Positions 1-64,000 of a stretch of 64,000 nt of DNA are shown piece after piece. A model generated the notes under the pieces. It did no database searches. It saw nothing but the letters and a program-made list of their open reading frames with translations, and was not told the origin of the DNA. How positions within the stretch are numbered: position 1 is the stretch's first letter; every line of letters starts with the position of its first letter. The DNA is taken from IMG/VR virus record IMGVR_UViG_3300026473_000477, positions 15,615 through 79,614 of that record. One strand, given 5' to 3'. Source of the DNA: a virus. The position numbers and the translations under genes are program-made.

Positions 1-115
1 AAAAAGATTTCAAGTAGGGAATTTTTCAATAACTTAGGTAAAAAGAAGTAAGTTAACTAGTTGATTTTAAAGGAATATTTAATTTTTATTAGCGATAGAG
101 TAAATAAAGTATTGA

Positions 116-129
116 AATATCGCTATTAT
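116..129 (+). promoter_or_regulatory. Putative late-promoter motif AATATCGCTATTAT
   Basis: Same 14-mer at 6103 and 21627, variants at 14909 and 11841; each copy is intergenic and upstream of a virion gene block. Confidence 0.6.
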
Positions 130-252
130 TAGTATATGTGATCGATATTTTGCATAGCTTTTACAGACTTTGAATATCCTCGGACTTCAAATATCTCAAA
201 AGTGAAAGAATTATTGAAAATATATAGTAACGATAAAACAAAGGAAATTAAA

Positions 253-531
253 ATGGCTAAATATGCCTTAACAGACGCAGGATTACAGAACATTGAAACT
301 AAAACTGTAACCCTTTTAGATGCTGCTGCTAATATCGGTAACTTCGATACTAACGCAATCACTATCCCTGCTGCTAACCTTCCTGCTGACTCTGTAGAGA
401 GATTGGTAGTTCTTGGTACAGACGGAGAAGCTATTGAGTATACTATCGTTGATAACGAAATTGTCATCGGTTCAGTTTCAACTCCAGTATCAAACGATAC
501 AGTATTACTAATTATCATTAAACTTAAGTAA
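253..531 (+). CDS. Small capsid-associated/decoration-type protein (92 aa)
   Basis: AAGGA SD before ATG 253, preferred over GTG 202; immediately upstream of the capsid gene. Confidence 0.5.
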   Translation: MAKYALTDAGLQNIETKTVTLLDAAANIGNFDTNAITIPAANLPADSVERLVVLGTDGEAIEYTIVDNEIVIGSVSTPVSNDTVLLIIIKLK

Positions 532-556
532 TTTAAGCTAAACAAAGGAAAACACA

Positions 557-1819
557 ATGTCACAACAAGTTAACACGGTCCAAACGCTAGATGGACATTT
601 TAAAGAAATCTATGCTCCAATGATCAGAGATCTAGTACCTGAAGGATTTAAAGTTCTTTCTATGGTTGATTTCTCATCTGCTGAAAAACAACTCGGTCAA
701 TCATATAATCAACCAGTAACTCTTGGATTAGAGCATGGTATTACTTATGGTGGATCTGAAGGTGTTGCATTCCTTCTTAACGCTGCTGTTGCTACTCCAA
801 ACAGAAATGCTAACGTATCTGGATCAGAAATGGTTCTCGTATCTGCAATCTCTGTTGGTGCTGCTTCAAGATCAGTTTCTAAGAAAGGTGCATTTGAGCA
901 AGAAACAAAAAGACTAGTTCAAAACATGCTCAAGTCTACTCAAACAAGACTTGAAATCCAACTTATGTATGGTCAAGTTGGTATCGCTAAAGTTAAATCT
1001 GTTTCAGGAAACATCATCTCTATTTGTGATGCTGAATGGGCTGCTGGTATCTGGTCTGGATCGAAAAACGCTCCACTAGAAATCAGATCTCAAGCTGGTG
1101 TTCTTAGAGGTTACTGTAACGTAAGTAAGCCATCTCTTGCTAATAAGACTGTTGAAGTTGATTTAGTTCCAGCTGGTGTTACTGGTAACGCTGATCCAGA
1201 AAATGCTGCTGCTGACGTTATTTACTTCAAAGGTGCTTACGGTAAAGAATTTGCTGGTCTTCATAAGATCATCACTTCTGAAGGTACACTATTTGGAATT
1301 GATACAGCTGAACATGACCTTTTCAAAGGTAACACTGTTCCAGTTGGAACAAACGCTACATCTGGTGCTGACTTCATCTCTTTCGAGAAGATTGAAGATT
1401 CTATCGCTCTTGCTATGGAAAAAGGCTTAACTGAAGAAACTGTTGTTGCTCTAGTTAACCCTAAACACTGGAACAAGCTAATGACTGACCAAGCTGCTAA
1501 GAGACAATACGATCAGTCGTACTCTTCTGACAAGCTTGAGCAAGGTACAACTAAACTAGTATTCCACGGACAAAACGGATTGATCGAAGTTCACGCTTCT
1601 CTTTACGTTAAAGAAGGGTATGCTTATGTATTCCCACCGAAGGAACTTGAGAGAATTGGATCAAGTGACATCACTTTTGACAGGCCAGGAATGGAAGGTA
1701 AATTCTTCAGAGAAATGGATTCTGCAATGGGTTATGAATTAAGATGTTATTGCGATCAGGCGCTCTTTACATCCGCGCCGGGCAAAATGACTGTACTCAA
1801 GTACATCAAAGTAGCTTAA
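557..1819 (+). CDS. Major capsid protein
   Basis: 420 aa, strongly biased codons, AAAGGA SD, followed by a strong terminator; coat-protein-like size and composition. Confidence 0.75.
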   Translation: MSQQVNTVQTLDGHFKEIYAPMIRDLVPEGFKVLSMVDFSSAEKQLGQSYNQPVTLGLEHGITYGGSEGVAFLLNAAVATPNRNANVSGSEMVLVSAISVGAASRSVSKKGAFEQETKRLVQNMLKSTQTRLEIQLMYGQVGIAKVKSVSGNIISICDAEWAAGIWSGSKNAPLEIRSQAGVLRGYCNVSKPSLANKTVEVDLVPAGVTGNADPENAAADVIYFKGAYGKEFAGLHKIITSEGTLFGIDTAEHDLFKGNTVPVGTNATSGADFISFEKIEDSIALAMEKGLTEETVVALVNPKHWNKLMTDQAAKRQYDQSYSSDKLEQGTTKLVFHGQNGLIEVHASLYVKEGYAYVFPPKELERIGSSDITFDRPGMEGKFFREMDSAMGYELRCYCDQALFTSAPGKMTVLKYIKVA

Positions 1820-1843
1820 GCTTTTCAAACACCTATCTAGTGG

Positions 1844-1874
1844 CAAAGCCTCCGTTCAGGGGGCTTTGTTTTTT
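1844..1874 (+). terminator. Intrinsic terminator after capsid gene
   Basis: CAAAGCCTCC-GTTCA-GGGGGCTTTG followed by a T run, at the convergence with the RNA ligase gene. Confidence 0.85.
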
Positions 1875-2922
1875 AGATTAATAAATTTCCAGTTGGTCTA
1901 ATCGCCTTCATTATTAGTCCATCTAGTCCTTTTTGTAGAAAAAAAGAAAATACATAAATATTATAAGGATGATCATTTTCTTTAAGGTACAATCCTAAGT
2001 TCTTTCTATCTTCAGGAAGTAGATCGAATTGTTTTTTATTTAATGCTTCGTATGATATTTTTTTACAATACATTCCAATATTGTATTCTAATTCTTCGTA
2101 GTTTTTCTCTAATTTTTTAGCTATTTCTTTATAGGGATCTGAAAACTCTTCAGGAATACTAGCCATGAGCTTAGAGCATACCTTTCCGTCTTTCATAGAT
2201 TCCCACAAAGTTAATGGAGATAATCCTGATTTAATTCTGTGCATTTTAACATACTCATCACCTTTAAACTTCGCTCTTGTTCCATCTTCAAACTTTACAA
2301 CATAGCCTTCTTCGTTAAATGGTAGTTCTTTAAGTTTTTTCTGTAATTGTCCCAAGTCTGAAAAATCATAAGTTTTAGCTTCTGAATCAAATGCATGGAG
2401 AGAATCCTCTGCTCCATTTTTTGTATCAAATGATGTCAAAAATACAAGTTTTTCTTCTCCTTTATAGTCAACAACAATGCGATTTTCTGGATAAATAATC
2501 TCAACTAAATATGTTTTATTTATTGAAAGATTTCCCATAAAGGGTTCAAGAAGCTCTAGTCCTTTTTTAGCTTGATCTGATTCAAAACTTCCACGAGTAT
2601 TTACTCTCCATTCTCCATCATAGAAATATATAATCCCTAATGAACCATCCATTTTTTCGGCTACAGTAAATCTTTGGGACATTAATTCAGTCTGTCTTTC
2701 GGGACTAAGCTCTGAAAAATTAAAGAATTTAGGAAAAGCACGAGCTACGATATTGCCTGTGGATAATTCATATACAGAGCCTCTAGCATTTAGTGTAACT
2801 TCGTCCCAAGCTTTCTCCCATTGGCACTTTTCAGTGTAATCAAATAACACAAGCTTTCCACAAGTAGAAATTTTTTTAGAGATAAGTCCCTGTTCCACAT
2901 ATTTATCAAATCTACTTAACAT
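1873..2922 (-). CDS. rnlA: T4 Rnl1-type ATP-dependent RNA ligase
   Basis: AFPKFFN, motif I EKMDGSLG, motif IV EGYVV, motif V KFK. Confidence 0.9.
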   Translation of the reverse strand: MLSRFDKYVEQGLISKKISTCGKLVLFDYTEKCQWEKAWDEVTLNARGSVYELSTGNIVARAFPKFFNFSELSPERQTELMSQRFTVAEKMDGSLGIIYFYDGEWRVNTRGSFESDQAKKGLELLEPFMGNLSINKTYLVEIIYPENRIVVDYKGEEKLVFLTSFDTKNGAEDSLHAFDSEAKTYDFSDLGQLQKKLKELPFNEEGYVVKFEDGTRAKFKGDEYVKMHRIKSGLSPLTLWESMKDGKVCSKLMASIPEEFSDPYKEIAKKLEKNYEELEYNIGMYCKKISYEALNKKQFDLLPEDRKNLGLYLKENDHPYNIYVFSFFLQKGLDGLIMKAIRPTGNLLI

Positions 2923-3892
2923 TTAGCTCTCTTTTGTAAAACTTAAGCAATATCTCATCTAAGTATATACGTTCCAATCTTTCTGGTAAAGTACTTTCTT
3001 TACACAATCTTTCAAGTTCCTCAAGTCCAGCTTCAATTTCTGGCTCTAACTCTTTGTAATCAATCTCTCCTGCTTTAATCTTTTTTAAACGAATAAGATT
3101 TTCACCAATATGCGGTAAAGTAATAGTTCCAGTTGAAAGTAGTTCTTGACCTTGATATAAGCATCTCATGGCATGGGACAAAGCTTTCCAATCTATACCG
3201 TTATTATGTTTAGCTTCTCTTGCTCTTTGTCCATATTTTTTATACTCATCATTTAGACACTTAGTAATAACTTGGAAAGGAGTGTCTTGATCAAACCTTT
3301 TACCAAGAACATTAATTGCTGGCTTAGAAGAAGTAGAAGTAGGATGTAAAGTAGTAAAGTTTACATACTTAAAGTCTCTAAAAGCTACGACAAGTTCGTT
3401 CCACGAATGCTTTAGTTTCGCTCCTTTAAAATCATGAGAATGTTCTAATTCTTTGAGAATCTTAACTACATTATTAAGCTCTCCCATTCTAGAACCTTTA
3501 ATTCCGTATTTGTTGGCTTGCTGTCTAGCATATCCTATCATTGCGTTAATTTTCTTACTGACGAGTGTTTCTCTGATTGATAAAATATCATCCCATTCTT
3601 TTGACTTTTCAATAATAAATTGATCTGGAGTAAACAATAACTCTAACGCTGCTGTATCTCCGTTTTCTATCATATTTAAGAATTTACGAAGACTATATAG
3701 CTCAGTGTCTACATCGTCTTTTGTATTCTTAGAATAATCATTTCCTGTAGAATATCTAATAGTATCTGAATAATTACCTAAAATAATATCATCATTACTA
3801 GGAATAAAGACCCCTTTGTAGTCCATATCAGAGCTAGGAGTGTTCGTTCCAAATAAATGAGATCCTGCAATGGATTTAATTAAAATTTTCAT
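2912..3892 (-). CDS. Pol-beta-superfamily nucleotidyltransferase (RlaP / T4 NrdC.11-like)
   Basis: GSHLFGTNTPSSDMDYKG (GS...DxD) and DWKALSHAMR; overlaps the RNA ligase gene. Confidence 0.8.
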   Translation of the reverse strand: MKILIKSIAGSHLFGTNTPSSDMDYKGVFIPSNDDIILGNYSDTIRYSTGNDYSKNTKDDVDTELYSLRKFLNMIENGDTAALELLFTPDQFIIEKSKEWDDILSIRETLVSKKINAMIGYARQQANKYGIKGSRMGELNNVVKILKELEHSHDFKGAKLKHSWNELVVAFRDFKYVNFTTLHPTSTSSKPAINVLGKRFDQDTPFQVITKCLNDEYKKYGQRAREAKHNNGIDWKALSHAMRCLYQGQELLSTGTITLPHIGENLIRLKKIKAGEIDYKELEPEIEAGLEELERLCKESTLPERLERIYLDEILLKFYKRELNVK

Positions 3893-4058
3893 ATTCTATA
3901 ATCCAATTTCAGCACAATCGAAGTTATATATAAATACAGTTTTTTCTTGTTTAGATAACATTGTTTGCACTGGGCTTCTATAAAGAAGAATATTATGAAA
4001 TCCTCCAGTGAAGTAAGGTTTTATATCTAAAAATGCAAAACTTCCAATAAAACTCATA

Positions 4059-4994
4059 TTAAAAATTTCCAGGTCTGACTTGAAAACAGTTTAATCCTAA
4101 CTCTCTCCATTTTATCACAACTTGATCTCGATCGTCAAGTACATACTTAACATTATAAAAAGGTTCAATTTCGTATCTATATAACATAGCTTTAGTAATA
4201 TCGTCAGACTTATAGTTAATCTTAGGGCGCATCTTTAAAGCTGTATATGGGATATTATGCTTGGCTAACCATTCTTCAGTTTCCTTTCTATAATCTTCTG
4301 GTCTTCCAGAACACAAAACTACTTCAGTCCCGGCTTCAAATTCCATTTCTAAAATCCCTCGAACATCTTCATATACTGAATCATTTATACATTCCCTAAA
4401 GAACTTACCCCAATCTTTCTTACCTTCACCTTTTACATGATTAAGTCTATGATCGAGATTAGCAAGCGTACCATCTATGTCTACCATTATTGCAGACTTT
4501 GATGAAAATTTATCAGAGATTCTAATTACTTCGCCCTCTTCTTCGGTAACTTCCTCATATCTAGAGAAGAAAGTATTTAATGCTGAGGTAGCAGAATTAG
4601 ATTTGTGTGTATCTATAGTATCTTTAAAGTGTTTAAGAGAATACTCATCCCCTGGAACTGGTCTACCGAGTATCCCATTAATTGTAGGATGACCTTCTCT
4701 ATCCATACAACGATCATAACAAATCTGTCTAGGAACTACAAACTCGACAAAGTTTACATCATATCCATTTTTAATCGCTTCAAGTCTGTATTTATCTCGT
4801 TGTTGTTTATCAAAGTTCATTCTATCGACTACGATATCTGAACCAGCATTCATGCTGGATTTAAATAAATCTAAATGACCTTGTTTACCTTGATCATCTT
4901 GAGATATTCTAATATATCCAGAATTTTCAAGTGATTTAGCGTATGTAGACTTTCCTGATCCTGGTGGTCCAATCAATATAGTTAGTTTATTCAT
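4059..4994 (-). CDS. pseT: Polynucleotide 5'-kinase/3'-phosphatase
   Basis: P-loop GPPGSGKST, HAD motif DIDGT, SGRP and LDDR. Confidence 0.9.
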   Translation of the reverse strand: MNKLTILIGPPGSGKSTYAKSLENSGYIRISQDDQGKQGHLDLFKSSMNAGSDIVVDRMNFDKQQRDKYRLEAIKNGYDVNFVEFVVPRQICYDRCMDREGHPTINGILGRPVPGDEYSLKHFKDTIDTHKSNSATSALNTFFSRYEEVTEEEGEVIRISDKFSSKSAIMVDIDGTLANLDHRLNHVKGEGKKDWGKFFRECINDSVYEDVRGILEMEFEAGTEVVLCSGRPEDYRKETEEWLAKHNIPYTALKMRPKINYKSDDITKAMLYRYEIEPFYNVKYVLDDRDQVVIKWRELGLNCFQVRPGNF

Positions 4995-4999
4995 GTTTC

Positions 5000-5275
5000 C
5001 TACTTTTTTAATTTCTCAAATCTTTCTTTATATTCCTTAAACTCATTAGCATCACGCTCTTTCTCAAATTGGAACTTCTCCAGTCTAGCTATATATTTCC
5101 TACAATGATGAATTAAACTCTGCATGAAATCTTTAAAGTATTCATGAGTATAGTTATTATACTTTTCGATAATTTTAACATACCTTTTAAGATTTTTCAA
5201 GTCACTAGGTTGTTTTCCAGACTTTCGATCCTTATTGTACCTAACTTCATTTTCATCTTTAATGTCATATCCCAT
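5000..5275 (-). CDS. Hypothetical protein
   Basis: 91-aa ORF coupled to its neighbours (TAATG overlap). Confidence 0.55.
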   Translation of the reverse strand: MGYDIKDENEVRYNKDRKSGKQPSDLKNLKRYVKIIEKYNNYTHEYFKDFMQSLIHHCRKYIARLEKFQFEKERDANEFKEYKERFEKLKK

Positions 5276-5820
5276 TAACTACCTACTTTCCAAGTTTCTC
5301 GGTTATATTTATAATTACCTAATATTTTATTTGAATTAAAACAAAGTCCTTTATCCTTAAACTGAATCCTATATTGGGGATAAATATATAAATTACCGTC
5401 TTTTCCCATAAGCGCATGAGTCTGCTTCCAATGCTCGGAATTTCGACTTAAATCGTTATTGCCAATATAATCGATTGTAAATAAATATTCAGCTTCAATA
5501 AGCTTTTTGCTGGAAGTCTTAACAACGCAACTCATATATCTTAATGTATCAAAACAAATAACCTGAATTTCTGATCCAATGTTATCCCACATTAAAACTT
5601 CTTCCAGTGGCTTAATTTCAGCCTTTTCATTAAAAGCTATAGCATTGACTGGTAAACCTGTAAATAACGCACCATCATCAGTTAAAACGCTAATTTGAAT
5701 GGCTTGATTCTGCAATGCTCGACAAGAAATAAGATGAGCATAAGTATAGCCTTTTTTCTTGTCCCAATAAAGAAACTCATTCCTTACCCATACTTGAATT
5801 GGAGGAAGATTATCGTTCAC
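5275..5820 (-). CDS. Hypothetical protein
   Basis: 181-aa ORF, AAGGA SD with GTG start, in operon. Confidence 0.65.
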   Translation of the reverse strand: MNDNLPPIQVWVRNEFLYWDKKKGYTYAHLISCRALQNQAIQISVLTDDGALFTGLPVNAIAFNEKAEIKPLEEVLMWDNIGSEIQVICFDTLRYMSCVVKTSSKKLIEAEYLFTIDYIGNNDLSRNSEHWKQTHALMGKDGNLYIYPQYRIQFKDKGLCFNSNKILGNYKYNRETWKVGS

Positions 5821-5942
5821 TTTTTTCCTTTTTCTAGCTTTTTTTGCACATATTTTATTAAATTATAGCCTAAAATAGCTGGAATTGCCCCAGGAATTAT
5901 TAATATTGCTACTATTTGGACTATATCATTCTTTTTTTTCAT
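5817..5942 (-). CDS. Small membrane peptide (41 aa, not in ORF track)
   Basis: MKKKNDIVQIVAILIIPGAIPAILGYNLIKYVQKKLEKGKK; its stop overlaps the next start (GTGA); no clear SD. Confidence 0.45.
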   Translation of the reverse strand: MKKKNDIVQIVAILIIPGAIPAILGYNLIKYVQKKLEKGKK

Positions 5943-5950
5943 AAGTTATT

Positions 5951-5993
5951 AAAAAAACTAGGCATAACCTGAAGAGGGATTGGCTATGCCTAG
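5951..5993 (-). terminator. Intrinsic terminator-like hairpin
   Basis: Minus strand CTAGGCATAGCC-AATCCCTCTTCA-GGTTATGCCTAG-TTTTTTT. Confidence 0.75.
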
Positions 5994-6038
5994 CAAGGAT
6001 TAAGCTAAGTATAGATTCCTATAAGTAGCTGTAATTGC

Positions 6039-6067
6039 ATTATATATTACATATTGTAATTTGTCAA
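6039..6067 (-). promoter_or_regulatory. Consensus sigma70 promoter
   Basis: TTGACA-N17-TATAAT on the minus strand. Confidence 0.85.
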
Positions 6068-6102
6068 TAAATAAATTAATAAAATTGAAAAATAATCTCT
6101 GT

Positions 6103-6116
6103 AATATCGCTATTAT
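6103..6116 (+). promoter_or_regulatory. Putative late-promoter motif
   Basis: AATATCGCTATTAT, 28 nt before the GAGG-preceded ATG at 6145. Confidence 0.6.
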
Positions 6117-6144
6117 ATAATATAGGCTTTTTCTGTGAGGTAAT

Positions 6145-6618
6145 ATGTCAAAGAATGTAACTGTAGGGAATCAGGATTTTGAGATTCCTGAAGCTGGAGC
6201 AAACCCAGGATATGCGGAAGAACTTACAGATTTCTTTGTAGCCGTTGCTGATAGTTTAGCTTCAATTGTTGGACCAAATGACATCGCTCTCACAACTGCT
6301 GTTATTAACAATAACGTAATGACTCCAACTCCAATTCCAGGATTTTCCTTCTCAACTGCTTCAGTTCGTGCAATTAATGCTGAATTTCTAGTGGAAAGGT
6401 TTACAACTTCGCCAGTTCAATCATTTGTTGAAAGTGGAAAAATTGAGGGAAATTTCGACGGATCAAACTGGACAATAACTATTCAAACTGAAGGCGATGC
6501 TCAAATTGACTTTGACATTCAGCCATCAGGTCAAATCGTCTACACAACAAGTAACATAGTCGGACTAGGTTATTCTGGAAGTGTTAGATTCAGAGCTAAA
6601 ACAGTAAGTAATACTTAA
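6145..6618 (+). CDS. Virion structural protein
   Basis: Beta-rich 157-aa ORF heading the tail-fibre operon. Confidence 0.6.
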   Translation: MSKNVTVGNQDFEIPEAGANPGYAEELTDFFVAVADSLASIVGPNDIALTTAVINNNVMTPTPIPGFSFSTASVRAINAEFLVERFTTSPVQSFVESGKIEGNFDGSNWTITIQTEGDAQIDFDIQPSGQIVYTTSNIVGLGYSGSVRFRAKTVSNT

Positions 6619-6628
6619 TAGGAGATAT

Positions 6629-9600
6629 ATGATTTCTAAAAAGAGATTTAAAAGAGGAATTGTAATTAAGCCAGATACCGAAGTCTTGGAAGGGATTAAT
6701 GGTGAGCTTAAAGTAGATTCAGCTGATAGTAAAATTAAAACTACTCTTGGCGGAACTCCTCATGAAGTTATAACTAATGATCAAATGCAGACATTGACTA
6801 ATAAATCAATTGATGCTGATAATAATACTATTTCCAATTTAGAGGTAGATAACCTTAAGGCTGGAGTTCTTGACACAGACCTTAACATGGTATCTCCAAT
6901 GGATGATACTATTCCTTCGGCTAAGGCTACAAAAGCTTACGTTGACGCTGCTGCTGCAACTGCTGATGCTAACCTTCAGGCGCACATAAACGATGCTATC
7001 GACGCTCACGATGCCTCTGCTATCTCTAACATACCTTTTGGAACAATCTCTTCTACAGACGTACAATCTGCTATTAATGAGCTAGATGGCGACATTCAAG
7101 GTCACATTAATGACATGATTGATGCTCATGATGCTTCAGCTATTTCTGTTATTCCAACTGGAAATCTTTTATCAGATAACGTACAAGATGCTTTAGTTGA
7201 ACTTCAACTTGAAAATGATACACAAGTTGTTGGTCCAGCAATGGCTACCGATAATGCTATTGCTAGATTTGATGGGACTACTGGCAAACTTATTCAGGAC
7301 TCTAATGTAACAGTTAGCGATCTTGGGGACGTTGTTACTCCAGCTTCAGTTACAGCTGATACAATTACTGGAACAAGTTCAGTAACCTCGCCAATAGTCA
7401 ATGCTAATACTAAATTAAATACTCCTGAAGTGTCGTCTGCTGGTTCTCTTACTTTAAGCCCAGCTACTCATACTTCAAATTCAAATAAACAAATTAAAGA
7501 TGTTGCTGATCCAACTGATCCTCAAGATGCTGCTACAAAAGCTTATGTTGATGGAGCTTCTGCCAATGTTGAAATTCTTGACGAGGGAGTTTCGATTACT
7601 GGAACTGTAGAATCAATTAACTTTGTTGGAGCTGGAGTTACAGCTACAGCAGTTGGTAATGATGTTACAGTAAATATTCCGGGTGGAGGAGGAGGTGGAG
7701 GTACTGGTGTTGGAGATCTTGATACTATCTTTACCGATGACTTTGAAACTTCAGTTTTAGCTGATTACATCCAAGTCGGACTTGCAATTGTAACAGCAAA
7801 TGCTTTACATGATAACTTCTCTGCTAGACTCATTCATCAAACAGCTACTCCAACCCCAGGATTAACTCAATACTTTGAGCGTACAATTCCTTTAGATGAT
7901 GCCTTTCAAAAGAAGGTTGTAGAGTTTGCAGTTAAGCTAAAATCTACTGCCTCTAGTGGTAACATTACAGTATCAGTTAAAGATCAACTCGGAGCTACTT
8001 TATACTCAGGAGTTCTTGAATCTAACTCAAGACAGATTGCTAACCTAACTACGACTACTGGTTCTGCTACTGTTGGAGGATTTACTAACGCTAACATCAT
8101 GACTGTTGAGGTTAATCAATTAGTCACTGGTACAGGTATTCCAACTGGTACTTATATCACGGCAGTCAATACTGGGGCTTTGACAGTAACATTATCAGCT
8201 AACGCTACTGCGACTGGTACAACTACACTTTCATTTTCATCTGAGTCATTAGAGCAGAAATTTACTTTCACTACTCTTGAGAATACTACTTCTCTCGTTT
8301 ATCGCATCAATGCCTTAGTTCAAAATGGATTACCAGAATCATACTTTGATGATGTTGTAATTAAACTGGCTGATGCTTATGAGAATAATGTTGCGTTAAT
8401 TGAAGAGGAGGATACTGCGATTGTTGCCGCTGGTAATAACGGAGAAGTAATCACGGTAGACGTTACTAATATCCCATTTAACTTAGTTTCAAGTAAGGGA
8501 TCGGATATTTTATCTGGTGTCGGTACATATACAGCACTTGAGAGTGGTCTTTATAACTTTACTGGATCAGTATTTTTTACTGCTGCAGCTACAAGAGCTA
8601 TTAGAATTTATGTAAATGGAGTAGTTTTAAGAACTGTTTCCGACTCTCCTAACGCTGCACAATTTAAGTTTGATGTTTCTAATATTAACCTCATGGCTGG
8701 TGATATTGTATCATTCAGGGCTAACGCTACTGGTGGAACTTTATCAAACAGCACGACACTTCACTGGATTAATATTTCAAAACAAGGCTCACTTAAACAA
8801 ATCGTTACTAACGGAGAGTCTAAAATCTCCATTCCAACATCAGAGCTAAGATTTGAAGGTGCTTCAACTAGAGGTACAACAAATACGCAAGTAGTTAGAT
8901 TTGACAACGTAACAAAGGTTCGTGGCGGAGATTTGACTTACACGAATACTGCGACTAATGGTACAGAAATTACGTTCCTAAAATCGGGGCTTGTAAACAT
9001 TCAAACTCAGTACATTACAGTTGCAGGACAAAATGTCTATATCGCCAAGAATGCTCTAACTCAAGCGGCAACAAATGGAGAAACTGCCTTAGCAATTAAC
9101 GTAAACGGATCAACTGGTAACTTCACTGAAGCTATCTATTCTGGATTTATTAAGGCAGGAGATGTTGTTAGAGTTCTCGCAGGGGTTAACCCAACGGCTG
9201 ATATTAGAAACTCTCTCAATATCACATTCCAAGCTCAAGAAATTCAAGTATCAGTATCTAATACTTTACCTCAATTCTCTGACTCAGATACAAGCATTAG
9301 ATTGGATACAGCTAATGGTTACGGATCGGTTGGAACTAAGATTAGAAGGTTTTTAAATCTTAGAGAGAATTTTGATAAAGATGTAACTTATATACCAAGT
9401 GCTATTAATGGTGACTCATTCTTAATTCTTGAGGATGGGATTTATAACATCAGTTATACCGACTATCAAAACGCTGTAAGGGTTGGTATTACGTTAAACT
9501 CTAACAATATATCAACAAACGTATCTACTTTAGCCCTTAATCCGAACAATGAGGTTTTAGCTCTTGTTGCCACAGGGGTTATTGATATTGAATGTGCATC

Positions 9601-11113
9601 ATGGCAAGGAAGACTTAGTAAGGGCGATGTAATTCGTGCGCATACCGACGGAGCTGCGGCTACGGATAATGATGCCGTTAAATTCACAATCTCTAAAGTC
9701 GGCAAGCCTAACGTAGAAGCTGTTGATGTCACTCCATTTATTGATATTCCTCAAGAGAAAAGACAGACTGCGGTTTATACAGCTTTAACGTACACTACAG
9801 CTACATTCCCAGTTAAGATTAGCTCACTTGCCACTTCTACAACTGGGTCTTCAATCTTTACAGTAGATAACTCTGGTGCTTCATCTAGGATAGTTGCTCT
9901 TAAGGATTGCACTTTAGATATTCATTATAACTCACTAATCTCTGCGTCTGGTGCGAGCTTAATCGTAAGAAAGAATGGTATTGCGGTTAATATTTTGGCT
10001 GGAACATCCACGCATAACACTGGACAAGGCGATACTGTTTCTGGTGAGTTGTTTTTAGCGACAGGTGAATATATTGAAATTGGATCAAGCGCTGGAACTG
10101 TTTCAAGTGCTGGTGCTAACGGATCATTAGTATTATCCGCCAAAGCTAACTCATCTCAAATTCTATCTGAGGTTGAGACATTCAGTACTGATACTGCATC
10201 ATTAACTTACGCCTCAAGTGCTTTATATACATTAGCTACTTTACCTAACTCTCCAATTGGCACATATATCACATTTACGTATGCAGCTAATACGAATACA
10301 AGAACTCAGACAACTACTAGACCTACTCAGACTGATGCTGACATGAATGCAAATGGTTTCTTGATTACAGCAAGAGCTTATAATGCTGCTTCTGTGGCGG
10401 CTACTCCAAGTACGTTTGTTGTGAACGTAGGCAAAGGGTACAGTGGTCAGCTTTTAGAGATATTTAAAAATGCTGGGCAACTTCTAAAGGGTAGCTTTGA
10501 TTATTACGTTCTTGGAACAAATGGGTATGGAGCATTAGTTAAAGACTATAACCCTACGACTGGTCTATTATTTATTGATGCTGGTGCGGTTGATGCTACA
10601 GTAACAAACGTTCATTTATTTACGTTTGAAGATGTTTCTCAAGCATCTACAGGTTACGTTACATTCACAGCATCTAAAAACCCTGCACTTACAGGAGTAT
10701 TTGTTCCAGAGGTAATCTCTGCATCTTACTTCTTATCAGCTAACCAATCAGTAACAGCTAACACCCAAATTAACTTTGATAGCAAAGAGTTTGATACTCA
10801 CAATGCTGTAACAACAGGGGTTGGAGTTTGGAAGTTTACTGCACCAGAGAGTGGATTTTATTCACTTCAAGGAGTTACTGACCAGGTTACTGCTGGAATT
10901 TTTCTTGTTGCTTATAAAAATGGAGTGGCTCACAAGTCGGTAAGTTATGATTCAACTGGAAACTTGGCTGGTATAGTTAGTGCAGTAATTAAGTTAAACA
11001 AGGGTGAGTTTATTGATGTTAGACCAGCCGTAACTGCTACATTTAATGGTGCTGGACTTCAAGCAGGTAACGCTGGTGTCACTCATATTTCAATCACAAG
11101 GGTAGGTAAATAA
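6629..11113 (+). CDS. Large tail fibre / receptor-binding protein with C1q-like modules
   Basis: 1494 aa; HINDxIDAHDASAIS repeats, DPTDPQDAATKAYVD motif, poly-Gly hinge, C-terminal INFD...FTAPESGFY C1q-like domain. Confidence 0.8.
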   Translation: MISKKRFKRGIVIKPDTEVLEGINGELKVDSADSKIKTTLGGTPHEVITNDQMQTLTNKSIDADNNTISNLEVDNLKAGVLDTDLNMVSPMDDTIPSAKATKAYVDAAAATADANLQAHINDAIDAHDASAISNIPFGTISSTDVQSAINELDGDIQGHINDMIDAHDASAISVIPTGNLLSDNVQDALVELQLENDTQVVGPAMATDNAIARFDGTTGKLIQDSNVTVSDLGDVVTPASVTADTITGTSSVTSPIVNANTKLNTPEVSSAGSLTLSPATHTSNSNKQIKDVADPTDPQDAATKAYVDGASANVEILDEGVSITGTVESINFVGAGVTATAVGNDVTVNIPGGGGGGGTGVGDLDTIFTDDFETSVLADYIQVGLAIVTANALHDNFSARLIHQTATPTPGLTQYFERTIPLDDAFQKKVVEFAVKLKSTASSGNITVSVKDQLGATLYSGVLESNSRQIANLTTTTGSATVGGFTNANIMTVEVNQLVTGTGIPTGTYITAVNTGALTVTLSANATATGTTTLSFSSESLEQKFTFTTLENTTSLVYRINALVQNGLPESYFDDVVIKLADAYENNVALIEEEDTAIVAAGNNGEVITVDVTNIPFNLVSSKGSDILSGVGTYTALESGLYNFTGSVFFTAAATRAIRIYVNGVVLRTVSDSPNAAQFKFDVSNINLMAGDIVSFRANATGGTLSNSTTLHWINISKQGSLKQIVTNGESKISIPTSELRFEGASTRGTTNTQVVRFDNVTKVRGGDLTYTNTATNGTEITFLKSGLVNIQTQYITVAGQNVYIAKNALTQAATNGETALAINVNGSTGNFTEAIYSGFIKAGDVVRVLAGVNPTADIRNSLNITFQAQEIQVSVSNTLPQFSDSDTSIRLDTANGYGSVGTKIRRFLNLRENFDKDVTYIPSAINGDSFLILEDGIYNISYTDYQNAVRVGITLNSNNISTNVSTLALNPNNEVLALVATGVIDIECASWQGRLSKGDVIRAHTDGAAATDNDAVKFTISKVGKPNVEAVDVTPFIDIPQEKRQTAVYTALTYTTATFPVKISSLATSTTGSSIFTVDNSGASSRIVALKDCTLDIHYNSLISASGASLIVRKNGIAVNILAGTSTHNTGQGDTVSGELFLATGEYIEIGSSAGTVSSAGANGSLVLSAKANSSQILSEVETFSTDTASLTYASSALYTLATLPNSPIGTYITFTYAANTNTRTQTTTRPTQTDADMNANGFLITARAYNAASVAATPSTFVVNVGKGYSGQLLEIFKNAGQLLKGSFDYYVLGTNGYGALVKDYNPTTGLLFIDAGAVDATVTNVHLFTFEDVSQASTGYVTFTASKNPALTGVFVPEVISASYFLSANQSVTANTQINFDSKEFDTHNAVTTGVGVWKFTAPESGFYSLQGVTDQVTAGIFLVAYKNGVAHKSVSYDSTGNLAGIVSAVIKLNKGEFIDVRPAVTATFNGAGLQAGNAGVTHISITRVGK

Positions 11114-11541
11114 TGTTTCGCTTACATATTAAATCACTCATTCATGGTAATGCTTGGCTTGACTTCCCAACTATGAGAGAGCTTGAGGCTAAATTATTAG
11201 AACTAAGGTCATCACTTCATTGGGGTGTAGAGGCTTATGATCAAGTCATTGAAGCTCAAGACGCTGTACTGGATGAGGAAGGTAACGTCATCCAAGAGGC
11301 GGTTGAGGCTCAAGTTATTCATCATGAAGGTTCGGTTGAATACGAGATTGAAGACCTGACTAATAAGGTTAATCAAGAAAAGATTAATAAGGAAGCTTTA
11401 CAGTTTCTTAACGATTCGGATTGGAAAATTTTACGTCACAAAGATCAGCTTGATTTAGGTGTTGAAACTAGTCTAACTGCTGAAGAGTTTACAGCTCTTA
11501 TCCAAGAAAGACAAAATGCCAGACTTAGGATTGTTAAATGA
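11113..11541 (+). CDS. Tail fibre assembly chaperone-like protein
   Basis: Directly after the fibre (TAATG overlap); FLNDSDWKILR...RQNAR pattern. Confidence 0.6.
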   Translation: MFRLHIKSLIHGNAWLDFPTMRELEAKLLELRSSLHWGVEAYDQVIEAQDAVLDEEGNVIQEAVEAQVIHHEGSVEYEIEDLTNKVNQEKINKEALQFLNDSDWKILRHKDQLDLGVETSLTAEEFTALIQERQNARLRIVK

Positions 11542-11825
11542 TTGCTAAAATAAAAGAAATCATTAATAAGCTAAACGATAAAGGTATTCCTCTGCCTCTC
11601 GTGAGAAATCATGGGGTTGGCTCTGTTTCCTTAACAGTTTTCATTTTATCAACAATTACAATGATTTTATCTTTATTTAAAGTTGGTAATTTAAACGCTT
11701 GGGAATCTTTAGCTTGGTTTGTAACTTGTGCTGCTCTTTATCACAATAAACGAGTTAAATTTACTAAGGACGAGTTTTCCATTGGCGAAGAAAAAGCTGC
11801 CAATAGTCCTGAAGTTAAAGAATAA
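11538..11825 (+). CDS. Small two-TM membrane protein (holin-like candidate)
   Basis: Two hydrophobic segments and a charged C-tail. Confidence 0.4.
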   Translation: MIAKIKEIINKLNDKGIPLPLVRNHGVGSVSLTVFILSTITMILSLFKVGNLNAWESLAWFVTCAALYHNKRVKFTKDEFSIGEEKAANSPEVKE

Positions 11826-11858
11826 CACATAGCACTATAATTTATTGCTATAATATAA

Positions 11859-13958
11859 GTGACTAATATGACAAATAAAAACGTATCATTTTATGATCCA
11901 GGATTAGTAGTAAAAGATGTTCATGAGAAAGATGCTCATGCTATACGAACTTTTGAATCAAAGTCTGTCGTTACTGGAGCATTTAGTCATTTTGATATCA
12001 CTTATAATGTTGACAATAATCCAGAAAAGATTGTTTACTATATTGGAAGAAGCCAACAATTAACTGAAGTTATCACACTTCCAGCCACTAGTTTAAATAA
12101 CAAATATTTTACAATCAGATTTAATCCTTCCAATAAGCTATTGGTAATTTGGTATAATCTTGACAATACTGGAACTCAGCCAGTAATTCCTGACGCTGAA
12201 TTTCTTGAAGTAAACATTGCCACTGGAGATTCATCTTCAATTGTAGCATTGGCTACAAAACTAGCTCTTGGAACTTTATCTCAATATTTCCAAACAGATT
12301 TAACAAGAAATAATCTATCAATTAGAACGGTTCAAACTGGACTAGTGGACGACTCAACAGCTGGAACTAGTGGTTTTACTGTTGTTACTACAGCTGGAAC
12401 AGAAGAGATTGTTACAATTGTTGATCTAGATTATAATGGTCAGAATCCAATTTGGGAAGGTCAAGAATTAATTGACTATAAACTCAATCCTTACACTGGA
12501 TTATTTGAGCAAAATACGACTTATCAGAATGATTTAATAACTGATGAGCTTATAAAAGCCAATGAATCTTTAGATGCTATAGAAGCTGATACTGATTTAA
12601 TTAGAATAGCAGTACAGTCTATTGATTTAGATTTTGATGTGCCGTTATCAACAAGGGCTACAGAAACTACTCAATTACAAAATAAACAAGAATTAATTGA
12701 TATTAATTTAGAATTAGATAATATTTCATTAATCTTGGAAACTTTTGACAGAGGTTACGGATTAGTAACAAATGAGACTTTAAGAACTGCTGCTCAAATT
12801 GGAAATGCTACTGGAGCTGCTGACTTTAACGAAGGTGCTACTAGTGCGCAAACTTTAAGAACATCTTCCAACCAAGGATTACCAAATACAATTGCTAACG
12901 CTTGGACTGTAAAGTTAACTGATGGAACTGATAACGTAATTTTTACTCCGGTTAAAGATGAATTACACTTTAATGGAAGTCAGTTTGGTTCTCCAAGTTT
13001 TGGACTAGATAGAAGTAATCCTAGAAAATGGCGACCTATTCAAGTTGATACTAATGGGTCAATTTCAGCACATGCTGTTAGAGCTGATGGTGGAGAAGTA
13101 AGTTACGGTGCAGGGTCAACCGACTCTGGTACTCAACGTGTAACTGCAAATATAACAAGAAACGGAACTGAGCTTAGTTATAATAATGGAACTTCTGATG
13201 CAAATACTCAAAGAGTTTCTGCAAATATAAAGCTAGAAGGAAATGCTCCAGATACGAATTACGGAGCAATTTCAGCTAATACAATAAGAGTGGCTTCTCA
13301 AGTTGGAAATGCAACAGGAGCAGCGGATTTTAATGCTGGAGTAACTGGAGCGCAAACTCCTAGAGTTACAGCTAACATTACCCGAAATGGTACAGAATTA
13401 AGTTATAATGATGGAACTAGTGACGCAAATACTCAACGTGTCTCTGCCAATTTAACAAGAAATGGAACTCAGCTGAGTTATAATATTGGAGCTGCTGATG
13501 CTAATACGATCAGAGTAGCATCACAATTACATAATGGAACTGCTTCAGCTGATTATAACGCTGGAATAACTGGAGCTAATACTTTACGTACAGCTGCCAA
13601 TGTTTATGGATTTGATGGAACTAATTTACGTCAAGTAAAAACTGACACTACTGGATCTGTTGAGACTTATAAGAATTTAAGATCAATTACAGATGTAACC
13701 AAAACACTAGTGGCAAATACAGTTACTTTATGTGCTGTTGGAGCTTCTAACTTATCTGGAAGAAAATATCTTAAAATCGTAAATAATGGAACTGTTGCAG
13801 CTTACATATCATCAAGAAACAACGTAACAACAACAGGTTCTACTAAAGGTGAGACTTTATTTCCAAATCAAGAAATAGTATTAGAAGTAACTGATGCGCA
13901 GAGTATATACATTATTTCAGCACTAGCTATTGAAATATTTATCCAAGAGGGATTATAA
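11859..13958 (+). CDS. Fibre-like virion protein with ~24-aa internal repeats
   Basis: Repeats of GNATGAADFNxG...RV and RNGTELSYNxGxSDANTQRV. Confidence 0.65.
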   Translation: MTNMTNKNVSFYDPGLVVKDVHEKDAHAIRTFESKSVVTGAFSHFDITYNVDNNPEKIVYYIGRSQQLTEVITLPATSLNNKYFTIRFNPSNKLLVIWYNLDNTGTQPVIPDAEFLEVNIATGDSSSIVALATKLALGTLSQYFQTDLTRNNLSIRTVQTGLVDDSTAGTSGFTVVTTAGTEEIVTIVDLDYNGQNPIWEGQELIDYKLNPYTGLFEQNTTYQNDLITDELIKANESLDAIEADTDLIRIAVQSIDLDFDVPLSTRATETTQLQNKQELIDINLELDNISLILETFDRGYGLVTNETLRTAAQIGNATGAADFNEGATSAQTLRTSSNQGLPNTIANAWTVKLTDGTDNVIFTPVKDELHFNGSQFGSPSFGLDRSNPRKWRPIQVDTNGSISAHAVRADGGEVSYGAGSTDSGTQRVTANITRNGTELSYNNGTSDANTQRVSANIKLEGNAPDTNYGAISANTIRVASQVGNATGAADFNAGVTGAQTPRVTANITRNGTELSYNDGTSDANTQRVSANLTRNGTQLSYNIGAADANTIRVASQLHNGTASADYNAGITGANTLRTAANVYGFDGTNLRQVKTDTTGSVETYKNLRSITDVTKTLVANTVTLCAVGASNLSGRKYLKIVNNGTVAAYISSRNNVTTTGSTKGETLFPNQEIVLEVTDAQSIYIISALAIEIFIQEGL

Positions 13959-14743
13959 TGTATTCTAATAAATCTCCACATTCTAGAGGAATGCCATTTG
14001 ATAACTCATCAAACGGCTTTACTGCGATTATTAACCAAGATGCTATAGAAGAGGCTAAATTAACCAATCCAGCGTTTAAAACGCATTTATTTGATGATTT
14101 TATTACTGGAACAATTAACTCTACTTTAGGTTGGGCACAAGCTGTAAATGCCACTGGAAGTTTTACTTTACCTGGGGTTGTTATTAATTCTCCCGGAGTA
14201 ATCGCTGCTAACGTGACTACTGGAACTTTACAGCCACAGGGATCAGCTAACTTCAATCTTGGAACAAATAATATTCAATTAGGTGGAGGTCAACTGACTT
14301 TCATGTGGAGAATTAATATTCCAGTTTTAGCAACAGCGGCTCAAGATTATAACGTACAGTTTGGTTTAGGTAACTTAACAGCTGGAGAATATACTTCTGG
14401 AGTTTATTTTAGATATAATAGAGCTACAAGTGCTAACTGGTTGATTGTTAGTGCCAATGCTGGAACAAGAACTACAACGATTACAACTACTCCGGTCACA
14501 GCTAATACTTATTATGTTTTAAAAGCCGTGGTTAACGCTACTGCTACTAGTGTTGAATATTTCATTTCTACCAATAGCGGAGCTTTTGTGTCAGTTGGAA
14601 CAATTACTACAAATATTCCAACCACTCCAGATATTGCACCAGCTTTGACTATGACTAATATTGCTGGAACTAACAATAAACAGACACTTATAGACTTTTT
14701 TGAATTATTACAAGTATTTACAACAAAAAGGTATATCCCATGA
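13958..14743 (+). CDS. Virion structural protein (Thr-rich beta-sandwich-like)
   Basis: 261 aa, T/G/N-rich, coupled to the previous gene. Confidence 0.55.
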   Translation: MYSNKSPHSRGMPFDNSSNGFTAIINQDAIEEAKLTNPAFKTHLFDDFITGTINSTLGWAQAVNATGSFTLPGVVINSPGVIAANVTTGTLQPQGSANFNLGTNNIQLGGGQLTFMWRINIPVLATAAQDYNVQFGLGNLTAGEYTSGVYFRYNRATSANWLIVSANAGTRTTTITTTPVTANTYYVLKAVVNATATSVEYFISTNSGAFVSVGTITTNIPTTPDIAPALTMTNIAGTNNKQTLIDFFELLQVFTTKRYIP

Positions 14744-14908
14744 AGTATTTATTAGTTATTGAAGATGTTCAATTTCATGAATTTCTGGACTTACTGGTAT
14801 GTAAAGAATTTGCCACTAAATCTGGAAAAAACTATAAAATATATAAAATTGATCAAACTTTAATAGAAGAACGTAATATCTGATACTTAGAAGATTTCAT
14901 AAATATTT

Positions 14909-14922
14909 AATATTGCTATTAT
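14909..14922 (+). promoter_or_regulatory. Putative late-promoter motif variant
   Basis: AATATTGCTATTAT upstream of the AAGGAG-preceded ATG at 14958. Confidence 0.55.
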
Positions 14923-14957
14923 ATGGTATAGCAAAAATTCTGTAAGGAGAATTTACA

Positions 14958-15308
14958 ATGGAAGACATGAAGAAAAAAGCCAGAATTGGTATGTTAAAAG
15001 AACTATCAAAAGAGATGGCAGATGGTCAGTATGGTGACTTGAAAGAGAAAATGGCAGGAAAACAGCTTAATAAAGTAACTGTTATGTCAGACTCTCCAGA
15101 AGGTCTAAAGAAAGGCTTGTCAAAAGCTGAAGAGATCATGAAAAAGAAGTCAGAACTAATGGGCGAATCTGAAGATTCTGATGAAGAAATGGAAGATGAA
15201 GCTGAAGAGATGGAGCAAGAAGAACCATCTGAAATGGAAGATGAGTCTCCAGAAGCTATCCAAGCTAAGATTGAAGAATTAAAAGCTAAATTAGCAAAAT
15301 TATCTTAA
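14958..15308 (+). CDS. Acidic helical protein
   Basis: 116 aa with a D/E-rich tract; strong SD. Confidence 0.65.
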   Translation: MEDMKKKARIGMLKELSKEMADGQYGDLKEKMAGKQLNKVTVMSDSPEGLKKGLSKAEEIMKKKSELMGESEDSDEEMEDEAEEMEQEEPSEMEDESPEAIQAKIEELKAKLAKLS

Positions 15309-15322
15309 TTTAAAGAGGTTGT

Positions 15323-16522
15323 ATGTCAAGCGTATTGACTACCGATAGATTGCTTAAAACAATCAAGCGTAGAGGTTTTATACCGAACTCTCAAGAAAGC
15401 TTTACTGATGCTGACTTCTTGGAAATTGCCACTGAAGAAATGAACTTTGGTATTATTCCAATGATGATCAGAGCGCAAGAAGAACATCTTGTCTATACAA
15501 TTGATATTCCTTTTGAATTAGGTAAACGTAATTATGCTATTCCAACAAGAGCGCATGGTAATAAAGTCCGTGATGTCTCTTTGATTGATACTAATGGTAA
15601 TATTTACGAAATGTTCAGATACTCAATTGATGAAATCCCTGACTTTAGTAAATCTAATTTTAGAACTGAAAGTAGAGGATTTTACATTCAAAATAATGAA
15701 ATTATTTTACTTGGAGAAGGTCAGCTTAGTTATAAAGCTTTAAGATTTTATATCTATCTCAGACCAAATGCTTTAGTTCCTTTTGATAATGGTGGAGTTT
15801 CGACTTCTCTAACGTCAATATTTGAAACAGATAACTTGAACCCTTACAGTCAAGTTGCCACAAATATTGCTATTGGAGTTGATTCTATTATAACTTTACC
15901 AACAACTGAAGGTTTGACTAGTGGAGACTTTGTTCTCATTACATCATCAAACTCTACTCCAAGTATTGATGGACTTAGAAGTGTAACTGTGCTTTCTTCT
16001 ACTCAAATAAAAGTAGAAGGAGTTAATGTTACTGTTGCTGGGACTAGTGCCAATGTCACTAAACAATTAGAATGCGTTAGTTTCTCATTAGCTAAATTTC
16101 CTAAAAACTTTGCCATTGGTAGTCTTTATGATTTTACTCAAAAAGATTCTCCAAATAAGATTATTCATTGGGACGTTCCGGTAAATACAATTAATTTTAA
16201 CGCTAAACAAATATCGTTTCCTAAGAGCCTAATCTCTAAAGTCCAACTTGGAGATTTTATTACTTTGGCTGAAGAAAGCATTGTTCCAAATATTCCAGTA
16301 GAACTACATCCGATACTGGCTCAAAGAGTTGCTATTGCTTGTTTAGAATCTATGGGAGATGAGCAAGGTAAGCAGTCAGCAGAAAGAAAGCTTAAAGAAA
16401 TGGAAACAAGCGTAATGACGCTAATAGATAATAGAGTTGAAGCTGCCAATGTCAAAATTAAAAATAGACATGGAGTTCTTCAACAAGCAACAAGAAGTAG
16501 ATTAAAAAGATATTCAAGATAA
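15323..16522 (+). CDS. Head-tail adaptor / tail tubular protein A-like
   Basis: Helical N- and C-termini around a beta core (IPVELHPILAQRVA); lies just before the nozzle-like gene. Confidence 0.55.
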   Translation: MSSVLTTDRLLKTIKRRGFIPNSQESFTDADFLEIATEEMNFGIIPMMIRAQEEHLVYTIDIPFELGKRNYAIPTRAHGNKVRDVSLIDTNGNIYEMFRYSIDEIPDFSKSNFRTESRGFYIQNNEIILLGEGQLSYKALRFYIYLRPNALVPFDNGGVSTSLTSIFETDNLNPYSQVATNIAIGVDSIITLPTTEGLTSGDFVLITSSNSTPSIDGLRSVTVLSSTQIKVEGVNVTVAGTSANVTKQLECVSFSLAKFPKNFAIGSLYDFTQKDSPNKIIHWDVPVNTINFNAKQISFPKSLISKVQLGDFITLAEESIVPNIPVELHPILAQRVAIACLESMGDEQGKQSAERKLKEMETSVMTLIDNRVEAANVKIKNRHGVLQQATRSRLKRYSR

Positions 16523-16531
16523 GGATGATTA

Positions 16532-19500
16532 ATGAGTAGTCTAACTTCGTCTCGTGGGTTAATTACAAACAGCTCTGAACTCACAAGAGCTGATGGGGCT
16601 TTAACTGAAGCTGATAATGTTGTTATTGATGCAGATAACGTAATTGAGCAAAGAAGAGGCTTTGGAGAGTATGGACAGCTCACTTTGGATAATACATACG
16701 TTAAACAAATTCTTGCTTACAAAAATAGCATATTTCGCCACTATTCATCCACACTCGAATATGATTCAGATGGTAATGGTAACTTTGTTGCATTTGATGG
16801 AGACTATTCTGAAGTAGTTTCTGGACTTAGAATAAAATCAGCTGAACTTAATGGTAACTTTTTCTTCACTACATCAGATGGTATTAAGAAAATATCAGCT
16901 TTATCTAACTCAGAGTTCACCTCTAATAGCGGATATATTACCACAGCTGGTGGAGTAAAAGCCACTAGTTTGATTTCTAAAATTATGCCAGATGATTCTG
17001 GATTCTTACCAGCTCAATCTAAAGTTTCCTATAGGTTAGTTTGGGGAACAAAAGATGTAAATAATGTACTTGTTTTAGGTTCTCCAAGTTCGAGATCGAT
17101 TGTCTCAAATACATCAAAAGATATTAATATTGGTGAATCGTTTCTAGTAAGCGTTATCAACTATACACTAATTACTGACGGCTCTTTCTTTACATTTGAC
17201 ACACCAAATAATAAATATGCTCCTTATTTTATAACGACTGCTATGACTCCAATCCCAGCTGATGCTCAGATTGTAAATAGACAGCTTGTTCCGATTGATA
17301 TTCAAGGATTAACAACTAATGCACAAGTTGCTGCCAGAATTGGTACATCTTTGGCTGCTTTATCAGATATTAGCGTTGAAGTATCAGGAAATGATGTTAC
17401 AGTTTCTAATAATGATGGAGGAGATGTCTTAGATGCTTCTCAAGGAAATGTTGCCATTGGTGCATTAACAGTTTCTACAGTATTTGACGGACAGACATCA
17501 GCTGGAATTGCTGCTAATGTAGAACTTAGCTTCCAGATTCCAAGTAGAGTAAATACTAATTACTTTTATCAGCTATATAGAACTGCTTTCATTACAGCAG
17601 ACGCTTCTCAATTACTTTCAGATATTGACCCAGGTGACGAACATCAGTTAGTTTACGAAGCTCCAATTACTGATGCTGACGTTACTAATGGATTTATCAC
17701 AGTTACAGACATTACTCCAGATTCTTTTAGAGCTGGTAATGCTTTTCTTTACACAAATCCTGTCACTGGTGGAGGGATAATCTCAGCTAATGAAGCTCCT
17801 CCAATAGCTCAAGATATTGCTTTATTTAAAAACTCAATGTTCTTTGCTAATACAAAAGAATTACAAAGAAAGCAATTTAACTTACTTTCTGTTTCAGACT
17901 TCGTTTCTGGAATGTCTAAGCTTTACGTTGGGGATTCTAATATCTTCAGGTCTTACACTTTTGTAGGGACTAGTGAAATTACAGACTTCACAGTTCAACC
18001 AAGATCAACAACAACAGCAAATTCTTATATTATTATAAATTCAGCTAATAATGAGAGAACTTATAAAGTATGGTTTGATACTGGTATTGTGCCAATGGAG
18101 CCTATTGTTCCAAATACTATCTCTATTCGTGTTCCTCTTGCTCTCTATCCTGATACTAATGCTGGCTCGATACAAGCGTTTATAGACGCATTTGAAGGCA
18201 TTACAGACTTCTTCGTTGAAGATTTAATGGTAATGACTGGAGATCAAGTCAGAGTATCTTGTACTAATAATGGACCAGTTACCGATCCAGTAAATTCTAT
18301 GCCATCTTCTGGGTGGACATTTACTGTATTTCAACAAGGTACTGGAGAAAATCTTGCCACTGGTCAGATATTATTATCAGGTCTTGACTCAGTAGGTCAG
18401 GCTGTAGAAGAAACAGCTAGAAGTATCGAAAGAGTTATTAATGCTGACCCAATGTCTCCAGTAAATGCTTATTATTTATCTGGACTTGATGATCTTCCGG
18501 GGATATTATTACTTGAGGCTAGAAGTCTTGAAAACTCAGCTTTCTATTTGGCAATTTCAGACGCTATCTTGTCAACTAAATTCAATCCAAACTTACCAGT
18601 AAATAATACAATTACTGCGACAACTATTATGGGTAATTTATTTACCACTAGTGGAAACCATGGATACTTGGTTGGAAATCAGATTTATCTAAATGACGGA
18701 GTAATGTATAAAGGCGTTTATAAAATAGCCACAGTACCGGCTCCAAATCAATTTACTGTTACTGGACTTATGATAACTGTTGATCAGACTATGCTAACTG
18801 GTGTATCTTACTTAACCACAGTAGGATCTGATAATTCAGTTAATCCTAATAGATTATATTTCTCTAAAATATTACAACCTGAAGCAGTTCCTCTGGTTAA
18901 CTTTATTGACATTGGACCAAAAGATAAAGCTATCAGACGTATCTTAGCTTTAAGAGATTCATTGGTTGTTTTAAAAGACGATGGTGTTTATATTGTATCA
19001 GGTCCATCAGCTCCAAATTTCTCTGTACGACTAGTGGACAGTTCTGCCATTATTACTGCACCAGACACAGCTCAAAACCTCAATAACTTAATTTACATGC
19101 TTTCTACGCAAGGTGTCGTAACAGCTTCCGAAACTGGAGTATCTGTTATCTCAAGAAATATTGAGAATAGAATTACTGAAGTTACTAATAACAAGTATAA
19201 TTATAAAACTATTGGATTTGGTGTAACTTACGAATCTGACAGATCGTACATCATTTGGCTTCCAACTAAGGTAGCCGATGTTACTGCCACTCAAGCTTAT
19301 AGGTATAATACGTTTACTAGAGCTTGGACTAGATGGGATAAGCCAGCTACTTGTGGACTTACAAATCCAGCTGATGATAAAATTTATATTGGATCAGGTG
19401 ATAATAGAAAGTTCGTCTTAAAAGAAAGAAAGAACTTTGAAAGACAAGATTATGCTGACAGAGATTTTACTAGATCATTTCTGAATACGTCTTTCTTAGT

Positions 19501-20833
19501 TGACGAATACATTCAGATTTCCAATATTCAGGATATTGAAGTTGGAGATACTCTTGTCCAACAACAGACATTAACTATAAATAAATATAATAGACTTTTA
19601 AAAAAGCTTGACAGAGATGAGTCTCAATATTTATCAGATAATTACTTTTCTGAGCTTAAAGCATCCAGAGGAAGTAATATGGCTGAAAGGCTTACACTAC
19701 TGGCAGAAAAGCTTAACTTCGATTTAAATCCAGTTCCAACTGGTGCAAGCATTATCTGGAACAGTAAAACAGGTTACGTTAATGGTTTAAATGGAGGACT
19801 ATCAACTGATGCTAACAGAGCTTCAGGTCCTCTTTATGATAATGTATTTGCTTCTGGATTTGGAGAAACTGGAGATTATTCTTTTGACTTCTCTTTCCAA
19901 GGATTAAATACAGATGATGCCTTTGGAGTGTCAAATGATGGCTTCGCTGGATTTGATGGAATTATCCTAGCATCAGGTGGTACAGTGGCAGGAGTTCACA
20001 TTAACGGACTGCTACAACCATTTACAGGATTGACTATTGTTGGTGTCAATACATTTAATATTGCTAGAGTATCTGGAACTGTTACGATGACTTTGAATGG
20101 TAATGTTATTTTTACTGGAGCTGGTTCAGCTGGAATGATTAAATATCCTACAGCAAACCTTAGACCGGGATCACAGATAACGATGTCATCATCAGCAACA
20201 GCTGGCTCGAGCTTTAGTTTCACAATTCCTACTCCAAGTGGAATAAATAATCCAGCTGCTCACATGATTGATTTTAATAATATCATTGAAGCTTTAAATG
20301 ACCCAAACTCTGGGACTGGTTATAAAGACTATACTGAGCTTACATCTTACATTCCATTTGAAGGTAATATTGTTGGAATAGTTGGTAATCAGATTGCTAT
20401 TCAATTGAATTATACTGACAACTTTATTGAGGGAGATTTCCAAGTTTATAAAGCAATCAGAGTGAATGTAGAATATGCTCCTCAACATTTTGGAACTCCA
20501 GAAGTCTTAAAACAGATTAATCAAGGTACTTTAATATTTGATCAGAGTAATTTTTATGGTGGAAATATTGCTTATGCTACTGACAGAGCGCAAGATTACA
20601 TTGGAGTAAATTTCAATGGTCAAGGTCCAGGTTACTTTGGTGGATATAATTGGTCAGATGTTACTTGGGGAGGAGAGGGAACTGAATATACAGTAAGAAC
20701 TCTTATTCCAGTGGATAAGCAAAGATGTCGATATATTCATGTAAGATTTCAACATGCTTTTGCTTTAGATAAATTTAAATTATTGGGAATTTCTCTTGAA
20801 CCAAGAAATAATTCTCCAAGAGCTTATAGGTAA
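16532..20833 (+). CDS. Tail nozzle / stabilization protein (tubular B-like) with inserted domains
   Basis: 1433 aa; N-terminal ADNVVID..IEQRRG and propeller-like segments (RLYFSK..QPEA, AYRYNTFTRAWTRW). Confidence 0.6.
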   Translation: MSSLTSSRGLITNSSELTRADGALTEADNVVIDADNVIEQRRGFGEYGQLTLDNTYVKQILAYKNSIFRHYSSTLEYDSDGNGNFVAFDGDYSEVVSGLRIKSAELNGNFFFTTSDGIKKISALSNSEFTSNSGYITTAGGVKATSLISKIMPDDSGFLPAQSKVSYRLVWGTKDVNNVLVLGSPSSRSIVSNTSKDINIGESFLVSVINYTLITDGSFFTFDTPNNKYAPYFITTAMTPIPADAQIVNRQLVPIDIQGLTTNAQVAARIGTSLAALSDISVEVSGNDVTVSNNDGGDVLDASQGNVAIGALTVSTVFDGQTSAGIAANVELSFQIPSRVNTNYFYQLYRTAFITADASQLLSDIDPGDEHQLVYEAPITDADVTNGFITVTDITPDSFRAGNAFLYTNPVTGGGIISANEAPPIAQDIALFKNSMFFANTKELQRKQFNLLSVSDFVSGMSKLYVGDSNIFRSYTFVGTSEITDFTVQPRSTTTANSYIIINSANNERTYKVWFDTGIVPMEPIVPNTISIRVPLALYPDTNAGSIQAFIDAFEGITDFFVEDLMVMTGDQVRVSCTNNGPVTDPVNSMPSSGWTFTVFQQGTGENLATGQILLSGLDSVGQAVEETARSIERVINADPMSPVNAYYLSGLDDLPGILLLEARSLENSAFYLAISDAILSTKFNPNLPVNNTITATTIMGNLFTTSGNHGYLVGNQIYLNDGVMYKGVYKIATVPAPNQFTVTGLMITVDQTMLTGVSYLTTVGSDNSVNPNRLYFSKILQPEAVPLVNFIDIGPKDKAIRRILALRDSLVVLKDDGVYIVSGPSAPNFSVRLVDSSAIITAPDTAQNLNNLIYMLSTQGVVTASETGVSVISRNIENRITEVTNNKYNYKTIGFGVTYESDRSYIIWLPTKVADVTATQAYRYNTFTRAWTRWDKPATCGLTNPADDKIYIGSGDNRKFVLKERKNFERQDYADRDFTRSFLNTSFLVDEYIQISNIQDIEVGDTLVQQQTLTINKYNRLLKKLDRDESQYLSDNYFSELKASRGSNMAERLTLLAEKLNFDLNPVPTGASIIWNSKTGYVNGLNGGLSTDANRASGPLYDNVFASGFGETGDYSFDFSFQGLNTDDAFGVSNDGFAGFDGIILASGGTVAGVHINGLLQPFTGLTIVGVNTFNIARVSGTVTMTLNGNVIFTGAGSAGMIKYPTANLRPGSQITMSSSATAGSSFSFTIPTPSGINNPAAHMIDFNNIIEALNDPNSGTGYKDYTELTSYIPFEGNIVGIVGNQIAIQLNYTDNFIEGDFQVYKAIRVNVEYAPQHFGTPEVLKQINQGTLIFDQSNFYGGNIAYATDRAQDYIGVNFNGQGPGYFGGYNWSDVTWGGEGTEYTVRTLIPVDKQRCRYIHVRFQHAFALDKFKLLGISLEPRNNSPRAYR

Positions 20834-20872
20834 TTATTTAGTTTATATTCTAAAATAAACCATTAGGGATTT

Positions 20873-21280
20873 ATGCCAAAATTAAGTGATATTAGAAGAA
20901 TTGTTCCAGAAGACTTTAGCCAAGAAGATCAAGATACTGCTCAGAGAATAGCTGGCAGTTATAATGAATTTGCTGATGAGCTTTATGGAATAATTAATGG
21001 TAACTTAGATTTTGAAAACCTTTCCAGAAGAAAGATTCAAGTTGATTTAAATATTGGAAACAATGGATCTATTATTGGAACAAATGTTGTAATTACCAAT
21101 CTTTCTTTTGTTTCTGGTATTAATGTTATTAAATTTGATAATCTTACTAATAATACAATCAGAGCAACTTCAGCTCCAGCCGTTTCATTTACATATAACG
21201 GCTCAGGAAGATTTACAATTAATTACGTTATTGGACTTCCTACTGGAAAATGGAGACTGATATTAGAGGTTATACAGTAA
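20873..21280 (+). CDS. Virion structural protein
   Basis: 135 aa after the nozzle gene; INGNLDFENL motif. Confidence 0.5.
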   Translation: MPKLSDIRRIVPEDFSQEDQDTAQRIAGSYNEFADELYGIINGNLDFENLSRRKIQVDLNIGNNGSIIGTNVVITNLSFVSGINVIKFDNLTNNTIRATSAPAVSFTYNGSGRFTINYVIGLPTGKWRLILEVIQ

Positions 21281-21515
21281 CTTATTGGCGTAGTTTTATC
21301 TATGTAGAAAGGAAGTCTACCTAGTAAAACCAATAACTTACTATGTTTGAGTGTTCAGTTAGAGGGTTTGCCAATTTAAGGCTGAATGTCTTCATTTCCT
21401 ATGGAAGCCTTCCGCTGGGTACTTAATCCTTGCTCGACACCCAGAAGTGCGTTTGTTTATCGGGACACCTGTATCGCTTTCGCTCTATTTCACGGTCTTC
21501 GATAGGAAACTGCTT
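21281..21515 (-). ncRNA. Putative structured non-coding RNA (~235 nt), family unidentified
   Basis: Own promoter, more GC-rich than flanks, several stems (TTTCCTAT/ATAGGAAA, CTGGGT/ACCCAG, long 3' hairpin), no ORF of 60 aa or more. Confidence 0.55.
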
Positions 21516-21521
21516 TCTAAT

Positions 21522-21550
21522 AGTTTATCATAGGTGATTTACTTTGGCAA
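21522..21550 (-). promoter_or_regulatory. sigma70-type promoter for the putative ncRNA
   Basis: TTGCCA-N17-TAAACT with extended -10 TG. Confidence 0.7.
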
Positions 21551-21626
21551 GACTTAATATTAATGTAATTACAATGAGTTATAATTATTTTTCAAAATAT
21601 TTAATAATTTAGCCAAAAAAGCGTGT

Positions 21627-21640
21627 AATATCGCTATTAT
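21627..21640 (+). promoter_or_regulatory. Putative late-promoter motif
   Basis: AATATCGCTATTAT before the AGGAG-preceded ATG at 21661. Confidence 0.6.
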
Positions 21641-21660
21641 ATGTATAGGAGTTTTATTTA

Positions 21661-24021
21661 ATGGCATTTTTAAAAGATGATGAAGATTCTAATCAGACTC
21701 TTGGATTAAATAAACCAAATGATAATACCAAGCAAGATCAGGCTAATGCAGCTGATCAAGTTCAATTATCTACTCCTTCAGCTGTTTCATCTCAAGATGC
21801 TAACGCTAATGCGACTGGTCCACAAGCTATTCAAGCTAATCAACCAGCAAATCCTAGAGCCTCATCTGGAACATTTACAAATATCAAACAATACATTGAT
21901 GCCAATAAAGGTAACAGAATCGCTTCTGCTACTTCTCAAAGGCTTCAAACAGCTACTAATCAAGCTCAACGTGGCGTATCTGATGCTCAGAAACAATTCT
22001 CCCAAAGAGTCGACACTGGAACTCTTGCCAATAGAGGTCAAGCAATTGCAGACATTAACGCAGCTGTAAATAAGGCTAAGAATGTTACTGCTCTGCCAGC
22101 TGTTCAACCTCCGGTTCAAGCTCAACCATTATCAAATGAAGTCACTACTCCAGCTCCAACTCAACCAGTAGTTCAAGCTGCTAAACAAGCTCCTCAATAC
22201 ATTGACGATGTTACTAAAAGCAGATTTGCTGATATTATTAATGCAAGATATACTGGTCCAGAATCTTTAAGACAAGCTGGATTATTTGACAAGGCTAGTG
22301 GACAAGTTTCACAAGCTCAAGCTTTACTTAATAAAACTGGTAATGCTCAAAACAGAACAAGTTTACTTAGAGATGTCTTTGCTCAAAATAGAGACTATAA
22401 TCGTGGACAACAAGGACTTGATGCGTTACTTTTAAACACAGATAAGTCTGGAGTTCAGAGAATACAGCAACAAGGAAAGCAAGCTGGTGATTTACAAAGA
22501 TCACTTGAGTCTGCCGACACTGAAGCTATAAACCTTGCCACTAACAGAGCCAATGAAGTTTCCAATATTAGAAAACAAGCCAGAGATATATTTACTGGTG
22601 AGCAGAAAGGTTTAGAAACAGGAATAGAGAAGAGAATTGATGATTTGATTGTAACTCCAGCTAAGGATGCTTCAGGTAATCTTATTCCAAAATTGGATGC
22701 TACTGGTAAGCCGATGGTTGACGCTAGTGGTAATCCTGTATATCAAACTGAATGGGATAGAATCCCTGAATACTTTAAAGATGTAATTAGAAATAAAGAA
22801 GCTAATAACAAAGCTTTAATTGATAAGAATGTTCAAGACATCACAGCTAATGAAATCAATCCAATAATTAATAGTGATGCTTATAAATCAGCTTTGGCTG
22901 CTAAAAATAAGTTAGATCAAGTAACTCGACAGCTTCAAGATGCTGAGACTAACTTAGCTTTTTCGGGTGGATTTACAAGTCCATTTGATAGTACGATTTC
23001 AAGTCCAGGTCTATCTCAACAAGAGATTGATAACTTGAATAAACAAGTAGCCCAACTTAAACAACAACAGGCTGCTTTACAAGCTCCAGCTCAACAATTG
23101 GCAGGATTTCAAAACCAAATCAACGCAGCAAATGCTAAGATTGCTCAAGAGAAGCAGAGAAGTCTTAAACAGCTTAACCTTACTCCAGAAGAAATGGCTA
23201 TATTAGGTGTTTCTAGTGGCGAAGGTTTATATAACCTTGGACAAGATGCTATCGCTCAGGCTAAAGCTGAAAGAGATAGACTAGTCACAAGAGATGAACA
23301 GGCTAGACTCTTTGCGTTATCACAATTGGCAGGATTAGATCTTGACAAAGCACTCAAATCTGACGTATTATATAATGATTTGGATAAAGCTGGAACTCAG
23401 ACATTAAACAGTTCTTTAGATACTCAGAAAATTAGAGATGTCTTAAATGCTGAAGAACAAGCTTTTAGAGAAATGGCTCAAGGTGCTAATATAACAGGTT
23501 TTGGTTCTAAGAAGAATAAGACTTCAGGTAAAAGGTATTATGCTGAACAATCTGCAAATCTTGGAGATATCTTAAAGAAAGCTGGTTATGACTTTAGTAA
23601 ACCCCTTTCTACTCAAGTTGGAAATGCTGATATTATAAATGCATCTAACACAAGTAGAGATCAAGAAGGTGGATTGAAAGGGATAGCTGGTGCGATTGAA
23701 GCCAATAAAGAATTAGTTGATCCTAGTGGTAGGTCTGTTTTAGAAACTGCTATTAATTTAGGGCTTCCTCTTTCTGGACTTACAGGAGCGTTAGGGTTAG
23801 GTTCTATTGGTTCTGCTGTTACAGGTGCTTTAGGATTTGGGGGAGCTAATTCAAGAGCTTCCAAAGCTGATGCAAAACAATTTGCAATTCAAGACTTGCA
23901 GAATAAAGTACAAAATGCAATAGCACAATCTGGATTTGAAAACAGAGTAAATACGACAAATGATAGTTTAGCAAGAGCAAGAACAGAAGCATTGAAAGAA
24001 TTACTAAAAAGGCAAGGATAA
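21661..24021 (+). CDS. Internal virion / ejection protein
   Basis: 786 aa, Q/A/N-rich helical, Gly-rich hydrophobic segment near the C-terminus. Confidence 0.55.
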   Translation: MAFLKDDEDSNQTLGLNKPNDNTKQDQANAADQVQLSTPSAVSSQDANANATGPQAIQANQPANPRASSGTFTNIKQYIDANKGNRIASATSQRLQTATNQAQRGVSDAQKQFSQRVDTGTLANRGQAIADINAAVNKAKNVTALPAVQPPVQAQPLSNEVTTPAPTQPVVQAAKQAPQYIDDVTKSRFADIINARYTGPESLRQAGLFDKASGQVSQAQALLNKTGNAQNRTSLLRDVFAQNRDYNRGQQGLDALLLNTDKSGVQRIQQQGKQAGDLQRSLESADTEAINLATNRANEVSNIRKQARDIFTGEQKGLETGIEKRIDDLIVTPAKDASGNLIPKLDATGKPMVDASGNPVYQTEWDRIPEYFKDVIRNKEANNKALIDKNVQDITANEINPIINSDAYKSALAAKNKLDQVTRQLQDAETNLAFSGGFTSPFDSTISSPGLSQQEIDNLNKQVAQLKQQQAALQAPAQQLAGFQNQINAANAKIAQEKQRSLKQLNLTPEEMAILGVSSGEGLYNLGQDAIAQAKAERDRLVTRDEQARLFALSQLAGLDLDKALKSDVLYNDLDKAGTQTLNSSLDTQKIRDVLNAEEQAFREMAQGANITGFGSKKNKTSGKRYYAEQSANLGDILKKAGYDFSKPLSTQVGNADIINASNTSRDQEGGLKGIAGAIEANKELVDPSGRSVLETAINLGLPLSGLTGALGLGSIGSAVTGALGFGGANSRASKADAKQFAIQDLQNKVQNAIAQSGFENRVNTTNDSLARARTEALKELLKRQG

Positions 24022-24024
24022 TAT

Positions 24025-25017
24025 ATGGGAATTTTGGACACACTATTTGGAGGCGGTAACGCTGGTAAAAAAGAGGCTAAGGAAGCAAATCAAATCCTTA
24101 GAGATAATATTGCCAGATTGGAAAGAATCGGTATTCCAACTATTGAAGCACAAAAGATTGCTTTATCTGATCCAGAATTAGTTGGACTATTAGAAGCTGA
24201 ACAACTCGGACCATCAGCTTTAGAAGCTATTCAGCAAGACCCAAGACTTAGACAATCAGCTTTGAGATCATTAGCTGGAATTGAAGAGTTGGCTAAAACT
24301 GGATTAGGTGCTGAAGATAAACTCGCTCTAGATCAAATCCTAAGACAATCATCAGCTCAAGCTCAAGCTCAAAAAGAATCAATTTTACAAAACGCTGCCA
24401 GTCAAGGTACGTTAGACTCTGGAAACGCTCTTATAGCTCAATTACAAGCTGGACAAGCTGCTGCTGATAGGCAATCACAACAAGGCTTACAAGTCGCCGC
24501 TAACGCTGCTGCTGCACGTAGAGCTGCTTTACTTAGCCAAGGTGATATGGCTTCAAGACTTAGCCAACAAGACCTTGGAGTTAAAACTCAGGCTGCTAGT
24601 GCTAGAGATGCCATTAATCAATTTAATGCACAAAATAGACAGAATGTTGCTGCTTCTAATTTAGCTGCTAGACAAGGTATTTCTAATCAAAAGACTGCCA
24701 ATAGAAATCAAGAAGAAATTGCTAATAAATCTCTTATTCAGCAAAACTTCCAAAACCAAATTCAAAAAGCTGGTGGAGTTGCAAACGCTTCAAATGCTTT
24801 AGCTAGTAATTTACAGAATCAAGCTCAGGCTGCTCAAGCTGCTGAACAAGCTCAAAGAGGCGCTATTATTGGAGCTGCTACTAATATTGGAATAGCTGGA
24901 ATTAAAGGTGGACTTTTTAGTGGGAGCAAAGCTGCTCCACAAACTGGTGGACTAGGGACAGAAATTGAGCCAGGTTCTATGGATGAATATTATATGAAAC
25001 AAGGCTGGAAGAAATAA
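24025..25017 (+). CDS. Internal virion / ejection (pilot-like) protein
   Basis: MGILDTLFGGG start, very Q/A-rich, C-terminal GAIIGAATNIGIAG. Confidence 0.6.
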   Translation: MGILDTLFGGGNAGKKEAKEANQILRDNIARLERIGIPTIEAQKIALSDPELVGLLEAEQLGPSALEAIQQDPRLRQSALRSLAGIEELAKTGLGAEDKLALDQILRQSSAQAQAQKESILQNAASQGTLDSGNALIAQLQAGQAAADRQSQQGLQVAANAAAARRAALLSQGDMASRLSQQDLGVKTQAASARDAINQFNAQNRQNVAASNLAARQGISNQKTANRNQEEIANKSLIQQNFQNQIQKAGGVANASNALASNLQNQAQAAQAAEQAQRGAIIGAATNIGIAGIKGGLFSGSKAAPQTGGLGTEIEPGSMDEYYMKQGWKK

Positions 25018-25018
25018 T

Positions 25019-26233
25019 ATGAAAAAATACGAAGATTTATTAAGTGCTTGGGATAAAATAAATGGTCAAACTGTAGAGATTCCATTTGCTCCAATTGAAG
25101 AAAAACCTCCAGTTGAGCAAGTTGAAGCTAAGCCAGTAATAGCTCCTAAGCCTCAGATGCCAACAATTCAGGCTCAGAATCAGGACATTGAAGATCAAGA
25201 AATGATCGACAATTCTCCAGTTGTTCAGAATATTCCAATGATGCAGTCAGCTCCTTCAAGATCTGAAAGCATAATGGAAGAATATAGAAAACTAGTGGAC
25301 ACTTCTAGTCAAGATTTACAGGATGCTAAAAATAAAGATTTAGCTATTAACCTTATTGGAAACTTAGGCGATAATTTAACGACTTATTTGAATGCCGCTG
25401 GTGAGAAAGGCGCTAAGACTGGAGCAGGAGTTCAAAGAGGAGCTGGAGCTGCTGACTTTGCTTCTAAGTTGGCTGATGAAGCTGCTACTCAGAATGCTAT
25501 AAATAAGCAGAGAGTTGATGCTTTGTTGGAGCAATACAGACAAATGTCTTTGGGTGAAAGAGCTTTGATGGCGCAACAAAATCAACAGAATATTGCTAGA
25601 GAAAGAAATCAAGCAATGCTAGATGCTGCGAGAGCAAGAGGTCAAGGATCTGGGTTAGCCGCTGATAGATTTAATTTACAAAAAGAACAAATTGAATATA
25701 AGAAAATAGAGAATCTACAAAATGGATTTAACAAAGATAAGCAAGTAATAAAGGCAGAAGAAAGAATACAATCTGCGCAAACATTAAAAGAGTTGGTAAA
25801 TGGTAATCCAATTACCCAAGAAGCAGCTAAAACATTTGCAGCAAAAGCATCCGGAGAGGTCGGAGCTTTATCTGATCAAGATAGGGCTGCTTACGGTGGA
25901 AGTAAAGCAATATTGTCTAAGTTAAATTCTGCAATAAATCAAGCTGCCACTGGTGAACTTACAGAAGAAAATAAGAAGTTTATGAACGAACTTGCTGTAA
26001 AATTTGAACAAGCCGGACAAAGAGATCTTAGTGCTAGATTAAATCTATATACAAAACAGGCTTCAAAAAGAATACAGCTTCCAGAATCAGAGATTAGAGA
26101 AATCATAAGACCAACTATTGACGAAATCCAGCCAGATAATACTCCAAGTACAATTATAAGACTTGATCCTAAAACTAATAGAAAAGTCGAATATGATGCT
26201 GTAACTAAAAAACCAATAAGGTATGTGGATTAA
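25019..26233 (+). CDS. Internal virion / ejection protein
   Basis: 404 aa, helical, GEVGALSDQD motif, in the ejection cluster. Confidence 0.55.
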   Translation: MKKYEDLLSAWDKINGQTVEIPFAPIEEKPPVEQVEAKPVIAPKPQMPTIQAQNQDIEDQEMIDNSPVVQNIPMMQSAPSRSESIMEEYRKLVDTSSQDLQDAKNKDLAINLIGNLGDNLTTYLNAAGEKGAKTGAGVQRGAGAADFASKLADEAATQNAINKQRVDALLEQYRQMSLGERALMAQQNQQNIARERNQAMLDAARARGQGSGLAADRFNLQKEQIEYKKIENLQNGFNKDKQVIKAEERIQSAQTLKELVNGNPITQEAAKTFAAKASGEVGALSDQDRAAYGGSKAILSKLNSAINQAATGELTEENKKFMNELAVKFEQAGQRDLSARLNLYTKQASKRIQLPESEIREIIRPTIDEIQPDNTPSTIIRLDPKTNRKVEYDAVTKKPIRYVD

Positions 26234-26235
26234 TT

Positions 26236-28245
26236 ATGAAAAACGAACTACCTAAATTTGAAGATACAGTTGACGCTGATCAACTTCCTGATAATAACCA
26301 AAATCAAGACCTTCCTAGTTTTGATCAAACAGAAGATTTACCATCTTTTGAAGATACATTAAATCCTGAAGAGGCTTCTCAGCCAAAAGAATTAGAGTCT
26401 GGACTGAAGTCTATAGCTGCATATAAAGGTGCTAGTTCTGGTTTAAATCTGTTAGGTAAAACTTATGATACTATCACTAACAGAATGGGGAAACTTACTC
26501 CAGACCAAAGAGATATTATTCGACAAAATCCTGAAGAATATAAAAAAGCTAGAGTATTTAAAGATACTCTTGATGATTATTTAAATGTAGTTAAGAACCT
26601 AAGAGAATCCGGTGTAGATTATTCTAGAATAGGAAAACAATCATTATCCGGAAATGTTCAAGGAAGTGACGTAATTAAGGCTTTATCTGATATTAAAGAA
26701 GCTCCGCTGGCAAATTTATTACCACAAGAAGATCCTCAATTTATAGCAAGAAATGCCAGTTTAAATCAATCTGAAAAAATATTGGCTAAAAAAGCAGAAA
26801 TCGATAGTAAACTAAAACAATTATCAGAACTTGGAATTGAGTCTCCTGAAATAAATGCAGAAATTAATAAATTAAGTAAACAATCGGCTGATTTGTATAG
26901 TAAATCATTATCACCTATTCGACCAACGATCGAAGATTATTCTAAAGCTACAAACTTCCCAAAAGAAGTATTACTAGCAAATCCTTCATTAAAACAAAAA
27001 AGAATACAGAAAGAATTAGGGAATGTTTTAAGTTCTAACGTAGACTTCCTGAAAGGTACTGAACTTTCTTCTTTTGATGTTGCTGATAAGTTGATACCAT
27101 CTTATCAAGATCAAGTAAATTACAACAAAATGTTTGCTGATGAAACAACTAAGTTTAAAGCAGAGCAAGCTAGAAATGTCTCTAATTTTTTAAAAAATCT
27201 ACCGGGATCAGAAACCTTTAAGAGAGGTCAAGAGTTATCTGCTAGAGCGATAAAAGCAGAAAATACACTAGAAGAATTTGGAATATCAATTGATGATAAT
27301 GGTAATCCCTACGTAAAAAATCAAAATGCTATATCTAATATTTACAAGAAAGATAACGCTTCACAGATCAAAAGATTACAAGATGCTTTAGATGAAGCAG
27401 AGAAACTTAAACAAATTAAAACAGTTGGAGGATTTCTTCCTGACCAAAAGGTAGCAAATGTTACCAGTCCTTTAGCTAAAGAACTTCCATTAAGTGCTAT
27501 TAAAGAAGTAGTTGAAAACTCTCCAGATTCTACATTGTCTAGGATTATTAAAACATCAGCAGGATTTTCTACAGCCGGTCCAACAGGAGCGATTGTAGCA
27601 AACACAGTAGCTCCTTCATCGACTAAAATACAAGAATTTTTAACTTTACTAGAAGCAAATAAAGCACTAAAATTAACAGGAAAAGTAGGTAAAAAATTAA
27701 TACCAGCTTTAGCTGGAGGTGCTGTAGGTTTAACCGCTCAAGCCGCAGAAGAAGGTGTAGACTCTACTCCGACTGGTGCTTCTCCTACTATGCCTGAATA
27801 TTATAAAGAGAGAGGGGTAAAGGGTTTTGATGAGCAACAAAGATTAGCCGAAAATGCTAAAAAGAAAATAGAGAGAGAAGATATAGCTAATCAAATGGCT
27901 GGATTTAATAGAGGATTGATAAGTTCAGAAGAGATGTCTAGTTTATCTAAAAGATATAAAGAGCTAGCTCCAGATACACAAAAAAGACCATTTAACCAAA
28001 ATGCAATGATTCCTTTAGCACCAAAAGAAAGTACAAAAGCTTTAAATGTTCAAGATAATAAGGACACATTAGAAGAGTTATTAAATAAGTTTCAAAATAT
28101 GACTGACTCTAAAGCTGCTCAAGGACAAGCTGAAATCATCAATAAAGCCTTAAATGGAAGCGATAAAGAGAAAGCTGTGGCAGAATATCAGCTACAACAA
28201 AGTCCAGCTTATAGACAAGCTTTAGCCAAGAAGAAACAGAGTTAA
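26236..28245 (+). CDS. Internal virion / ejection protein
   Basis: 669 aa; three N-terminal LPxF(E/D)xT repeats and Gly/Ala-rich segments. Confidence 0.5.
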   Translation: MKNELPKFEDTVDADQLPDNNQNQDLPSFDQTEDLPSFEDTLNPEEASQPKELESGLKSIAAYKGASSGLNLLGKTYDTITNRMGKLTPDQRDIIRQNPEEYKKARVFKDTLDDYLNVVKNLRESGVDYSRIGKQSLSGNVQGSDVIKALSDIKEAPLANLLPQEDPQFIARNASLNQSEKILAKKAEIDSKLKQLSELGIESPEINAEINKLSKQSADLYSKSLSPIRPTIEDYSKATNFPKEVLLANPSLKQKRIQKELGNVLSSNVDFLKGTELSSFDVADKLIPSYQDQVNYNKMFADETTKFKAEQARNVSNFLKNLPGSETFKRGQELSARAIKAENTLEEFGISIDDNGNPYVKNQNAISNIYKKDNASQIKRLQDALDEAEKLKQIKTVGGFLPDQKVANVTSPLAKELPLSAIKEVVENSPDSTLSRIIKTSAGFSTAGPTGAIVANTVAPSSTKIQEFLTLLEANKALKLTGKVGKKLIPALAGGAVGLTAQAAEEGVDSTPTGASPTMPEYYKERGVKGFDEQQRLAENAKKKIEREDIANQMAGFNRGLISSEEMSSLSKRYKELAPDTQKRPFNQNAMIPLAPKESTKALNVQDNKDTLEELLNKFQNMTDSKAAQGQAEIINKALNGSDKEKAVAEYQLQQSPAYRQALAKKKQS

Positions 28246-28260
28246 TACTCAGAGGTCAAT

Positions 28261-28536
28261 ATGGAAAATAGACTTGATAAAATTGAGCAGAAATTAGACA
28301 AAATAGCCGAAGAATTGTCGGAAATTAATGTAACTCTGGCTGAACAAAACAAAGACCTAAAATACCATATTCACAGAACTGACCTCGCTGAAGATCACAT
28401 AAAATTACTTGAAAATAAAATTACTCCACTGGATAAACACGTTACAATGATTGAAGGTGGATTGAAATTAATCGGAATACTTTCCACTTGTGTAACACTA
28501 CTGGCAGGGATTATCAAGATTATTAACCTAGTCTAA
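28261..28536 (+). CDS. XhlA/holin-like membrane protein
   Basis: Coiled coil followed by a single C-terminal TM; last gene of the + strand block. Confidence 0.5.
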   Translation: MENRLDKIEQKLDKIAEELSEINVTLAEQNKDLKYHIHRTDLAEDHIKLLENKITPLDKHVTMIEGGLKLIGILSTCVTLLAGIIKIINLV

Positions 28537-29121
28537 TTCATCATTTAACATATCTTCCAAAACAATCTCCCAATTCTCCATTTCATCGTGAGAATCATCT
28601 TCTTTATAAACTTCAATATTATCATTTAATTGGAGATGACAATTAACATCAGTTCTTCTTTTGTAATTATCCGACCTTAGTGTTTTCTGATCTTCGTAAT
28701 CTGTATATAAGTTTCCAAGTGATTCACTAATTTTCTTAAATTCAAGCTTTTTCTTAGCTATTTTAGCTTCTAACTCTTCGTTTATTTTGCCTTTATTACA
28801 CTTCTTTCTTTTCCAATAAGAATATTGACCGACTAGTGAGCGAATTTCTCTAACAATCTTTTTAGTGTCTTGATTGGAGTCAAAAGTATTGTGAACAGAT
28901 TCTTTGTAAAACTTATCCAGAAAGTCTAATTCTTCTTGATTTAATGGACGAATGACGACATTTTCGTCATCATCCTTCACTCCATTAATATAAGAAGTTT
29001 CAATTTGACTTCTTCTGTAAGCATACGTTGAGTTTGAGTATAAATGGCTATACTTCTTCCTCTTTCCTGATTGTTCTTTTTGGGGCTTTTTTCCAGTTGG
29101 CTTGGTCATAGCGTTTAGCAT
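28528..29121 (-). CDS. Hypothetical protein
   Basis: 197-aa ORF, last of the minus-strand block. Confidence 0.6.
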   Translation of the reverse strand: MLNAMTKPTGKKPQKEQSGKRKKYSHLYSNSTYAYRRSQIETSYINGVKDDDENVVIRPLNQEELDFLDKFYKESVHNTFDSNQDTKKIVREIRSLVGQYSYWKRKKCNKGKINEELEAKIAKKKLEFKKISESLGNLYTDYEDQKTLRSDNYKRRTDVNCHLQLNDNIEVYKEDDSHDEMENWEIVLEDMLNDELD

Positions 29122-29428
29122 CCTCTAATGTTTTTTCGCTGGTATCAAATAAGCCCTCTTTTAAAAGATAATAGCGTTGATTTTCAGTTCTTGTACTTGG
29201 AAACTTTGTGCTGAAAGTGGTAAAGAATGTTGTTTTCTTAGCCTTATTTCTAGCGTCTGGATTGTACTTCATTCTATAGTAGTAGAAGATCAGATAGTTG
29301 GGATATGCCACTAGTCCAGATTCTACATTCAAATCAGATATAAAATTAAGTACGTCTTTATTAAGCTTCTTTTCTTTCTTTTTATCATTACCTTCAAGTG
29401 ATCTTAGTAATTCCTCTACTGATGCCAT
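29048..29428 (-). CDS. Hypothetical protein
   Basis: 126-aa ORF with AAGGA SD. Confidence 0.6.
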   Translation of the reverse strand: MASVEELLRSLEGNDKKKEKKLNKDVLNFISDLNVESGLVAYPNYLIFYYYRMKYNPDARNKAKKTTFFTTFSTKFPSTRTENQRYYLLKEGLFDTSEKTLEDAKRYDQANWKKAPKRTIRKEEEV

Positions 29429-29437
29429 AATTTATCC

Positions 29438-30208
29438 TTAAAAAGCTAAATATACTTTTCTCTTAGTGTTTTTGACTTCAATAAACTCTTTACTAGTAGT
29501 AGGAATTGAGTTCTGTCCACGCTTAACTGAAAGAGGATAAGAAATTAACGGACATTTAGAATATTCTACAGTAAACGATCCAAAGATAGTGGCAACTTCC
29601 TCTTTATAAGAAGATAGTAATGATTTATCACAAGTTACCAATACTACCAAATCAGCATTCTTTTTGTTTACAGCATCTTGCCCAACTAACCAAAGCTCAT
29701 TTGCAGTAGACTGTTGATAAGCTTTCTTGTCTTGCTTAATTCTTTTAGAAGCTCTTTCATTCATCCCATCAAGAACAGATTCAATCATCTTAAGTCTTTC
29801 ATTAAGTTCACCTGGAATTTGTCCAGACAGCCCTGTAACTGCTCCTCTATGTGACATTAATACTCCAGAAGGTATAATATAGCGATTATCAAGCTCTTGA
29901 ACAATTTGATAGCCCATTGAGGCAGCAAAGATTGTAACTGTATGTACAGGTCGATTTAATCCTTTTACGATGTCAATAAAATTATTACCAGCAGAAACAG
30001 AACCTCCGGGAGTATTTAATACTAAATATAAAGGTGATTTGGGTGATAGATTGGATGATTTCAACATCAACTCAAAAGACTTCTTGGCAACATAAACATC
30101 TGACACAGCTTCGTTAAATACAATAGAATTATTTTCAGTAAGCACAATTCTTGGAGATTGAGCAAGTACTGATGTTGTAATTGTTAATAATAATAGTAGT
30201 AGACGCAT
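29438..30208 (-). CDS. ClpP-like (S14) serine protease with signal peptide
   Basis: LNTPGGSV, FAASMG (catalytic Ser), LMSH (His); GGAG SD before ATG 30208 gives MRLLLLLLTITTSVLAQ. Confidence 0.8.
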   Translation of the reverse strand: MRLLLLLLTITTSVLAQSPRIVLTENNSIVFNEAVSDVYVAKKSFELMLKSSNLSPKSPLYLVLNTPGGSVSAGNNFIDIVKGLNRPVHTVTIFAASMGYQIVQELDNRYIIPSGVLMSHRGAVTGLSGQIPGELNERLKMIESVLDGMNERASKRIKQDKKAYQQSTANELWLVGQDAVNKKNADLVVLVTCDKSLLSSYKEEVATIFGSFTVEYSKCPLISYPLSVKRGQNSIPTTSKEFIEVKNTKRKVYLAF

Positions 30209-30237
30209 TAAATTCTCCGATGTATAGATAAAATAAT

Positions 30238-30266
30238 ATAATAGCACATAAATAAACTTATGTCAA
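30238..30266 (-). promoter_or_regulatory. sigma70-type promoter
   Basis: TTGACA-N17-TATTAT with extended -10 TG. Confidence 0.75.
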
Positions 30267-30269
30267 CTA

Positions 30270-30656
30270 TTATTTTCTTTCTTTTTTAATTCTAGCTCTT
30301 TCGCCATTTTCGTAAGCTGTTTTAACAAGGTGACATTCAGCACAGATATTTTGCCAGCCTTCCTCCATTGGAAACATTCTGTTAATTGTTACGTTCCAAT
30401 CATCAGACTCGCCTTCCAATGCTACAGCAGGATTTATGTGATCCATGTGCATTTTACCAGACTCAGCTTTAGGGTACTTAACTTTAATAAAGTCAATATC
30501 TCTTTTTCCAGTATAAATCTGTCTGGAGCAAGTTTCACACTTCCAAAGCTCAGGTCCAATCTTAGACCTCTTCTTAGCTTTATTTCTCTCAGGATAAGAG
30601 AACGTAAGCTTTCTTAAAGCAAGAATAATCTTATATTTAAACTTCCGATCCATCAT
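30270..30656 (-). CDS. HNH endonuclease
   Basis: CETC ... HMDHINP ... QNICAECH. Confidence 0.8.
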   Translation of the reverse strand: MMDRKFKYKIILALRKLTFSYPERNKAKKRSKIGPELWKCETCSRQIYTGKRDIDFIKVKYPKAESGKMHMDHINPAVALEGESDDWNVTINRMFPMEEGWQNICAECHLVKTAYENGERARIKKERK

Positions 30657-31053
30657 CTTCTACTTTTTCAACTTTCTTCGGCTTCTTATCTTGTTTTACA
30701 GCTTTTTCTTTCTTCACTAGTACATCAACCTCTTTTGGTTCTGGAGTGATCTCAGAATCTTCATCTTTAGCTGGAGTAATAGTCACAGTCTGCTTTCTTA
30801 GGATTGTTAGATTATAATCAGCTAATTGGTCAAATTCCTTAATCTGGGGAAGATTATAAAGAGAAGCTCTAAACCAGTCTCCAACTAATACTAAGTAAAG
30901 TGGACCATCTTCAGTTTCTCTACAAAGAGTACCGCTATTATTAGTTAATATAGTGGCAAACTTCGGGTTAATATATTCATGAGACTTTAACACTAAGTTA
31001 TTATTAACGATATCATCAATTGTAACTTTTGTTGCTCTGACTGGCTTTGACAT
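30637..31053 (-). CDS. Hypothetical protein
   Basis: 138-aa ORF with AAGGA SD. Confidence 0.55.
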   Translation of the reverse strand: MSKPVRATKVTIDDIVNNNLVLKSHEYINPKFATILTNNSGTLCRETEDGPLYLVLVGDWFRASLYNLPQIKEFDQLADYNLTILRKQTVTITPAKDEDSEITPEPKEVDVLVKKEKAVKQDKKPKKVEKVEDDGSEV

Positions 31054-31062
31054 AATATTCCT

Positions 31063-31338
31063 TTATTTGTTGATTACTTTCCTATAGCCACAACCTTTTG
31101 AACAAAGGTATAAATTGGCATGAGGTAACTCAGTTAATTTTACCTCAGATTCACATTCTGGGCAAGTTAATTTTGCACTAACTTTAGGCTTTTTTTCATT
31201 ATTTGAAATATTTCCACTAGTTAGCTTGTCTAATTGTTTCTTTAAATTATTGACTTGTATTTCTAATTGACTGTTAATTTCCTCTAATTCTTTAATTTTA
31301 CGTTTTAGTTGAAACTCTCTGTCACTAGGTCTAGCCAT
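31063..31338 (-). CDS. Coiled-coil plus zinc-ribbon protein
   Basis: CPEC...CSKGC. Confidence 0.6.
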   Translation of the reverse strand: MARPSDREFQLKRKIKELEEINSQLEIQVNNLKKQLDKLTSGNISNNEKKPKVSAKLTCPECESEVKLTELPHANLYLCSKGCGYRKVINK

Positions 31339-31421
31339 TATTTTCCTTTTTGATTAACAGGACACCAATCATTACCGCAGTTTACGTGGCAAAATCCGCA
31401 AGTATTTTGTTCATTTACCAT

Positions 31422-31865
31422 TTAAACTCCTGAGCTACCAAATCCATTACTTCCACGATTAGTTTCTCCCAAATCTTCAACTAAGTCAATCTCGATTTTA
31501 GGAATTGGAATAATTAATAACTGTCCAATTCTATCGCCAATATTGTAATAAATCGGAAATCCTCTTCTTTCTGAATAATCCTTATTCGTTTTAAACCTAA
31601 GTTTAAGCTCACCCACGTAGTTATTATCTATTATACCAATAGAATTACAAAGACTTAGATCATACTTGGAAATGCTAGATCTTGGAGCAATTATTCCAAC
31701 ATAGCCTTCAGGAATTTTAATTGCGATATTTGTACCATATTCAATGAAATCAAAAGTCAAATCCATAGAAGTTGCCACTAAATCCAAGGCGCAATCACCA
31801 TCTCTGGAGTATTTTGGCAAAGATGTTTCAATGTTTTTATCCAGTATTTTAACTTTTACTTTCAT
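31422..31865 (-). CDS. dut: dUTPase (trimeric)
   Basis: ALDL, APRSS, GIIDNNYVGE, GDRIGQL, RGSNGFGSSG. Confidence 0.95.
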   Translation of the reverse strand: MKVKVKILDKNIETSLPKYSRDGDCALDLVATSMDLTFDFIEYGTNIAIKIPEGYVGIIAPRSSISKYDLSLCNSIGIIDNNYVGELKLRFKTNKDYSERRGFPIYYNIGDRIGQLLIIPIPKIEIDLVEDLGETNRGSNGFGSSGV

Positions 31866-32140
31866 TTACTAAACCTATGATTATGTTTTTTCATACAAGC
31901 TTCCGAACAATAACAGACAGCTTTTCCAGAATTAGATTCTAATATAAAATATGGCGTTTGTAAATAAGAATATAATTTATATTGAAATCTTCCACTAGTA
32001 TTTTCAAATTGAAGATCAACTACTTTTGGTCTTTCTATTTCTTTCTTACATTTAGCGCATTTTACAACACCTCTAACTAAGCCACTAGTATTATTTCTTG
32101 GGAGCTGATTGGATAATTTACCTTCAATAATCTTTGACAT
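31862..32140 (-). CDS. Small Zn-finger protein
   Basis: CAKC...YCSEAC. Confidence 0.55.
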   Translation of the reverse strand: MSKIIEGKLSNQLPRNNTSGLVRGVVKCAKCKKEIERPKVVDLQFENTSGRFQYKLYSYLQTPYFILESNSGKAVCYCSEACMKKHNHRFSK

Positions 32141-32141
32141 A

Positions 32142-32480
32142 TTACTTCCTTTTGTGTAATCTTTTGAGGATTTGATCTGTTATATAGCTGATAAAATAAG
32201 CCTCTGGTTCGTCATTATCATGATCAAGCATAATACCCCTTGACTTAAATACAGCATTTTTGAAATGGATAAGTTCATGAAAGAAATCAGCTGTGTGCAT
32301 TTCCCTTAGCCAAATTTGGAAATAATGTCTACCTTCTTTGTCTTCAGTTTGCCAAAATCTACCATAAGCATTAAGAGGAACTTCACCAATAGCATATTTC
32401 TCAAGTTTTTTGACATCAGAGCCTAAATGGAAAATGACGTTAATATTGTAAATATCAGCGAAGAATTTAATTGTTTTCAT
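32142..32480 (-). CDS. HExxH metallopeptidase-like protein
   Basis: FFHELIH...EPEAY; start ATG 32480 supplied by the upstream mini-gene tail. Confidence 0.55.
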   Translation of the reverse strand: MKTIKFFADIYNINVIFHLGSDVKKLEKYAIGEVPLNAYGRFWQTEDKEGRHYFQIWLREMHTADFFHELIHFKNAVFKSRGIMLDHDNDEPEAYFISYITDQILKRLHKRK

Positions 32481-32694
32481 CAAGTCTCCAAAGTTTGACA
32501 AGTGTTGGGTGGATTTTAATTAAATCTAAAACTCTATAATAATTGCGATGATAACCAAATGAACACTCAATACAGTCGCCAAATCCAAAATCCACAATGT
32601 TATCCGAATATACCTTGAGTATAGGATAGTTACTCATACCTTTGTCTTGGAATAAATCAAGTAAAACAAAATCACCGACTTTAATATCGTTCAT
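32467..32694 (-). CDS. KVGD...HPxLVKLW mini-protein family member (SD-type tail)
   Basis: IKVGDF...KIHPTLVKLWRLDE. Confidence 0.85.
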   Translation of the reverse strand: MNDIKVGDFVLLDLFQDKGMSNYPILKVYSDNIVDFGFGDCIECSFGYHRNYYRVLDLIKIHPTLVKLWRLDENN

Positions 32695-32899
32695 CCAATC
32701 TCCAAAGCTTTACTAATATTGGATGTAATTTTCCAATAATACAATCCTCATAGAAGTCAAGACGTATCCAATATTTAGATCTAAAAGCATAATCATAACA
32801 AAGTAACCTACTATAATATAGGTCTACCTGTATAATCTTATCTATACGTATATCACTATTATTTTTATACATTATAAAATCACCAACTTGTATATTCAT
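32681..32899 (-). CDS. Mini-protein family member (SD-type tail)
   Basis: IQVGDF...GKLHPILVKLWRLDE. Confidence 0.85.
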   Translation of the reverse strand: MNIQVGDFIMYKNNSDIRIDKIIQVDLYYSRLLCYDYAFRSKYWIRLDFYEDCIIGKLHPILVKLWRLDERY

Positions 32900-33447
32900 T
32901 TAATTTGATATCCTTTCTCATTCATTCTATGTACTTCAAACTTAACTTTACCACTATCAACTAACCTTTTAATATTCCTCTGTTTTTCACTCAACTGGCT
33001 ATCTCCAGTCTTTACTTCAATGAAAGTTATCTGATCTTCCCCAAAATGCACGTAATCTATCGGGTTAAATAATCCTCTAAGTCCTTTAGATTCATAAGGA
33101 AAATCTCTAAGTAAAGGAGCAACATTTTCAGCAACAAGTCCAACCCTGACTTGTTCTGACCTCTCTTTACTTATTTTTTCAGCTAATTTACTTTCAACCT
33201 CAGAAAGTCTAGTGGCAAGTTCTCCACGTTGTCTGTCAGCCGTTTGGTAAAATTCGGTTAATGTATAGATCTGAGACTGGAACTGAGATACAGTAAACTT
33301 ATAAGTAGCCTCTAATTCATCGAATTTCTGCTTATAATCAACTTTTTCACTAGTACCATTAGATTTATTAGCCTCTTTATTAAACAGCTTTTTAAGCCAT
33401 TTTAACACTTGGATAATGTTCTGTAATTTAAACAAAAAGGCTAACAT
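32896..33447 (-). CDS. Holliday-junction-resolvase-like PD-(D/E)XK nuclease
   Basis: PIDYVHF...FIEVKTG.SQLS..QR.IK after a coiled coil. Confidence 0.75.
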   Translation of the reverse strand: MLAFLFKLQNIIQVLKWLKKLFNKEANKSNGTSEKVDYKQKFDELEATYKFTVSQFQSQIYTLTEFYQTADRQRGELATRLSEVESKLAEKISKERSEQVRVGLVAENVAPLLRDFPYESKGLRGLFNPIDYVHFGEDQITFIEVKTGDSQLSEKQRNIKRLVDSGKVKFEVHRMNEKGYQIK

Positions 33448-33455
33448 TTAATTTC

Positions 33456-33854
33456 CTATTCGTAAGGGATGATTAGTTCGTATCTACTTTTACTAAAGAA
33501 TCTAAGAGTAAGTCCATCTTCTCTGTCTACATTATTAGAATTGATAACGAAGAAATTATAAGAAAACTCAGAGGATATAGTTAACTCGAGAAGTTCGCCA
33601 GTAGTCTTATCCACATAAATACCATCAACAAAAGAATTCTCTCCAGAGCCTAAATCTAAACTAAAATCTCTACCAAGTAGAGTAAGGGTAACTGTAACTT
33701 GTCTATATAATGGATGTTTAAATACGCTTAAATTAAGCTTTTCATTATGCTTAATCTCTATAAGAAGGTTTGATAGTCCTTTCTCTACTGTTTTTACCAG
33801 CTTGGTAATATTCTTCCGTAGTTCTTTTACTTTTAACTGTAGTTTCTGATACAT
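33456..33854 (-). CDS. Hypothetical protein
   Basis: 132-aa ORF with AGGAG SD. Confidence 0.55.
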   Translation of the reverse strand: MYQKLQLKVKELRKNITKLVKTVEKGLSNLLIEIKHNEKLNLSVFKHPLYRQVTVTLTLLGRDFSLDLGSGENSFVDGIYVDKTTGELLELTISSEFSYNFFVINSNNVDREDGLTLRFFSKSRYELIIPYE

Positions 33855-33895
33855 AAATTGCTCCTATTAATGCTATAAATATTGGTAAAACCATA

Positions 33896-34084
33896 TTATA
33901 ACTTTCTGGTTAAGTATTTGTAAACAGCCATTCCAATAAAGAATAAGGCTAAGTAATGGTTAGCATAGGCTAGAGAAGCTCCAAGTAAGTAAGTTACCAG
34001 AGCTAGTGGTAAGAATATCAACTCTGGGAAGAATAGACTTAAAATTGCCAGTATAGAATAGATAATAACAGATTTCATATACAC
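33896..34084 (-). CDS. Small membrane protein
   Basis: Highly hydrophobic 62 aa; GAGG SD; TGGACA-N17-TAGTAT upstream. Confidence 0.5.
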   Translation of the reverse strand: MYMKSVIIYSILAILSLFFPELIFLPLALVTYLLGASLAYANHYLALFFIGMAVYKYLTRKL

Positions 34085-34217
34085 CTCATTATTCTATATA
34101 CTACACCATCAATCTTGATTTGTCCAGTCTTTTTTATGGAATCTATTGAAACAAATTTAGTAGATATCAAAATAGTCATAGCTATAAACATTGCCAGTAG
34201 TCCAAATATGAAATCTT

Positions 34218-34517
34218 TCATTCTTCACCTTTTAGTGTAATTTGACCTAGATAGGTTGTTTTTCTATTATTTTCTTTGTCGAATTGTTTCATGGCTTTGA
34301 TTACTTCTTTGTGAGTCATTCCATTTTCGTAAAAGCAAGAAACGCTCGTCCATTTATGGTCGCACATATAGGGACTATCTGAATAAACACATTCACCATC
34401 AGGATAAATTACTCTTATACGATATGACCATCTGGTACAAAAATGATGATCCTTGTCTTCACTTCTATCAATACTCGCCCAGAATGTAGGGTTATTGTAA
34501 TTAATCTTTTTTGTCAT
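34218..34517 (-). CDS. Hypothetical protein
   Basis: 99-aa ORF in operon. Confidence 0.5.
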   Translation of the reverse strand: MTKKINYNNPTFWASIDRSEDKDHHFCTRWSYRIRVIYPDGECVYSDSPYMCDHKWTSVSCFYENGMTHKEVIKAMKQFDKENNRKTTYLGQITLKGEE

Positions 34518-34762
34518 AAAGTTCCTTAGAAGATTCGTACCAAAAAGCTGTATATCTTAATCCTGAATGATGATACGGACGCACCTGATAAACTTGATTG
34601 CTCACGTATCTTTCAAGCCATACCCACTGATCTTTTATTAAAACAGGAACTAAAGCAAACTTAACTATAGATCTTTTTTCATTCAACCTAGGTGTGTTGT
34701 TTTTCCATTTCATTTTTTCCTCACAGTCATACCAAACACAATAAAGAATACAATAATGTAAA

Positions 34763-35284
34763 TCATTTGTCAACCTTTTTCTTAAATCCCCTATCATCGG
34801 CATATTCTTTGTTTTCTCTGTCATGATACATTAAAAACATAATATTAGTTGCGCAATGAGCTAAATGTGAACATCCAGTTTCTTTGTCGATATCTTCTCC
34901 AGATTGGAAAGCGAGTAAATGTCGCATTAAGCTTTCGTAAGGTGTTGAAAACTTTGTAGGTTTTTGCCAGTTATAATGTTCATATTTAACCCTAGACTTG
35001 GTTAATACTTCTCCCAAAGCTAAAATGAAATTTGGATCAATCTCTCTTGTCTGGATTTTTCCAGCATTGTATCTTTTAGACTCGCCATCATTTTGAGTTG
35101 TTTGTGGCTCTTTTACTACAAGATTAATTGACTCAGACTCTTCAAACTCATCAACTGGAGCAGTTAAATTAAACGCACCATTATCTCCAGATTGTAAATA
35201 AACCTTACATGATTTATCATCAATTGTTATAACTCTTCCTAGCTTTCTTGATAATTTATGGATTACAATATCGCCAACTTTCAC
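34763..35284 (-). CDS. dATP/dGTP diphosphohydrolase-domain (DUF5664-like) protein with N-terminal KVGD module
   Basis: KYEHYNWQK...SLMRHL...GEDIDKETGCSHLAHCATN; GGAGG SD before GTG 35284. Confidence 0.8.
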   Translation of the reverse strand: MKVGDIVIHKLSRKLGRVITIDDKSCKVYLQSGDNGAFNLTAPVDEFEESESINLVVKEPQTTQNDGESKRYNAGKIQTREIDPNFILALGEVLTKSRVKYEHYNWQKPTKFSTPYESLMRHLLAFQSGEDIDKETGCSHLAHCATNIMFLMYHDRENKEYADDRGFKKKVDK

Positions 35285-35325
35285 GAAACCTCCCAATGAT
35301 GGTAACAAGAGAATTATACCACAGA

Positions 35326-35742
35326 TTAGTAAAATCTTCCATTCTTATTTTCATGTTCTTCTGAAACATAGAAGTCACTTTTAAGCTGAACCATAAAAAC
35401 TTGAAGAATAACACATTCCAAATGTTTATGATCTGGAGTGTGATCCCAATGCTCCAAGTGTGCTAACTCATGAGCTAAAGTCGATAATAAATCAATAGTG
35501 GAGTATTTTTTAATCTTTTTAGGATTATTCCTATCTCTATAAGAAGTATATAGACAAATTCTTTCTGGCTTATTATCATAATAGACAATAGAACCTTGAA
35601 AATGCTGACCAAAGTTAGGATTAGCTTTCTTAGATGTTATCTTATTAATATTCTTAACTTTTGGAACTAAATGAGCAATGGAAGAAACATAATCCCTCAT
35701 CCACTCCAAGTCCTTTGTAAACTGTATTTTCTTTTTTGGCAT
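35326..35742 (-). CDS. HExxH zinc metallopeptidase-like protein
   Basis: TLAHELAHLEHWDH. Confidence 0.7.
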   Translation of the reverse strand: MPKKKIQFTKDLEWMRDYVSSIAHLVPKVKNINKITSKKANPNFGQHFQGSIVYYDNKPERICLYTSYRDRNNPKKIKKYSTIDLLSTLAHELAHLEHWDHTPDHKHLECVILQVFMVQLKSDFYVSEEHENKNGRFY

Positions 35743-35748
35743 AATTCC

Positions 35749-36003
35749 TCAGTTAAGCTTATCTTTATCCAAATAATCCTCAGTTTCCCATTCTCTAACA
35801 GAAATGAAGTCATCTTCTGATATATCATATCCAGTGAGAGAAAGTTCCAGTAATTCTTCTTTGGAAACATTACGCTGAATCTCTGGCGCACCAAAGCCTA
35901 AATCCATAATCTTTTCTAAGATCACTTTAGCTTTCTCATGGTTAGGACTAATGTCAGATTCCAACACTTCCCAAATTTCTCTAATTGCTTCAGACTTTTT
36001 CAT
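35749..36003 (-). CDS. Hypothetical protein
   Basis: 84-aa ORF in operon. Confidence 0.55.
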   Translation of the reverse strand: MKKSEAIREIWEVLESDISPNHEKAKVILEKIMDLGFGAPEIQRNVSKEELLELSLTGYDISEDDFISVREWETEDYLDKDKLN

Positions 36004-36016
36004 TAGTAGCCTTTTA

Positions 36017-36826
36017 TTATTTGCTAATAGCTTTATTATACGCTTTAACTGCCAATGCTACTGTATTTGACTTATCGTATTTAGCCAACTTTAAGAACAA
36101 TTCTTCCAAGCTTAAAACATCATATTTGTTATACTTTTCCATTGATTTCCAAGCTTTCATATTACCTTTAAGACATTCATCCCAAAGTTTAAAACCAGAG
36201 AAGTCAGAATGTTCTTGCTTCTTATATTTAGTGCAAAGCTTTTTAGTCATGTACTCTAACTTATTGGAAGTAAATCCAAAATGTTTCTTAGCAATTCTCA
36301 AGGTGTCAATGTTTTTGTAATGTGTTGGAGCATCTAATCCATGCTCAATAAGTCTGGCATTGATTTTTTTCATGTCAAATGATATGCCGTTTTGCGTAAT
36401 AACAATATCAGCTTTATCCAATAGTTTTTTAATCTTTACCAATAGTGGCTTATCATTATGTAATGACTTTCCTTTCTTATTCCTTTGGTCGGCATAGATT
36501 ACTTCAGATTCACTACTTCCAAGCCATTTAGCTGAAAATGATAGAATAAACCAATCTTTAATTAGCATATTAAGTGGGATGTTTTGGTCAAACAATCCCC
36601 ATACAAAACCAACCAAAGGGGATGTTTCGATATCTAAAATCAATACGTTAGGAGTATATTCTTCAGAATCAGAACAATAAGCTTGAATACAATGTTTGAT
36701 TGAATCAGGAGTTCTATGTAAGTTAAACTTTTGCCTAAACATTTTGCTAATCTCTGTTCGAGAATAACCTTGGCTATTCAACTTCCTTACATAATTTATC
36801 TGTTTTTTATCCCAAGTAATTTTCAT
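36017..36826 (-). CDS. DEDD/RNase H-like 3'-5' exonuclease with N-terminal HTH-like region
   Basis: LDIET, QNGISFD, IDTL, YNKYDV. Confidence 0.8.
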   Translation of the reverse strand: MKITWDKKQINYVRKLNSQGYSRTEISKMFRQKFNLHRTPDSIKHCIQAYCSDSEEYTPNVLILDIETSPLVGFVWGLFDQNIPLNMLIKDWFILSFSAKWLGSSESEVIYADQRNKKGKSLHNDKPLLVKIKKLLDKADIVITQNGISFDMKKINARLIEHGLDAPTHYKNIDTLRIAKKHFGFTSNKLEYMTKKLCTKYKKQEHSDFSGFKLWDECLKGNMKAWKSMEKYNKYDVLSLEELFLKLAKYDKSNTVALAVKAYNKAISK

Positions 36827-36863
36827 TAAAATCTCCAATAGTTATTATTATATAACTCATATT

Positions 36864-37145
36864 TTATTTAGTCAAGAAGAATTTATAAAGTTTCTGCATA
36901 TTTGGACTTAGTAGCTCTAAATCTTCTTCAGCCACAACTTCCCACTCATCAAAAGTCTTATTAAAGTTACAGATTAAGTATGCGATATTTTTAGGATTAT
37001 AAACAATTATATCAATAATTCGGTAATTAACTCCACGAAATTTAACAATATCTCCAATATTATACATTGGACCAGGATGGATAAAAAATGATAACTTAAA
37101 TAACGCTTTGGAAGTAAATCTGAGGATTGATTTAATAATTGACAT
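36864..37145 (-). CDS. Divergent mini-protein family member (promoter at 3' end)
   Basis: YNIGDIV...LSPNMQKLY; TTGACT-N17-TATAAT at 36847-36875. Confidence 0.55.
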   Translation of the reverse strand: MSIIKSILRFTSKALFKLSFFIHPGPMYNIGDIVKFRGVNYRIIDIIVYNPKNIAYLICNFNKTFDEWEVVAEEDLELLSPNMQKLYKFFLTK

Positions 37146-37246
37146 TAATTACTCTTTATTAAAATGACAGTAACAATAATCTGTACTATTGAAATTACAC
37201 ATTGGATAATTTGCCAGAAGACTCGCTTCTTTTCATAATCAGTCAT
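37145..37246 (-). CDS. 33-aa membrane peptide (not in ORF track)
   Basis: MTDYEKKRVFWQIIQCVISIVQIIVTVILIKSN; SD and ATG come from the upstream family tail; TAATG coupling downstream. Confidence 0.6.
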   Translation of the reverse strand: MTDYEKKRVFWQIIQCVISIVQIIVTVILIKSN

Positions 37247-37472
37247 CAAGTCTCCAAAGTTTGACAAGCGTTGGATGTAATATAGTGTATGAGCTGTTGT
37301 TACCTGTTAGTATATCTAAAGATAAATATTCAGAACCTCTTATCCATTCGCTACCTCTAATATGTTTGCAACTAAAATAAAAATAATTAGAAGTAAGTTT
37401 CGTAATCCTATAAAATACTAAAATATCATTAACACCATTATAAAAGAATATATCACCAACTTTAGGCTTCAT
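37239..37472 (-). CDS. Mini-protein family member (SD-type tail)
   Basis: PKVGDI...LHPTLVKLWRLDD. Confidence 0.85.
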   Translation of the reverse strand: MKPKVGDIFFYNGVNDILVFYRITKLTSNYFYFSCKHIRGSEWIRGSEYLSLDILTGNNSSYTILHPTLVKLWRLDD

Positions 37473-37668
37473 CCAACCTCCAAAGTTTGACCAATATCGG
37501 ATGGATTTTGGTATATTGACTAGGTAGAGGAATAAAAATTGCTCCCATATTCTGGTAATTATTTATTATTCTATATGTAGCTAAATTACCAGAAATATCT
37601 ACAATTTTTTCTATCTTAATAATATCTCCATTCTGGTAAATATAATACTCTCCAACTTCAGGTATCAT
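37462..37668 (-). CDS. Mini-protein family member (SD-type tail)
   Basis: PEVGEY...KIHPILVKLWRLDE. Confidence 0.85.
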   Translation of the reverse strand: MIPEVGEYYIYQNGDIIKIEKIVDISGNLATYRIINNYQNMGAIFIPLPSQYTKIHPILVKLWRLDEA

Positions 37669-38078
37669 GGTAGAAAAAACCTTTTGCCAGATTTAGGAGC
37701 TACAATTTGGCAATGTGTCCAAGTTTCTGTAGCAGAAAAGTCCTCAAACCATAAGCCAATTTCTTCCATTAGTTTAACATTAGCTTTTATCCAATCATGC
37801 AAGTCTTTTACAGGCTTTCCAATTGGGACGATATCGCAAGCTTCACATGACAAATGCTTGCTTTTCATGGGAATTTTCGACTTGTCTGTTATACCTTTGT
37901 CGGCATAAATCTGCAAGTGATGATTCATTGTACGAACACCAGATGTAACTTTTAAAGGCTTACCATAAGCATTTCTGAGCTTATTAATGCGTTCCAATAG
38001 AATCTCTAAATTGGCAAGCTGTTCTGGAGTTAAGTCAGATTCTAAATTTCCTGACAATAATTCTTGTTTAGTAATCAT
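37665..38078 (-). CDS. Peptidase M15-family endolysin-like protein
   Basis: TSGVR, SKH...ACD, WTHCQ. Confidence 0.8.
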   Translation of the reverse strand: MITKQELLSGNLESDLTPEQLANLEILLERINKLRNAYGKPLKVTSGVRTMNHHLQIYADKGITDKSKIPMKSKHLSCEACDIVPIGKPVKDLHDWIKANVKLMEEIGLWFEDFSATETWTHCQIVAPKSGKRFFLP

Positions 38079-39070
38079 ATTATTTCCTTCTCATATAAGA
38101 AAAATCAAAAGCATTCTTTACTTTATCTATTATTGGTGAATTTTTCGACAACGATACGTAACCATATTCAGCTTGAAAAGCTGCTATTGCTAGTTGATTA
38201 AAAAACATATTTGGATGATTTTGCTCCAAATGCTTAGTATATTTACTTGGTAAAATCACCACTCTCAAGTTGAATATTTTAAAGAATCTATAAATAAAGG
38301 AGTAGATATGTAACATCAAGCTCTCCTTATAGCCAATGCTGAAAGCAACAAAATGCTACCAATAGTTGGAAATCCTGACAACCCAATAACTGCTCCTAGT
38401 CCTAATAATAACAGCTTAATTTCCAGTTTATTCATTTTAATTTTCCGTTCCTAAGTTCTTCTATAGAGCAAAAAATACTCTCTAATTCCGATGAAATAGT
38501 ACCTTTGTTCTTGGATAGATCTAATAATAACAAATCTGCTATAATACGTGTAGAAGTATCAGTACGAGTTTGTAAAATTTTTATACAACCTTCTACTATC
38601 TTTTCTTGTTTTATTTTATCTTTTTTCATTAATTTCAATCTCCCTTATTCTATAGTATGTAATTAATTTATCCAATCTCTCTTCTTCATATACACTTAGT
38701 CCTTTAACTTTACAATTTGGATAAATACTAGCATCATATCTTGTGTAAACCATTTCTCCTAATTCTCCACATTTAGCAGCAAATGATAATTTACTATAAG
38801 CAGAATATGTAAACATAGATAGTAATATAATAAGTATAGAAAGAATTATGTTTATAAAAAAGTGATCACAACTATCACAACTATTAAATTTATTAGTATT
38901 TTCACTCATCCTCTTCTCCTTGTACTACAATATCACCATTAATAATATATCCACTGGCTAATAAAAAGCATTTAAAGTCTTCCAATATTTCAGGCAAGGT
39001 TAGGTTATGAGTAGTAAACTCAACTTCTGTCTGATCGTATTGATTGGATGGGTCCATGATTTTGGTAAAT

Positions 39071-39538
39071 TTAAGCATTCTTTTTCCTTAGTATCGCTAA
39101 TTCTTTTCTCATTTCCTCTAATTTTAATTTTATCTCTTCCTTGGTAGGTTCTTTACAAAACAAATCCTTCATTACATTATAAAACTCACCCTTTGTATAA
39201 CTTAAGTATTTGGTTTTCTTATCCATATCTTCTGTGATGATATAAGTTCTTACATAAGTAAAAACTCTCGTAGCACTAAGCATTGTACGGTATTTTTTAT
39301 ATGGGACTATTCCAGCTTTCATTTTAGCCCATGGTTTTAACCAAACAGCAAGTTCAATTCTTTCTAGTAAATTATAGCCATGATCTTTTGCTCTTTGATT
39401 TATACTTCTCCAATCAGTTAAAATATCTTCACTGGTAAATTGACCAAAACCGCAGATCTCAATAATCTCCTTACCATCCTCATCTGGAAATGTTTCAAAT
39501 ATGTACCAGCAAGAATTTGACCACCTACACAAAGACAT
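39071..39538 (-). CDS. Hypothetical protein
   Basis: 155-aa ORF. Confidence 0.55.
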   Translation of the reverse strand: MSLCRWSNSCWYIFETFPDEDGKEIIEICGFGQFTSEDILTDWRSINQRAKDHGYNLLERIELAVWLKPWAKMKAGIVPYKKYRTMLSATRVFTYVRTYIITEDMDKKTKYLSYTKGEFYNVMKDLFCKEPTKEEIKLKLEEMRKELAILRKKNA

Positions 39539-39843
39539 TACTCTACCTTTTCCTTAAAGCAAATATACTTATCAAACTTATAAATATCAACATGCTCTTT
39601 TCCAATTTTATCACAATTTTTCTTATCTGTAAAGTGATAAGCGTATTCTATTGGAGCAGAGTCAATATATAAGTAAAGTACCCAGTATATCACTCAAAAT
39701 CCTGCATATTTCTAATCATTGCATCAATTGTGCTGATCTGAGCTTGGAAAGATAACCGCTGATCTCCAGTCAGATTATCACAGCTTACGTAAAATAAGCA
39801 GTTTAGTTCATGTCTAAGGTTACGTAATTGTGTTAGCGTCATT

Positions 39844-41553
39844 TTATCCCTCACAACTTGCACATTGGTCTTTAGTAAAATCGCTTACTGTACCTTTCAA
39901 TACAGTCTCGCTTCTCAGATAGTATAACCCTTTTAATCCTTTTTGCCAAGCCTCTAAATGAACTTCATTAATATATTTTGCAGAACTTCCAGATGTAAAG
40001 AATAAATTAACACTTTGGCTCTGGTCAATAAACTTCTGTCTTTGGGAAGCTTGGTTAATAATAGCGAACTGGTTGATTTCTCTAGCAGTCTTAAAGATTT
40101 CTTTCTCTTCATCAGAAAGGAAGTTTAATGACTGAACCGAACCTTGAGCTTTAATAATGCTATCCCAGACTTCAGGAGTATTCTTTCCTTTGACTGCTAA
40201 CAATACTTCCAAGTTTTTATTCTTTCTAATAAACACACCCTTAGCCCCTTTTAAAGCATAAGCATTGGAAGTTAAAGGCTCAATAGAAGCCGAATCTCCT
40301 CCACAGATAGAAGCATTGCTTACAGTTGGAGCTAACGCCATTGTATGAGTATTTCTCATTCCAAATCCTTTACACCACTCAGGCTCTCCAAATTCCTTAG
40401 CCATGTTTCTACTGGCTTTGTGCGACTCTTCTTTAATGAAAGAGAAGATCTTAGCATTTAACATCATCGACTGGAAAGAGTCAAAAGGAAGCATTTTTGA
40501 TTGAAGTAAACTATGCCACCCCATAACTCCAAGTCCAAGCATTCGAGATTTTTTAGCAAATCTAATTGCAGCCTCGTAACCTTCAATTCCGTCAGCTTTA
40601 TCAATGAACTCTTGCAACACACCATCAAGAAACCAAGTGGCAAGTTCTGGCAAAGTCATACCATTGGAGAAGACGTAATTTGACCACTCGTCCCATTTAG
40701 CAAGAGCTAAGGATGACAAGCAACAAACAAATGTATGATCTTTGTCAGTGTAAGCTACAATCTCATTACAAATATTACTAGTCTTTACCAATAGGTTGTG
40801 AAATTTATAGCATTCTGGATTCTGATTATTTACGTTATCAGTAAATAAAAGGTAAGGCTCGCCTAACTCTACTCTGGCTTGGAGAATCTTTTTCCAACGC
40901 TCTCTTGCCACTGGATCACCTCCAATGATAGATTGCATATCATTATCAGTCAGAGTAACAGCATTGTGTACGTTATGAACTCGTCTATTAATATCTCCAG
41001 TAGCTTTTCTGATATCAATAAATTCATCAATGTCGCCATGAGAAAACGGTAAATAGAGAGCTGAAGCTCCTCGTCTAGTTGAACCTTGACTTACTGCCAG
41101 TGTTGTAGCATCAATACATTTAGCCCATGGAACAATTCCCTCAGACTTACCATTACCAGAGATTTTAGCTCCTCTAGCTCTGATATCTCCAATGTAAACT
41201 CCAACTCCTCCTCCACCTTTTGAAAGCATGGCAAGTTCGTGTTGCTTTTTGAAAATACCAGAAATTGAATCTTCCAAGTGATTAGAAAAGCAAGAGATTG
41301 GAAATCCTCGACTAGTTCCCATATTTGATAATACTGGAGATGCTCCACCAAGCCAGCCTTTCCAAAACATCTCAAAGAATAGAGGTGCTAACTCAGGCTT
41401 TTTAAGTCTATTGGCAGAGGAAGTGGAAACTCTAGTCCACATGTCTCTCGGAGATTCTCCATCTTGGAAATAACCATTACTTAGTATAGAGTAACTTTCT
41501 TGATTCATCCATTCAGGTGCTAAGTCTTTTTCTTTCAGTTCATCTAATGTCAT
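39844..41553 (-). CDS. nrdA: Ribonucleotide reductase class Ia alpha subunit (no ATP cone)
   Basis: SPVLSN, ISCF, GGGVG, SNICNE, APTVS, DQSQSVNL, GLYY, C-terminal CASC. Confidence 0.95.
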   Translation of the reverse strand: MTLDELKEKDLAPEWMNQESYSILSNGYFQDGESPRDMWTRVSTSSANRLKKPELAPLFFEMFWKGWLGGASPVLSNMGTSRGFPISCFSNHLEDSISGIFKKQHELAMLSKGGGGVGVYIGDIRARGAKISGNGKSEGIVPWAKCIDATTLAVSQGSTRRGASALYLPFSHGDIDEFIDIRKATGDINRRVHNVHNAVTLTDNDMQSIIGGDPVARERWKKILQARVELGEPYLLFTDNVNNQNPECYKFHNLLVKTSNICNEIVAYTDKDHTFVCCLSSLALAKWDEWSNYVFSNGMTLPELATWFLDGVLQEFIDKADGIEGYEAAIRFAKKSRMLGLGVMGWHSLLQSKMLPFDSFQSMMLNAKIFSFIKEESHKASRNMAKEFGEPEWCKGFGMRNTHTMALAPTVSNASICGGDSASIEPLTSNAYALKGAKGVFIRKNKNLEVLLAVKGKNTPEVWDSIIKAQGSVQSLNFLSDEEKEIFKTAREINQFAIINQASQRQKFIDQSQSVNLFFTSGSSAKYINEVHLEAWQKGLKGLYYLRSETVLKGTVSDFTKDQCASCEG

Positions 41554-41555
41554 TG

Positions 41556-42518
41556 TTACTCCCACAATTTATCCCAATTGATATTACCTTTTGAATATGA
41601 TACCTCTCTACCAGCAAAGAAGTCCTGTTGAGTCGATCCCTCAGTCATAACAGTAAACCATTGTAAACCTTCCAATGCCTCTTTGTCAAGGTTTTTCCAG
41701 TTGGACTTTAATCCAAGCTCCTGAAGCTTTAAATTGGCTCTATTGCGAATAAACGTCTTCATTTGATGTAACGTCAATCCTTCGACATCTCCATCTTTAA
41801 AGGCATTTTCCAAGAAAGCATCTTCCAGTTCAATTGTTAGTCTAGCAGCTTCGTAAATGTCTTTTTTAAAATCATCAGTAAATATTTCAGGATTCTCCTT
41901 AATAATTACCCTAAAAAGCTCACATCCAGCTTTTGAATGTAAATCTTCATCCAAGCAAGACCAAGCAATAATTTGTCCCATTCCTTTCATTTTGTTAAAT
42001 CTGCTGAAATTTAAAAGTACAGCAAAGCTTGAAAATAAAGCAACACCTTCATTAAAAGCTGAGAAGATTGCAATAGCTTTAGCTGTTTCTGCCACAGTCT
42101 TAGCTTTGACGTTCATTAGCCTATCAATCTTGGATTTTACTGTTGGCTCATGTAGAAATGCTTGATAGTCGTCTAGTCCCAAGGATTGATCCAAGTAGCT
42201 ATAACCATTGGCGTGAATTGCTTCAAATGATGCGAAAGTCGCAAACATCATTTGTAATTCAGGCTTTTTAACTTGCTTCAAAAGTCTTCCAGACCAGAAA
42301 TCATTTCCAATGAATACTTCAGTTTGAGTGAAGCCTTTTAGAATGGAGCCAATTAAATGTTTTTCTTTTTCTGACAAATTTAATTTCCAGTCATTGATAT
42401 CCGATGCCATCGAGACTTCTGTATGTATCCAGTGGGCTTGATTAGCCTTCATCCAATATTCATGGAATTGAGGATATTCAAACGGCATAAACGCTGCTCT
42501 AGGTTTAAAGATTGACAC
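41556..42518 (-). CDS. nrdB: Ribonucleotide reductase class Ia beta subunit
   Basis: EAIHANGYS, EGVALFSSF, DEDLH, DFFA. Confidence 0.95.
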   Translation of the reverse strand: MSIFKPRAAFMPFEYPQFHEYWMKANQAHWIHTEVSMASDINDWKLNLSEKEKHLIGSILKGFTQTEVFIGNDFWSGRLLKQVKKPELQMMFATFASFEAIHANGYSYLDQSLGLDDYQAFLHEPTVKSKIDRLMNVKAKTVAETAKAIAIFSAFNEGVALFSSFAVLLNFSRFNKMKGMGQIIAWSCLDEDLHSKAGCELFRVIIKENPEIFTDDFKKDIYEAARLTIELEDAFLENAFKDGDVEGLTLHQMKTFIRNRANLKLQELGLKSNWKNLDKEALEGLQWFTVMTEGSTQQDFFAGREVSYSKGNINWDKLWE

Positions 42519-42557
42519 ATTCCTCCTTTTATGTTTTTGGGATAAACTATTATACCA

Positions 42558-42770
42558 TTATTTAAATAATTGTGCAAGAATATTAGGACATTTTATTAAA
42601 GATTTCTTTGGATAAATTACAAACCGATCTTCTCTTTCAATGTAAATTTCCAACATTTCTGTACTTGGAAATTCAAAGAATGTAAAAGATATATTAATAA
42701 CTTGACCAACTTTATAACAGTCTTTATGGAAAATAAAAACATAATCTCCAATAGTTATATTACTCGACAT
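42558..42770 (-). CDS. Divergent mini-protein family member (promoter at 3' end)
   Basis: ITIGDY...KCPNILAQLFK; TTGCAC-N17-TATAAT with extended -10 TG at 42549-42577, upstream of nrdB. Confidence 0.65.
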   Translation of the reverse strand: MSSNITIGDYVFIFHKDCYKVGQVINISFTFFEFPSTEMLEIYIEREDRFVIYPKKSLIKCPNILAQLFK

Positions 42771-42984
42771 CTAATTTCCATAGCTTAATTAATATTGGAT
42801 GAAGTGGAACAAAGCCTTTTATGTAATTATAAAATTCTTCAATTCCCAAAGATGACGGATAAAAATCCTGACTATTGACAAACTTAAAGTAATGATTTAT
42901 ACTATAATTATTAATATTTCTTACAATAATAATCTCACCATCTCTGGGATCAATGAAAACATCACCTTTCTTAATATTTATCAT
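42760..42984 (-). CDS. Mini-protein family member (SD-type tail)
   Basis: IKKGDV...LHPILIKLWKLDV. Confidence 0.85.
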   Translation of the reverse strand: MINIKKGDVFIDPRDGEIIIVRNINNYSINHYFKFVNSQDFYPSSLGIEEFYNYIKGFVPLHPILIKLWKLDVE

Positions 42985-43186
42985 CCAATCTCCAGAGATT
43001 TACTAATATCGGATGGACTTTTCCAATAAACATGTCGTCATAGTAATCAATAGGCAAATTAATATACTGTTTATATTTTTGATCGTAGCACAAAATCGTA
43101 TCGCTGTCTATCGAAACAATATTATCTATACGCACTTCATCAAATAATTCATATAATACAACATCACCAGCTTTTAAATCTATCAC
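42971..43186 (-). CDS. Mini-protein family member (SD-type tail)
   Basis: LKAGDV...GKVHPILVNLWRLDD. Confidence 0.85.
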   Translation of the reverse strand: MIDLKAGDVVLYELFDEVRIDNIVSIDSDTILCYDQKYKQYINLPIDYYDDMFIGKVHPILVNLWRLDDKY

Positions 43187-43623
43187 AAATCCACCCCAAA
43201 ACCTACAGCAATGCGTTTATCTGAAGTTCCCATTACCTGTAACTTAACAGCTCCATAAATTGGAACTAAAGCATTTAAGCCGTATTCTGTCTTTCCTGAT
43301 AGATTAGCCGAATCTTTGATAGCCAGCATTCCAAGAGTAATTCCAGAGCCTTTGGTAATCTTATCAGACTTTACCACTAGTGTTCGATCTTTATCCTCTC
43401 TGGTATTTGTATTTTCATCAATAGTTACAGTAACTTCTTTTGTTCCATCTGGCTTAGTAATTTCCTTTCTTACTTCTCTTTTCTTTTTGTCCTCAACCTT
43501 TACAACTTTTTCAATTTCTACTGTTTTGATCTTTTCTATAACTTGCGGCTTTTGTTGGAGAAGAAATCTGCCAATTAAAAGACCGATAACAAGGCTTACT
43601 GAAACGTACTTTAAATTATTCAT
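43183..43623 (-). CDS. Membrane-anchored protein with C-terminal amphipathic beta strands (spanin-like candidate)
   Basis: N-terminal TM, K/E/V/T-rich stalk, ends RIAVGFGVDL. Confidence 0.5.
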   Translation of the reverse strand: MNNLKYVSVSLVIGLLIGRFLLQQKPQVIEKIKTVEIEKVVKVEDKKKREVRKEITKPDGTKEVTVTIDENTNTREDKDRTLVVKSDKITKGSGITLGMLAIKDSANLSGKTEYGLNALVPIYGAVKLQVMGTSDKRIAVGFGVDL

Positions 43624-43843
43624 CTAATCTCCATAGTTTGACCAGTATTGAGTGAATTTTAACATAATTACTTGACAAAGGAAAGTGACCCAGTCCGATG
43701 TGATCAATACCATTTATATAGCTTGCTTTGTATTTAAATTTATCATTAGAATATAATTCTAATATCTTTTCTATTTGAAGAACTTGCCCATTTATAGGAT
43801 TAATAAAAAAGTAATATTCTCCAACTTTTGGATCATCTCTCAT
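43616..43843 (-). CDS. Mini-protein family member (SD-type tail)
   Basis: PKVGEY...KIHSILVKLWRLDE. Confidence 0.85.
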   Translation of the reverse strand: MRDDPKVGEYYFFINPINGQVLQIEKILELYSNDKFKYKASYINGIDHIGLGHFPLSSNYVKIHSILVKLWRLDE

Positions 43844-44027
43844 TACTTTCCTCGTCAGCCTTTTTAGCCGATTCCATTGAAATTGAAAATGTAAGTGAAA
43901 AGATTACAGAAGCTAATAAACTTAGCAGTAAAGTTGAGAACGGACTCCAGCCACTAGCTTTTCCAATACTTCCAATAATATAGCCGATTAATGTACAACC
44001 AATAAAGATAACAGCAAATCTAATCAT
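43833..44027 (-). CDS. Small two-TM membrane protein
   Basis: Two hydrophobic helices and a charged tail. Confidence 0.55.
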   Translation of the reverse strand: MIRFAVIFIGCTLIGYIIGSIGKASGWSPFSTLLLSLLASVIFSLTFSISMESAKKADEESNER

Positions 44028-44140
44028 CGGTGAACTCCAAACTCTACTGGATGTTTAATATCTGGAGTGTCAGACTTTTTGCCAGTAGTTGAACATGATA
44101 ATAACATACCTAATAAGAAAAGTACAGTAAAAGTTTTCAT
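44024..44140 (-). CDS. 38-aa lipoprotein (not in ORF track)
   Basis: MKTFTVLFLLGMLLSC lipobox; AAGGAG SD; ATGA overlap with the next gene. Confidence 0.7.
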   Translation of the reverse strand: MKTFTVLFLLGMLLSCSTTGKKSDTPDIKHPVEFGVHR

Positions 44141-44544
44141 TTATTCTCCTTTTATTTCTTTAAGTGTTTTCATTAGTTCCTTGTCGCAAGAAACCTTGGC
44201 AAGCCAGTCTTGTGCGTCTAAGTACATCACGCAAGCATTTCTAAGCTTCTCATTTTGATCAATATGTTCCATAAGTGATAAGCTTTGTGCCATCGCAATC
44301 AATTTGATACTCATTTACGGAGGTTGATATTCCTTGGTCTATTTCATGTCCACAGGTCGAAATATTCTTCATTTTTCATCCTCTTGTTTGATTCCACACT
44401 TGGAACAATTATACACTATAGATGTTATTAATACAATAGATTTCCACTCATGCTGGCATTTTTCTTCTTTCTGGTTATTATCTGGAGTGTACCAGTCACT
44501 CCAGTCTTTGTAATATTCATAGCTTAGTATGTGCTTGTAATCTC

Positions 44545-44925
44545 TCATAAACCTGTATAAGTTAAGTAAATTTTCGACACCTTTTTATAATAACTCTGAC
44601 CAAAAGGATTCTTAATCTTTTTAGCTCCAGTTATTCCACTATTATGACAGATAACAAATGTATTGTCAACTTTATGTTTACAAAATGTTTTACTATTGGC
44701 AAGGTTTTCAAGTCCAGCAGTAATGTTAGTTTTCCAGTCAAGTAATTGTAATTTTGAGTATTTGGAAAATTCAGGTCTGATTTGGAATAAGCCAAGCTCG
44801 CCAATAGTTCCAATAGCTTGAGGATTAAAGTTGGATTCAGTTTTGATAACTGCTGCTGCCAAGTGAGGGTCAATGTTGTAATAAGGAGCGATTGTTATCA
44901 GTACGGATATTATTAATTGTTCCAT
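44545..44925 (-). CDS. SLT-type lytic transglycosylase
   Basis: VIKTESNFNPQA, GLFQI, HNSG; TTGACT-N17-TAAACT promoter at 44932-44960. Confidence 0.85.
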   Translation of the reverse strand: MEQLIISVLITIAPYYNIDPHLAAAVIKTESNFNPQAIGTIGELGLFQIRPEFSKYSKLQLLDWKTNITAGLENLANSKTFCKHKVDNTFVICHNSGITGAKKIKNPFGQSYYKKVSKIYLTYTGL

Positions 44926-44978
44926 AAAGTTAGTTTATACTATTATTGGTATAAAGTCAAGTTATACGGAAATTAGCA

Positions 44979-45365
44979 TTATCTTCTTTTCATAAAAGAC
45001 CACACTAATGTCTTTCTATTTATACTATAAGAAGGGTTAAATTTTTTTATATATTTCTCAAAATTTTCAACCGTCTGATTTCCTTTTGATTTATTACAAT
45101 CCCAACAGCAAGGTACACAATTCCCCGGAAGATATCCACCATTATTATTAAATCTATCAATACCAATCACATCCATATCTTTTTTAGTATTACAATAATG
45201 ACAAGGTTGTTTTATTAAATAATTAAATACAGAGAAAGGAATATTGAAAGGTATTTGTTTAAATTTAGCTCTGTTTTTATATGAATCATATTTTTCACCA
45301 ATCTTTATCATGACTTCATATTTTAAACCGAACTGTTTTTCTAAATCTTCTACAAAACTCATCAA
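44979..45365 (-). CDS. HNH-like (His-Me finger) endonuclease
   Basis: PCHYC...GIDR.NN..GY..GNCVPCC..CN..K. Confidence 0.8.
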   Translation of the reverse strand: MMSFVEDLEKQFGLKYEVMIKIGEKYDSYKNRAKFKQIPFNIPFSVFNYLIKQPCHYCNTKKDMDVIGIDRFNNNGGYLPGNCVPCCWDCNKSKGNQTVENFEKYIKKFNPSYSINRKTLVWSFMKRR

Positions 45366-47854
45366 TACCTCAACTTAATTTTATATCTCTCTTCTAGTTT
45401 AGTTAAACTACTTGTCTTATTATAGTCCTCAAAATCCTCAATTGTCAAGACATTTTTGAAAATATTTAAAGTATCAGTTAATCTTTGAAGATAATGCACG
45501 ATATCAATATCAGACTTATCAAAATTTTCCACTAGTTTAAGAAAAGTATTTAGTTCTGTTTTTGGTAATCCTGTTTTCTTATAGTATTGAATTTCTCCAT
45601 CTTTAACAATATTCCGAACACCATCAACCGCATTGTAAAGGTAAATCTTGTTACCTTCTCTAACCTTGGAAATATCTCCAATAGCATCAAGAATATTCGT
45701 TTCGTTTTTTCGAGTTCCGTTTAATAAAGCTTTAGTAACACTTTTCTTGACAGCCCATCGAGATATATCTTTAATATCTAATATTTCTTCAACATACTTT
45801 TGGTAAATTTTATTTAAGTTATCTTTTTTGTAAACTAGAGAATCTACGATATCTTTGATAAATTCAGATAATGCTGGCTCTTTCTTTGAGTCAATAATAC
45901 TGGAACCTTTTAGTTTAATTTTATCGCTACCACTTTCTAACAAAATATAATTCTTAGCCTTTAAAACAATAAACCTATCAAATATTCCATCATCTTCCCA
46001 ATTACAGTACATGATATCATTTAGTTCATTGTGTATATTCTCAATTTCTTTTTCTGTAAATTCTGACTGATCTTTTTTACAAAATGACAAAGCATCAGTA
46101 TCAATATTAACTAATTCAAAATCATGTCTGTTCATTTTACTATAACTAACATTAGTCTTCTGATCGATTTCATCAAAATTCAAAGCATCTTGTTCTTCCT
46201 CATAATCTTGCCAGTAGTGGCGAATATCTCTGCCTGTAGCCCAAATTACAGCTTTCTGAAGTCCAGCTCTACAGTTTCTTGTGATCTGTGCTGCATGCTC
46301 AAAAGAGTTAAAATTTAAACCATTAGTTCCAAGAACACCATAAGAACTGTTAATAAAAATTTTTCCTGCGGCTTGTAAATCATCATAATAGCTATCGTTA
46401 GTTTGTTTAAATAATTTTTTATTTTTTAAGCGATTCTCTGTAAAGTAGCGAACTGTTTTCACAAAAAGATTTTTTGGATCTTTAACTGGATTGTGTATAT
46501 TAAATCTTAATATTGTACTAGGATAATAAGAAGCTGCATCATATTTTAAAACATTTGAATATAGTCCTGGGACTCCATAACTCATACCTCCTGCAACTCT
46601 AGCTGGTTCACTAGCCTTTGGAATGGAATGTCCCTCCTGTAGATATCCTCTGACTAAAACTGAATTAACCCATTTACCGGTTGCTCCTTGCATCATCTCC
46701 TCAAATGGAATTGGTAAAGATTGGCATGTATAAAAGTAAGATGTAATCATCCTAAAATATAAGTTTATTGTATCATCAGAATCATCAATACCATACTTAA
46801 CAATCTTCTCTCTTTCTTCTGGAATATGCCAGTTATCCTTAATTTTAGAAGCATCGTAAAACTGTCTGTCTGGTGAAACAAAACCTTCAACTTCAGCAAT
46901 TGGTTTCAGTCCCCAACTGGGATAGGATTTTCCAACTCCATAATTAACTGCAACAAATAATCCATCTATAATTTGTCTTCCGTATATATGAGACTTTACA
47001 TATTCCCAACTAGTATTCCCATCAACTCTCTTTTGAGAAGATTTACGCTTGAACTGTACTGAGCTAGAATCTCTCCCAAGTCTTAATTCAGTTCCTCGAA
47101 GTTTCGCCACATGATTTAAATAAGGTAAATCGTAACCATAGCCATTCCAAAAGTTAACAATATCAGGATCAATCTCTCTAACCCAATTACACCAATCATC
47201 AATCATTTGTCCTGAATCTTTATAATTATCTAATCTAAAATGTTTTTTTATTTCAACATCACCTTTCCTATATGTATTTGTAATTAGATAAACTTCAGAC
47301 TTTTTATGATGAGTTAAACCTTCAGACTCAATATCAAAAGCTAATACACCTAAATCGCTTGGTTTAATACCTTTATAAAGAGTTATACCCTCAATAAGCA
47401 TCACTTGTTCACGTTCGTTCCAAACCCCATAAGGTTCATGTTTTCGCCATAATTGCATGTATTTAGTAAACTGTTCATAAGTATCAAAAAATCTAATATA
47501 TTTATAAGTTAAATTACCTTCAAGTTTCCGACACTTTAAATCTAGTTGTTGTTTAGCTAATAGCCAGAATCTAGCCTTTCTTACTTCAATAGACCCATCA
47601 ATTTTAAATAATTTAACTTCAGTCTCATCAACCTCAACTGCTACTATTCCCAAGGTTTTATCTTTACCATAAATTAAGTTGTCATGATACTCTAGTTCTT
47701 TTAAAAAAATCTTATATTTATCAGCTAAATCGAATGTATAAGAATCAGAAACAATCTTACCATCTTTTACTTCAAAATTTTCTTTATCTTCATAAATAAA
47801 AGCTCTAAGTTCTTGGTAATCATGATCTGTATCAATTTTCCAAATGTTTGACAT
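45362..47854 (-). CDS. Family B DNA polymerase
   Basis: Exo motifs FDIES and NGYGYDLPY; pol motifs YDAASYYPS, KIFINSSYG, IDTDA, KNY, KLKG. Confidence 0.9.
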   Translation of the reverse strand: MSNIWKIDTDHDYQELRAFIYEDKENFEVKDGKIVSDSYTFDLADKYKIFLKELEYHDNLIYGKDKTLGIVAVEVDETEVKLFKIDGSIEVRKARFWLLAKQQLDLKCRKLEGNLTYKYIRFFDTYEQFTKYMQLWRKHEPYGVWNEREQVMLIEGITLYKGIKPSDLGVLAFDIESEGLTHHKKSEVYLITNTYRKGDVEIKKHFRLDNYKDSGQMIDDWCNWVREIDPDIVNFWNGYGYDLPYLNHVAKLRGTELRLGRDSSSVQFKRKSSQKRVDGNTSWEYVKSHIYGRQIIDGLFVAVNYGVGKSYPSWGLKPIAEVEGFVSPDRQFYDASKIKDNWHIPEEREKIVKYGIDDSDDTINLYFRMITSYFYTCQSLPIPFEEMMQGATGKWVNSVLVRGYLQEGHSIPKASEPARVAGGMSYGVPGLYSNVLKYDAASYYPSTILRFNIHNPVKDPKNLFVKTVRYFTENRLKNKKLFKQTNDSYYDDLQAAGKIFINSSYGVLGTNGLNFNSFEHAAQITRNCRAGLQKAVIWATGRDIRHYWQDYEEEQDALNFDEIDQKTNVSYSKMNRHDFELVNIDTDALSFCKKDQSEFTEKEIENIHNELNDIMYCNWEDDGIFDRFIVLKAKNYILLESGSDKIKLKGSSIIDSKKEPALSEFIKDIVDSLVYKKDNLNKIYQKYVEEILDIKDISRWAVKKSVTKALLNGTRKNETNILDAIGDISKVREGNKIYLYNAVDGVRNIVKDGEIQYYKKTGLPKTELNTFLKLVENFDKSDIDIVHYLQRLTDTLNIFKNVLTIEDFEDYNKTSSLTKLEERYKIKLRY

Positions 47855-48090
47855 TAAACCCTCACAGAATCTTTCAATTGGCAGAGAACATAAAAATTAA
47901 CCATAGCATCTCTTCCAGCTTTTGTCAACTTGGCTGTCTTGAAATACCTCTTGATAATATCATCAACTTCCTGACATCTATACAATACCAGAAAATGCGA
48001 ACATTCATCAATCAAATCCTCATCGGAATAATTTGAACATTTTACTTTTAGCTTTTGGATTAAATATATGCTTTCTGAGTAGTTTATCAT
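47854..48090 (-). CDS. Hypothetical protein
   Basis: 78 aa, TAATG-coupled to the polymerase; TTGATA-N17-TAAAAT at 48100-48128. Confidence 0.55.
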   Translation of the reverse strand: MINYSESIYLIQKLKVKCSNYSDEDLIDECSHFLVLYRCQEVDDIIKRYFKTAKLTKAGRDAMVNFYVLCQLKDSVRV

Positions 48091-48129
48091 ATTGGAAATA
48101 TTTTACCAGATATGAGTAAAATTATCAAG

Positions 48130-48990
48130 TTAAATTATTTCTTTTCTTTTATTTTCCCCATCTCTAATACTTCTCTTGATCTGATAAACATCCTTGCTAT
48201 CAAGCTCATTTGGGGCTAATTGCTCGCATAATTGCCAGATCTTGTCCTCATCTACCCCAGACAATGAAAGTGAGAATACGCATGAATTTAAGCTATTAAT
48301 CCACATTCCTTCTAATCCAGTTGGAGCATTTCTAATGAAGAACTCAACGCTTTCAGGAATTGTCTCTTTATCCTTTCCGTACAATTGTTTAACAGTTTCT
48401 CTGATATCATCAGTTACAGTAATTTGAACGTCACTAATGGCATATTCTCTGATCTTCTCCTCTTCAGTTTTATTTTCCACTGGTAATAGAAAATCTCCCA
48501 ATTGGAAAAATCCATCATCCATTTTTGACATACAGTAAAATCTGGCATAATCTGAACATTGCTCATCAAGCTCAGGAAATAATGACATCAAATAGTCCCA
48601 AGTGTCATCAAATATTTTCTTGTTGGTAATTGTCTTGGCTAGTGGAAAGATTAGCCGATGTTTCTGATTTTCTTGGTTAAAGCTTGGACTTGGTAAACAT
48701 AAAGCACACAGTCCGAGTTTTGCCACTCTTCTTTCAGATTCCAAAATAGACAATCCGTTGTCAATATCAATTCCAATAAAGTCAGCTGAAATGAAGTTAT
48801 CATTGTGGCGTTTTCCAGAGAATATACTTGGACTCCAAGCAAAGCTCGTCACTAGTTCAATTAAGTGATCCTCATTCTCCACAACAACCGTTTCTGGTAA
48901 ATTGGGATAACTGCAAAGCTTGGATAAATCGTTCTTATCTTGCTTGGTTAGCGGAAGATAATTAGCTTGTCTATAGATTGATATCTTCAT
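48130..48990 (-). CDS. Primase-like (AEP/PrimPol-type) protein
   Basis: GIDID, SPS...KHRLIFPL, helical C-terminal domain; lies between helicase and polymerase. Confidence 0.6.
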   Translation of the reverse strand: MKISIYRQANYLPLTKQDKNDLSKLCSYPNLPETVVVENEDHLIELVTSFAWSPSIFSGKRHNDNFISADFIGIDIDNGLSILESERRVAKLGLCALCLPSPSFNQENQKHRLIFPLAKTITNKKIFDDTWDYLMSLFPELDEQCSDYARFYCMSKMDDGFFQLGDFLLPVENKTEEEKIREYAISDVQITVTDDIRETVKQLYGKDKETIPESVEFFIRNAPTGLEGMWINSLNSCVFSLSLSGVDEDKIWQLCEQLAPNELDSKDVYQIKRSIRDGENKRKEII

Positions 48991-49195
48991 CAAGTCTCCA
49001 AAGCTTAATTAATGTCGGGTGAACTTTCCCAATAAAGTTATCATTATAGTGCTTTGAATTTACCCAACAATTTTCCTTAAAATTAAAATCGTACATATAA
49101 ATCCTGTTATCTTCTTCGTCTATCTTTGTAATTTTACTGGTAATGGTTTCGTTACCAATGCTAAACTGTACAATATCTCCAACTTCCGATTTCAT
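48971..49195 (-). CDS. Mini-protein family member (SD-type tail)
   Basis: SEVGDI...GKVHPTLIKLWRLDE; TGGACA-N17-TATACT upstream at 49216-49244. Confidence 0.85.
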   Translation of the reverse strand: MKSEVGDIVQFSIGNETITSKITKIDEEDNRIYMYDFNFKENCWVNSKHYNDNFIGKVHPTLIKLWRLDEDINL

Positions 49196-49246
49196 ATCAT
49201 TCCTTTATAAATGATAGTATATGTGAAATCACATCAACTGTCCAGC

Positions 49247-50263
49247 TTATAAATCCTCTGATTGGGGTTTTGATCCTCCAATAATTCTATCCAACTTTAC
49301 TTCTTTACCATCTTTTCCGACAATAGTTTCTGACAAATCAAATTGGTAAGATTTAAACTTCTCTTCGTTTTGCATTAATTCCAGCACTTTTTCATAATAC
49401 ATACCGAAGTCTGCTTTTTCTTGTCTTTTTAGCTCTCTTAAGTTTTCAGATTCATGTTCAAAATATAACAAATAGTTCATACCTTCTTTTAGCTTATCTC
49501 TCTTATTTTTGTATCTAATTTTCTGATATGCAAAAGCTAGGATCGGTAAATCTGTTTCTTTTTGTACTCTAATTAGTGGCTGAAAGATTGTAATAATATT
49601 AGTAGCTAACCACTCAGCTTTACTAGTCCCAAAAGCTCCATCTCTACTAATTGGCGTATCTCCTTTTCCGGCTTTTCCTTTAGTAGTTTGAGAAGCTAAG
49701 AACACATGAGTATCGACCTCTACAGCCAGCGTTTTAAATAAGTCTACAACTGGATTATAATCAACTCCTCCATTTATGTTAACTTGGTGAAGGTGATCAA
49801 TGAAAGTAGCAATAATAGTAGTGTTTAAAGTTTCCTTAATCTTCTTAAGTTCGTGCTTAATTAGATTTGCAGTCAGAGCCTTAGAAGTTCCGTCTTCATT
49901 GTAATTTTCGACAATATAAAACCTTTCTGATATCTCTGGACAATCTCTTGTTGCCAGTAACCATTTCTCAATAATCTCACCGGCAGTCATCTCTAAAGAA
50001 ACCATAACCACACAACCATCAGGATTATTTAGTAGAATATGCTTAAAAATCCAAAGCATAGTTGAAGTTTTACCAATTCCAGGTGCGCCTAAAAATAGTG
50101 ATAAATCTCCTCTAAGCCAAGGTCTTTCTAAACAGTCCATTTCTTTTGGACCTTTAACAGCCTTTAAAATATCATAAGAAGAGGTTAAATTTCCTTGCTT
50201 AATAATACTTCCAACGCTTCTAACACCCATTTGCTTTTTCCTCTGCTCCATAAAATTCATCAT
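49247..50263 (-). CDS. DnaB/RecA-type replicative helicase
   Basis: Walker A GAPGIGKT, SLEM, FIDHLH, LASQ, KIR. Confidence 0.85.
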   Translation of the reverse strand: MMNFMEQRKKQMGVRSVGSIIKQGNLTSSYDILKAVKGPKEMDCLERPWLRGDLSLFLGAPGIGKTSTMLWIFKHILLNNPDGCVVMVSLEMTAGEIIEKWLLATRDCPEISERFYIVENYNEDGTSKALTANLIKHELKKIKETLNTTIIATFIDHLHQVNINGGVDYNPVVDLFKTLAVEVDTHVFLASQTTKGKAGKGDTPISRDGAFGTSKAEWLATNIITIFQPLIRVQKETDLPILAFAYQKIRYKNKRDKLKEGMNYLLYFEHESENLRELKRQEKADFGMYYEKVLELMQNEEKFKSYQFDLSETIVGKDGKEVKLDRIIGGSKPQSEDL

Positions 50264-50499
50264 TATATCTCCTTATCCCAGCCATAAAGTTTAACTAATA
50301 TTGGATGTACTTTTCCTATATATCTGTCTTGATAATAGCTAATACTACTAAGACGACCAGTATTTACTGCTTTTTCGTTTAATTGTCTATAAGTTACTAC
50401 ACCATCACTATCAACATTTACTATAAAATCTATCGAAATCTTTCCTAAAAACCTATACATTACACAATCTCCAGCTTTTATCTCAACTTTCGTATCCAT
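50263..50499 (-). CDS. Mini-protein family member
   Basis: IKAGDC...GKVHPILVKLYGWD; tail contains AAGGAG and a TAATG overlap with the helicase. Confidence 0.85.
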   Translation of the reverse strand: MDTKVEIKAGDCVMYRFLGKISIDFIVNVDSDGVVTYRQLNEKAVNTGRLSSISYYQDRYIGKVHPILVKLYGWDKEI

Positions 50500-50700
50500 A
50501 AAACTCCACAATAGATTTCAATCTTTTTTCCAACTCTATTTTATCATCTCCACTGGCAATTTGTAAAGCGAAATAATAACAAACATAAATTGGACATCCA
50601 GACACCGCAGCATAAAGAGAAAGGCTACTAATGCCATTTTTCTGATATTGCTTATGTACGTGTTCCAATTGGGACAAATAATCATCAGGATTAATTTTCA

Positions 50701-51000
50701 CTAATAAACCTTTTCGATGTCATCACATTTACAGTGAGGACAACTAGTCCGAAGAAGTCTAGTTCCATCAGACAACCTCGGACCAGATTGGTACTTATAA
50801 AATAACCTATCACATCCATTACAGCTTAACATACTTTCTGGTTTATTTCTAGCCATAAACTCATACTTCCTGTTTGTTTCATAAATACTAACACATGGTT
50901 TACAAATCCCACGATTATTTGCCAATAGTCCAGATTCTCTCTTCATATTGGAAAGTTGCAGTTTATCATTTCTACAAACTCTACAAGTGAAATTATTCAT
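50701..51000 (-). CDS. Cys-rich zinc-binding protein
   Basis: Four CxxC pairs. Confidence 0.6.
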   Translation of the reverse strand: MNNFTCRVCRNDKLQLSNMKRESGLLANNRGICKPCVSIYETNRKYEFMARNKPESMLSCNGCDRLFYKYQSGPRLSDGTRLLRTSCPHCKCDDIEKVY

Positions 51001-51307
51001 TAGATTTTATCAATTTTGTAAAGTTTTGTTTTCTCATTACTTCTACATTTCCAGTTGCTAATGCTTGATTAATAATATCAGACATTATTAGATTAGTTCC
51101 ATATCCATTTTTGTGACATTTATATACACTTCCAGAGTTACCATAAAACAGATAATAATCGCCATCTTCTTCCACTTTAACAATACCAGAATTAATTTTC
51201 CAACTTTGACCTTCAAGATAAGAGCCAGACCAGCCAGCCAATACTTTATAGCCGATTTTTCCGTTATCCTCTATTTTCAAGACAACCCATTTATCAGGTG
51301 TATACAT
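50993..51307 (-). CDS. Hypothetical phage protein
   Basis: YTPDKWVVLKI...WSGSYL..SWKINSGI. Confidence 0.6.
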   Translation of the reverse strand: MYTPDKWVVLKIEDNGKIGYKVLAGWSGSYLEGQSWKINSGIVKVEEDGDYYLFYGNSGSVYKCHKNGYGTNLIMSDIINQALATGNVEVMRKQNFTKLIKSNE

Positions 51308-52123
51308 ATTATTCCTCTATAACAACCTTATTTATAATATTTTTAAGATCTTTTAAATCATCTAAATCTAATACTATATTATATTCTTCGTCATATTTAT
51401 TCTCTAAAAGTATAGCATTATTTATATATTTTACAACATAACTATCGCCAATAGTGCCTAAATTAATATCCAAGTGTTTTGTTAAATAGTTTGCAATATC
51501 ATCATCTGTGGCGATTCTCCAATTATAAGATTTGTAAAATCCAAATTCGTATGCTAACCATTTCTGATCTTCTTCAACTAAATCTAAACATCTATATGCA
51601 GGTTTATCGCCCTCGACTAACTCATCAACTACCATACAAGTAGCTAATCTGAAATTATTAGCGCAAATGATATCGCTTTTTTTAAATCTATCTTCAAATC
51701 TTTTCATTCTTGCTCCATAAAAAAGCTTTTAAAGTGAGCATGTTCGTTTTTTGTAATTGGATTATTGTGGTTTACAACTAAAAACTCTTCATCTACTTGC
51801 AAGTTATTAAACACTTTGATAGTGCCACCTTTTTCCATAAATTCTTTGTAAGTTATTGGATTTCCTGAGTGATCTACGGCAATGGCAAAACTTTCTGACA
51901 TATCTCCACCAAAATGAAATCTATATTTTTTTACCATTTCTTTATTTAATTTAACCTTCATAATCAATCCTTTTAATTTACCTTTGATGTTTCATCACCT
52001 ATCGGGAAGGTAGCTCCGACATACTTCTGGAATGTATGCTAACCTCTCAATCTTTAAGCTTCTCCCAAGTAAAATCTGGGGCTTAGGTTTGAGTTACCTA
52101 TTAGCCTTCTGGCGGTCAAAAGG

Positions 52124-52456
52124 CTATTTCTTTGGCTGTACTTTTACAATCTCAAAAACAACATTAGTAAGATCTCCACCTTCTTTATATCTGGAAACCT
52201 TCTCATCATATTCAGCTTCAGTAATCTTACCACTTTCAAGCATTGTCTTAAACTTGTCATCAGGTCTGTTTACATAAAAGTAAGAGCTTTCATATTTCTT
52301 ACCATTAATTGTAATTTCAACATCCTTGTTTAGTACAAAAGTATACTGTTGTCTTCCTTCATCATCCTTGATGAGTTCTCCAGTATCCTTGTTGGTACGC
52401 TTAAAGATTGTTCCAAGTTGCCTATTTTCTGGTTTATTATTCCTCTGTTGACTCAT
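52124..52456 (-). CDS. Possible ssDNA-binding protein
   Basis: Beta-rich 110 aa in the recombination cluster; weak call. Confidence 0.35.
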   Translation of the reverse strand: MSQQRNNKPENRQLGTIFKRTNKDTGELIKDDEGRQQYTFVLNKDVEITINGKKYESSYFYVNRPDDKFKTMLESGKITEAEYDEKVSRYKEGGDLTNVVFEIVKVQPKK

Positions 52457-52765
52457 TGCTTTCTCCTGTTAATTGTTGTTGCTGTCTTACTGACTCTTCT
52501 ATCATTGATTGTACCACAACTTCAGTGGCAATTGCAACTAAAGTATCGCTAATTCTTTTTGAAACAATATTAGCTGTTTCCAATTCTGGCTCATTTTCAA
52601 AATGGATATCTTCCATTGGATAAGCTGCCATTGCCTCAAGTAGCCTATCTTTCTGTCCATGCTTTAAATGTGCTTTAAGTTCATTGAAATATTGCCGATC
52701 AATGGCAAGGTTTTCTCTCATTTTCTGCTGAACTTCCTGACGACTAATAATCTTTTTTTCTTCCA

Positions 52766-53341
52766 TTAAAGTTCTCCACTAGTTGTTTGTTGTGTTGTTG
52801 GTTTATTCTTACGAAATCCACTTCTTGGAATTTCTTCAGATTGCTCTGGTTTAGCTGCTTCTATTCGAGTTTCCGTTGGCTTAGATCTTTGTTGGGAAGT
52901 CTCAATAGTTGGAGTTTCTAAATCTCCTTCAGTCATATCCTCAGTTGGAATAGAGAATGTTTGGATTAAGGCATACTTAAGAGCAGCAGAAAGTGCTTTA
53001 TTAGTAGCTTTGTCTCCAGAGTCTAGCCCTTCAGCTGGAATTGGACCTACTGTAATTTTAGAGCCATCTTCAGCAAAAAAATCATATTCCATCATAATTG
53101 TTACATGTTTATCAATACCAGCTTTTCCAGATCCTCTAGTAACTTCATTAAGTTCATGCTGTTCATTAACGCAACGTGGAGCCATAAAAACTCCATGTTT
53201 AGTCAAAGCTGGGTAAAGATTGTTAACAAACTGATCAATTCCTCGGAATTTAAATCCTTGAGCTTGGTTCTTTTGGTCTTTTCCGACACTTCCAATATCT
53301 TTCATGACATCAGACATTTTCTTATAAATTAAACCACTCAT
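52766..53341 (-). CDS. erf: ERF-family ssDNA annealing protein
   Basis: FKFRGID, GLDSGDKATNKALSAALKYAL...IPT. Confidence 0.85.
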   Translation of the reverse strand: MSGLIYKKMSDVMKDIGSVGKDQKNQAQGFKFRGIDQFVNNLYPALTKHGVFMAPRCVNEQHELNEVTRGSGKAGIDKHVTIMMEYDFFAEDGSKITVGPIPAEGLDSGDKATNKALSAALKYALIQTFSIPTEDMTEGDLETPTIETSQQRSKPTETRIEAAKPEQSEEIPRSGFRKNKPTTQQTTSGEL

Positions 53342-54095
53342 ATTAAACTCCCAATAGCTTTAATGCCGAATCTAGTGCCAACTCTTGAGCTTTTGCCAAT
53401 TCTTCAGAGTGAGCTGAGATTGTTACTCTTTTGTCCACTAGTGACTTATCATCTTTCATTTTGAGTACAGTTAGAATCAGAGAAGTTCCAATTTGTCCGA
53501 CTTTTCCGCCAGTAGTAGTGTTAAACTGTAGATCAAAAGACCCATTTTCACCCGACAACTTCTTTAGCCTTTTTGCAAAACTTACATTCATTTGTTTTCT
53601 CCTTTGAAAACTTTTGTTTGTTTTTTGTTCATTATTGATTCTACCAATTCTTTTTTGGCTTGGTACATTGCAACTTGATAATCTCCAGTAGATAGTGACG
53701 TTACTTTGTCAATTTTACACCCACCATTTACAAGATCATATTTTAGCATAACTTTATGAAATTTACCAGAAGAATCTTCATAAATTGATAAAGCTAGACC
53801 TTTTAGATCTTCTTCTTTTGGAACTAGTTGTTTTTCCAATGATTGTACTTCTTTTAGCTTTTCTGATAGCGTCTGAATAATTTCAATCAGTTGTTTTTTG
53901 GTTTTACTTTCTAAGTCATTCATTATCCCTCCATTGGAAAATTCTTGTCAATTTGATCTGACACCCATTCAAAAAATATATCATCAGTAATTTTAATTTT
54001 ATCCTCACCGCTTCCCCAATCGTGGGAAATTACGTAATCAGCCCATTCAGCTTCCAATTCTTCTTGATTTTGTAAATAATATTCATAAACTTTGC

Positions 54096-54644
54096 TCATA
54101 GTCCCTTATTTTCCAATAATGCAATTAATATCGATAAATTAATGCCTTCTTGATCTTTTTCTGACCTTGCTGACTCTGCTGCTGACCTTGCTGCTGACTC
54201 TGCTGACCATGCTGCTGACCTTGCTGACCCTGCTGCTGACCCTGCTGCTGACCATGCTGCTGACCTTGCTGACCCTGCTGCTGACCCTGCTGCTGACCAT
54301 GCTGCTGACCATGCTGCTGACTCTGCTGACCATGCTGCTGATTTACCTAACTCGCCATTAATTACCTTTTTTACAACTTCTAAACAATCTCTAACTCTTG
54401 TGTCGTTTGGAAATTCTCTCTCAAAATTATCTAAAACAAATTCAGCACATTCTACAGACCAGATTTGTAATGTTTTTAGTGGAGCAACTTTAGTAGCAAG
54501 CCAAATTTTATTATTATAACTAATATCTTCCAAAGCTAACAAATCTGACAACTTACCATTAAAGTCTGGATGTTTATTCTCAAAATCTAAAATACCATCT
54601 TCACATGGATTTAATCTTCTGATAAATTTAGAATTAATTTTCAT
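54096..54644 (-). CDS. Helical protein with SAA(W/R/G/E) repeat tract
   Basis: FPNDTRVR followed by tandem AWSA/AGSA/ARSA repeats. Confidence 0.7.
   Translation of the reverse strand: MKINSKFIRRLNPCEDGILDFENKHPDFNGKLSDLLALEDISYNNKIWLATKVAPLKTLQIWSVECAEFVLDNFEREFPNDTRVRDCLEVVKKVINGELGKSAAWSAESAAWSAAWSAAGSAAGSARSAAWSAAGSAAGSARSAAWSAESAARSAAESARSEKDQEGINLSILIALLENKGL
54160..54341. repeat. 9/12-bp coding tandem repeat (GCTGCTGACxxx)
   Basis: Visible tandem array encoding Ser-Ala-Ala-X. Confidence 0.9.
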
Positions 54645-54661
54645 AAAGCTTCCTTTTTGAT

Positions 54662-54691
54662 ATTATACATCATTTTCTAATAATTTGTCAA
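54662..54691 (-). promoter_or_regulatory. sigma70 promoter inside mini-gene tail
   Basis: TTGACA-N18-TATAAT. Confidence 0.75.
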
Positions 54692-54899
54692 GTTGCCAAA
54701 GTTTGACTAATGTTGGATGTACTTTTCCAATAAACATGCCGTCATAATAGTCAATAGATATCTTTGTGTACTGGTCAAACTCATGATCATAACATTCAAT
54801 TATTCTGTCATCAATTGACATAATAGTATCTATACGTACTTTGCCAAATAAACCATACATCACAACATCACCAGCTTTAAGGTTTAGTTTCGAGTCCAC
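54663..54899 (-). CDS. Mini-protein family member (promoter-type tail)
   Basis: LKAGDV...GKVHPTLVKLWQLDK. Confidence 0.85.
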   Translation of the reverse strand: MDSKLNLKAGDVVMYGLFGKVRIDTIMSIDDRIIECYDHEFDQYTKISIDYYDGMFIGKVHPTLVKLWQLDKLLENDV

Positions 54900-55857
54900 T
54901 CATACTTCCTTCCCAACAATATTTATAATATGGACACTTTTTCCCAAATGAATAGCATTGTTTTTTGTCGCTCTTTCCCGAAAACTCGCCACTCTTAATC
55001 AATTTTACCAAATTATCAACTCTTTGGAAAGCTTTTTGAAATGATTCCTCAGAAATCTTGTCTTTTATAATAGTTATCCTAATTTTTGGCTCTCTTTTTC
55101 TGACTTCCTTTTCGACAACAACATAACTTGCGTCCAAAATCTCTTCACTTTCACAATAGATTGCCAATTGGAGAGATGTACTTACAGAATCCTCTTTATA
55201 AGCCTTACTTGACGTTTTGTTATCACAGATATATACTTTGTCAGGCTCGTCAATAAAACTGCATTTAAAGTCAATTTTGCCAGTAATCTCATCTTCTCCA
55301 TTATTTAGAGTAATTGTCTTTTGGATGTCAAACACTTCAGAAATTTTTGGGATGACTTCTTTTTCATAAGCATCAATTAGCAATAATCCTTTATTGTAAA
55401 GAGAAAGCCAATTCATGTAATTATATGTTTTCTGATCTTGTAAACTTAGCTTTTTGCCTTTTTCAATGACATCTCGACATTCTTGGTAAAATGACAAGAA
55501 ATCATAAATTTCTCCATCAAATTCTTTTAACTTGGAATAATCCTCCTCTGTCAGCAAATCAGGACTGAAATCTTTCTTGGAGTAATCGCACCATTCATTA
55601 GTGGCAAGATTTTGATCTCTGGAAACTTTCATGTTTTCGTCAAAAACCTCTCGCCAAGATTTTACCATTAGTAACTTTTCATCATCAGTTAAGTTCTTCT
55701 TTTTTTCCAATAGAAGTCTGGAAAAAGCTTCATCTGTCGCATTTCCGAAGAACAATGGGGAGTCAATCTTTTTTGGTCTAATTCTTTTATTATAATGTAA
55801 ATCGAACTTTTTGGGACATTCTTCGTAAGTTGTAAGAGATGAATATGAAAATTTCAT
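54877..55857 (-). CDS. PD-(D/E)XK (RecB/Cas4-like) exonuclease with Cys cluster
   Basis: SYSSL..YEECP, GKID, DNKT, QLAIY, C...CPY..YC. Confidence 0.85.
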   Translation of the reverse strand: MKFSYSSLTTYEECPKKFDLHYNKRIRPKKIDSPLFFGNATDEAFSRLLLEKKKNLTDDEKLLMVKSWREVFDENMKVSRDQNLATNEWCDYSKKDFSPDLLTEEDYSKLKEFDGEIYDFLSFYQECRDVIEKGKKLSLQDQKTYNYMNWLSLYNKGLLLIDAYEKEVIPKISEVFDIQKTITLNNGEDEITGKIDFKCSFIDEPDKVYICDNKTSSKAYKEDSVSTSLQLAIYCESEEILDASYVVVEKEVRKREPKIRITIIKDKISEESFQKAFQRVDNLVKLIKSGEFSGKSDKKQCYSFGKKCPYYKYCWEGSMSGLETKP

Positions 55858-56064
55858 TTTTTATCCTTAATTTGATCTTCTAGTCGCCAAAGTTTTACTA
55901 AAATCGGATTGACTTTACTAATAAAAGTATGATTATAATAACTACTTTCTACCAAAATCACAATATCAAGATAAAAATCATAACAAAGAATTTCACCGTG
56001 TTTATTTATTTCTAGAATCATATCCATATATTATTACATCTCCAACTTTTATGTCAATCGCCAT
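55854..56064 (-). pseudogene. Frameshifted mini-protein family member (not in ORF track)
   Basis: MAIDIKVGDVIIYG in one frame (stop at 56002); MDMILE...SKVNPILVKLWRLED in another (55854-56027). Confidence 0.75.
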
Positions 56065-56255
56065 AATTTCCCCAATATTGGATGTATTCTCATTGTATTT
56101 CCAGATGACACTCTGATTATATCATAGTTTTCTACAAGTTCGCAAACATATTTGTCTTCTTCTTTGTGGTAATTTAAAACTATAGCTAAACCTTTGATAT
56201 TTTTGTATAAGTCGTGCTGGACATAAACTAAGTCGCCAATTTTGATGTTACTCAT
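56049..56255 (-). CDS. Mini-protein family member
   Basis: IKIGDL...RIHPILGKLWRL. Confidence 0.85.
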   Translation of the reverse strand: MSNIKIGDLVYVQHDLYKNIKGLAIVLNYHKEEDKYVCELVENYDIIRVSSGNTMRIHPILGKLWRLT

Positions 56256-56472
56256 CCAATCTCCAGAGCTTTACAAGAATTGGATGAACTTTAGTATAAT
56301 AACTACCTTCTTTTGTAATATAGTCTAACCTTAATTCATTCGGCTCTGTAGTCCAATATTCGTGTTTAAACAAGTATCTAAACTTTTCAGAATCAACTCG
56401 GACTATCTTTTCAATTTGAAAATTACCATTTCCTTTATCATATAAATAATAATCGCCAACTTTTACTTCCAT
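56248..56472 (-). CDS. Mini-protein family member (SD-type tail; likely start 56472)
   Basis: MEVKVGDY...KVHPILVKLWRLDE. Confidence 0.85.
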   Translation of the reverse strand: MEVKVGDYYLYDKGNGNFQIEKIVRVDSEKFRYLFKHEYWTTEPNELRLDYITKEGSYYTKVHPILVKLWRLDE

Positions 56473-56473
56473 A

Positions 56474-57145
56474 CTAAAAATCCAGTCCAATTCCAACGCT
56501 TCCAAAGCCTTGAACATCAATTCCAATTGCACCATTAATGTCACCAAAACTTCTCTGGTAAAGTAATCCTGGAACAATTTCTGTACTACTTCTAATAACA
56601 GTCGAGTTATTTCCATTATTTACAGTTAATCCTGTTCGCTTTTGTGTTGCCAGTAAGGAAATTCTATTAAGTTTTCTTACAGTTTTTGTTACAACAATTG
56701 TTTTAGTAACAATTTTTTCCTCTGGAGCTTCACTGATAATAGTTTTACTTTCACCTTCATCAGACTTTACAATAACAACAACTCGTCTATTATTGGCGTG
56801 ATCTAAATCACTAGTCCCGAGATTTACCAATTGAGTCTCTCCATAACCATTGGAAATAATCTCAGCTTTTGTCCCAAGTTTGACAAGAACTCTAGCCGCT
56901 GACTCAGCTCTCTTTTGGCTTAAATTTAGGTTATAAAGAGCGTTTCCTCGTTGATCAGCGTGACCCTCAACAATGACTTCAGAAACCTTTTTACCGCTAA
57001 TTTTAGAGCTGTAAACCTCCTCCAATCTTGCGATTAGTTCTTCAGTTGGAATATCACTTCCAGTTTCAAAATGTGCAGCGTTAGACACTGACAAGAAGAA
57101 AATTAAAGTAAAGAGAAGTAGGGCAAATCTTAATAAAATATTCAT
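56474..57145 (-). CDS. Exported OmpA-like peptidoglycan-binding protein with C-terminal beta strands
   Basis: Signal peptide; EGHADQRG..YNLNLSQKRA...GYGE...NRRV; ends VGIGLDF. Confidence 0.85.
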   Translation of the reverse strand: MNILLRFALLLFTLIFFLSVSNAAHFETGSDIPTEELIARLEEVYSSKISGKKVSEVIVEGHADQRGNALYNLNLSQKRAESAARVLVKLGTKAEIISNGYGETQLVNLGTSDLDHANNRRVVVIVKSDEGESKTIISEAPEEKIVTKTIVVTKTVRKLNRISLLATQKRTGLTVNNGNNSTVIRSSTEIVPGLLYQRSFGDINGAIGIDVQGFGSVGIGLDF

Positions 57146-57163
57146 ATAATTCCTTTTAGTTTA

Positions 57164-58117
57164 TTATAACCTGACAACCTGACCATTAGCAATCTTAAAT
57201 CTACAGTTTTGTCCATCAGTTGTGGTATATTCAGTATTCTCAGCAAGTTCGCCAAGGTAAACATTTTTCACAGTTGGAATAGAAACTGTTTGAATATTTT
57301 GAGAAACATCGAGGTTTACAATTTCCTTAAACTTTACAGTTCCAAGACAGATTTGAACTCCAAGAGCGTTTAGTCCGAGAAGTCCGTCACAATATTGAAC
57401 TTTAATTGGGGAATTGTTTGGAGTAAGTCCTGTAAATGAAACTTGACTAGTGACAGATTCTACCATAACAGAATAAAATTTTCCATTAATCTTTTGTAGC
57501 TTTTCTTTTCCACAAGGAGATTCGACAACAACTTTATTGGCGGTAATTTGGCTCTGTAAATTTACCAATGACAATTGAATGTTCGCCACTTGTTGGTTTA
57601 AAGCTGTAATTGATCCAATGTTTGAGTTGACATCAGTTCTCAAAAGGTTAATTTCAAAGTTAGCGTTTGCCAATTGAGTATTTAAATCTCTAATGTCAGA
57701 CTTTAGCTTTTCAATTTCAGAATCTTGGAGAGAATTAATAAGTTCTGTGTTGGAAACTCTTGACTGTAAGTCTTGAATTTGTCCAACAATGAGATTTGTT
57801 TGGCTTGTTAAATTGTTAATTTGTGTTGTGTGAGCATTAACTTGACTTCTTAAAGCGTCTAAATCGGCTTGTGAAGCGTTGTCTTGAGCTTCCAAGTCGG
57901 CAATCCTTTGGTCGAGATTCTGACCTTCTAAAACTAAAATGCGAGCTTCTAGAGCGTCAATTCTGGAGTTAATTGCTTCTTGTAAAGAGACAATCAGTAA
58001 GTTTAGAATGTCAATTTCCTTTTTGATTTCAGAGTTATTGTAACGCTCTACAGTAACTTTCTGAGTTTTTCCACAAGAAATAAATAATAGTAATGGTAAA
58101 AGTAATAAGTATTTCAT
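57164..58117 (-). CDS. Coiled-coil lipoprotein
   Basis: LLFISC lipobox, long heptad region, Cys-containing C-terminal domain. Confidence 0.75.
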   Translation of the reverse strand: MKYLLLLPLLLFISCGKTQKVTVERYNNSEIKKEIDILNLLIVSLQEAINSRIDALEARILVLEGQNLDQRIADLEAQDNASQADLDALRSQVNAHTTQINNLTSQTNLIVGQIQDLQSRVSNTELINSLQDSEIEKLKSDIRDLNTQLANANFEINLLRTDVNSNIGSITALNQQVANIQLSLVNLQSQITANKVVVESPCGKEKLQKINGKFYSVMVESVTSQVSFTGLTPNNSPIKVQYCDGLLGLNALGVQICLGTVKFKEIVNLDVSQNIQTVSIPTVKNVYLGELAENTEYTTTDGQNCRFKIANGQVVRL

Positions 58118-58142
58118 TTATTCTCCTTTTAAGAATAGTTAT

Positions 58143-58171
58143 ATTTTACTCGTTTTCAAACAGCTTGTCAA
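58143..58171 (-). promoter_or_regulatory. sigma70 promoter inside mini-gene tail
   Basis: TTGACA-N17-TAAAAT. Confidence 0.8.
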
Positions 58172-58385
58172 GTTGCCAGAGTTTTACTAATGTTGGATGA
58201 ATTTTAATTAAACTATTGCTAACAATATATCGACAAAAGCTTTCTAATGGTGCTTCGCTGATACCAACATAGGACATACAAGAAAGTTTATACTTATATA
58301 AAACAGCATCACTTCTTGTGCTGATAATCTTATCAATATCTCCATGTAATGAATCGATATAATAATCGCCAACTTTTATTTCCAT
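58146..58385 (-). CDS. Mini-protein family member (promoter-type tail)
   Basis: MEIKVGDY...KIHPTLVKLWQLDK. Confidence 0.85.
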   Translation of the reverse strand: MEIKVGDYYIDSLHGDIDKIISTRSDAVLYKYKLSCMSYVGISEAPLESFCRYIVSNSLIKIHPTLVKLWQLDKLFENE

Positions 58386-59614
58386 TATTTCTTCTCATCT
58401 GGAATATAAATTACTTTACCGAAATCTCCAGGTGGCTTTTGTTTTCCAACCCCAATCCACAGAAAAGGAATTTTTGGGTCAACTGGAATGTCTGACGAGT
58501 CGAAGTCCCCAAAATAAAAGATAGCGTCTGGATTATGCTTTTTAGCTTCGTCGATTGCTGGTTGATAAGCTGTTCCTCCTCGACCTTTAAATGTTGGAGT
58601 TTTCTTTGGTTCAAACTTATAAACAGATTGAGCTTTACAGTCAGCTTCAATGACAACAATTTCGACACCATTTTTATGTAAACTTACAAGCTCTCCCCAA
58701 CATTGAGCTAAGTGATAATCTGACATACTGCCACTAGTGTCAACACAATAAACAATCTTTTGCTTTCTCTCAAATTTCTTACCGGGAGAGTAAATCCCAT
58801 ATCTTCTGTGTCTTTTAGTTCTAGTACCAATTTGCTCTGATTTTACAGAATTAGCTTGAAAACGTCTAAGCTCTTTTTTCCAATTAACTTTAGACTTAAA
58901 AAGCTCCTCGAGTTTTGCCACTATTTCTGATGGCAAATTTCCAATCCCTCCAGATCTTTCAGCAGCTTCTTTGGCAACTTGTTTAACGACTTCCTCAATT
59001 CCTTCCTTGGAATCTGTTGACGATCCCCATTTATCATGACTGTCGGTCGATGTTTTTGGGAGCTTGTCACCATGTTCTTCTGTAAACTTAAGTAGTCTTC
59101 CGTAAATATGCTCTGCTGATTTGTTCTCTTCAATGTCAACATGATTTTGATCGTATTCTCTCATTTTATTATTTAACTTTTCTATCGATACTCCTCCAAT
59201 ATCTGCCAATTCTTTCAGATCTCCAGTATTAATTGTGGCATCAGTGGCTAAGTTAAACAAATGATGTTTCTGTGCGGTGTCAACTCCAATGTCTTTATAT
59301 CTTGGAATATGATGGCAAAGAATGTGCAAAACTTCATGCTTTAATGCTTTTGCAACAAGAGAAACATCGCCTCCAAGTGACATTGATGTATATTCTGTGT
59401 CATTTCCATCTTTGTCCTTAGTCTTGATTACTTTACCTTTTTCCATTACAAAGTCAGGATTGATGTATAAATTGATTTTATCAGTGACAGAAACCTCCAT
59501 AGTTGGAACTTCTTTAGTGTAAATTTGGCGCATTTGATTGATAAAATGTGCGTAATATCTTTGCTTATCTAACAATCTCATAATAGCAAACGAAACGACT
59601 TCTCTAGCTTCCAT
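58385..59614 (-). CDS. Metallopeptidase-VWA protein (DUF2201-like)
   Basis: HEVLH...NLATD, VNWK, MIDAS DTSGSM, GRGGT. Confidence 0.85.
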   Translation of the reverse strand: MEAREVVSFAIMRLLDKQRYYAHFINQMRQIYTKEVPTMEVSVTDKINLYINPDFVMEKGKVIKTKDKDGNDTEYTSMSLGGDVSLVAKALKHEVLHILCHHIPRYKDIGVDTAQKHHLFNLATDATINTGDLKELADIGGVSIEKLNNKMREYDQNHVDIEENKSAEHIYGRLLKFTEEHGDKLPKTSTDSHDKWGSSTDSKEGIEEVVKQVAKEAAERSGGIGNLPSEIVAKLEELFKSKVNWKKELRRFQANSVKSEQIGTRTKRHRRYGIYSPGKKFERKQKIVYCVDTSGSMSDYHLAQCWGELVSLHKNGVEIVVIEADCKAQSVYKFEPKKTPTFKGRGGTAYQPAIDEAKKHNPDAIFYFGDFDSSDIPVDPKIPFLWIGVGKQKPPGDFGKVIYIPDEKK

Positions 59615-59631
59615 AATTTTCTCCTTAATCT

Positions 59632-59660
59632 AGTTTACTATTTTTCAAACAGCTTGTCAA
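59632..59660 (-). promoter_or_regulatory. sigma70 promoter inside mini-gene tail
   Basis: TTGACA-N17-TAAACT. Confidence 0.8.
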
Positions 59661-59868
59661 GTTGCCAGAGTTTGACTAGTGTTGGATGAATTTTAAATGT
59701 ATTTTCAGTATTATAATCATGTAAACGGAAGAAAAGATGTCTAATATAGTCATTTATCGGTGTTATAGCAGAATAATATACGTTCCCATCTTTTATTTCT
59801 ATAACTTTTTCTATTGTATTAACATTTTGAAATTCATAAAAATAATAATCCCCAACTTTTACTTCCAT
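59638..59868 (-). CDS. Mini-protein family member (promoter-type tail; likely start 59868)
   Basis: MEVKVGDY...KIHPTLVKLWQLDK. Confidence 0.85.
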   Translation of the reverse strand: MEVKVGDYYFYEFQNVNTIEKVIEIKDGNVYYSAITPINDYIRHLFFRLHDYNTENTFKIHPTLVKLWQLDKLFEK

Positions 59869-59877
59869 AATTTCCCC

Positions 59878-59909
59878 AAAAAACTCTCCCAACTTTTACA
59901 TTGGGAGAG
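59878..59909 (-). terminator. Intrinsic terminator after AAA ATPase
   Basis: CTCTCCCAA-TGTAAAAG-TTGGGAGAG-TTTTTT. Confidence 0.75.
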
Positions 59910-59946
59910 AAAAGATTGATTAAAAAGGAGTGTAAATATCAACCTT

Positions 59947-61059
59947 TTATTTAACTGATCTGTCGTAATCAACTAAGTCTAAAAAGAACTTCTCATTATT
60001 GTCAAGCATTTTCATATACTCTGGCATAGAAATTAATCTAGGCTTTTGCTGATGAGTTTTGAGACATAATAAAGCCATTTCTACTGGCAAGATTTTGAGG
60101 AAATTGAGAAAACTTTCCATTGTTTTCGAGTCAACATCCTTTTTCTCTTCAAAACTTTTCATCATGACATCAACAATCTCTTCATTAATCTTGGAAACGA
60201 CATCCGATCTGATAATTCCATCCTCATTTACAAAAAGCTTTTTAATTCTTGGTACACTTTCTTCAAACTTAGTAAGAACTTCTTCTCCAGTCAAGTCTTT
60301 TTCCATTGACTTCTCAAAAGATGTCAAGGCGATTGCTGCTGAAGTTCCCACTAGTCCCATTAGCACTTCTGTTTTAATGTCTTCAGTTAAATCTTTATCT
60401 GACATTAGTTTTTGTGCTGACTCCCATGATCTACGAGAGTGGGACACAAAGTCCAATGAAAACTCTTCCAATGAGTTATCATCGACCAATGTGCTATCAG
60501 ATCTTAAAAAAGATGTGATAATATTATTTTTCCCATATTTTTCTTCCATGTATGAGAAAAACTCTTGTTTAGATGGTTCAAATTTAATGTGTAGAAATCT
60601 ATCTCCCAATGCTTTATTTGCGTTAATATCAATTAAAGCTGGATAATCTGCTGTGTCTGGGTTCATTGCTGTGACAATGAATGAGTTAGCTGGCAACTCA
60701 TAACTTCCAAATCTTTTTTCCAAGATCAATTGGAATAAAATTCCTCTAATTTCTTTCGGACAATGAGAAAGCTCGTCAAGGAAAATAATTGAGTTCGGAG
60801 TTACTGGCAAAAGTTTTGTCTTAATAAAGTCAATAGCGATTGCGTTTCCTTTTTCATCCCTGACAAATTCTGGCAAACCTTGAATGTCGCCAGAGTCGGA
60901 ATATTGACCTAAAAACAACGGATAAAAGCCCATGCCAAGTGAATCAGCCAATTGTTTAACAACCGATGACTTACCAAGTCCATGTTTTCCGATTAAGTTC
61001 GGGACTAGTCCGTGTTTTGTTGCCAGTTTGATTGCTTTTAGTGTTTTTTGAATATCCAT
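59947..61059 (-). CDS. MoxR-like AAA+ ATPase
   Basis: Walker A GKHGLGKS, Walker B IFLDE, AMNP, ALGDRF, SRRSW. Confidence 0.85.
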   Translation of the reverse strand: MDIQKTLKAIKLATKHGLVPNLIGKHGLGKSSVVKQLADSLGMGFYPLFLGQYSDSGDIQGLPEFVRDEKGNAIAIDFIKTKLLPVTPNSIIFLDELSHCPKEIRGILFQLILEKRFGSYELPANSFIVTAMNPDTADYPALIDINANKALGDRFLHIKFEPSKQEFFSYMEEKYGKNNIITSFLRSDSTLVDDNSLEEFSLDFVSHSRRSWESAQKLMSDKDLTEDIKTEVLMGLVGTSAAIALTSFEKSMEKDLTGEEVLTKFEESVPRIKKLFVNEDGIIRSDVVSKINEEIVDVMMKSFEEKKDVDSKTMESFLNFLKILPVEMALLCLKTHQQKPRLISMPEYMKMLDNNEKFFLDLVDYDRSVK

Positions 61060-61087
61060 AAATTCTCCTTTTTTGAATATTTGTTAT

Positions 61088-61116
61088 ATTTTATTTGTTT
61101 TCAAATAATTTGTCAA
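61088..61116 (-). promoter_or_regulatory. sigma70 promoter inside mini-gene tail
   Basis: TTGACA-N17-TAAAAT. Confidence 0.8.
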
Positions 61117-61327
61117 GTCCATAAAGTTTTACTAATATTGGATGAATTTTAAAAGTAGTATCTCTTTCGTAAGTTTCTAAATGACAAGATGTATATTTAA
61201 TTTTTTCCATAGATTCTGTAAAGTAAGAATAGCTAACCTTATCATTGTCTATTGCCACAATCTTTTCTACATATTGAAATCCAAAAAACCCATCATAAAA
61301 ATAATAATCACCTACTTTAATTTCCAT
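61091..61327 (-). CDS. Mini-protein family member (promoter-type tail)
   Basis: MEIKVGDY...KIHPILVKLYGLDK. Confidence 0.85.
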   Translation of the reverse strand: MEIKVGDYYFYDGFFGFQYVEKIVAIDNDKVSYSYFTESMEKIKYTSCHLETYERDTTFKIHPILVKLYGLDKLFENK

Positions 61328-61622
61328 TTTGCTTCCTTATTTTATGCAATCTTTTTGCATTCTCAATTCTGTCAGATCTTTCAAAATATTCAAATCTTAC
61401 TCCAAAATCATAAAGAAATCTTTTTGCCTTTCTTAACAGAACTTTCTCATTTTTGGAATGGAAAGTTTTAATAACGTGTCGCCTTTTTCCATTTAATAAC
61501 TTCGTATATCCCAGAGTAAAGTTAACAATGACGTAATATTCAATGCCGGTGTCGGTTGTATAAACTTCCGACACCTTGTCACCATTTTCTCTAGTCTCTT
61601 TATAATAAATTTTCTTTTTCAT
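61317..61622 (-). CDS. Hypothetical basic protein
   Basis: 101-aa ORF, ATGA-coupled to the upstream gene. Confidence 0.55.
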   Translation of the reverse strand: MKKKIYYKETRENGDKVSEVYTTDTGIEYYVIVNFTLGYTKLLNGKRRHVIKTFHSKNEKVLLRKAKRFLYDFGVRFEYFERSDRIENAKRLHKIRKQNGN

Positions 61623-61837
61623 TTCTTGAGTAAAGTTACCAATTCATTATAATTAAAGTTAGTTTTACTAAGAGCTGACTTTAAAACTTCATTTGTGATG
61701 TCCTTTTCGCTGGAATCTTCAGTTATTTTAACATCATTTCCATTTCTGATTAAGCCAACTAGTTCAGATAAAGTAATATATCTGCTAAAATTGGAAGAAT
61801 AAAGTTTTCTGTTTTTGTACTTTGTGATATTAATCAT
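61619..61837 (-). CDS. PhaR-type (PHA regulator N-terminal) DNA-binding domain protein
   Basis: ITKYKNRKLY...SRYITL..L..LIR.G....KDIT..VL; AAGGAG SD before ATG 61837. Confidence 0.8.
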   Translation of the reverse strand: MINITKYKNRKLYSSNFSRYITLSELVGLIRNGNDVKITEDSSEKDITNEVLKSALSKTNFNYNELVTLLKK

Positions 61838-61838
61838 T

Positions 61839-62183
61839 TTAAAGCTCCTTATAATGTTTTTCGATAATGTTAGCAATTTCGTTAAATGAAGTTCCATGGT
61901 CGTTTAATAGAACTAAAGAAATGCAACCTAAAGATCCTTTATTTGTTTTTATACCTGACCACTCCATAACCTCTTCAGGTAATACATCATGTTTACCAAT
62001 AGCCCCATAGATGGTAAGATTTTCATCATTAACATTACACTCAACCTTACCATCAACCAAAGCTAGGTCACACAAAACACCTAAACAACAATGTTTACCA
62101 TTTTCGTTTAAACGATATTTTCCTTGCTCAAATTCACCAGATCTCAAAGCCTTTACCCATTTTTTCATTATTGATTTTTTCAT
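61839..62183 (-). CDS. Hypothetical phage protein
   Basis: KWVKALRSG..QG...CCLGVLC...LND...F.EIA.IIE. Confidence 0.65.
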   Translation of the reverse strand: MKKSIMKKWVKALRSGEFEQGKYRLNENGKHCCLGVLCDLALVDGKVECNVNDENLTIYGAIGKHDVLPEEVMEWSGIKTNKGSLGCISLVLLNDHGTSFNEIANIIEKHYKEL

Positions 62184-62199
62184 ATTTTCTCCTTAATTC

Positions 62200-62228
62200 A
62201 TTTTACTATTATTTATGTCCTGTGTCAA
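62200..62228 (-). promoter_or_regulatory. sigma70 early promoter
   Basis: TTGACA-N17-TAAAAT, then AAGGAG SD and ATG. Confidence 0.8.
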
Positions 62229-62299
62229 TTTATTAATTTTCCTCGCTCCAAAATATCCAACAATAAACAAAGTGATAACATAAACTAAAATTAAATGTT

Positions 62300-62737
62300 T
62301 CATAGACCTACCTCTTCTAACATCTCTACTAATAAATCTTTATCATTTTGACGTTGGTTAACTATTCCCCAGTCTTTTTCTAATTTATTAATATCTTCCA
62401 TTACTTTAGCGAGACCGGAAAGATCTACTTTATCACCATTTAAAAGCGTTTTTGCCCTGATTTTAAGGTCTTCTAATCTATTATCATTTGGAAAATCAGC
62501 TTTAAAATCATCAAAAATATTTTTACTTGACACTTCTTTCCATTTTTTCACTATCTCTGGAGAAATGCATTCAGCTAAATAATATAAGTTTATACGAGTT
62601 GGAATTTTTAAATTAACCGGCTTAGTTTTAAGCAATTTGGATAATTTTCCATCAAAATTTGGATAAAGATTATCACAAAGTCTATTAAAGTTTGAATCTA
62701 AACCGTAATCTAAAATACTTTTACCGTTGATTTTCAT
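62300..62737 (-). CDS. Paralog of 54096-54644 lacking the repeat tract
   Basis: Shared MKIN, PxFxGKLSxLL, FPNDxR and terminal LExxGL. Confidence 0.65.
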   Translation of the reverse strand: MKINGKSILDYGLDSNFNRLCDNLYPNFDGKLSKLLKTKPVNLKIPTRINLYYLAECISPEIVKKWKEVSSKNIFDDFKADFPNDNRLEDLKIRAKTLLNGDKVDLSGLAKVMEDINKLEKDWGIVNQRQNDKDLLVEMLEEVGL

Positions 62738-62790
62738 AAATTACCTTTTTCCTAAGTAAATAAAATAAAAAGCAACTAATGGCAACAAAA

Positions 62791-63126
62791 CTAACATAAT
62801 TCTTCCAATTGGAAAAAAGAGTCGTTGTAAACAAAACAATTATCAGTTTTATTTTCAATTTTGGTAAATTTCGCCACTAGTTTATCACCTTTTTGTACCG
62901 TTAAGTTATCCTTTACAGCCAACAAAGACGCCAAATTTCCAGTATTTTTCGCCAATAATAAGACGTTTTTCTGCTCTTTTTTACTTTCAGTTTCAACAAA
63001 ATAACAAGTAAACTCATTATTATTTTCTAATCTTTTCACTTTTCTGAAATTTAGTCCAGATTTATGTAATTCACCTAAAATTTCCTGACTTGAATTTGTC
63101 TTGTCTGTTAAAATGAAAGTTCTCAT
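62791..63126 (-). CDS. Hypothetical protein
   Basis: 111 aa with AAGGA SD. Confidence 0.55.
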   Translation of the reverse strand: MRTFILTDKTNSSQEILGELHKSGLNFRKVKRLENNNEFTCYFVETESKKEQKNVLLLAKNTGNLASLLAVKDNLTVQKGDKLVAKFTKIENKTDNCFVYNDSFFQLEELC

Positions 63127-63259
63127 GTTTTTTATCCTTGGAAAGTTTCAAGTTCGTCCGTTAATCTTTCTTGTAAGTCATCATTTTCGTTACAATAATC
63201 GGCTAACGCTTTTAAAATCTCTTCAATTTCTGATTCGCTTAAGTAAACTGGAACTTTTT

Positions 63260-63493
63260 TCATTTGTTTATCTCCTTTTTAAATGCTTCATAACTTAAAG
63301 GTTTTTCGTAATCATTTTCCATTTCTTGATGAGTTTTACTAAACTGGCTTTCAAATTTTTCAATAATATCAGTTTTTTCCATTAGATACTCGAAAAATCT
63401 ATTGTGAATGTCATCAGTTTTTAAATCTCCAATATGATATCCATCGTCAATCATTTCATTTACAATAGTTTCCATGTCAAAAGTAAATTTCAT
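63260..63493 (-). CDS. Hypothetical protein
   Basis: 77 aa; TTGACA-N17-TAAGAT at 63511-63539. Confidence 0.55.
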   Translation of the reverse strand: MKFTFDMETIVNEMIDDGYHIGDLKTDDIHNRFFEYLMEKTDIIEKFESQFSKTHQEMENDYEKPLSYEAFKKEINK

Positions 63494-63543
63494 AAAGTCC
63501 CCTTTCCTATATCTTACTTTAAATTACCTATTGTGTCAATTTA

Positions 63544-64000
63544 TTATTTTCCCATCTCGATCATTAACATTCTTTCATAACTTAATTTTATAATTTGTTT
63601 TGTCAATTCAAAATCAACCTCACTAATTTCATTTTTAAAATCAGAATATTGATAATTATCGATTTCCATTGGATTAAGATCTTTACATCCAACTTTTAAT
63701 GCAGTTAGTGTTAATGTTATATTAAATTTAAAACCTAGTAAATTTATAACTTGATGTTCTTTTTCTATTTCATCATTATCACGAACTAAAGCATTACCAT
63801 AAACCCTAGCATTACCATAAACCTGAGCATTACCATAAACCTGAGCATTACCATAAACCCAAGCATTACCATAAACACTGGCATTACCATAAACACTGGC
63901 ATTACCACAAACCCTAGCATTACCATAAACCTGAGCATTACCATAAACCCAAGCATTACCATAAACACTGGCATTACCATAAACACTAGCATTACCACAA
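63544..64000 (-). CDS. Hexapeptide (VYGNAx)n repeat beta-helix protein, 5' end outside the window
   Basis: 18-bp tandem repeat reads VYGNAR/Q/W/S, continuing into VRDNDEIEKEHQVINLLGFKFNITLT..KVGC...EMGK*; this frame differs from the ORF-track call. Confidence 0.85.
   Translation of the reverse strand, partial: CGNASVYGNASVYGNAWVYGNAQVYGNARVCGNASVYGNASVYGNAWVYGNAQVYGNAQVYGNARVYGNALVRDNDEIEKEHQVINLLGFKFNITLTLTALKVGCKDLNPMEIDNYQYSDFKNEISEVDFELTKQIIKLSYERMLMIEMGK

What the first reader, a model, noticed from the sequence alone, without database searches (positions are those of the whole stretch)
32467..61327. Dispersed family of 16 (+2 divergent) ~70-aa mini-genes with fixed ends and a hypervariable middle
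Seen: core copies at 32467, 32681, 37239, 37462, 42760, 42971, 43616, 48971, 50263, 54663, 55854 (broken), 56049, 56248, 58146, 59638 and 61091, with divergent copies at 36864 and 42558. All are on the minus strand, singly or in tandems of 2-3, between unrelated genes including helicase/primase and ATPase/VWA. They share a head (K/E/Q)(V/A/I/K)G(D/E) and a tail consensus K(I/V)HP(T/I)LVKL(W/Y)(R/Q/G)LD, while the ~45 aa between them are mostly unalignable. Tail codons vary synonymously (Leu CTT/TTA/CTA/TTG, Arg AGA/AGG/CGA), so the peptide itself appears selected. Established: KVGD starts are typical of small SH3/KOW-like beta-barrels. Inference: a repertoire of variable binding domains sharing one docking helix, for example anti-defence or host-takeover adaptors that recruit a common partner. 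I do not recognise this as a named system.
Basis: partly seen in the sequence, partly recalled or inferred. Interest (0 to 1): 0.92.

Follow-up and report, generated by a model that had tools for sequence, protein, structure and literature searches.

The report
Tagged mini-protein family in river phage
An uncultured 80-kb river phage carries 16 scattered copies of a tiny barrel-shaped protein whose bodies differ widely but which all end in the same short helix; related phages have the same design with their own different end-helix, which suggests an address label read by one still unknown partner.

Summary
Sixteen minus-strand genes of 57-79 aa (one frameshifted) form a family found in no Pfam or PHROG model and, among 1.84 billion representative proteins, only in this phage species. 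The two "divergent" copies are not supported as members.

Each copy is predicted as a small SH3/Tudor-like beta-barrel followed by a C-terminal helix, the tail HPxLVKLW(R/Q)LD. Tail synonymous sites are saturated (pS 0.66) but amino acids are kept (dN/dS about 0.12), so the peptide is under selection.

Three new points:
- A 98%-identical strain has one extra copy. The window's copy 54663 is an exact body-A/tail-B chimera with the crossover in the His-Pro codons. A second locus carries an allele only 61% identical.
- Every tail also holds the next gene's start signals: GGAG plus ATG at +10 nt, or TTGACA in the L-D-K codons.
- Related 80-86 kb phages have homologous mini-proteins in the same gene slots, each lineage with its own tag; one complete relative has 18 copies.

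Best reading: a variable binder library with a genome-specific address helix. The partner is unknown; the phage's MoxR/VWA-metallopeptidase pair is an untested candidate. Earlier unchecked notes of this scan report similar tagged arrays on other phage DNA.

The parts
61091..61327 (-). Family copy, 78 aa, class-2 tail (..LYGLDKLFENK), directly upstream of the MoxR ATPase
   Evidence: HMM E 5e-29. TTGACA-17-TAAAAT in and after the tail. AF2 model pLDDT 90.
59638..59868 (-). Family copy, 76 aa, class-2 tail, between MoxR and DUF2201
   Evidence: HMM E 4e-29. Promoter-like site 59660-59632. Terminator-like hairpin 59909-59884 lies just upstream.
58146..58385 (-). Family copy, 79 aa, class-2 tail, directly after DUF2201
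   Evidence: HMM E 8e-25. TTGACA-17-TAAAAT at 58171-58143. Tail 95% nt identical to that of 59638 while middles are 13% aa identical.
56248..56472 (-). Family copy, 74 aa, class-1 tail; first of a triple cluster
   Evidence: HMM E 2e-26. The next gene's ATG is at +10 nt from the Trp codon. Identical in strain L001. Covered by metatranscriptome contig 56189-56479.
56049..56255 (-). Family copy, 68 aa, tail ends ..LWRLT*
   Evidence: HMM E 2e-15. TTG ACA (L-T codons) gives a -35-like hexamer in a shifted register.
55854..56121 (-). Frameshifted copy: 57-aa C-terminal ORF (55854-56027) plus a 20-aa head ORF in another frame (within 56005-56121)
   Evidence: HMM E 6e-17 for the C-terminal part and E 0.022 for the head frame. 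Head reads ..KVGDVIIYGYDSRNK*. Identical in L001.
54663..54899 (-). Family copy, 78 aa, class-2 tail; a recombinant of body A and tail B relative to strain L001
   Evidence: L001 has two copies here. The indel is 211 nt (one unit) and the crossover lies in CATCCAA. TTGACA-18-TATAAT scores 12/12. Body divergence is 10.3 per 100 nt against 1.8-2.9 in flanking genes.
50263..50499 (-). Family copy, 78 aa, directly upstream of the DnaB-like helicase
   Evidence: HMM E 7e-28. The tail extension K-E-I (AAGGAGATA) is the SD for the helicase start, with a TAATG overlap.
48971..49195 (-). Family copy, 74 aa, class-1 tail, between helicase and the 286-aa gene
   Evidence: HMM E 2e-26. The strain allele P0022 is 61% identical with the same length. 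Related phages L003/L021 have a tagged ORF in the same slot.
43616..43843 (-). Family copy, 75 aa, class-1 tail
   Evidence: HMM E 3e-21. The tail ATG starts the 146-aa gene 43183-43623.
42971..43186 (-). Family copy, 71 aa, class-1 tail; first of the run upstream of RNR-beta
   Evidence: HMM E 4e-28. Closest paralog is 54663 (62% body identity), 11.7 kb away.
42760..42984 (-). Family copy, 74 aa, class-1 tail (TGGAAA)
   Evidence: HMM E 1e-18. The best match of its body is a tagged ORF of relative L009 that carries a different tag.
42558..42770 (-). Possible degenerate member, 70 aa, tail ..CPNILAQLFK
   Evidence: HMM E 5e-4. hhalign matches only the head. It starts at the +10 ATG of the 42760 tail.
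37462..37668 (-). Family copy, 68 aa, class-1 tail
   Evidence: HMM E 8e-23. Its body has cross-genome hits in L008/L002/L003.
37239..37472 (-). Family copy, 77 aa, class-1 tail
   Evidence: HMM E 7e-23. The tail ATG opens only a 33-aa ORF.
36864..37145 (-). ORF with a ..NIGD.. head and tail ..SPNMQKLYKF; not a supported member
   Evidence: HMM E 0.26. hhalign probability 9%.
32681..32899 (-). Family copy, 72 aa, class-1 tail
   Evidence: HMM E 2e-28. ESM Atlas model pTM 0.72.
32467..32694 (-). Family copy, 75 aa, class-1 tail
   Evidence: HMM E 4e-22. The tail ATG at 32480 starts the 112-aa gene.
59947..61059 (-). MoxR-type AAA+ ATPase (candidate partner, untested)
   Evidence: Pfam AAA_5 and bpMoxR. 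Walker A and B motifs intact.
58385..59614 (-). DUF2201 protein: putative zincin metallopeptidase plus VWA domain (candidate partner, untested)
   Evidence: Pfam DUF2201_N and DUF2201. HEVLH at residue 93 and MIDAS DTSGS at 292 are intact and invariant in 28 homologs.
52766..53341 (-). ERF-family single-strand annealing recombinase (plausible agent of tail-tail recombination)
   Evidence: Pfam ERF E 3e-21.

Best explanation
The 16 genes encode a phage-made library of small beta-barrel proteins. The barrel is the variable, probably target-binding part. The near-invariant C-terminal helix (HPxLVKLW(R/Q)LD) is an address tag read by one partner that is specific to this phage or its host.

The family belongs to a wider superfamily that fills the same gene slots of the replication/early arm in a group of uncultured 80-86 kb phages. 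Each lineage has its own tag.

In this phage most copies arose by lineage-specific expansion. Copies are gained, lost and re-assorted by homologous recombination within the tag-coding DNA. Because the tag codons also carry the next gene's ribosome site plus ATG, or a sigma70-type promoter, such events leave downstream expression intact.

Shown: the family, the fold prediction, peptide-level selection, the strain-level indel and allele, the start-signal overlap, and homologous tagged families in the same slots in relatives.

Inferred: that the tag docks on a common partner and that the bodies bind varied targets. The partner is unknown. The phage's own MoxR AAA+ / VWA-metallopeptidase pair is the leading candidate, at roughly one chance in four.
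For: Family restricted to this species:
- 16 copies by HMM.
- Among 1.84 billion representatives, only this phage's own copies plus one protein from a sister strain; the 90%-cluster search adds only strain variants.

Fold:
- AF2 pLDDT 90 gives five strands and then a helix made by the tag.
- The L006 relative's family has the same topology, with its different tag as the helix.

Selection on the tag peptide:
- Tail pS 0.66 and pN 0.17 (dN/dS about 0.12), against middle pN 0.58. Codon table.

Tag follows the genome, not the body:
- Relatives carry KLSsLEiELL, TELxKALL, SPLYQALL or TKLEKvIYG tags on KVGD-headed and on other bodies.
- Tag-core identity is 0.61-0.82 within genomes and 0.02-0.46 between lineages.
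- Bodies are homologous across genomes: 17 of 42 tagged versus 6 of 402 untagged ORFs match the body-only HMM, p = 9e-15.
- Bodies 42760 and 37462/43616 have close cross-genome relatives that bear other tags.

Same slots and similar copy number in relatives. The complete L006 genome has 18 copies spread over 27 kb on one strand.

Strain-level turnover:
- A 211-nt one-unit indel with the crossover in the tag codons.
- An allele 61% identical inside flanks about 97% nt identical where laid.
- Body divergence of 10.3 per 100 nt, mostly non-synonymous, against 1.8-2.9 in neighbouring genes.

Start signals in every tail. ERF recombinase present.

Candidate partner is intact and conserved. A published analogue exists: a zincin peptidase with a small, rapidly diverging protein that has a conserved C-terminal peptide, coupled to vWA-MoxR systems (PMC7159879).
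Against: - No binding or partner has been shown.
- 13 of 14 bodies find their best match within this genome. Tag uniformity here could therefore be largely by descent from a few founders.
- The confident placement of the helix in the monomer model fits a purely structural cap as well.
- More distant phages have the MoxR/DUF2201 pair without an obvious tagged array within 10 kb (L014, L016, L018, L022-L028). The loci were fetched through DUF2201, so co-occurrence in the close group is not independent of shared ancestry.
- Tags of relatives were collected with regular expressions, so the within-genome identity figures are partly circular.
- Expression evidence is weak: only contigs from an RNA library.
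Confidence: 0.5

Rival explanations
1. Structural cap only. The tail is the folding core or hydrophobic cap of the barrel and has no partner. Its uniformity within the genome reflects recent expansion from one or a few founders.
For: AF2 places the helix with pLDDT around 96 in a monomer model. 13 of 14 bodies are closest to in-genome paralogs. The tail is rich in hydrophobic residues.
Against: Synonymous sites in the tail are saturated, yet polar residues likely to be exposed (His, Lys, Arg/Gln, Asp) are nearly invariant. The same fold in relatives uses quite different tag sequences. In relatives, bodies of 113-147 aa with no recognisable KVGD-type head carry the same genome-specific tag. Body lineages shared between genomes carry different tags.
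Confidence: 0.15
2. Recombination cassette first. The units persist mainly as selfish or regulatory cassettes, a coding analogue of T4-type PeSL elements. Their repeated ends drive shuffling and supply promoters and ribosome sites, and the protein itself matters little.
For: There is a one-unit indel with the crossover in the tail between 98%-identical strains. Tails and bodies are decoupled: 95% tail nt identity with 13% body aa identity. Five of thirteen minus-strand TTGACA promoter-like sites scoring at least 10 of 12 in 44.0-63.9 kb lie in family tails. SD plus ATG sits at a fixed +10 nt in nine copies. An ERF recombinase is present. PeSL precedent: PMC2839356.
Against: Tail dN/dS is 0.12 with saturated dS, which means the amino acids and not the nucleotides are kept. 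The HPxLVKL part has no regulatory signal. ORFs and lengths are kept in all alleles. There is a confident common fold. Slots are conserved across lineages with unrelated tag DNA.
Confidence: 0.15
3. Timer or degron. The tag marks these early proteins for unfolding, cleavage or degradation, by host proteases or by the phage MoxR/VWA-peptidase. They would then act only briefly, or release a processed peptide.
For: In three related lineages the tag ends in non-polar residues exactly at the C-terminus (..ALL..ELL). A zincin motif and a MIDAS site are intact in DUF2201. Published peptide-processing analogue: PMC7159879.
Against: In this phage the tag is followed by polar or acidic extensions of 0-7 residues. 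No radical-SAM or other processing gene is in the genome. No cleavage site is evident.
Confidence: 0.1
4. DNA-level constraint. The tail amino acids are conserved only because the DNA must encode the next gene's SD, ATG or promoter.
For: W-R (TGG AGA) gives GGAG and L-D-E gives ATG at a fixed +10 nt. The Asp codon is GAC in all four class-2 tails (TTGACA) and GAT in the ten other copies that have Asp at this position; two copies have Glu or Thr there.
Against: The most conserved part (H-P-x-L-V-K-L) carries no signal. Copies whose downstream start lies elsewhere keep W-(R/Q)-L-D. Synonymous sites vary freely.
Confidence: 0.03

Closest known systems
PeSL mobile regulatory cassettes of T4-type phages (Arbiol et al. 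2010, PMC2839356; Comeau et al. 2014, PMC4122927)
   Same: Short repeated elements carrying sigma70-type promoters are scattered among small non-essential ORFs. Recombination between them causes insertion, deletion and replacement of ORFs between sister phages.
   Different: Here the repeat is coding, being the last 13-20 codons of a protein under purifying selection. Most copies carry SD plus ATG, not a promoter. No stem-loop terminator is part of the unit. The flanked ORFs are all one protein family.
Peptide-processing systems coupled to vWA-MoxR systems (Kaur, Burroughs, Iyer, Aravind 2020, PMC7159879)
   Same: A zincin-type metallopeptidase and a MoxR/vWA context occur together with small, rapidly diverging proteins whose C-terminal peptide is the conserved part.
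   Different: Those systems are bacterial (actinobacterial VMAP or FtsH ternary systems), with FxSxx, RxD or acidic motifs, often a radical-SAM enzyme and AP-ATPase effectors, and usually one precursor. Here a phage has 16-18 folded barrel proteins and no radical SAM, and the link to the peptidase is untested.
Viral multigene families with a constant docking motif and a variable binding domain (poxvirus ankyrin/PRANC-F-box proteins; T4 internal proteins with the capsid-targeting sequence); from my own knowledge
   Same: The logic is one short constant address peptide on many fast-evolving bodies, with lineage-specific expansion and strain-level turnover.
   Different: There is no sequence or fold relationship. 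The T4 tag is N-terminal, cleaved and late-acting. PRANC docks on host SCF. Here the tag is a C-terminal helix on early-arm genes and the receptor is unknown.
Small SH3/Tudor/KOW-like beta-barrels (for example the CarD/TRCF RNAP-interacting domain, DUF2187, uncharacterised BFVD phage proteins)
   Same: A five-strand barrel starting with a K-V-G-D-type first strand. Best structural Z is 5-6.4, and BFVD TM by query length (TMq) is up to 0.69.
   Different: These are generic fold matches only (Foldseek E >= 0.005; Z below the tool's meaningful range). None has the C-terminal tag, and there is no significant sequence match.

Membership tests
Any Pfam-A or PHROG family | Score above the family threshold | tested here: not met
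   only sub-threshold chance hits (DUF2187 17.7 bits against a cut-off of 24.7; phrog_30040 E 8e-4 for one copy).
SH3/Tudor-like small beta-barrel fold | Five-strand barrel topology in a confident model, with matches to solved barrels | tested here: met
   AF2 pLDDT 90. VIA-align Z 5-6.4 to Tudor, SH3 and KOW domains. Foldseek hits are generic. This is a fold-level statement only and says nothing about function.
PeSL cassettes (T4-type phages) | Strong sigma70-like promoter within the repeated unit | tested here: inconclusive
   Consensus matches of 10-12 out of 12 in five tails. Nine other tails carry no promoter. No transcription-start data.
PeSL cassettes (T4-type phages) | Stem-loop terminator as part of the unit; the unit is non-coding | tested here: not met
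   Only one terminator-like hairpin lies near a copy (59909-59884). The repeat is the coding 3' end of an ORF.
PeSL cassettes (T4-type phages) | Recombination between units causes indels or replacements between sister phages | tested here: met
   One-unit 211-nt indel with the crossover in the repeat. Allele replacement at 48971.
vWA-MoxR-coupled peptide-processing systems (Kaur et al. 2020) | Zincin metallopeptidase gene plus a small, rapidly diverging protein with a conserved C-terminal peptide | tested here: met
   DUF2201_N with HEVLH. Family with a conserved tail and a variable body.
vWA-MoxR-coupled peptide-processing systems (Kaur et al. 2020) | Known C-terminal motif type (FxSxx, RxD, acidic, FtsH-type) and accessory radical-SAM/SPASM or AP-ATPase genes | tested here: not met
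   The tail HPxLVKLWRLD fits none of the four types. No Radical_SAM hit in the genome.
vWA-MoxR-coupled peptide-processing systems (Kaur et al. 2020) | The peptidase cleaves the small protein | not testable with these tools
   This needs biochemistry.
Diversity-generating retroelement targets | Reverse transcriptase, template repeat, adenine-biased substitutions | tested here: not met
   No RVT_1 hit in the genome. No second copy of the variable patch, and an unbiased substitution spectrum.
T4-type internal proteins (CTS-tagged) | N-terminal capsid-targeting sequence cleaved by the prohead protease; late/structural context | tested here: not met
   The tag is C-terminal. The genes lie in the replication arm among sigma70-type promoters. 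Cleavage was not tested.

The most novel reading that the evidence does not exclude
A phage-encoded 'tag and receptor' system. A MoxR AAA+ / VWA-metallopeptidase machine, or another single phage or host hub, reads a genome-specific C-terminal helix carried by 16-18 interchangeable beta-barrel adaptors. Each adaptor captures a different host or phage target for remodelling or cleavage. This would be a bacteriophage counterpart of F-box-type substrate-receptor families. The library would be reshuffled between strains by recombination in the tag codons, which are built so that reshuffling never disturbs downstream gene expression.
Probability: 0.2. Interest if true: 0.9.

Novelty: new variant of a known kind. 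Interest (0 to 1): 0.7.

Why it matters
About 4-5% of this phage's genome, and a similar share in a complete relative, is spent on one unannotated protein design that standard annotation leaves as unrelated 'hypothetical proteins'.

If the tag is an address label, it gives a simple handle (one short peptide) for fishing out a central hub of infection in an uncultured phage group. It would also provide a natural set of small, stable binders whose targets would map what the phage manipulates.

The strain comparison shows, at single-nucleotide resolution, how such a library gains and loses members without polar effects. That is a concrete mechanism for the 'hyperplastic' small-gene regions seen in many phages.

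It may also give the widespread but unexplained phage MoxR/DUF2201 pair a testable set of clients.

Tried and rejected
Tools that gave nothing usable:
- Complex prediction for DUF2201 (alignment A3) with the mini-protein (A1) returned 'no answer', score 0.01. It says nothing either way.
- The homodimer job I first wanted never ran because the server was busy, and the single job was then spent on the DUF2201 pair.
The DNA of the P0022 allele and of the 79,079-nt sister genome could therefore not be fetched, and no dN/dS could be computed for that allele.
It was redone from the stored files.

Searches that found nothing:
- blastn of the DNA polymerase gene against cultured phages: no match.
- tblastn with DUF2201: only E. 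coli phage Pollock at 27% identity.
- Tail-pattern scan of viral contigs: no relative.
- Helicase as a single query: no relative.
- PDB sequence profile: only chance-level hits to an intein Hint subdomain and the CarD N-terminus, E 0.19-2.1.
- Foldseek against PDB and BFVD, and VIA-align wide: generic barrels only.
- ESM Atlas: no named cluster above chance.
- Two literature searches for this design found no matching paper.

Ideas rejected:
- Sso7d-like DNA binder: the proteins are mostly acidic to neutral, pI 4.3-8.8.
- DGR.
- Gene conversion from an in-genome paralog as the source of the clustered substitutions in 54663: no donor within 6 mismatches of 27 nt.
- Recent tandem duplication: tandem neighbours are no more alike than random pairs.
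- The tail motif on non-family proteins of this phage: none.
- A clamp-binding reading of QLDKLF in class-2 tails was considered from memory and dropped, because class-1 tails lack it.

Laid contigs: X3 RNA-library contigs cover only parts of the stretch. The uncovered parts are not evidence of silence.

Full report
**Context.** The window is bases 15615-79614 of a 79,614-bp IMG/VR virus record estimated to be 95% complete. GC content is about 0.33. Structural genes lie on the plus strand up to about 28 kb, including a major-head-like protein and two proteins of about 1,400-1,500 aa. From 28.5 to 64 kb a minus-strand arm carries the replication genes:
- RNR alpha and beta, and a DNA polymerase with a separate exonuclease subunit
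- a DnaB-like helicase and an exonuclease
- an ERF recombinase and a Holliday-junction-resolvase-like nuclease
- a MoxR-type AAA+ ATPase next to a DUF2201 protein (putative metallopeptidase plus VWA domain)

No cultured phage matches at the DNA level. The only cultured protein-level hit for DUF2201 is E. coli phage Pollock at 27% identity. Independent river metagenomes and one river metatranscriptome hold the phage.

**Observation.** Translating the 18 listed ORFs shows the family at once. An HMM built from the core copies and run with all filters off over every six-frame segment of the window gave these results:
- It recovers exactly the 16 core copies (E 1e-15 to 1e-29).
- 42558 is marginal (E 5e-4) and 36864 is at noise level (E 0.26).
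- Profile-profile comparison aligns only the 'xxGDxxxx' head of those two ORFs.

No further copy exists in the whole record, and the tail motif occurs on no other protein of the phage. Copy 55854 is frameshifted. Its head, ending ...KVGDVIIYGYDSRNK*, lies in another frame and starts from an ATG inside the Leu-Trp codons of the preceding tail. Apart from one pair of Imm5-like genes, this is the only paralogous family in the window.

**The peptide is selected, not the DNA.**
- In the 13 tail codons the two invariant Leu columns use five and four codons, and His, Pro, Val and Lys wobble positions vary.
- Pooled over 105 paralog pairs, the tail has pS 0.66 and pN 0.17 (dN/dS about 0.12). The middle has pS 0.67 and pN 0.58.
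- The tail is therefore as old at silent sites as the rest of the gene, yet its amino acids are held. That excludes recent homogenisation as the general cause of the uniformity.
- A few pairs are mosaic: 58146 and 59638 share 95% tail nucleotides but 13% middle residues.
- The middle is not unalignable. It shows one barrel pattern, with mean identity 22% and a maximum of 62%.

**Fold.**
- AlphaFold2 on the paralog alignment gives pLDDT 90.3 and pTM 0.80: five strands, a short 3-10-like turn, then a helix made of the tag (residues 63-68), and in class-2 copies a second short helix.
- The ESM Atlas holds an independent single-sequence model of copy 32681 with pTM 0.72.
- Structure searches return only generic SH3, Tudor, KOW and Sm barrels (Foldseek E >= 0.005; best Z 6.4, which the tool itself rates as uninformative).
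- Sequence profiles against the PDB give chance-level hits.
- The proteins are mostly acidic to neutral and rich in aromatics, unlike Sso7d-type DNA binders.

**Strain-level turnover.** The one true homolog outside the record (P0014) led to contig L001. L001 is 98% identical to window 58126-54460 and collinear with it, except for one 211-nt indel.
- L001 has two copies after the exonuclease, and the window has one.
- The window's copy 54663 equals the body of L001 copy A up to GGAAAA. The crossover lies inside CATCCAA (the His-Pro codons), and the rest is the tail of copy B.
- The indel is exactly one unit.
- Substitutions between the strains are uneven. They are about 0 in the OmpA gene and the triple cluster, and 1.8 and 2.9 per 100 nt (mostly synonymous) in the lipoprotein and exonuclease genes.
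- In the 54663/A body they reach 10.3 per 100 nt. Fifteen of 21 changed nucleotides are non-synonymous, and four adjacent residue changes fall in the strand 1-2 loop.
- No paralog in the genome could have donated that patch, and the spectrum is not A-biased.

At a second locus, a contig of run X2 keeps the 48971 tail and then diverges while staying in frame. The corresponding protein, P0022, has the same length and is 61% identical. The rest of that contig is about 97% identical to the window.

Tandem neighbours are no more alike than random pairs, and the closest paralogs lie 1.5-24 kb apart. The present arrangement therefore reflects dispersal and shuffling, not recent tandem duplication. 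An ERF-type annealing recombinase is encoded in the same arm.

**Overlap with start signals.** I tested the leads from other first-stage notes myself.
- *Class 1 (nine copies).* The next gene's ATG lies exactly 10 nt after the first base of the Trp codon, inside L-D-E/D (..TTG GAT GAA..). W-R (TGG AGA/AGG) supplies GGAG five nucleotides upstream; copy 42760 has GGAA. The genes started this way are four family copies, the marginal 42558, and non-family ORFs of 286, 146, 112 and 33 aa.
- *Class 2 (four copies, W-Q-L-D-K-L-F/L-E-N).* The codons CTT GAC AAR contain TTGACA. A -10 box (TAAAAT, TATAAT or TAAACT) follows 17-18 nt later, just after the stop, and then AAGGAG and the ATG of MoxR, DUF2201, the lipoprotein or the Imm5-like gene.
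- *The remaining three copies.* Two place an SD in a tail extension (50263, 55854). One makes TTGACA from L-T codons (56049).
- *Codon choice.* The Asp codon is GAC in all four class-2 tails and GAT in the ten other copies that have Asp at this position. Two copies have Glu or Thr there.

These signals are consensus matches only. They cannot explain conservation of the HPxLVKL part, and copies that do not use them keep W-(R/Q)-L-D. I read them as regulatory information overlaid on a selected peptide. The consequence is that recombination within tails, as in L001 versus the window, changes copy number without disturbing downstream expression.

**The wider family.** An earlier unchecked note of this scan (e1-5983172) pointed to tagged small proteins in phages with a MoxR/vWA-peptidase pair. 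I tested this.
- Homologs of the DUF2201 protein (38-46% identity) sit on many contigs of 80-86 kb.
- A profile fetched 27 viral loci.
- Several of these share this phage's module order: MoxR, DUF2201, exonuclease, ERF, helicase and the 286-aa gene.

In the 27 fetched loci, small ORFs were clustered by their last 20 residues. Clusters of 5-7 appeared in ten loci, while the middle-segment control never exceeded three. The clusters are families with K(V/K/I)GD-type heads and lineage-specific tags:
- ..KLS(S/T)LE(I/K)(E/Q)LL in L002-L005 and L021
- ..T(E/D/P)Lx(K/E)AL(L/I) in L006
- ..SPLYQALL in L009
- ..(T/S)KLEK(V/I)IYG.. in L010 and L011
- looser forms in L007, L008 and L013

All of them, and this phage's HPILVKLW, fit one template: (S/T/H)-(P/x)-hydrophobic-hydrophobic-x-x-hydrophobic-hydrophobic.

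Further support for homology and shared design:
- With tails removed, 17 of 42 tagged bodies of relatives match this family's body-only HMM at E < 0.05, against 6 of 402 untagged small ORFs (p = 9e-15). Several of those six carry degenerate tags that my patterns had missed.
- The tagged ORFs occupy the same slots as here: before MoxR, after DUF2201, on both sides of the exonuclease, in a run directly before RNR-beta, and between helicase and the 286-aa gene.
- The L006 family folds with the same topology, with its own tag as the terminal helix (pLDDT 82).
- The complete 84.7-kb L006 genome has 18 copies over 27 kb on one strand, a close parallel to 16 copies over 29 kb here.
- Some tagged proteins in relatives have bodies of 113-147 aa with no recognisable KVGD-type head.
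- Tag-core identity is 0.61-0.82 within genomes and 0.02-0.46 between lineages. These figures are partly circular, because the relatives' tags were collected with patterns.

**Descent or concerted change?** For this phage, 13 of 14 bodies find their best match within the genome (expected 0.25), so most copies are a lineage-specific expansion. Body 42760 is closest to a tagged ORF of L009, and 37462/43616 have clear relatives in L008, L002 and L003. Those relatives carry other tags, so the tag follows the genome and not the body lineage. Only 10 kb on each side was sampled in the relatives, which biases their figures.

**Interpretation.** The tag is a short, selected helix that is uniform within a genome and different between lineages. 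In relatives it also sits on bodies with no recognisable barrel head. This is what an address label read by one genome-specific partner would look like.

The bodies are variable, turn over at strain level, and are aromatic-rich barrels.

The partner is not identified. The MoxR/DUF2201 pair is a reasonable candidate for these reasons:
- It is intact, with Walker A and B motifs, HEVLH and a DxSxS MIDAS motif (invariant in 28 homologs).
- It is bracketed by the three class-2 copies 61091, 59638 and 58146.
- It is conserved in the whole group.
- There is a published bacterial analogue: a zincin peptidase with a small, fast-diverging protein that has a conserved C-terminal peptide, coupled to vWA-MoxR systems (PMC7159879).

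Against this candidate:
- More distant phages have the pair without obvious tagged arrays nearby.
- Co-occurrence in the close group may be shared ancestry only.
- The known motif types and the accessory radical-SAM gene are absent.

I put this specific partner at about one in four.

**Known comparisons.** The recombination behaviour resembles the PeSL cassettes of T4-type phages (PMC2839356). Here, however, the repeat is coding and under peptide selection, and the unit includes no terminator. The design logic resembles viral families with a constant docking motif, such as poxvirus ANK/PRANC proteins and the T4 internal-protein targeting sequence (my own knowledge), without any homology. I found no paper that describes this design in phages. 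Other unchecked notes of this scan report similar tagged arrays in other phages.

**Verdict.** The function is untested. The finding is a new variant of known kinds (hyperplastic small-gene regions; tag-plus-variable-body families), with a clear experimental handle.

Noticed in passing
window 57164-58117 and 56474-57145 (-): The replication arm encodes a coiled-coil lipoprotein (signal ..LLLFISCGK) and an OmpA-domain protein. Between the two strains the OmpA gene and the three mini-genes after it are identical, while the flanking lipoprotein and exonuclease genes differ by 1.8-2.9%. This is a sharp mosaic boundary.
   Followed up: partly
window 54096-54644 and 62303-62740 (-): Two Imm5-like (polymorphic-toxin immunity type) paralogs at 30% identity. 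The first contains a long 9/12-nt repeat (54135-54349) that encodes a Gln-rich run.
   Followed up: no
window 63738-63989: Nine or more copies of an 18-nt tandem repeat lie inside an ORF that runs off the window end.
   Followed up: no
L006:4772-7446 versus window 39844-42518: RNR beta and alpha of relative L006 are 92% and 84% identical to this phage's, although the other shared genes are about 40% identical. Likewise ERF is 80% and helicase 68% identical in L009. This points to recent exchange of single replication genes within the phage group.
   Followed up: no
L015 / L017 (1249-1781, 11089-15566): A more distant phage group has a different small paralog family (heads M(T/I)KHKQ.., Gln/Glu-rich ends ..QLEEQEYD). 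Its members lie between and right after its DUF2201 and MoxR genes.
   Followed up: no
window 59909-59884 (-): A strong terminator-like hairpin (10 bp, 5 GC, T-run) lies between the MoxR gene and copy 59638. That copy therefore sits between a terminator and the promoter-like site in its own tail.
   Followed up: no
window 34763-35308 and 45650-45681: KVGD-type barrel starts also occur at the N-terminus of a 181-aa protein (..KVGDIVIHKL) and inside the DNA polymerase. L019/L020 share a homolog of the 181-aa protein (42% identity).
   Followed up: no
window 45448-45419, 62228-62200, 63539-63511 (-): Further near-consensus TTGACA-17/18-TAtAAT sites lie outside the family. The sites at 62.2 and 63.5 kb share a 43-nt repeat, so the arm seems to be read from many host-type promoters.
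   Followed up: no

Follow-up and report, generated by a model that had tools for sequence, protein, structure and literature searches.

In this phage, the 3′ ends of a family of small genes likely serve a double role: to judge from their sequences, they carry the start signals of the genes that follow, through tail-borne translational coupling, and mark junctions at which the small genes are shuffled as cassettes. The window, a stretch of 64,000 nucleotides, is part of a 79.6-kb virus record obtained from river metagenomes and represents an uncultured phage. It holds 17 copies of this mini-gene family (~70 aa each), dispersed and in tandem and in one orientation throughout (minus strand); three of them (58146, 59638, and 61091) lie beyond the coordinates of the original prediction and bring the total to 17. 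The device is present in 12 of 17 copies, whereas the other five have a spacer and a separate Shine–Dalgarno (SD) sequence instead. The mini-genes belong to a superfamily that is scattered through replication modules in a clade of freshwater phages, none of them cultured.

We searched the window for exact matches to TGGARRYTNGATG, i.e., TGG-ARR-YTN-GAT-G, with shuffled sequence as control. Nine matches were found versus 0.06 expected from shuffles, all on the minus strand and all within the final codons of genes of 68 to 77 aa that terminate in KLW[RK]LD; the tails read TGG AGA (CTT/TTG/TTA) GAT G as had been proposed, with AGA at the Arg position in seven and AGG and AAA once each. This excess merely mirrors a repeated gene family. 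The nonchance fact of weight is that the +1 frame from the embedded ATG enters a real gene in nine of nine cases. The coupled copies and their neighbors are as follows, with tails given up to the stop codon.

32681–32899, minus strand: mini-gene copy, 72 aa, first of a tandem pair; tail motif TGG AGA TTG GAT G at 32692–32704, with ATG 32694 the start of the next copy.
32467–32694, minus strand: copy, 75 aa; tail motif 32478–32490.
32142–32480, minus strand: 112-aa ORF; start ATG 32480 in the tail of copy 32467, 14-nt overlap.
37462–37668, minus strand: copy, 68 aa; tail motif TGG AGG TTG GAT G at 37470–37482, with ATG 37472 the start of the next copy.
37239–37472, minus strand: copy, 77 aa; tail motif 37244–37256.
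37145–37246, minus strand: 33-aa hydrophobic ORF; start ATG 37246 in the tail of copy 37239.
42971–43186, minus strand: copy, 71 aa, GTG start, first of three in tandem; tail motif 42982–42994, with ATG 42984 the start of the next copy.
42760–42984, minus strand: copy, 74 aa; tail motif TGG AAA TTA GAT G at 42768–42780, weak SD only (GGAA), with ATG 42770 the start of divergent copy 42558.
42558–42770, minus strand: divergent copy, 70 aa, tail PNILAQLFK, without embedded start; followed by a 39-nt spacer with AAAAGGAGG and the ribonucleotide reductase small-subunit gene.
43616–43843, minus strand: single copy, 75 aa; tail motif 43621–43633.
43183–43623, minus strand: 146-aa ORF; start ATG 43623 in the tail of copy 43616.
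48971–49195, minus strand: single copy, 74 aa, between the helicase and primase-like genes; tail motif 48988–49000.
48130–48990, minus strand: primase-like gene, 286 aa; start inside the tail of copy 48971, 20-nt overlap.
50263–50499, minus strand: copy with tail KLYGWDKEI; its K-E codons form AAGGAG; N5 follows, and TAATG overlaps the start of the DnaB-like helicase gene (50263).
56248–56472, minus strand: copy, 74 aa, head of a tandem of three; tail motif 56253–56265, with ATG 56255 the start of the next copy.
56049–56255, minus strand: copy with tail HPILGKLWRLT, Arg encoded by CGA, without GGAG; in an alternative register, ATG 56064 lies in its TTA-TGG codons after a GGGG that stems from a V-to-G change.
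55854–56064, minus strand: frameshifted copy, with a 20-codon head from ATG 56064 and a 57-aa remainder from 56027; tail WRLEDQIKDKK, Arg encoded by CGA, with AAGGA and an ATGA overlap before the PD-(D/E)XK nuclease start at 55857.

All nine embedded ATGs are in frame with the next ORF, as anticipated, and no plausible alternative in-frame start was found downstream of any of them. Just one in-frame start codon comes sooner than 36 codons, in copy 32467 (position 32637, 19 codons in), and its use would remove the conserved KVGD head. Five of the ORFs so opened are more family copies, in which the KVGD head starts three to six codons later, and four are other genes (the 112-aa ORF, the 33-aa hydrophobic peptide, the 146-aa ORF, and the primase-like gene). 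The geometry can be read directly from the DNA: GGAG-N5-ATG fits the ribosome-binding sites of other genes in the genome (AAGGAG or GGAG, N5–7, ATG), and the end of the mini-gene overlaps the next start by 8 to 20 nt. The junction of copy 56248 is spanned by a contig (56189–56479) from a single metatranscriptome library in which DNA may be present. Three further copies had been predicted to hold the next SD or start in their last codons; this is the case for 50263 and 55857, and at 56064 the ATG is indeed present in the TTA-TGG codons, but a frameshift in the next copy limits the frame it opens to 20 codons.

The N terminus of the primase-like protein, MKISIY, aligns with residue 1 of all 14 homologs aligned (56–73% identity; 191 found), each of which begins MK[IL]S[IV]Y at the same position, and these alignments identify the embedded ATG at 48990 as the native start. 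Across the clade, the number of homologous mini-genes in the helicase–primase interval runs from zero to five or more, and the primase start is intact throughout; the helicase C terminus (SGDL) adjoins the primase ATG in some relatives and the start of a mini-gene array in others, and the tail codons of the relatives' mini-genes in this interval provide the SD and overlap the next start. In these relatives, the primase N terminus is unchanged whether mini-genes are present or absent, and whatever their number. The original prediction held that each mini-gene brings its own initiation signal and can sit in front of any gene; the varying number before a constant primase start bears out this portability, but five of 17 copies lack the device.

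Closely related strains differ at the tails themselves. In L001 (98–99% identical), two copies are found where the window has one; the edges of the extra 211-bp unit fall exactly at the tail repeat, and window copy 54663 combines the body of one L001 copy, the first, with the tail of the other, boundaries that are compatible with homologous exchange inside the tail repeat. Relative to the window, copy 48971 in L002 is ~28 to 30% mismatched over its body (dS 1.05), versus ~1.9 to 2% from TGGAGA onward into the primase (dS 0.10), which places the divergence boundary at TGGAGA. In another sample, contig breaks coincide with tails 54696, 49041, and 50286/50320, the last pair in a sister strain. 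As for the idea that the device explains how the family spreads and forms tandems, gain, loss, and swapping at existing junctions are observed, whereas we infer the spread to new sites.

We propose that the 3′ end of a mini-gene doubles as the translation-initiation region of whatever gene comes next. In the window phage, R-L-D extends the C-terminal helix. TGG-AGA supplies GGAG as the SD core, the 5-nt spacer comes from the Leu codon plus G, and the AT of GAT yields the ATG together with the first base of the codon after it; past D, the residues are simply the opening codons of the downstream gene in a frame shifted by one base, up to a stop. A ribosome ending the mini-gene would sit 8 to 20 nt beyond the next start, and translational coupling would therefore be expected. 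Because every junction in the module shares one form (SD, ~5 nt, and a start that abuts or overlaps the stop before it), whole start-to-start units could be added, deleted, or exchanged when tails or junctions recombine through homology or short homology, after which downstream genes would retain their ribosome-binding site and their own first codons. Both the coupling and the recombination mechanism are what we infer from these arrangements, and mini-genes could in this way be added, lost, or swapped before essential replication genes with translation of the latter kept.

The window phage itself gives no sign of selection on the SD, as codon bias predicts both GGAG and GAT for W-R-L-D. AGA (72%) and AGG (11%) together account for 83% of Arg codons, so that GGAG is nearly automatic from W-R; GAT stands at 75%, and synonymous resampling gives 6.2 SD cores expected in the tails versus eight observed, which is not significant (one coupled tail, that of copy 42760, has GGAA only). 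Coupling as such is also ordinary, since 40 of 67 nonfamily junctions in the genome (60%) have an overlapping start and stop, and most of the other junctions in this phage overlap by 1 or 4 nt. These figures favor an alternative in which W-R-L-D-[ED] under AT-rich codon bias yields the SD and ATG purely as a by-product, the tail is kept for its protein helix, dense packing explains the downstream use, and the signals have no role in family expansion, which is ordinary duplication and divergence; resampling predicts the core in 78% of tails, relative to which eight of nine is not significantly higher. Each tail codon column holds two to five synonymous codons, and because synonymous sites vary freely, the tail is constrained primarily as a protein element, which again suits this alternative. 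We nonetheless consider it unlikely. The homologous tails in relatives end at the W-equivalent position and lack R-L-D, which is thus not required for the fold; the residues following D are frame-shifted downstream codons; where the ATG is unused, Arg is encoded by CGA (5% usage, twice) or replaced by Gln and Asp is encoded by GAC; and both indel and replacement boundaries fall at tails.

A strong synonymous SD excess, confined to coupled tails, is found in the relatives and likewise speaks against a by-product. This set comprises 61 distinct mini-gene tails from 21 loci, in which homologous mini-genes carry another tail, [ST][SP]LxxxL[LFIW] followed by a stop that overlaps the next start (an NTGA overlap in 46 of 61). 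Profile–profile comparison of the window family with these mini-genes gives 91.9% probability and an E value of 7e-7 over the N-terminal 33 columns, to which the hhalign alignment was confined, and homology of the two tail types rests on a by-eye alignment, [HST]P[IL]LxxL[WFL]. By synonymous resampling, coupled tails have the SD core in 27 of 47 cases versus 11.7 expected (2.3-fold; z = 5.8, a value inflated to an unmeasured extent, as the tails are not phylogenetically independent), and uncoupled tails in one of 13 versus 2.6 expected. The Glu codon at −3 is GAG in 17 and GAA in seven coupled tails versus two and six in uncoupled tails (p = 0.038), where background Glu usage is 61% GAA. Selection for the SD within coupled tails is in this way supported statistically in the relatives.

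The mini-genes encode real small proteins. The AlphaFold2 model (pLDDT 91) consists of a five-stranded barrel and a short C-terminal helix, and we predict an SH3/Tudor/KOW-like barrel followed by the helix HP[IT]LVKLW; the bodies are just 10 to 40% identical among copies, whereas the helix, HPxLVKLW, is almost invariant. The predicted barrel is like the SH3, Tudor, and KOW small β-barrels, the best structural matches being PWWP, Tudor, KOW, and designed SH3 barrels (TM 0.5–0.6), the K-x-G-D head resembles the KOW motif, and L24, S4e, and DUF2187 give weak profile matches. All barrel matches are below significance (Foldseek E of at least 0.007, and at least 0.066 versus solved structures), DUF2187 scores 17.7 bits versus a cut-off of 24.7, and the C-terminal helix with its RLD extension is without counterpart in the barrel families or DUF2187. 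Searches of the mini-genes against Pfam and PHROGs gave no family. Because divergent alleles swap at fixed positions, the proteins are probably host-interaction or accessory factors. The mini-ORFs might instead be mainly regulatory upstream ORFs, whose translation rather than product sets downstream expression, as their position directly before replication genes, the 8- to 20-nt overlaps, and the very fast divergence of bodies could suggest. This is highly improbable given the confident fold prediction, a dN/dS of ~0.3 in two ortholog pairs (purifying selection on protein), a KVGD head and helix conserved across a clade with primases just ~55% identical, and five copies coupled to no gene.

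Four of the five copies with a spacer and separate SD have a promoter-like tail and form a second class.

54663–54899, minus strand: copy with tail WQLDKLLENDV; downstream gene with its own SD; TTGACA-N18-TATAAT at 54691–54662.
58146–58385, minus strand: copy with tail WQLDKLFENE; followed by a spacer with AAAAGGAG and a 317-aa lipoprotein-like gene; TTGACA-N17-TAAAAT at 58171–58143.
59638–59868, minus strand: copy with tail WQLDKLFEK; preceded by a terminator-like hairpin (59909–59884) and the 15-mer TTGGGGAAATTATGG.
61091–61327, minus strand: copy with tail YGLDKLFENK; followed by a spacer with AAAAAAGGAG and a 370-aa gene; TTGACA-N17-TAAAAT at 61116–61088.

The 15-mer ahead of copy 59638 is also present in the tail of copy 56049.

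The large number of copies, dispersed and tandem, all in the same orientation and varying in presence among relatives, could also point to autonomous or enzyme-driven mobile DNA, comparable with MITE-, MPME-, or integron-like elements, with the tail as recognition site of a transposase, homing endonuclease, or recombinase. We give this very little credence: single copies are not bracketed by terminal inverted repeats, tail DNA varies at synonymous positions and so offers no fixed site of at least 15 nt, a conserved hairpin is absent (folding z-scores −1.5 to +1.7), the Pfam and PHROGs searches place the mini-genes in no family, and the boundaries fit homologous exchange inside the repeat.

Tail-borne coupling with cassette shuffling has parallels in several known systems. 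Phage and operon genes are commonly coupled in translation, with the SD in the 3′ end of the preceding ORF and with ATGA or TAATG overlaps, and the mini-genes likewise place an SD in upstream coding sequence, 5 nt before an overlapping start. They differ in that one conserved protein motif of a 17-copy family supplies SD, spacer, and ATG at nine junctions, the overlap is 8 to 20 nt rather than 1 to 4 nt, and the junction is also the site of unit gain, loss, and replacement. Integron gene cassettes are promoter-less, inserted serially in a single orientation, and expressed via array junction signals. By analogy, the mini-genes may be viewed as a promoter-less, one-orientation series relying on junction signals, but no attC-like site or integrase is evident for them, and their boundaries would fit homologous exchange in the repeat. 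Two reports describe PeSLs of T4-type phages as short repeated expression signals around small, mostly ORFan early genes, and as mobile regulatory cassettes (noncoding promoter-plus-terminator units) between which recombination gives the insertions, deletions, and replacements that separate close relatives (Arbiol et al. 2010, PMC2839356; Comeau et al. 2014, PMC4122927). Relative to PeSLs as described there, the mini-gene tails lack a conserved stem-loop, and their repeat is coding (a protein helix) and bears a ribosome-binding site and start codon; the likeness extends to the second tail class, which even resembles a sigma-70 promoter.

Within the window, the motif TGGARRYTNGATG occurs nine times against 0.06 occurrences expected, and only on the minus strand. 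All nine sites form the final codons of an ORF of 68 to 77 aa that ends in ...HP[IT]L[VI]KLW[RK]LD (the W-R-L-D tail), and the embedded ATG, made of the last two bases of the GAT codon and the first base of the following codon, is in frame with the next ORF in 9/9 cases, which bears out the original prediction that these tail codons also open the downstream gene. The Shine–Dalgarno (SD) sequence of the next start lies within the upstream ORF, as GGAG-N5-ATG in eight of the nine tails and GGAA in one; this spacing is the same as that of the other genes of the genome, which use AAGGAG or GGAG at 5 to 7 nt from an ATG. Upstream and downstream ORFs overlap by 8, 11, 14, or 20 nt, and the residues past the Asp (ENN*, ERY*, D*, EA*, VE*, DKY*, E*, and EDINL*) are the opening codons of the downstream gene read one base out of frame. 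Five of the downstream ORFs are further members of the same mini-gene family, and the other four are ORFs of 112, 33, and 146 aa and a 286-aa primase-like gene. Among junctions of the genome that do not involve the family, stop and start overlap at 40 of 67.

No plausible alternative start was found for the downstream ORFs; the sole in-frame start codon less than 36 codons away, at 32637, is implausible because copy 32467 (copies are named by their lower coordinate) would lose its conserved KVGD head. For the primase-like gene, 14 of the 191 homologues found were aligned, and all 14 (56–73% identical, the database protein P0022 being 73% identical) carry MK[IL]S[IV]Y at the identical N-terminal position, so the ATG at 48990 is the native start of the gene. 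No sequestering hairpin over the start is predicted, so strict dependence of downstream on upstream translation is not implied. The idea of a conserved hairpin in the RNA that would mask the start (CATCCAAT/ATTGGATG) was considered and rejected: it is found only in tails with Ile and TTG, the tails share no common structure, and their folding z-scores run from −1.5 to +1.7. Three additional copies had been proposed to carry the next start or SD in their last codons (50263, 55857, and 56064), and these are as described, except that the ATG at 56064 opens a frame of 20 codons only, because copy 55854 is frameshifted. That copy (window 55854-56064, minus strand) loses its frame after ~14 codons and does so identically in a sister strain represented by a contig of a close relative (L001:2063-2273), which makes decay of the copy a more probable explanation than an error of sequencing.

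Searching the entire record with a profile recovers 17 copies in one orientation, including three beyond 32478-56270 and one divergent copy. Identity among the bodies is 10 to 40%, as compared with 10 to 12 near-invariant tail residues; because each tail codon column contains two to five synonymous codons, this conservation is at the level of the protein and not that of a fixed DNA element. A dN/dS of ~0.3 in orthologue pairs indicates that the mini-genes are genuine genes. An AlphaFold2 model (pLDDT 91, pTM 0.79) predicts a five-stranded barrel (strands 12-17, 20-30, 33-38, 43-48, and 56-59) followed by a short PILVKLW helix, and the top Foldseek neighbours are Tudor, PWWP, KOW, and SH3 barrels along with many unnamed small phage proteins, none of them significant. 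The family passes no Pfam cut-off (DUF2187 scores 17.7 versus 24.7 bits), nor do 29 mini-genes of related phages match Pfam; PHROGs gives a single weak match below threshold (E 8e-4), PDB profile matches are weak and KOW-like only, and the ESM Atlas returns only unnamed viral clusters with scores of at most 0.89. HMMER over 1.84 billion representatives retrieved this lineage only, plus a spurious repeat protein (P0020), and a scan of IMG/VR found the W-R-L-D tail type nowhere else; the family profile missed the homologous mini-genes of related phages because the tail dominates it.

The virus record is 79,614 bp long, ~95% complete, and ~33% G+C. Beyond ~28.5 kb, almost every gene up to the window's end is on the minus strand, forming a replication and nucleotide-metabolism module with a family-B DNA polymerase (PolB), both ribonucleotide reductase subunits, a DnaB-like helicase, a PD-(D/E)XK nuclease, and the primase-like gene. 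Megablast and tblastn searches of the cultured phages in INPHARED with the region and the primase gave no matches, and the closest PolB similarity is distant (24% identity to Salinibacter phages). The DNA of the window is found in several riverine metagenomes. Riverine metatranscriptome contigs are 100% identical to window 52003-53579, 56189-57770, and 58796-60975, one of them crossing the junction of copies 56248 and 56049; they carry no start or strand information and are possibly DNA-derived, and are weak evidence for transcription of these stretches in situ. Two proteins encoded in window 56474-58117 (minus strand) were recognized by eye: one of 223 aa whose C terminus has an OmpA-like motif, and one of 317 aa with a signal of the lipoprotein type (…LLFISCGK). 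Taken with the canonical use of SD sequences, they suggest a Gram-negative freshwater host of low G+C.

For this phage, the original prediction was overstated as regards selection on the SD within the tail. Of the Arg codons here 83% are AGA or AGG, and 75% of the Asp codons are GAT; when the six codons before each start are resampled synonymously, 78% of trials produce an SD core. The 8/9 tails with a core versus 6.2 expected are not significant. Other features hint at function, in cases that are few and partly related by descent. The Arg tails in which the ATG is unused both have CGA (5% usage), and in all four tails of a second class Gln (CAA) takes the place of Arg and Asp is GAC. Copy 56049 uses an ATG seven bases further upstream, in TTA-TGG, and a Val-to-Gly change unique to this copy places GGGG five bases before it.

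The second class of tails is a separate finding from the W-R-L-D starts. Copies 54663, 58146, 59638, and 61091 end in (WQ/YG)LDKL(F/L)EN..*, and the spacer behind each carries a separate AAGGAG. Their L-D-K codons, CTT GAC AA, yield TTGACA-N17/18-TATAAT/TAAAAT/TAAACT finishing at the stop codon, with 12/12, 11/12, 11/12, and 10/12 matches to the consensus, among the best such sites in the region.

Promoter-like tails, identified by consensus matching only
54662-54691, minus strand, promoter-like tail
58143-58171, minus strand, promoter-like tail
59632-59660, minus strand, promoter-like tail
61088-61116, minus strand, promoter-like tail

As far as consensus matching goes, these sites are consistent with the wider idea that the 3′ ends of mini-genes supply expression signals to the DNA downstream. 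Another TTGACA-N16-AATAAT, at 56057-56030, arises from the tail of copy 56049 (CGA TTG ACA TAA). Between a 370-aa gene and mini-gene 59638, a strong terminator-like hairpin (59884-59909, minus strand; 10-bp stem and T6) is directly followed by GGGGAAATT-ATG.

We obtained 21 loci of related uncultured phages (L003-L023) through the primase-like protein and found their mini-genes by synteny; single-protein scans of IMG/VR with the primase and with the helicase had returned no relative. The clade is large; records of its members (L003-L023; G001-G005) reach ~85 kb, have the primase-like gene, the helicase, an 83-aa gene, and PolB in common, and contain 5 to 16 or more detectable mini-genes each, with ten in 4.6 kb in L020 and a third tail type, REATEMDxALEGL*, in L019. 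Their replication modules hold many genes of 60 to 90 aa that share the K-[VI]-G-D head, are hypervariable in the body, and end in a conserved tail that differs from W-R-L-D, [ST][SP]L-x-x-x-L[LFIW]*. A profile-profile alignment with the family of the window by hhalign covers the N-terminal 33 columns at a probability of 91.9% (E 7e-7). By eye, HPILVKLW aligns gap-free with TPLLEALF, which would make the tails homologous, and in the same alignment the proteins of the relatives end at the W-equivalent position, to which the lineage of the window adds R-L-D. Judged by matching body, head, genomic position, and junction logic, the family belongs to a clade-wide mini-gene superfamily.

In these relatives, which settle whether the SD is selected for, 46 of the 61 distinct tails overlap the next start by (A/G/T)TGA, and the SD sits in the codons of the helix (e.g., AAG-GAG-TTG-TTA-TGA). 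Tails coupled to a start carry an SD core in 27/47 cases versus 11.7 expected from synonymous resampling (z = 5.8, with tails that are not fully independent), with a mean duplex energy of −6.0 versus −3.5 kcal/mol; uncoupled tails carry one in 1/13 versus 2.6 expected. At the Glu position three codons ahead of the stop, GAG and GAA stand at 17:7 in coupled tails and at 2:6 in uncoupled ones (p = 0.038), against a background Glu usage of 61% GAA. Among these partly non-independent tails the effect is large, and it agrees with the prediction only in tails that a start overlaps.

The junctions also coincide with gain, loss, and exchange. In four loci the helicase end ...SGDL* (GGA-GAT-YTN-TRA) directly adjoins the primase ATG, and in nine others a gap of ~170 to 1,050 nt is filled by mini-genes, the first of which opens by an NTGA overlap on the helicase stop in 7/9; at least five copies precede the primase in L020, where the helicase lies outside the fetched piece. 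The primase N terminus is unchanged across loci, with or without mini-genes. The helicase end (L003-L013) provides a GGAG and an overlapping start for whichever gene follows, and resembles the GGAGAYTNGATG motif of the window. Comparison with close relatives involved two short contigs, L001 and L002. L001 is 98 to 99% identical to window 54460-58126 and carries two mini-genes in place of the window's single copy 54663. That copy joins the body of the first L001 mini-gene to the second one's tail, the repeat CATCCAAYATTAGTMAARCTTTGG bounds the 211-bp difference, and the upstream copy in L001 has a W-R-L-D tail whose embedded ATG opens the extra copy. L002 differs from the body of copy 48971 by 28% mismatches (dS 1.05), compared with 1.9% from TGGAGA onward (primase dS 0.10), an allele replacement with the motif itself as its 3′ boundary. 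In a second sample, of ~5 contig breaks in 19.5 kb, three fall at tails (54696, 49041, and 50286/50320). The 15-mer TTGGGGAAATTATGG occurs twice on the minus strand, at 56061-56075 in the tail of copy 56049 (codons L-G-K-L-W) and at 59865-59879 as the noncoding ribosome-binding site (RBS) and start of copy 59638, a sign that a tail and a free-standing RBS may once have exchanged sequence. A MITE or MPME-like element was considered, and no terminal inverted repeats bracket copies 43616, 48971, or 50263. Since the units have neither such repeats nor a conserved hairpin, the simplest mechanism is that they would be gained, lost, and exchanged by ordinary homologous or short-homology recombination; recombination between repeats would account for the indels and replacements of the close relatives, as expected of a PeSL-type element.

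It is conceivable, if somewhat short of probable, that the mini-genes represent a kind of phage gene cassette not described before. Each unit would consist of a start codon, a variable SH3-like body, and a helix whose codons form the next RBS. These would be start-to-start units that move within and between related phages by recombination at SD–start junctions and let accessory genes load before essential replication genes without expression cost, a translational counterpart of PeSL and integron cassettes. The interpretation first offered is largely right about the role of the tail and why insertion would be harmless; apart from selection in this phage, it went too far in allowing "any gene" to follow. 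Phage genomes are mosaics in which the harmless entry of small accessory genes into tightly coupled essential operons is rarely visible; here the protein helix, the RBS, and the recombination joint share the same ~35 nt, making the junction logic directly readable, and the range from zero to at least five copies between helicase and primase indicates that copies can come and go, and alleles be swapped, without disrupting it. Should experiments bear it out, the arrangement would provide a simple design rule for adding genes to coupled operons, and also a way into the large uncharacterized superfamily to which these small SH3-like proteins of abundant freshwater phages belong.

An SD within the upstream ORF is textbook translational coupling, which the junctions of this phage resemble in SD position and overlapping start. 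What is unusual is that a conserved protein motif of a multicopy family is reused as RBS and start at nine junctions, that the same junction logic recurs clade-wide with different sequences, and that cassettes gained, lost, or exchanged in nature have their boundaries at these junctions. The predicted five-stranded fold is like the small β-barrels of the SH3, Tudor, and KOW type, with structural matches that are nonsignificant. The closest described analogue is PeSL, a cassette of T4-type phages made of a sigma-70 promoter and a stem-loop terminator, which is noncoding and acts on transcription rather than translation (PMC2839356; PMC4122927). W-R-L-D tails differ from PeSL in being coding and in having no conserved hairpin, and only the second tail class is promoter-like; the two are alike in that repeat-to-repeat recombination would lie behind indels and replacements, represented here by the 211-bp indel, the TGGAGA boundary, and the contig breaks.

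What the first reader, a model, noticed from the sequence alone, without database searches (positions are those of the whole stretch)
54662..61116. A second tail class encodes a full sigma70 promoter instead (L-D-K = cTT GAC Aa)
Seen: the four copies ending (WQ/YG)LDKL(F/L)E all use CTT GAC AA, creating TTGACA, and each has a correctly spaced -10 box at or next to the stop codon: N18-TATAAT (54662-54691), N17-TAAAAT (58143-58171), N17-TAAACT (59632-59660) and N17-TAAAAT (61088-61116). A short leader with an AAGGA(G) SD and the next gene follows each. The Asp codon is GAC in these four but GAT in the nine SD-type copies. The two divergent copies also end in promoters (TTGACT-N17-TATAAT at 36847; TTGCAC-N17-TATAAT at 42549, before nrdB). 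Inference: the same peptide motif is dual-coded as either a translational or a transcriptional signal, making these genes portable regulatory cassettes.
Basis: partly seen in the sequence, partly recalled or inferred. Interest (0 to 1): 0.85.

Follow-up and report, generated by a model that had tools for sequence, protein, structure and literature searches.

The report
Promoter built into small-gene tails
In an uncultured 80-kb river phage, four copies of a 16-member family of tiny genes end in codons that also spell a near-consensus bacterial promoter for the next gene, and the same conserved tail is a point where related strains have recombined; no transcript start has yet been measured.

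Summary
Four paralogues on the minus strand (54663-54899, 58146-58385, 59638-59868, 61091-61327) end in ..L-D-K-L-(F/L)-E.., coded CTT GAC AAR. This gives TTGACA, then N17/18, then TATAAT, TAAAAT or TAAACT over or beside the stop codon, then a 17-28 nt stretch with an SD, then the next gene.

It is unlikely to be chance:
- Sense-strand sigma70-like sites scoring at least 11/12 number 13, against 1.2 expected.
- These sites cluster 12-45 nt before gene starts.
- Unrelated junctions (57192, 62228, 63539) have the same compact layout.
- Across the four copies the hexamers vary at 2 of 12 positions, against 19 of 29 in spacer and leader.
- A -10 box occurs in 4/4 GAC copies and 2/12 other copies.

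A 98%-identical river contig (L001) keeps the promoter. It has two tandem family genes where the window has one chimera, and the crossover lies inside the tail motif.

The promoter reading is therefore well supported by sequence but not shown by any transcript start. The "portable cassette" idea has one natural example. The closest known system is the PeSL cassette of T4-type phages, but these tails lie in coding sequence and have no stem-loop. I class it as a new variant of a known kind. The scan has noted PeSL-like cassettes on other DNA, but not this coding-embedded form.

The parts
54663..54899 (-). Family copy with a promoter-type tail (..HPTLVKLWQLDKLLENDV*). Its body is 62% identical to the SD-type copy 42971.
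54662..54691 (-). TTGACA-N18-TATAAT (12/12). The stop TAA lies inside the -10, and the ATG of the Imm5-like gene is 17 nt downstream (54644). Predicted transcript start is near 54655.
   Evidence: conserved in L001 with 2 spacer changes
58146..58385 (-). Family copy with a promoter-type tail (..WQLDKLFENE*).
58143..58171 (-). TTGACA-N17-TAAAAT (11/12). The stop TAA forms the first three bases of the -10, and the ATG of the lipoprotein gene is 25 nt downstream (58117). Predicted start is near 58136.
59638..59868 (-). Family copy with a promoter-type tail (..WQLDKLFEK*). An alternative TTG start lies at 59892, inside the hairpin.
59632..59660 (-). TTGACA-N17-TAAACT (10/12). The real stop is TAG, and the following TAA is kept as the start of the -10. 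The ATG of the DUF2201/VWA gene is 17 nt downstream (59614). Predicted start is near 59625.
59884..59909 (-). Intrinsic-terminator-like hairpin (10-bp stem followed by U6) between the MoxR gene and copy 59638. It is the only such hairpin next to a promoter-type copy.
   Evidence: z = -3.6
61091..61327 (-). Family copy with a promoter-type tail (..LYGLDKLFENK*).
61088..61116 (-). TTGACA-N17-TAAAAT (11/12). The stop TAA forms the first three bases of the -10, and the ATG of the MoxR AAA gene is 28 nt downstream (61059). Predicted start is near 61081.
54096..54644 (-). Cargo gene behind 54663: an Imm5-like protein with a Gln-rich repeat tail.
57164..58117 (-). Cargo gene behind 58146: a coiled-coil lipoprotein (signal ..LFISC).
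58385..59614 (-). Cargo gene behind 59638: DUF2201 metallopeptidase/VWA-like protein.
59947..61059 (-). Cargo gene behind 61091: MoxR-type AAA ATPase.
57163..57192 (-). Comparator outside the family: TTGCTA-N18-TATAAT, with the lipoprotein gene's stop TAA inside the -10, 17 nt before the OmpA-like gene.
62200..62228 (-). Comparator: intergenic TTGACA-N17-TAAAAT, 16 nt before the ATG at 62183. Its -10 and leader closely resemble those of 59638.
52766..53341 (-). Erf-like single-strand annealing protein. With the PD-(D/E)XK nuclease at 54877-55857 it is a candidate engine for short-homology recombination at the tails.

Best explanation
The last 8-9 codons plus the stop codon of four paralogues of a phage-specific family of small beta-barrel proteins (about 75 aa) also encode a housekeeping-sigma (sigma70-type) promoter. 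Leu-Asp-Lys, written CTT GAC AAR, gives the -35. The remaining tail codons (L-F/L-E-x) give a 17-18 nt spacer. The TAA stop region gives the -10. Host RNA polymerase would start about 7 nt further on, producing a very short leader (about 10-21 nt) that begins at or just before the AAGGAG ribosome site of the next, unrelated gene. From the His-Pro codons of the tail to the next ATG is a repeated DNA module of roughly 90 nt. Because it is repeated, it is also a substrate for short-homology recombination, plausibly by the phage's own Erf-like annealing protein and PD-(D/E)XK nuclease. Such recombination fuses, deletes or swaps small-gene and cargo units in frame. Shown here: the sequence anatomy, the enrichment, the conservation pattern and one natural recombinant. 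Inferred: that transcription starts there, and which enzyme does the recombining.
For: (1) Exact hexamers and spacing in all four copies. (2) Sense-strand sites scoring at least 11/12 number 13, against 1.16 +/- 1.11 in shuffles and 2 antisense. With the three family sites in that count removed, 10 remain. (3) 14 of 36 sense sites scoring at least 10/12 end 12-45 nt before a gene start, whereas only 7.65% of positions qualify. Non-family junctions (30266, 36875, 57192, 62228, 63539, and three sites left of the window) share the same layout. (4) CTT is 21.5% of Leu codons and GAC 25% of Asp codons, yet both are used in 4/4 copies. The SD-type copies use ctt, ttg or tta for Leu, and always GAT for Asp. 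(5) Across the four copies the hexamers vary at 2/12 positions, with T-12, A-11 and T-7 invariant. The spacer varies at 9/17 positions and the 12 nt after the -10 at 10/12 (Fisher p = 0.005). (6) The -10 stays at N17/18 even though the tail length and the stop arrangement differ. In 59638 the true stop is an upstream TAG and the now-redundant TAA is kept. (7) A -10-like box lies at the equivalent distance in 4/4 GAC copies and 2/12 other copies (one-sided Fisher p about 0.008, my own calculation from those counts). (8) The protein bodies are only 19-40% identical, and 54663 is closest (62%) to an SD-type copy, so tail class does not follow body relatedness. (9) L001, 98% identical, keeps TTGACA-N18-TATAAT. 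The only 2 differences in 260 nt both fall in the spacer. (10) A strong terminator-like hairpin lies upstream of copy 59638, and the tail site is the only promoter-like site between it and the VWA gene. (11) For recombination: L001 has two tandem family genes where the window has one chimera. The difference is 211 nt and the crossover lies within CATCCAA of the tail motif. The phage encodes Erf-like and PD-(D/E)XK proteins, and Erf-type recombinases are efficient on short or diverged homology (PMC3945230).
Against: No transcript 5' end was observed. The only RNA data are assembled metatranscriptome contigs, which cannot show starts, and one of them (59739-60975) runs across the hairpin. The host, and so its sigma specificity, is unknown. 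The four tails are related by descent or gene conversion: 58146 and 59638 share even rare codons (aag ctg), so there are only about three independent variants. Compared with the protein-constrained upstream coding flank, the hexamers are not significantly better conserved (p = 0.14). In 54663 and 59638 the predicted leader leaves the SD at the very 5' end of the mRNA, which is unusually short. The -10 of 59638 matches only 4/6. AT-rich stop-codon regions give -10-like hexamers fairly often (2/12 in the other copies).
Confidence: 0.6

Rival explanations
1. Inherited coincidence. One ancestral tail happened to read CTT GAC AAR before an AT-rich stop region. Duplication, protein-level selection on the C-terminal helix and gene conversion then spread and kept it. 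The genes would be transcribed only as part of long operons from upstream promoters, and the promoter-like sites would be silent or negligible.
For: The tails share descent, including rare synonymous codons. About 15 sites scoring at least 10/12 are expected by chance in 36 kb. The hexamers are not better conserved than the coding flank (p = 0.14). The leaders are very short. An RNA contig crosses the hairpin, so read-through transcription may exist.
Against: The -10 persists through three different stop arrangements, including one case where the TAA is no longer the stop. The non-coding stretch after the -10 has drifted (10/12 positions variable) while the hexamers have not. The same layout recurs at unrelated junctions, and the enrichment remains without the family sites. 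Both hexamer-forming codons are minority codons in 4/4 copies.
Confidence: 0.2
2. Recombination handle first. The conserved tail DNA would be kept mainly as a homology block for modular shuffling of small-gene and cargo units, with promoter and SD content as secondary passengers of whichever tail variant spread.
For: The L001/window chimera has its crossover inside the motif. Strain contigs lose homology 13-20 nt upstream of the tail motif of copies 48971 and 50263 (coordinates), and P0016 has a replaced body on the same tail. An Erf-like protein and a nuclease are encoded nearby. Mosaic tails occur: 58146 shares its -35 side with 59638 and its -10 and leader with 61091.
Against: Synonymous variation within the motif across the 16 copies points to protein-level rather than DNA-level constraint, and it lowers the homology available for recombination. 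The observed crossover used only about 10 identical bases. A handle role would not explain the invariant hexamers at correct spacing. This rival is compatible with the best explanation rather than exclusive of it.
Confidence: 0.12
3. The sites are recognised by something other than the host's primary sigma, for example a phage-encoded or alternative sigma, or a DNA-binding regulator for which TTGACA is an operator half-site.
For: The host is unknown. Some leader and upstream blocks are repeated between sites: TAAAATGAATTAAG occurs at 62228 and left of the window, and GGAAAAT(T)AATAAATTGACACA at 62228 and 63539. This could mean an extended recognition motif.
Against: The match is to the canonical -35, spacer and -10. 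No phage sigma or RNA polymerase was found among the proteins scanned, although the whole genome was not annotated.
Confidence: 0.05

Closest known systems
PeSL (promoter-early stem-loop) regulatory cassettes of T4-type phages (Arbiol et al. 2010, PMC2839356; Comeau et al. 2014, PMC4122927)
   Same: Both are repeated short modules that hold a strong sigma70-like promoter ending in the SD and start codon of the next, often orphan, gene. Both are concentrated in variable regions, and in both, indels between close relatives have their ends in the repeat (here).
   Different: PeSLs are intergenic: the upstream stop lies before the -35, there is an AT-rich upstream tract, and a stem-loop is always present. 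Here the -35 and the spacer are codons of a conserved protein helix and the stop codon is part of the -10. The tails have no stem-loop (z about 0), and the repeat is the 3' end of a paralogous gene family. The phage is not T4-like: its family-B polymerase is only about 24% identical to any deposited phage.
Promoters embedded in the 3' end of an upstream gene, and the Pc cassette promoter inside the intI1 coding sequence of class 1 integrons (from my own knowledge, not checked here)
   Same: A promoter and a protein share the same bases, so promoter hexamers constrain codon choice. In integrons the embedded promoter expresses whatever cassette is recombined next to it.
   Different: Pc faces away from intI1 and there is one per element. 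Here the promoter is co-directional, sits in a multi-copy family, and alternates with a second tail form that encodes the SD and ATG for translational coupling.
Phage morons (autonomous promoter-gene-terminator units; general knowledge)
   Same: Both are small accessory genes with their own expression signals, inserted between other genes.
   Different: In a moron the promoter precedes its own gene and the terminator follows it. Here the promoter lies at the end of the small gene and serves the next gene. In the one case with a hairpin, the order is terminator, small gene, promoter.

Membership tests
sigma70-type (primary sigma) promoter | -35 hexamer close to TTGACA | tested here: met
   Exact TTGACA in 4/4 copies.
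sigma70-type (primary sigma) promoter | Spacer of 17 +/- 1 nt and a -10 hexamer with T-12, A-11 and T-7 | tested here: met
   N18 TATAAT, N17 TAAAAT (twice) and N17 TAAACT. The key positions are invariant.
sigma70-type (primary sigma) promoter | More frequent than chance, on the sense strand, and placed just upstream of genes | tested here: met
   13 sites against 1.16 expected and 2 antisense. 14/36 sites lie 12-45 nt before a start, where 7.65% of positions qualify.
sigma70-type (primary sigma) promoter | Transcription starts about 7 nt after the -10 | not testable with these tools
   Only assembled RNA contigs were available, and these cannot show starts.
sigma70-type (primary sigma) promoter | The host polymerase recognises this consensus | tested here: inconclusive
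   Host unknown. nrdB is about 40% identical to Alphaproteobacteria and the OmpA-like protein is weakly similar to Flavobacteriia and others. Strong SD use argues, by inference, against a Bacteroidota host.
PeSL cassette | Strong sigma70-like promoter followed by the SD and start of the next gene | tested here: met
PeSL cassette | Stable stem-loop (terminator or attenuator) within the motif | tested here: not met
   The four tails fold no better than shuffles (z from -0.57 to +0.36). Only copy 59638 has a hairpin, and it lies upstream of the gene, not in the motif.
PeSL cassette | Intergenic position, with the upstream stop codon before the -35 and an AT-rich upstream tract | tested here: not met
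   The -35 and the spacer are coding, and the stop lies in or at the -10.
PeSL cassette | Indels between close relatives end in the repeat | tested here: met
   One case: the 211-nt difference between L001 and the window, with its crossover in the tail motif.
Small-protein paralogue family of this phage (K-V-G-D ... HPxLVKLW(R/Q)LD) | Full-length profile match that includes the C-terminal motif | tested here: met
   The four copies score E about 1e-24 to 1e-29 against the family profile. The claimed 'divergent copies' 36864 and 42558 do not meet this.

The most novel reading that the evidence does not exclude
The family is a set of 'expression adaptor' genes. Each copy's conserved C-terminal helix codons would supply one of two interchangeable outputs for whatever gene lies behind it: SD plus ATG (cttGATGaa) or a sigma70 -35 with a stop-codon -10 (cTTGACAaa). 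The two forms differ by very few base changes. The fixed gene ends would then serve as in-frame recombination handles for the phage's Erf/exonuclease system. Together this would amount to a gene-capture and expression system that needs no site-specific recombinase, functionally like an integron but built from a protein-coding repeat.
Probability: 0.25. Interest if true: 0.8.

Novelty: new variant of a known kind. Interest (0 to 1): 0.55.

Why it matters
If the sites fire, a phage has solved two problems with one stretch of sequence. It keeps a compact genome by writing a promoter into the helix-coding tail and stop codon of a gene. It also makes that tail a standard connector, so any cargo gene recombined behind it is expressed at once.

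This would extend the PeSL idea of mobile regulatory cassettes from intergenic DNA into coding sequence. It would also give a clean natural case of codon choice (CTT GAC against TTR GAT) being set by a transcription or translation signal for the neighbouring gene.

There is a practical point for annotating uncultured phage genomes: operon boundaries may be hidden inside small ORFs.

Tried and rejected
- **Phage collection:** megablast and tblastn gave no near relative. The polymerase matched only Salinibacter and Nostoc phages at about 24% identity, and the small protein matched nothing.
- **Viral contigs:** scans by peptide pattern and by the DNA motif gave only chance matches, with no family members in L002-L017.
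- **Protein databases:** the profile found only this phage lineage, both in the 5.8-billion-protein search and in the exhaustive search of 1.84 billion representatives. The three long extra hits (P0020-P0022) are unrelated repeat proteins.
- The 79,079-nt, 7,092-nt and 3,564-nt relatives could therefore not be fetched, and the GAC / -10 co-variation could be tested only on the 16 paralogues plus L001.
- **RNA data:** these are assembled contigs and show no starts. RNA contigs cover patches of 52.0-63.2 kb, with none in 44-49.3 kb or 54.7-56.0 kb. Holes at this depth prove nothing, so I do not use them as support.
- **Stem-loops in the tails:** none found.
- **Protein function:** the AlphaFold model (pLDDT 88.6) is a five-strand SH3/Tudor/KOW-like barrel with a C-terminal helix. 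Foldseek and the Atlas give only weak, generic matches, and Pfam and PHROGs give none.
- **Host inference** from nrdB and the OmpA-like protein was inconclusive.
- **Conservation test:** hexamers against the upstream coding flank were not significantly different (p = 0.14).

Full report
**Context.** The window is bases 15615-79614 of a 79.6-kb IMG/VR virus record, linear and about 95% complete. It has no near relative among deposited phages. DNA runs and one metatranscriptome run from rivers hold it. Genes in 28-64 kb lie on the minus strand.

A profile built from the four flagged genes finds 16 paralogues of about 75 aa, all inside the window (alignment A1). They share an N-terminal K-V-G-D strand, a very variable middle and the tail K(I/V)HPxLVKLW(R/Q)LD. 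The family is absent from Pfam and PHROGs. It has no relatives outside this phage lineage in 5.8 billion proteins, or in an exhaustive scan of 1.84 billion representatives. An AlphaFold model (pLDDT 88.6) gives a five-strand SH3/Tudor-like barrel followed by a C-terminal helix at residues 64-77, which is exactly the stretch in question.

The four copies and their sites are:

| Copy (minus strand) | Promoter-like site | Match |
|---|---|---|
| 54663-54899 | 54691-54662, TTGACA-N18-TATAAT | 12/12 |
| 58146-58385 | 58171-58143, TTGACA-N17-TAAAAT | 11/12 |
| 59638-59868 | 59660-59632, TTGACA-N17-TAAACT | 10/12 |
| 61091-61327 | 61116-61088, TTGACA-N17-TAAAAT | 11/12 |

All four end ..L-D-K-L-(F/L)-E.., with Leu-Asp-Lys written CTT GAC AAR. 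The stop codon is inside, at the start of, or immediately before the -10. An AAGGA(G) site and the ATG of an unrelated gene follow 17-28 nt after the -10. Those genes are an Imm5-like protein, a coiled-coil lipoprotein, a DUF2201/VWA protein and a MoxR ATPase.

Nine other copies end W-R-L-D-E, written tGG AGa ytN GAT Gaa. This reads GGAG-N5-ATG and opens the next gene, and Asp is GAT in all nine. In the two copies whose tail does not carry that start (55854, 56049), Arg is CGA rather than AGA, so no GGAG is formed.

The genes carrying them are not demonstrable family members.

**Is it more than chance?**
- On the sense strand of 28001-64000 there are 13 sites scoring at least 11/12. Dinucleotide shuffles give 1.16 +/- 1.11, and the antisense strand has 2. 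Ten remain after removing the three family sites in that count.
- Of the 36 sense sites scoring at least 10/12, 14 have their -10 ending 12-45 nt before a gene start, where 7.65% of positions qualify. One more qualifies if the ATG 20 nt after the 36847 box is taken as that gene's start.
- The same compact layout (promoter, 16-29 nt, SD inside that stretch, ATG) appears at junctions unrelated to the family: 30266, 36875, 57192, 62228, 63539 and three sites left of the window. At 57192 the stop TAA of the lipoprotein gene lies inside TATAAT.

The phage therefore clearly uses sigma70-type promoters, often overlapping the end of the upstream gene, and the four tails fit that class exactly.

**Is the tail promoter maintained, or merely inherited?**
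- CTT is 21.5% of Leu codons and GAC 25% of Asp codons here, yet both are used in 4/4 copies. The SD-type copies use ctt, ttg or tta for that Leu.
- Among the four copies the 12 hexamer positions vary at 2, with T-12, A-11 and T-7 fixed. The spacer varies at 9/17 positions and the 12 nt after the -10 at 10/12 (p = 0.005). Against the protein-constrained coding flank the difference is not significant (p = 0.14).
- The -10 keeps its distance through three different coding arrangements. In 59638 the true stop is an upstream TAG, and the following TAA survives as the start of TAAACT.
- A -10-like box at the equivalent distance is present in 4/4 GAC copies and 2/12 other copies (p about 0.008 by my calculation).

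Against this, the tails are not independent. 58146 and 59638 share even the rare aag ctg codons, and 58146 and 61091 share TAAAATATAAC and much of the leader. There are thus about three variants, and gene conversion is evident. The protein bodies are only 19-40% identical, and 54663 is closest (62%) to an SD-type copy. Tail class therefore does not follow body relatedness.

**Related strain.** One river contig, L001 (3,878 nt), is 98% identical to 58126-54460. It keeps TTGACA-N18-TATAAT before the Imm5-like gene, and the only two differences in 260 nt both fall in the spacer. Between the nuclease gene and that promoter it has two tandem family genes. The first has an SD-type tail (..WRLDEH) that starts the second. 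The second has a quite different body and the promoter-type tail.

The window has a single gene made of the first body and the second tail. The difference is 211 nt, and the switch lies within the shared CATCCAA of the His-Pro codons. This is a natural in-frame recombinant at the conserved tail.

Strain contigs also lose homology 13-20 nt upstream of the tail motif of copies 48971 and 50263. A variant protein, P0016, has a replaced body on the same tail. The phage encodes an Erf-like annealing protein and a PD-(D/E)XK nuclease close by. Erf-type recombinases work well on short or diverged homology (PMC3945230). That these proteins act on the tails is my inference.

**Transcription evidence.** A strong terminator-like hairpin (59909-59884, z = -3.6) follows the MoxR gene. 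The only promoter-like site between it and the VWA gene is the tail of copy 59638. This gives that site an obvious job, but it leaves the small gene itself dependent on read-through.

A riverine metatranscriptome holds contigs 100% identical to the window, and one crosses the hairpin. Contigs cannot show starts, and the uneven cover at depth 1-9 is not evidence. The tails contain no stem-loop. In 54663 and 59638 the predicted start leaves the SD at the very 5' end of the mRNA. That is unusually short, although the same is true of the comparator sites 57192, 62228 and 63539. The host is unknown.

**Comparison with known systems.** The nearest described system is the PeSL cassette of T4-type phages. 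These are repeated sigma70 promoter-plus-stem-loop modules that end at the next gene's SD and ATG, and they mediate modular shuffling (PMC2839356, PMC4122927). The present modules share the promoter, the SD and ATG end, the repetition and an indel ending in the repeat. They fail two defining features: they have no stem-loop, and they are coding rather than intergenic. They work like PeSLs but are not PeSLs. The scan has noted PeSL-like cassettes on other DNA, but not a coding-embedded form.

**Verdict.** The promoter reading is well supported by sequence statistics, architecture and conservation (confidence about 0.6), but it is untested at the RNA level. Portability is supported by one recombinant. 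I class it as a new variant of a known kind and of moderate interest.

Noticed in passing
window 55854-56075 (-); same in L001 2050-2273: Copy 55854 is split by a frameshift. Its N-terminal part (MAIDIKVGDVIIYGYDSRNK*) is read from an ATG formed by the Leu-Trp codons (ttATGg) of copy 56049's tail. The rest (MDMILEINKHG...) is in another frame. Copy 56049's tail, WRLT*, also spells TTGACA in a different frame (cga TTG ACA taa), with AATAAT or TAATAT 16 or 18 nt on and an ATG only 2 nt after that.
   Followed up: partly
window 62298-62731: A DNA contig of a related strain (run X2) joins 62297 to 62732, skipping 434 nt with 7 nt of shared sequence at the joint. Gene 62300-62737 is therefore a strain-variable cassette, just upstream of the promoter at 62228.
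   Followed up: no
window 62200-62250, 63511-63560 and genome position about 718 (14,896 before the window): Promoter modules outside the family are also repeated. GGAAAAT(T)AATAAATTGACACA occurs at both 62228 and 63539. TAAAATGAATTAAG occurs at 62228 and at the site left of the window. The -10 and leader of 62228 closely resemble those of copy 59638.
   Followed up: partly
window 54135-54349: A 9/12-nt tandem repeat (TGCTGACCxTGCTGC on the plus strand) forms a Gln-rich low-complexity C-terminus of the Imm5-like gene 54096-54644.
   Followed up: no
window 49041 and 50320: Contigs of related strains stop matching 13-20 nt upstream of the His-Pro tail motif of copies 48971 and 50263. A variant protein (P0016) has a different body on an identical tail, so the bodies are replaced between strains while tails and downstream genes stay.
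   Followed up: partly
window 52766-53341 and 54877-55857: An Erf-like single-strand annealing protein and a PD-(D/E)XK (Cas4-like) nuclease lie among the family copies. They form a likely phage recombination module.
   Followed up: partly
window 55854-56270, tails of copies 55854 and 56049: The Arg codon in W-R-L is AGA or AGG in the copies whose tail supplies GGAG-N5-ATG to the next gene, but CGA in the two copies that do not. This is consistent with selection on the SD rather than on the residue.
   Followed up: partly
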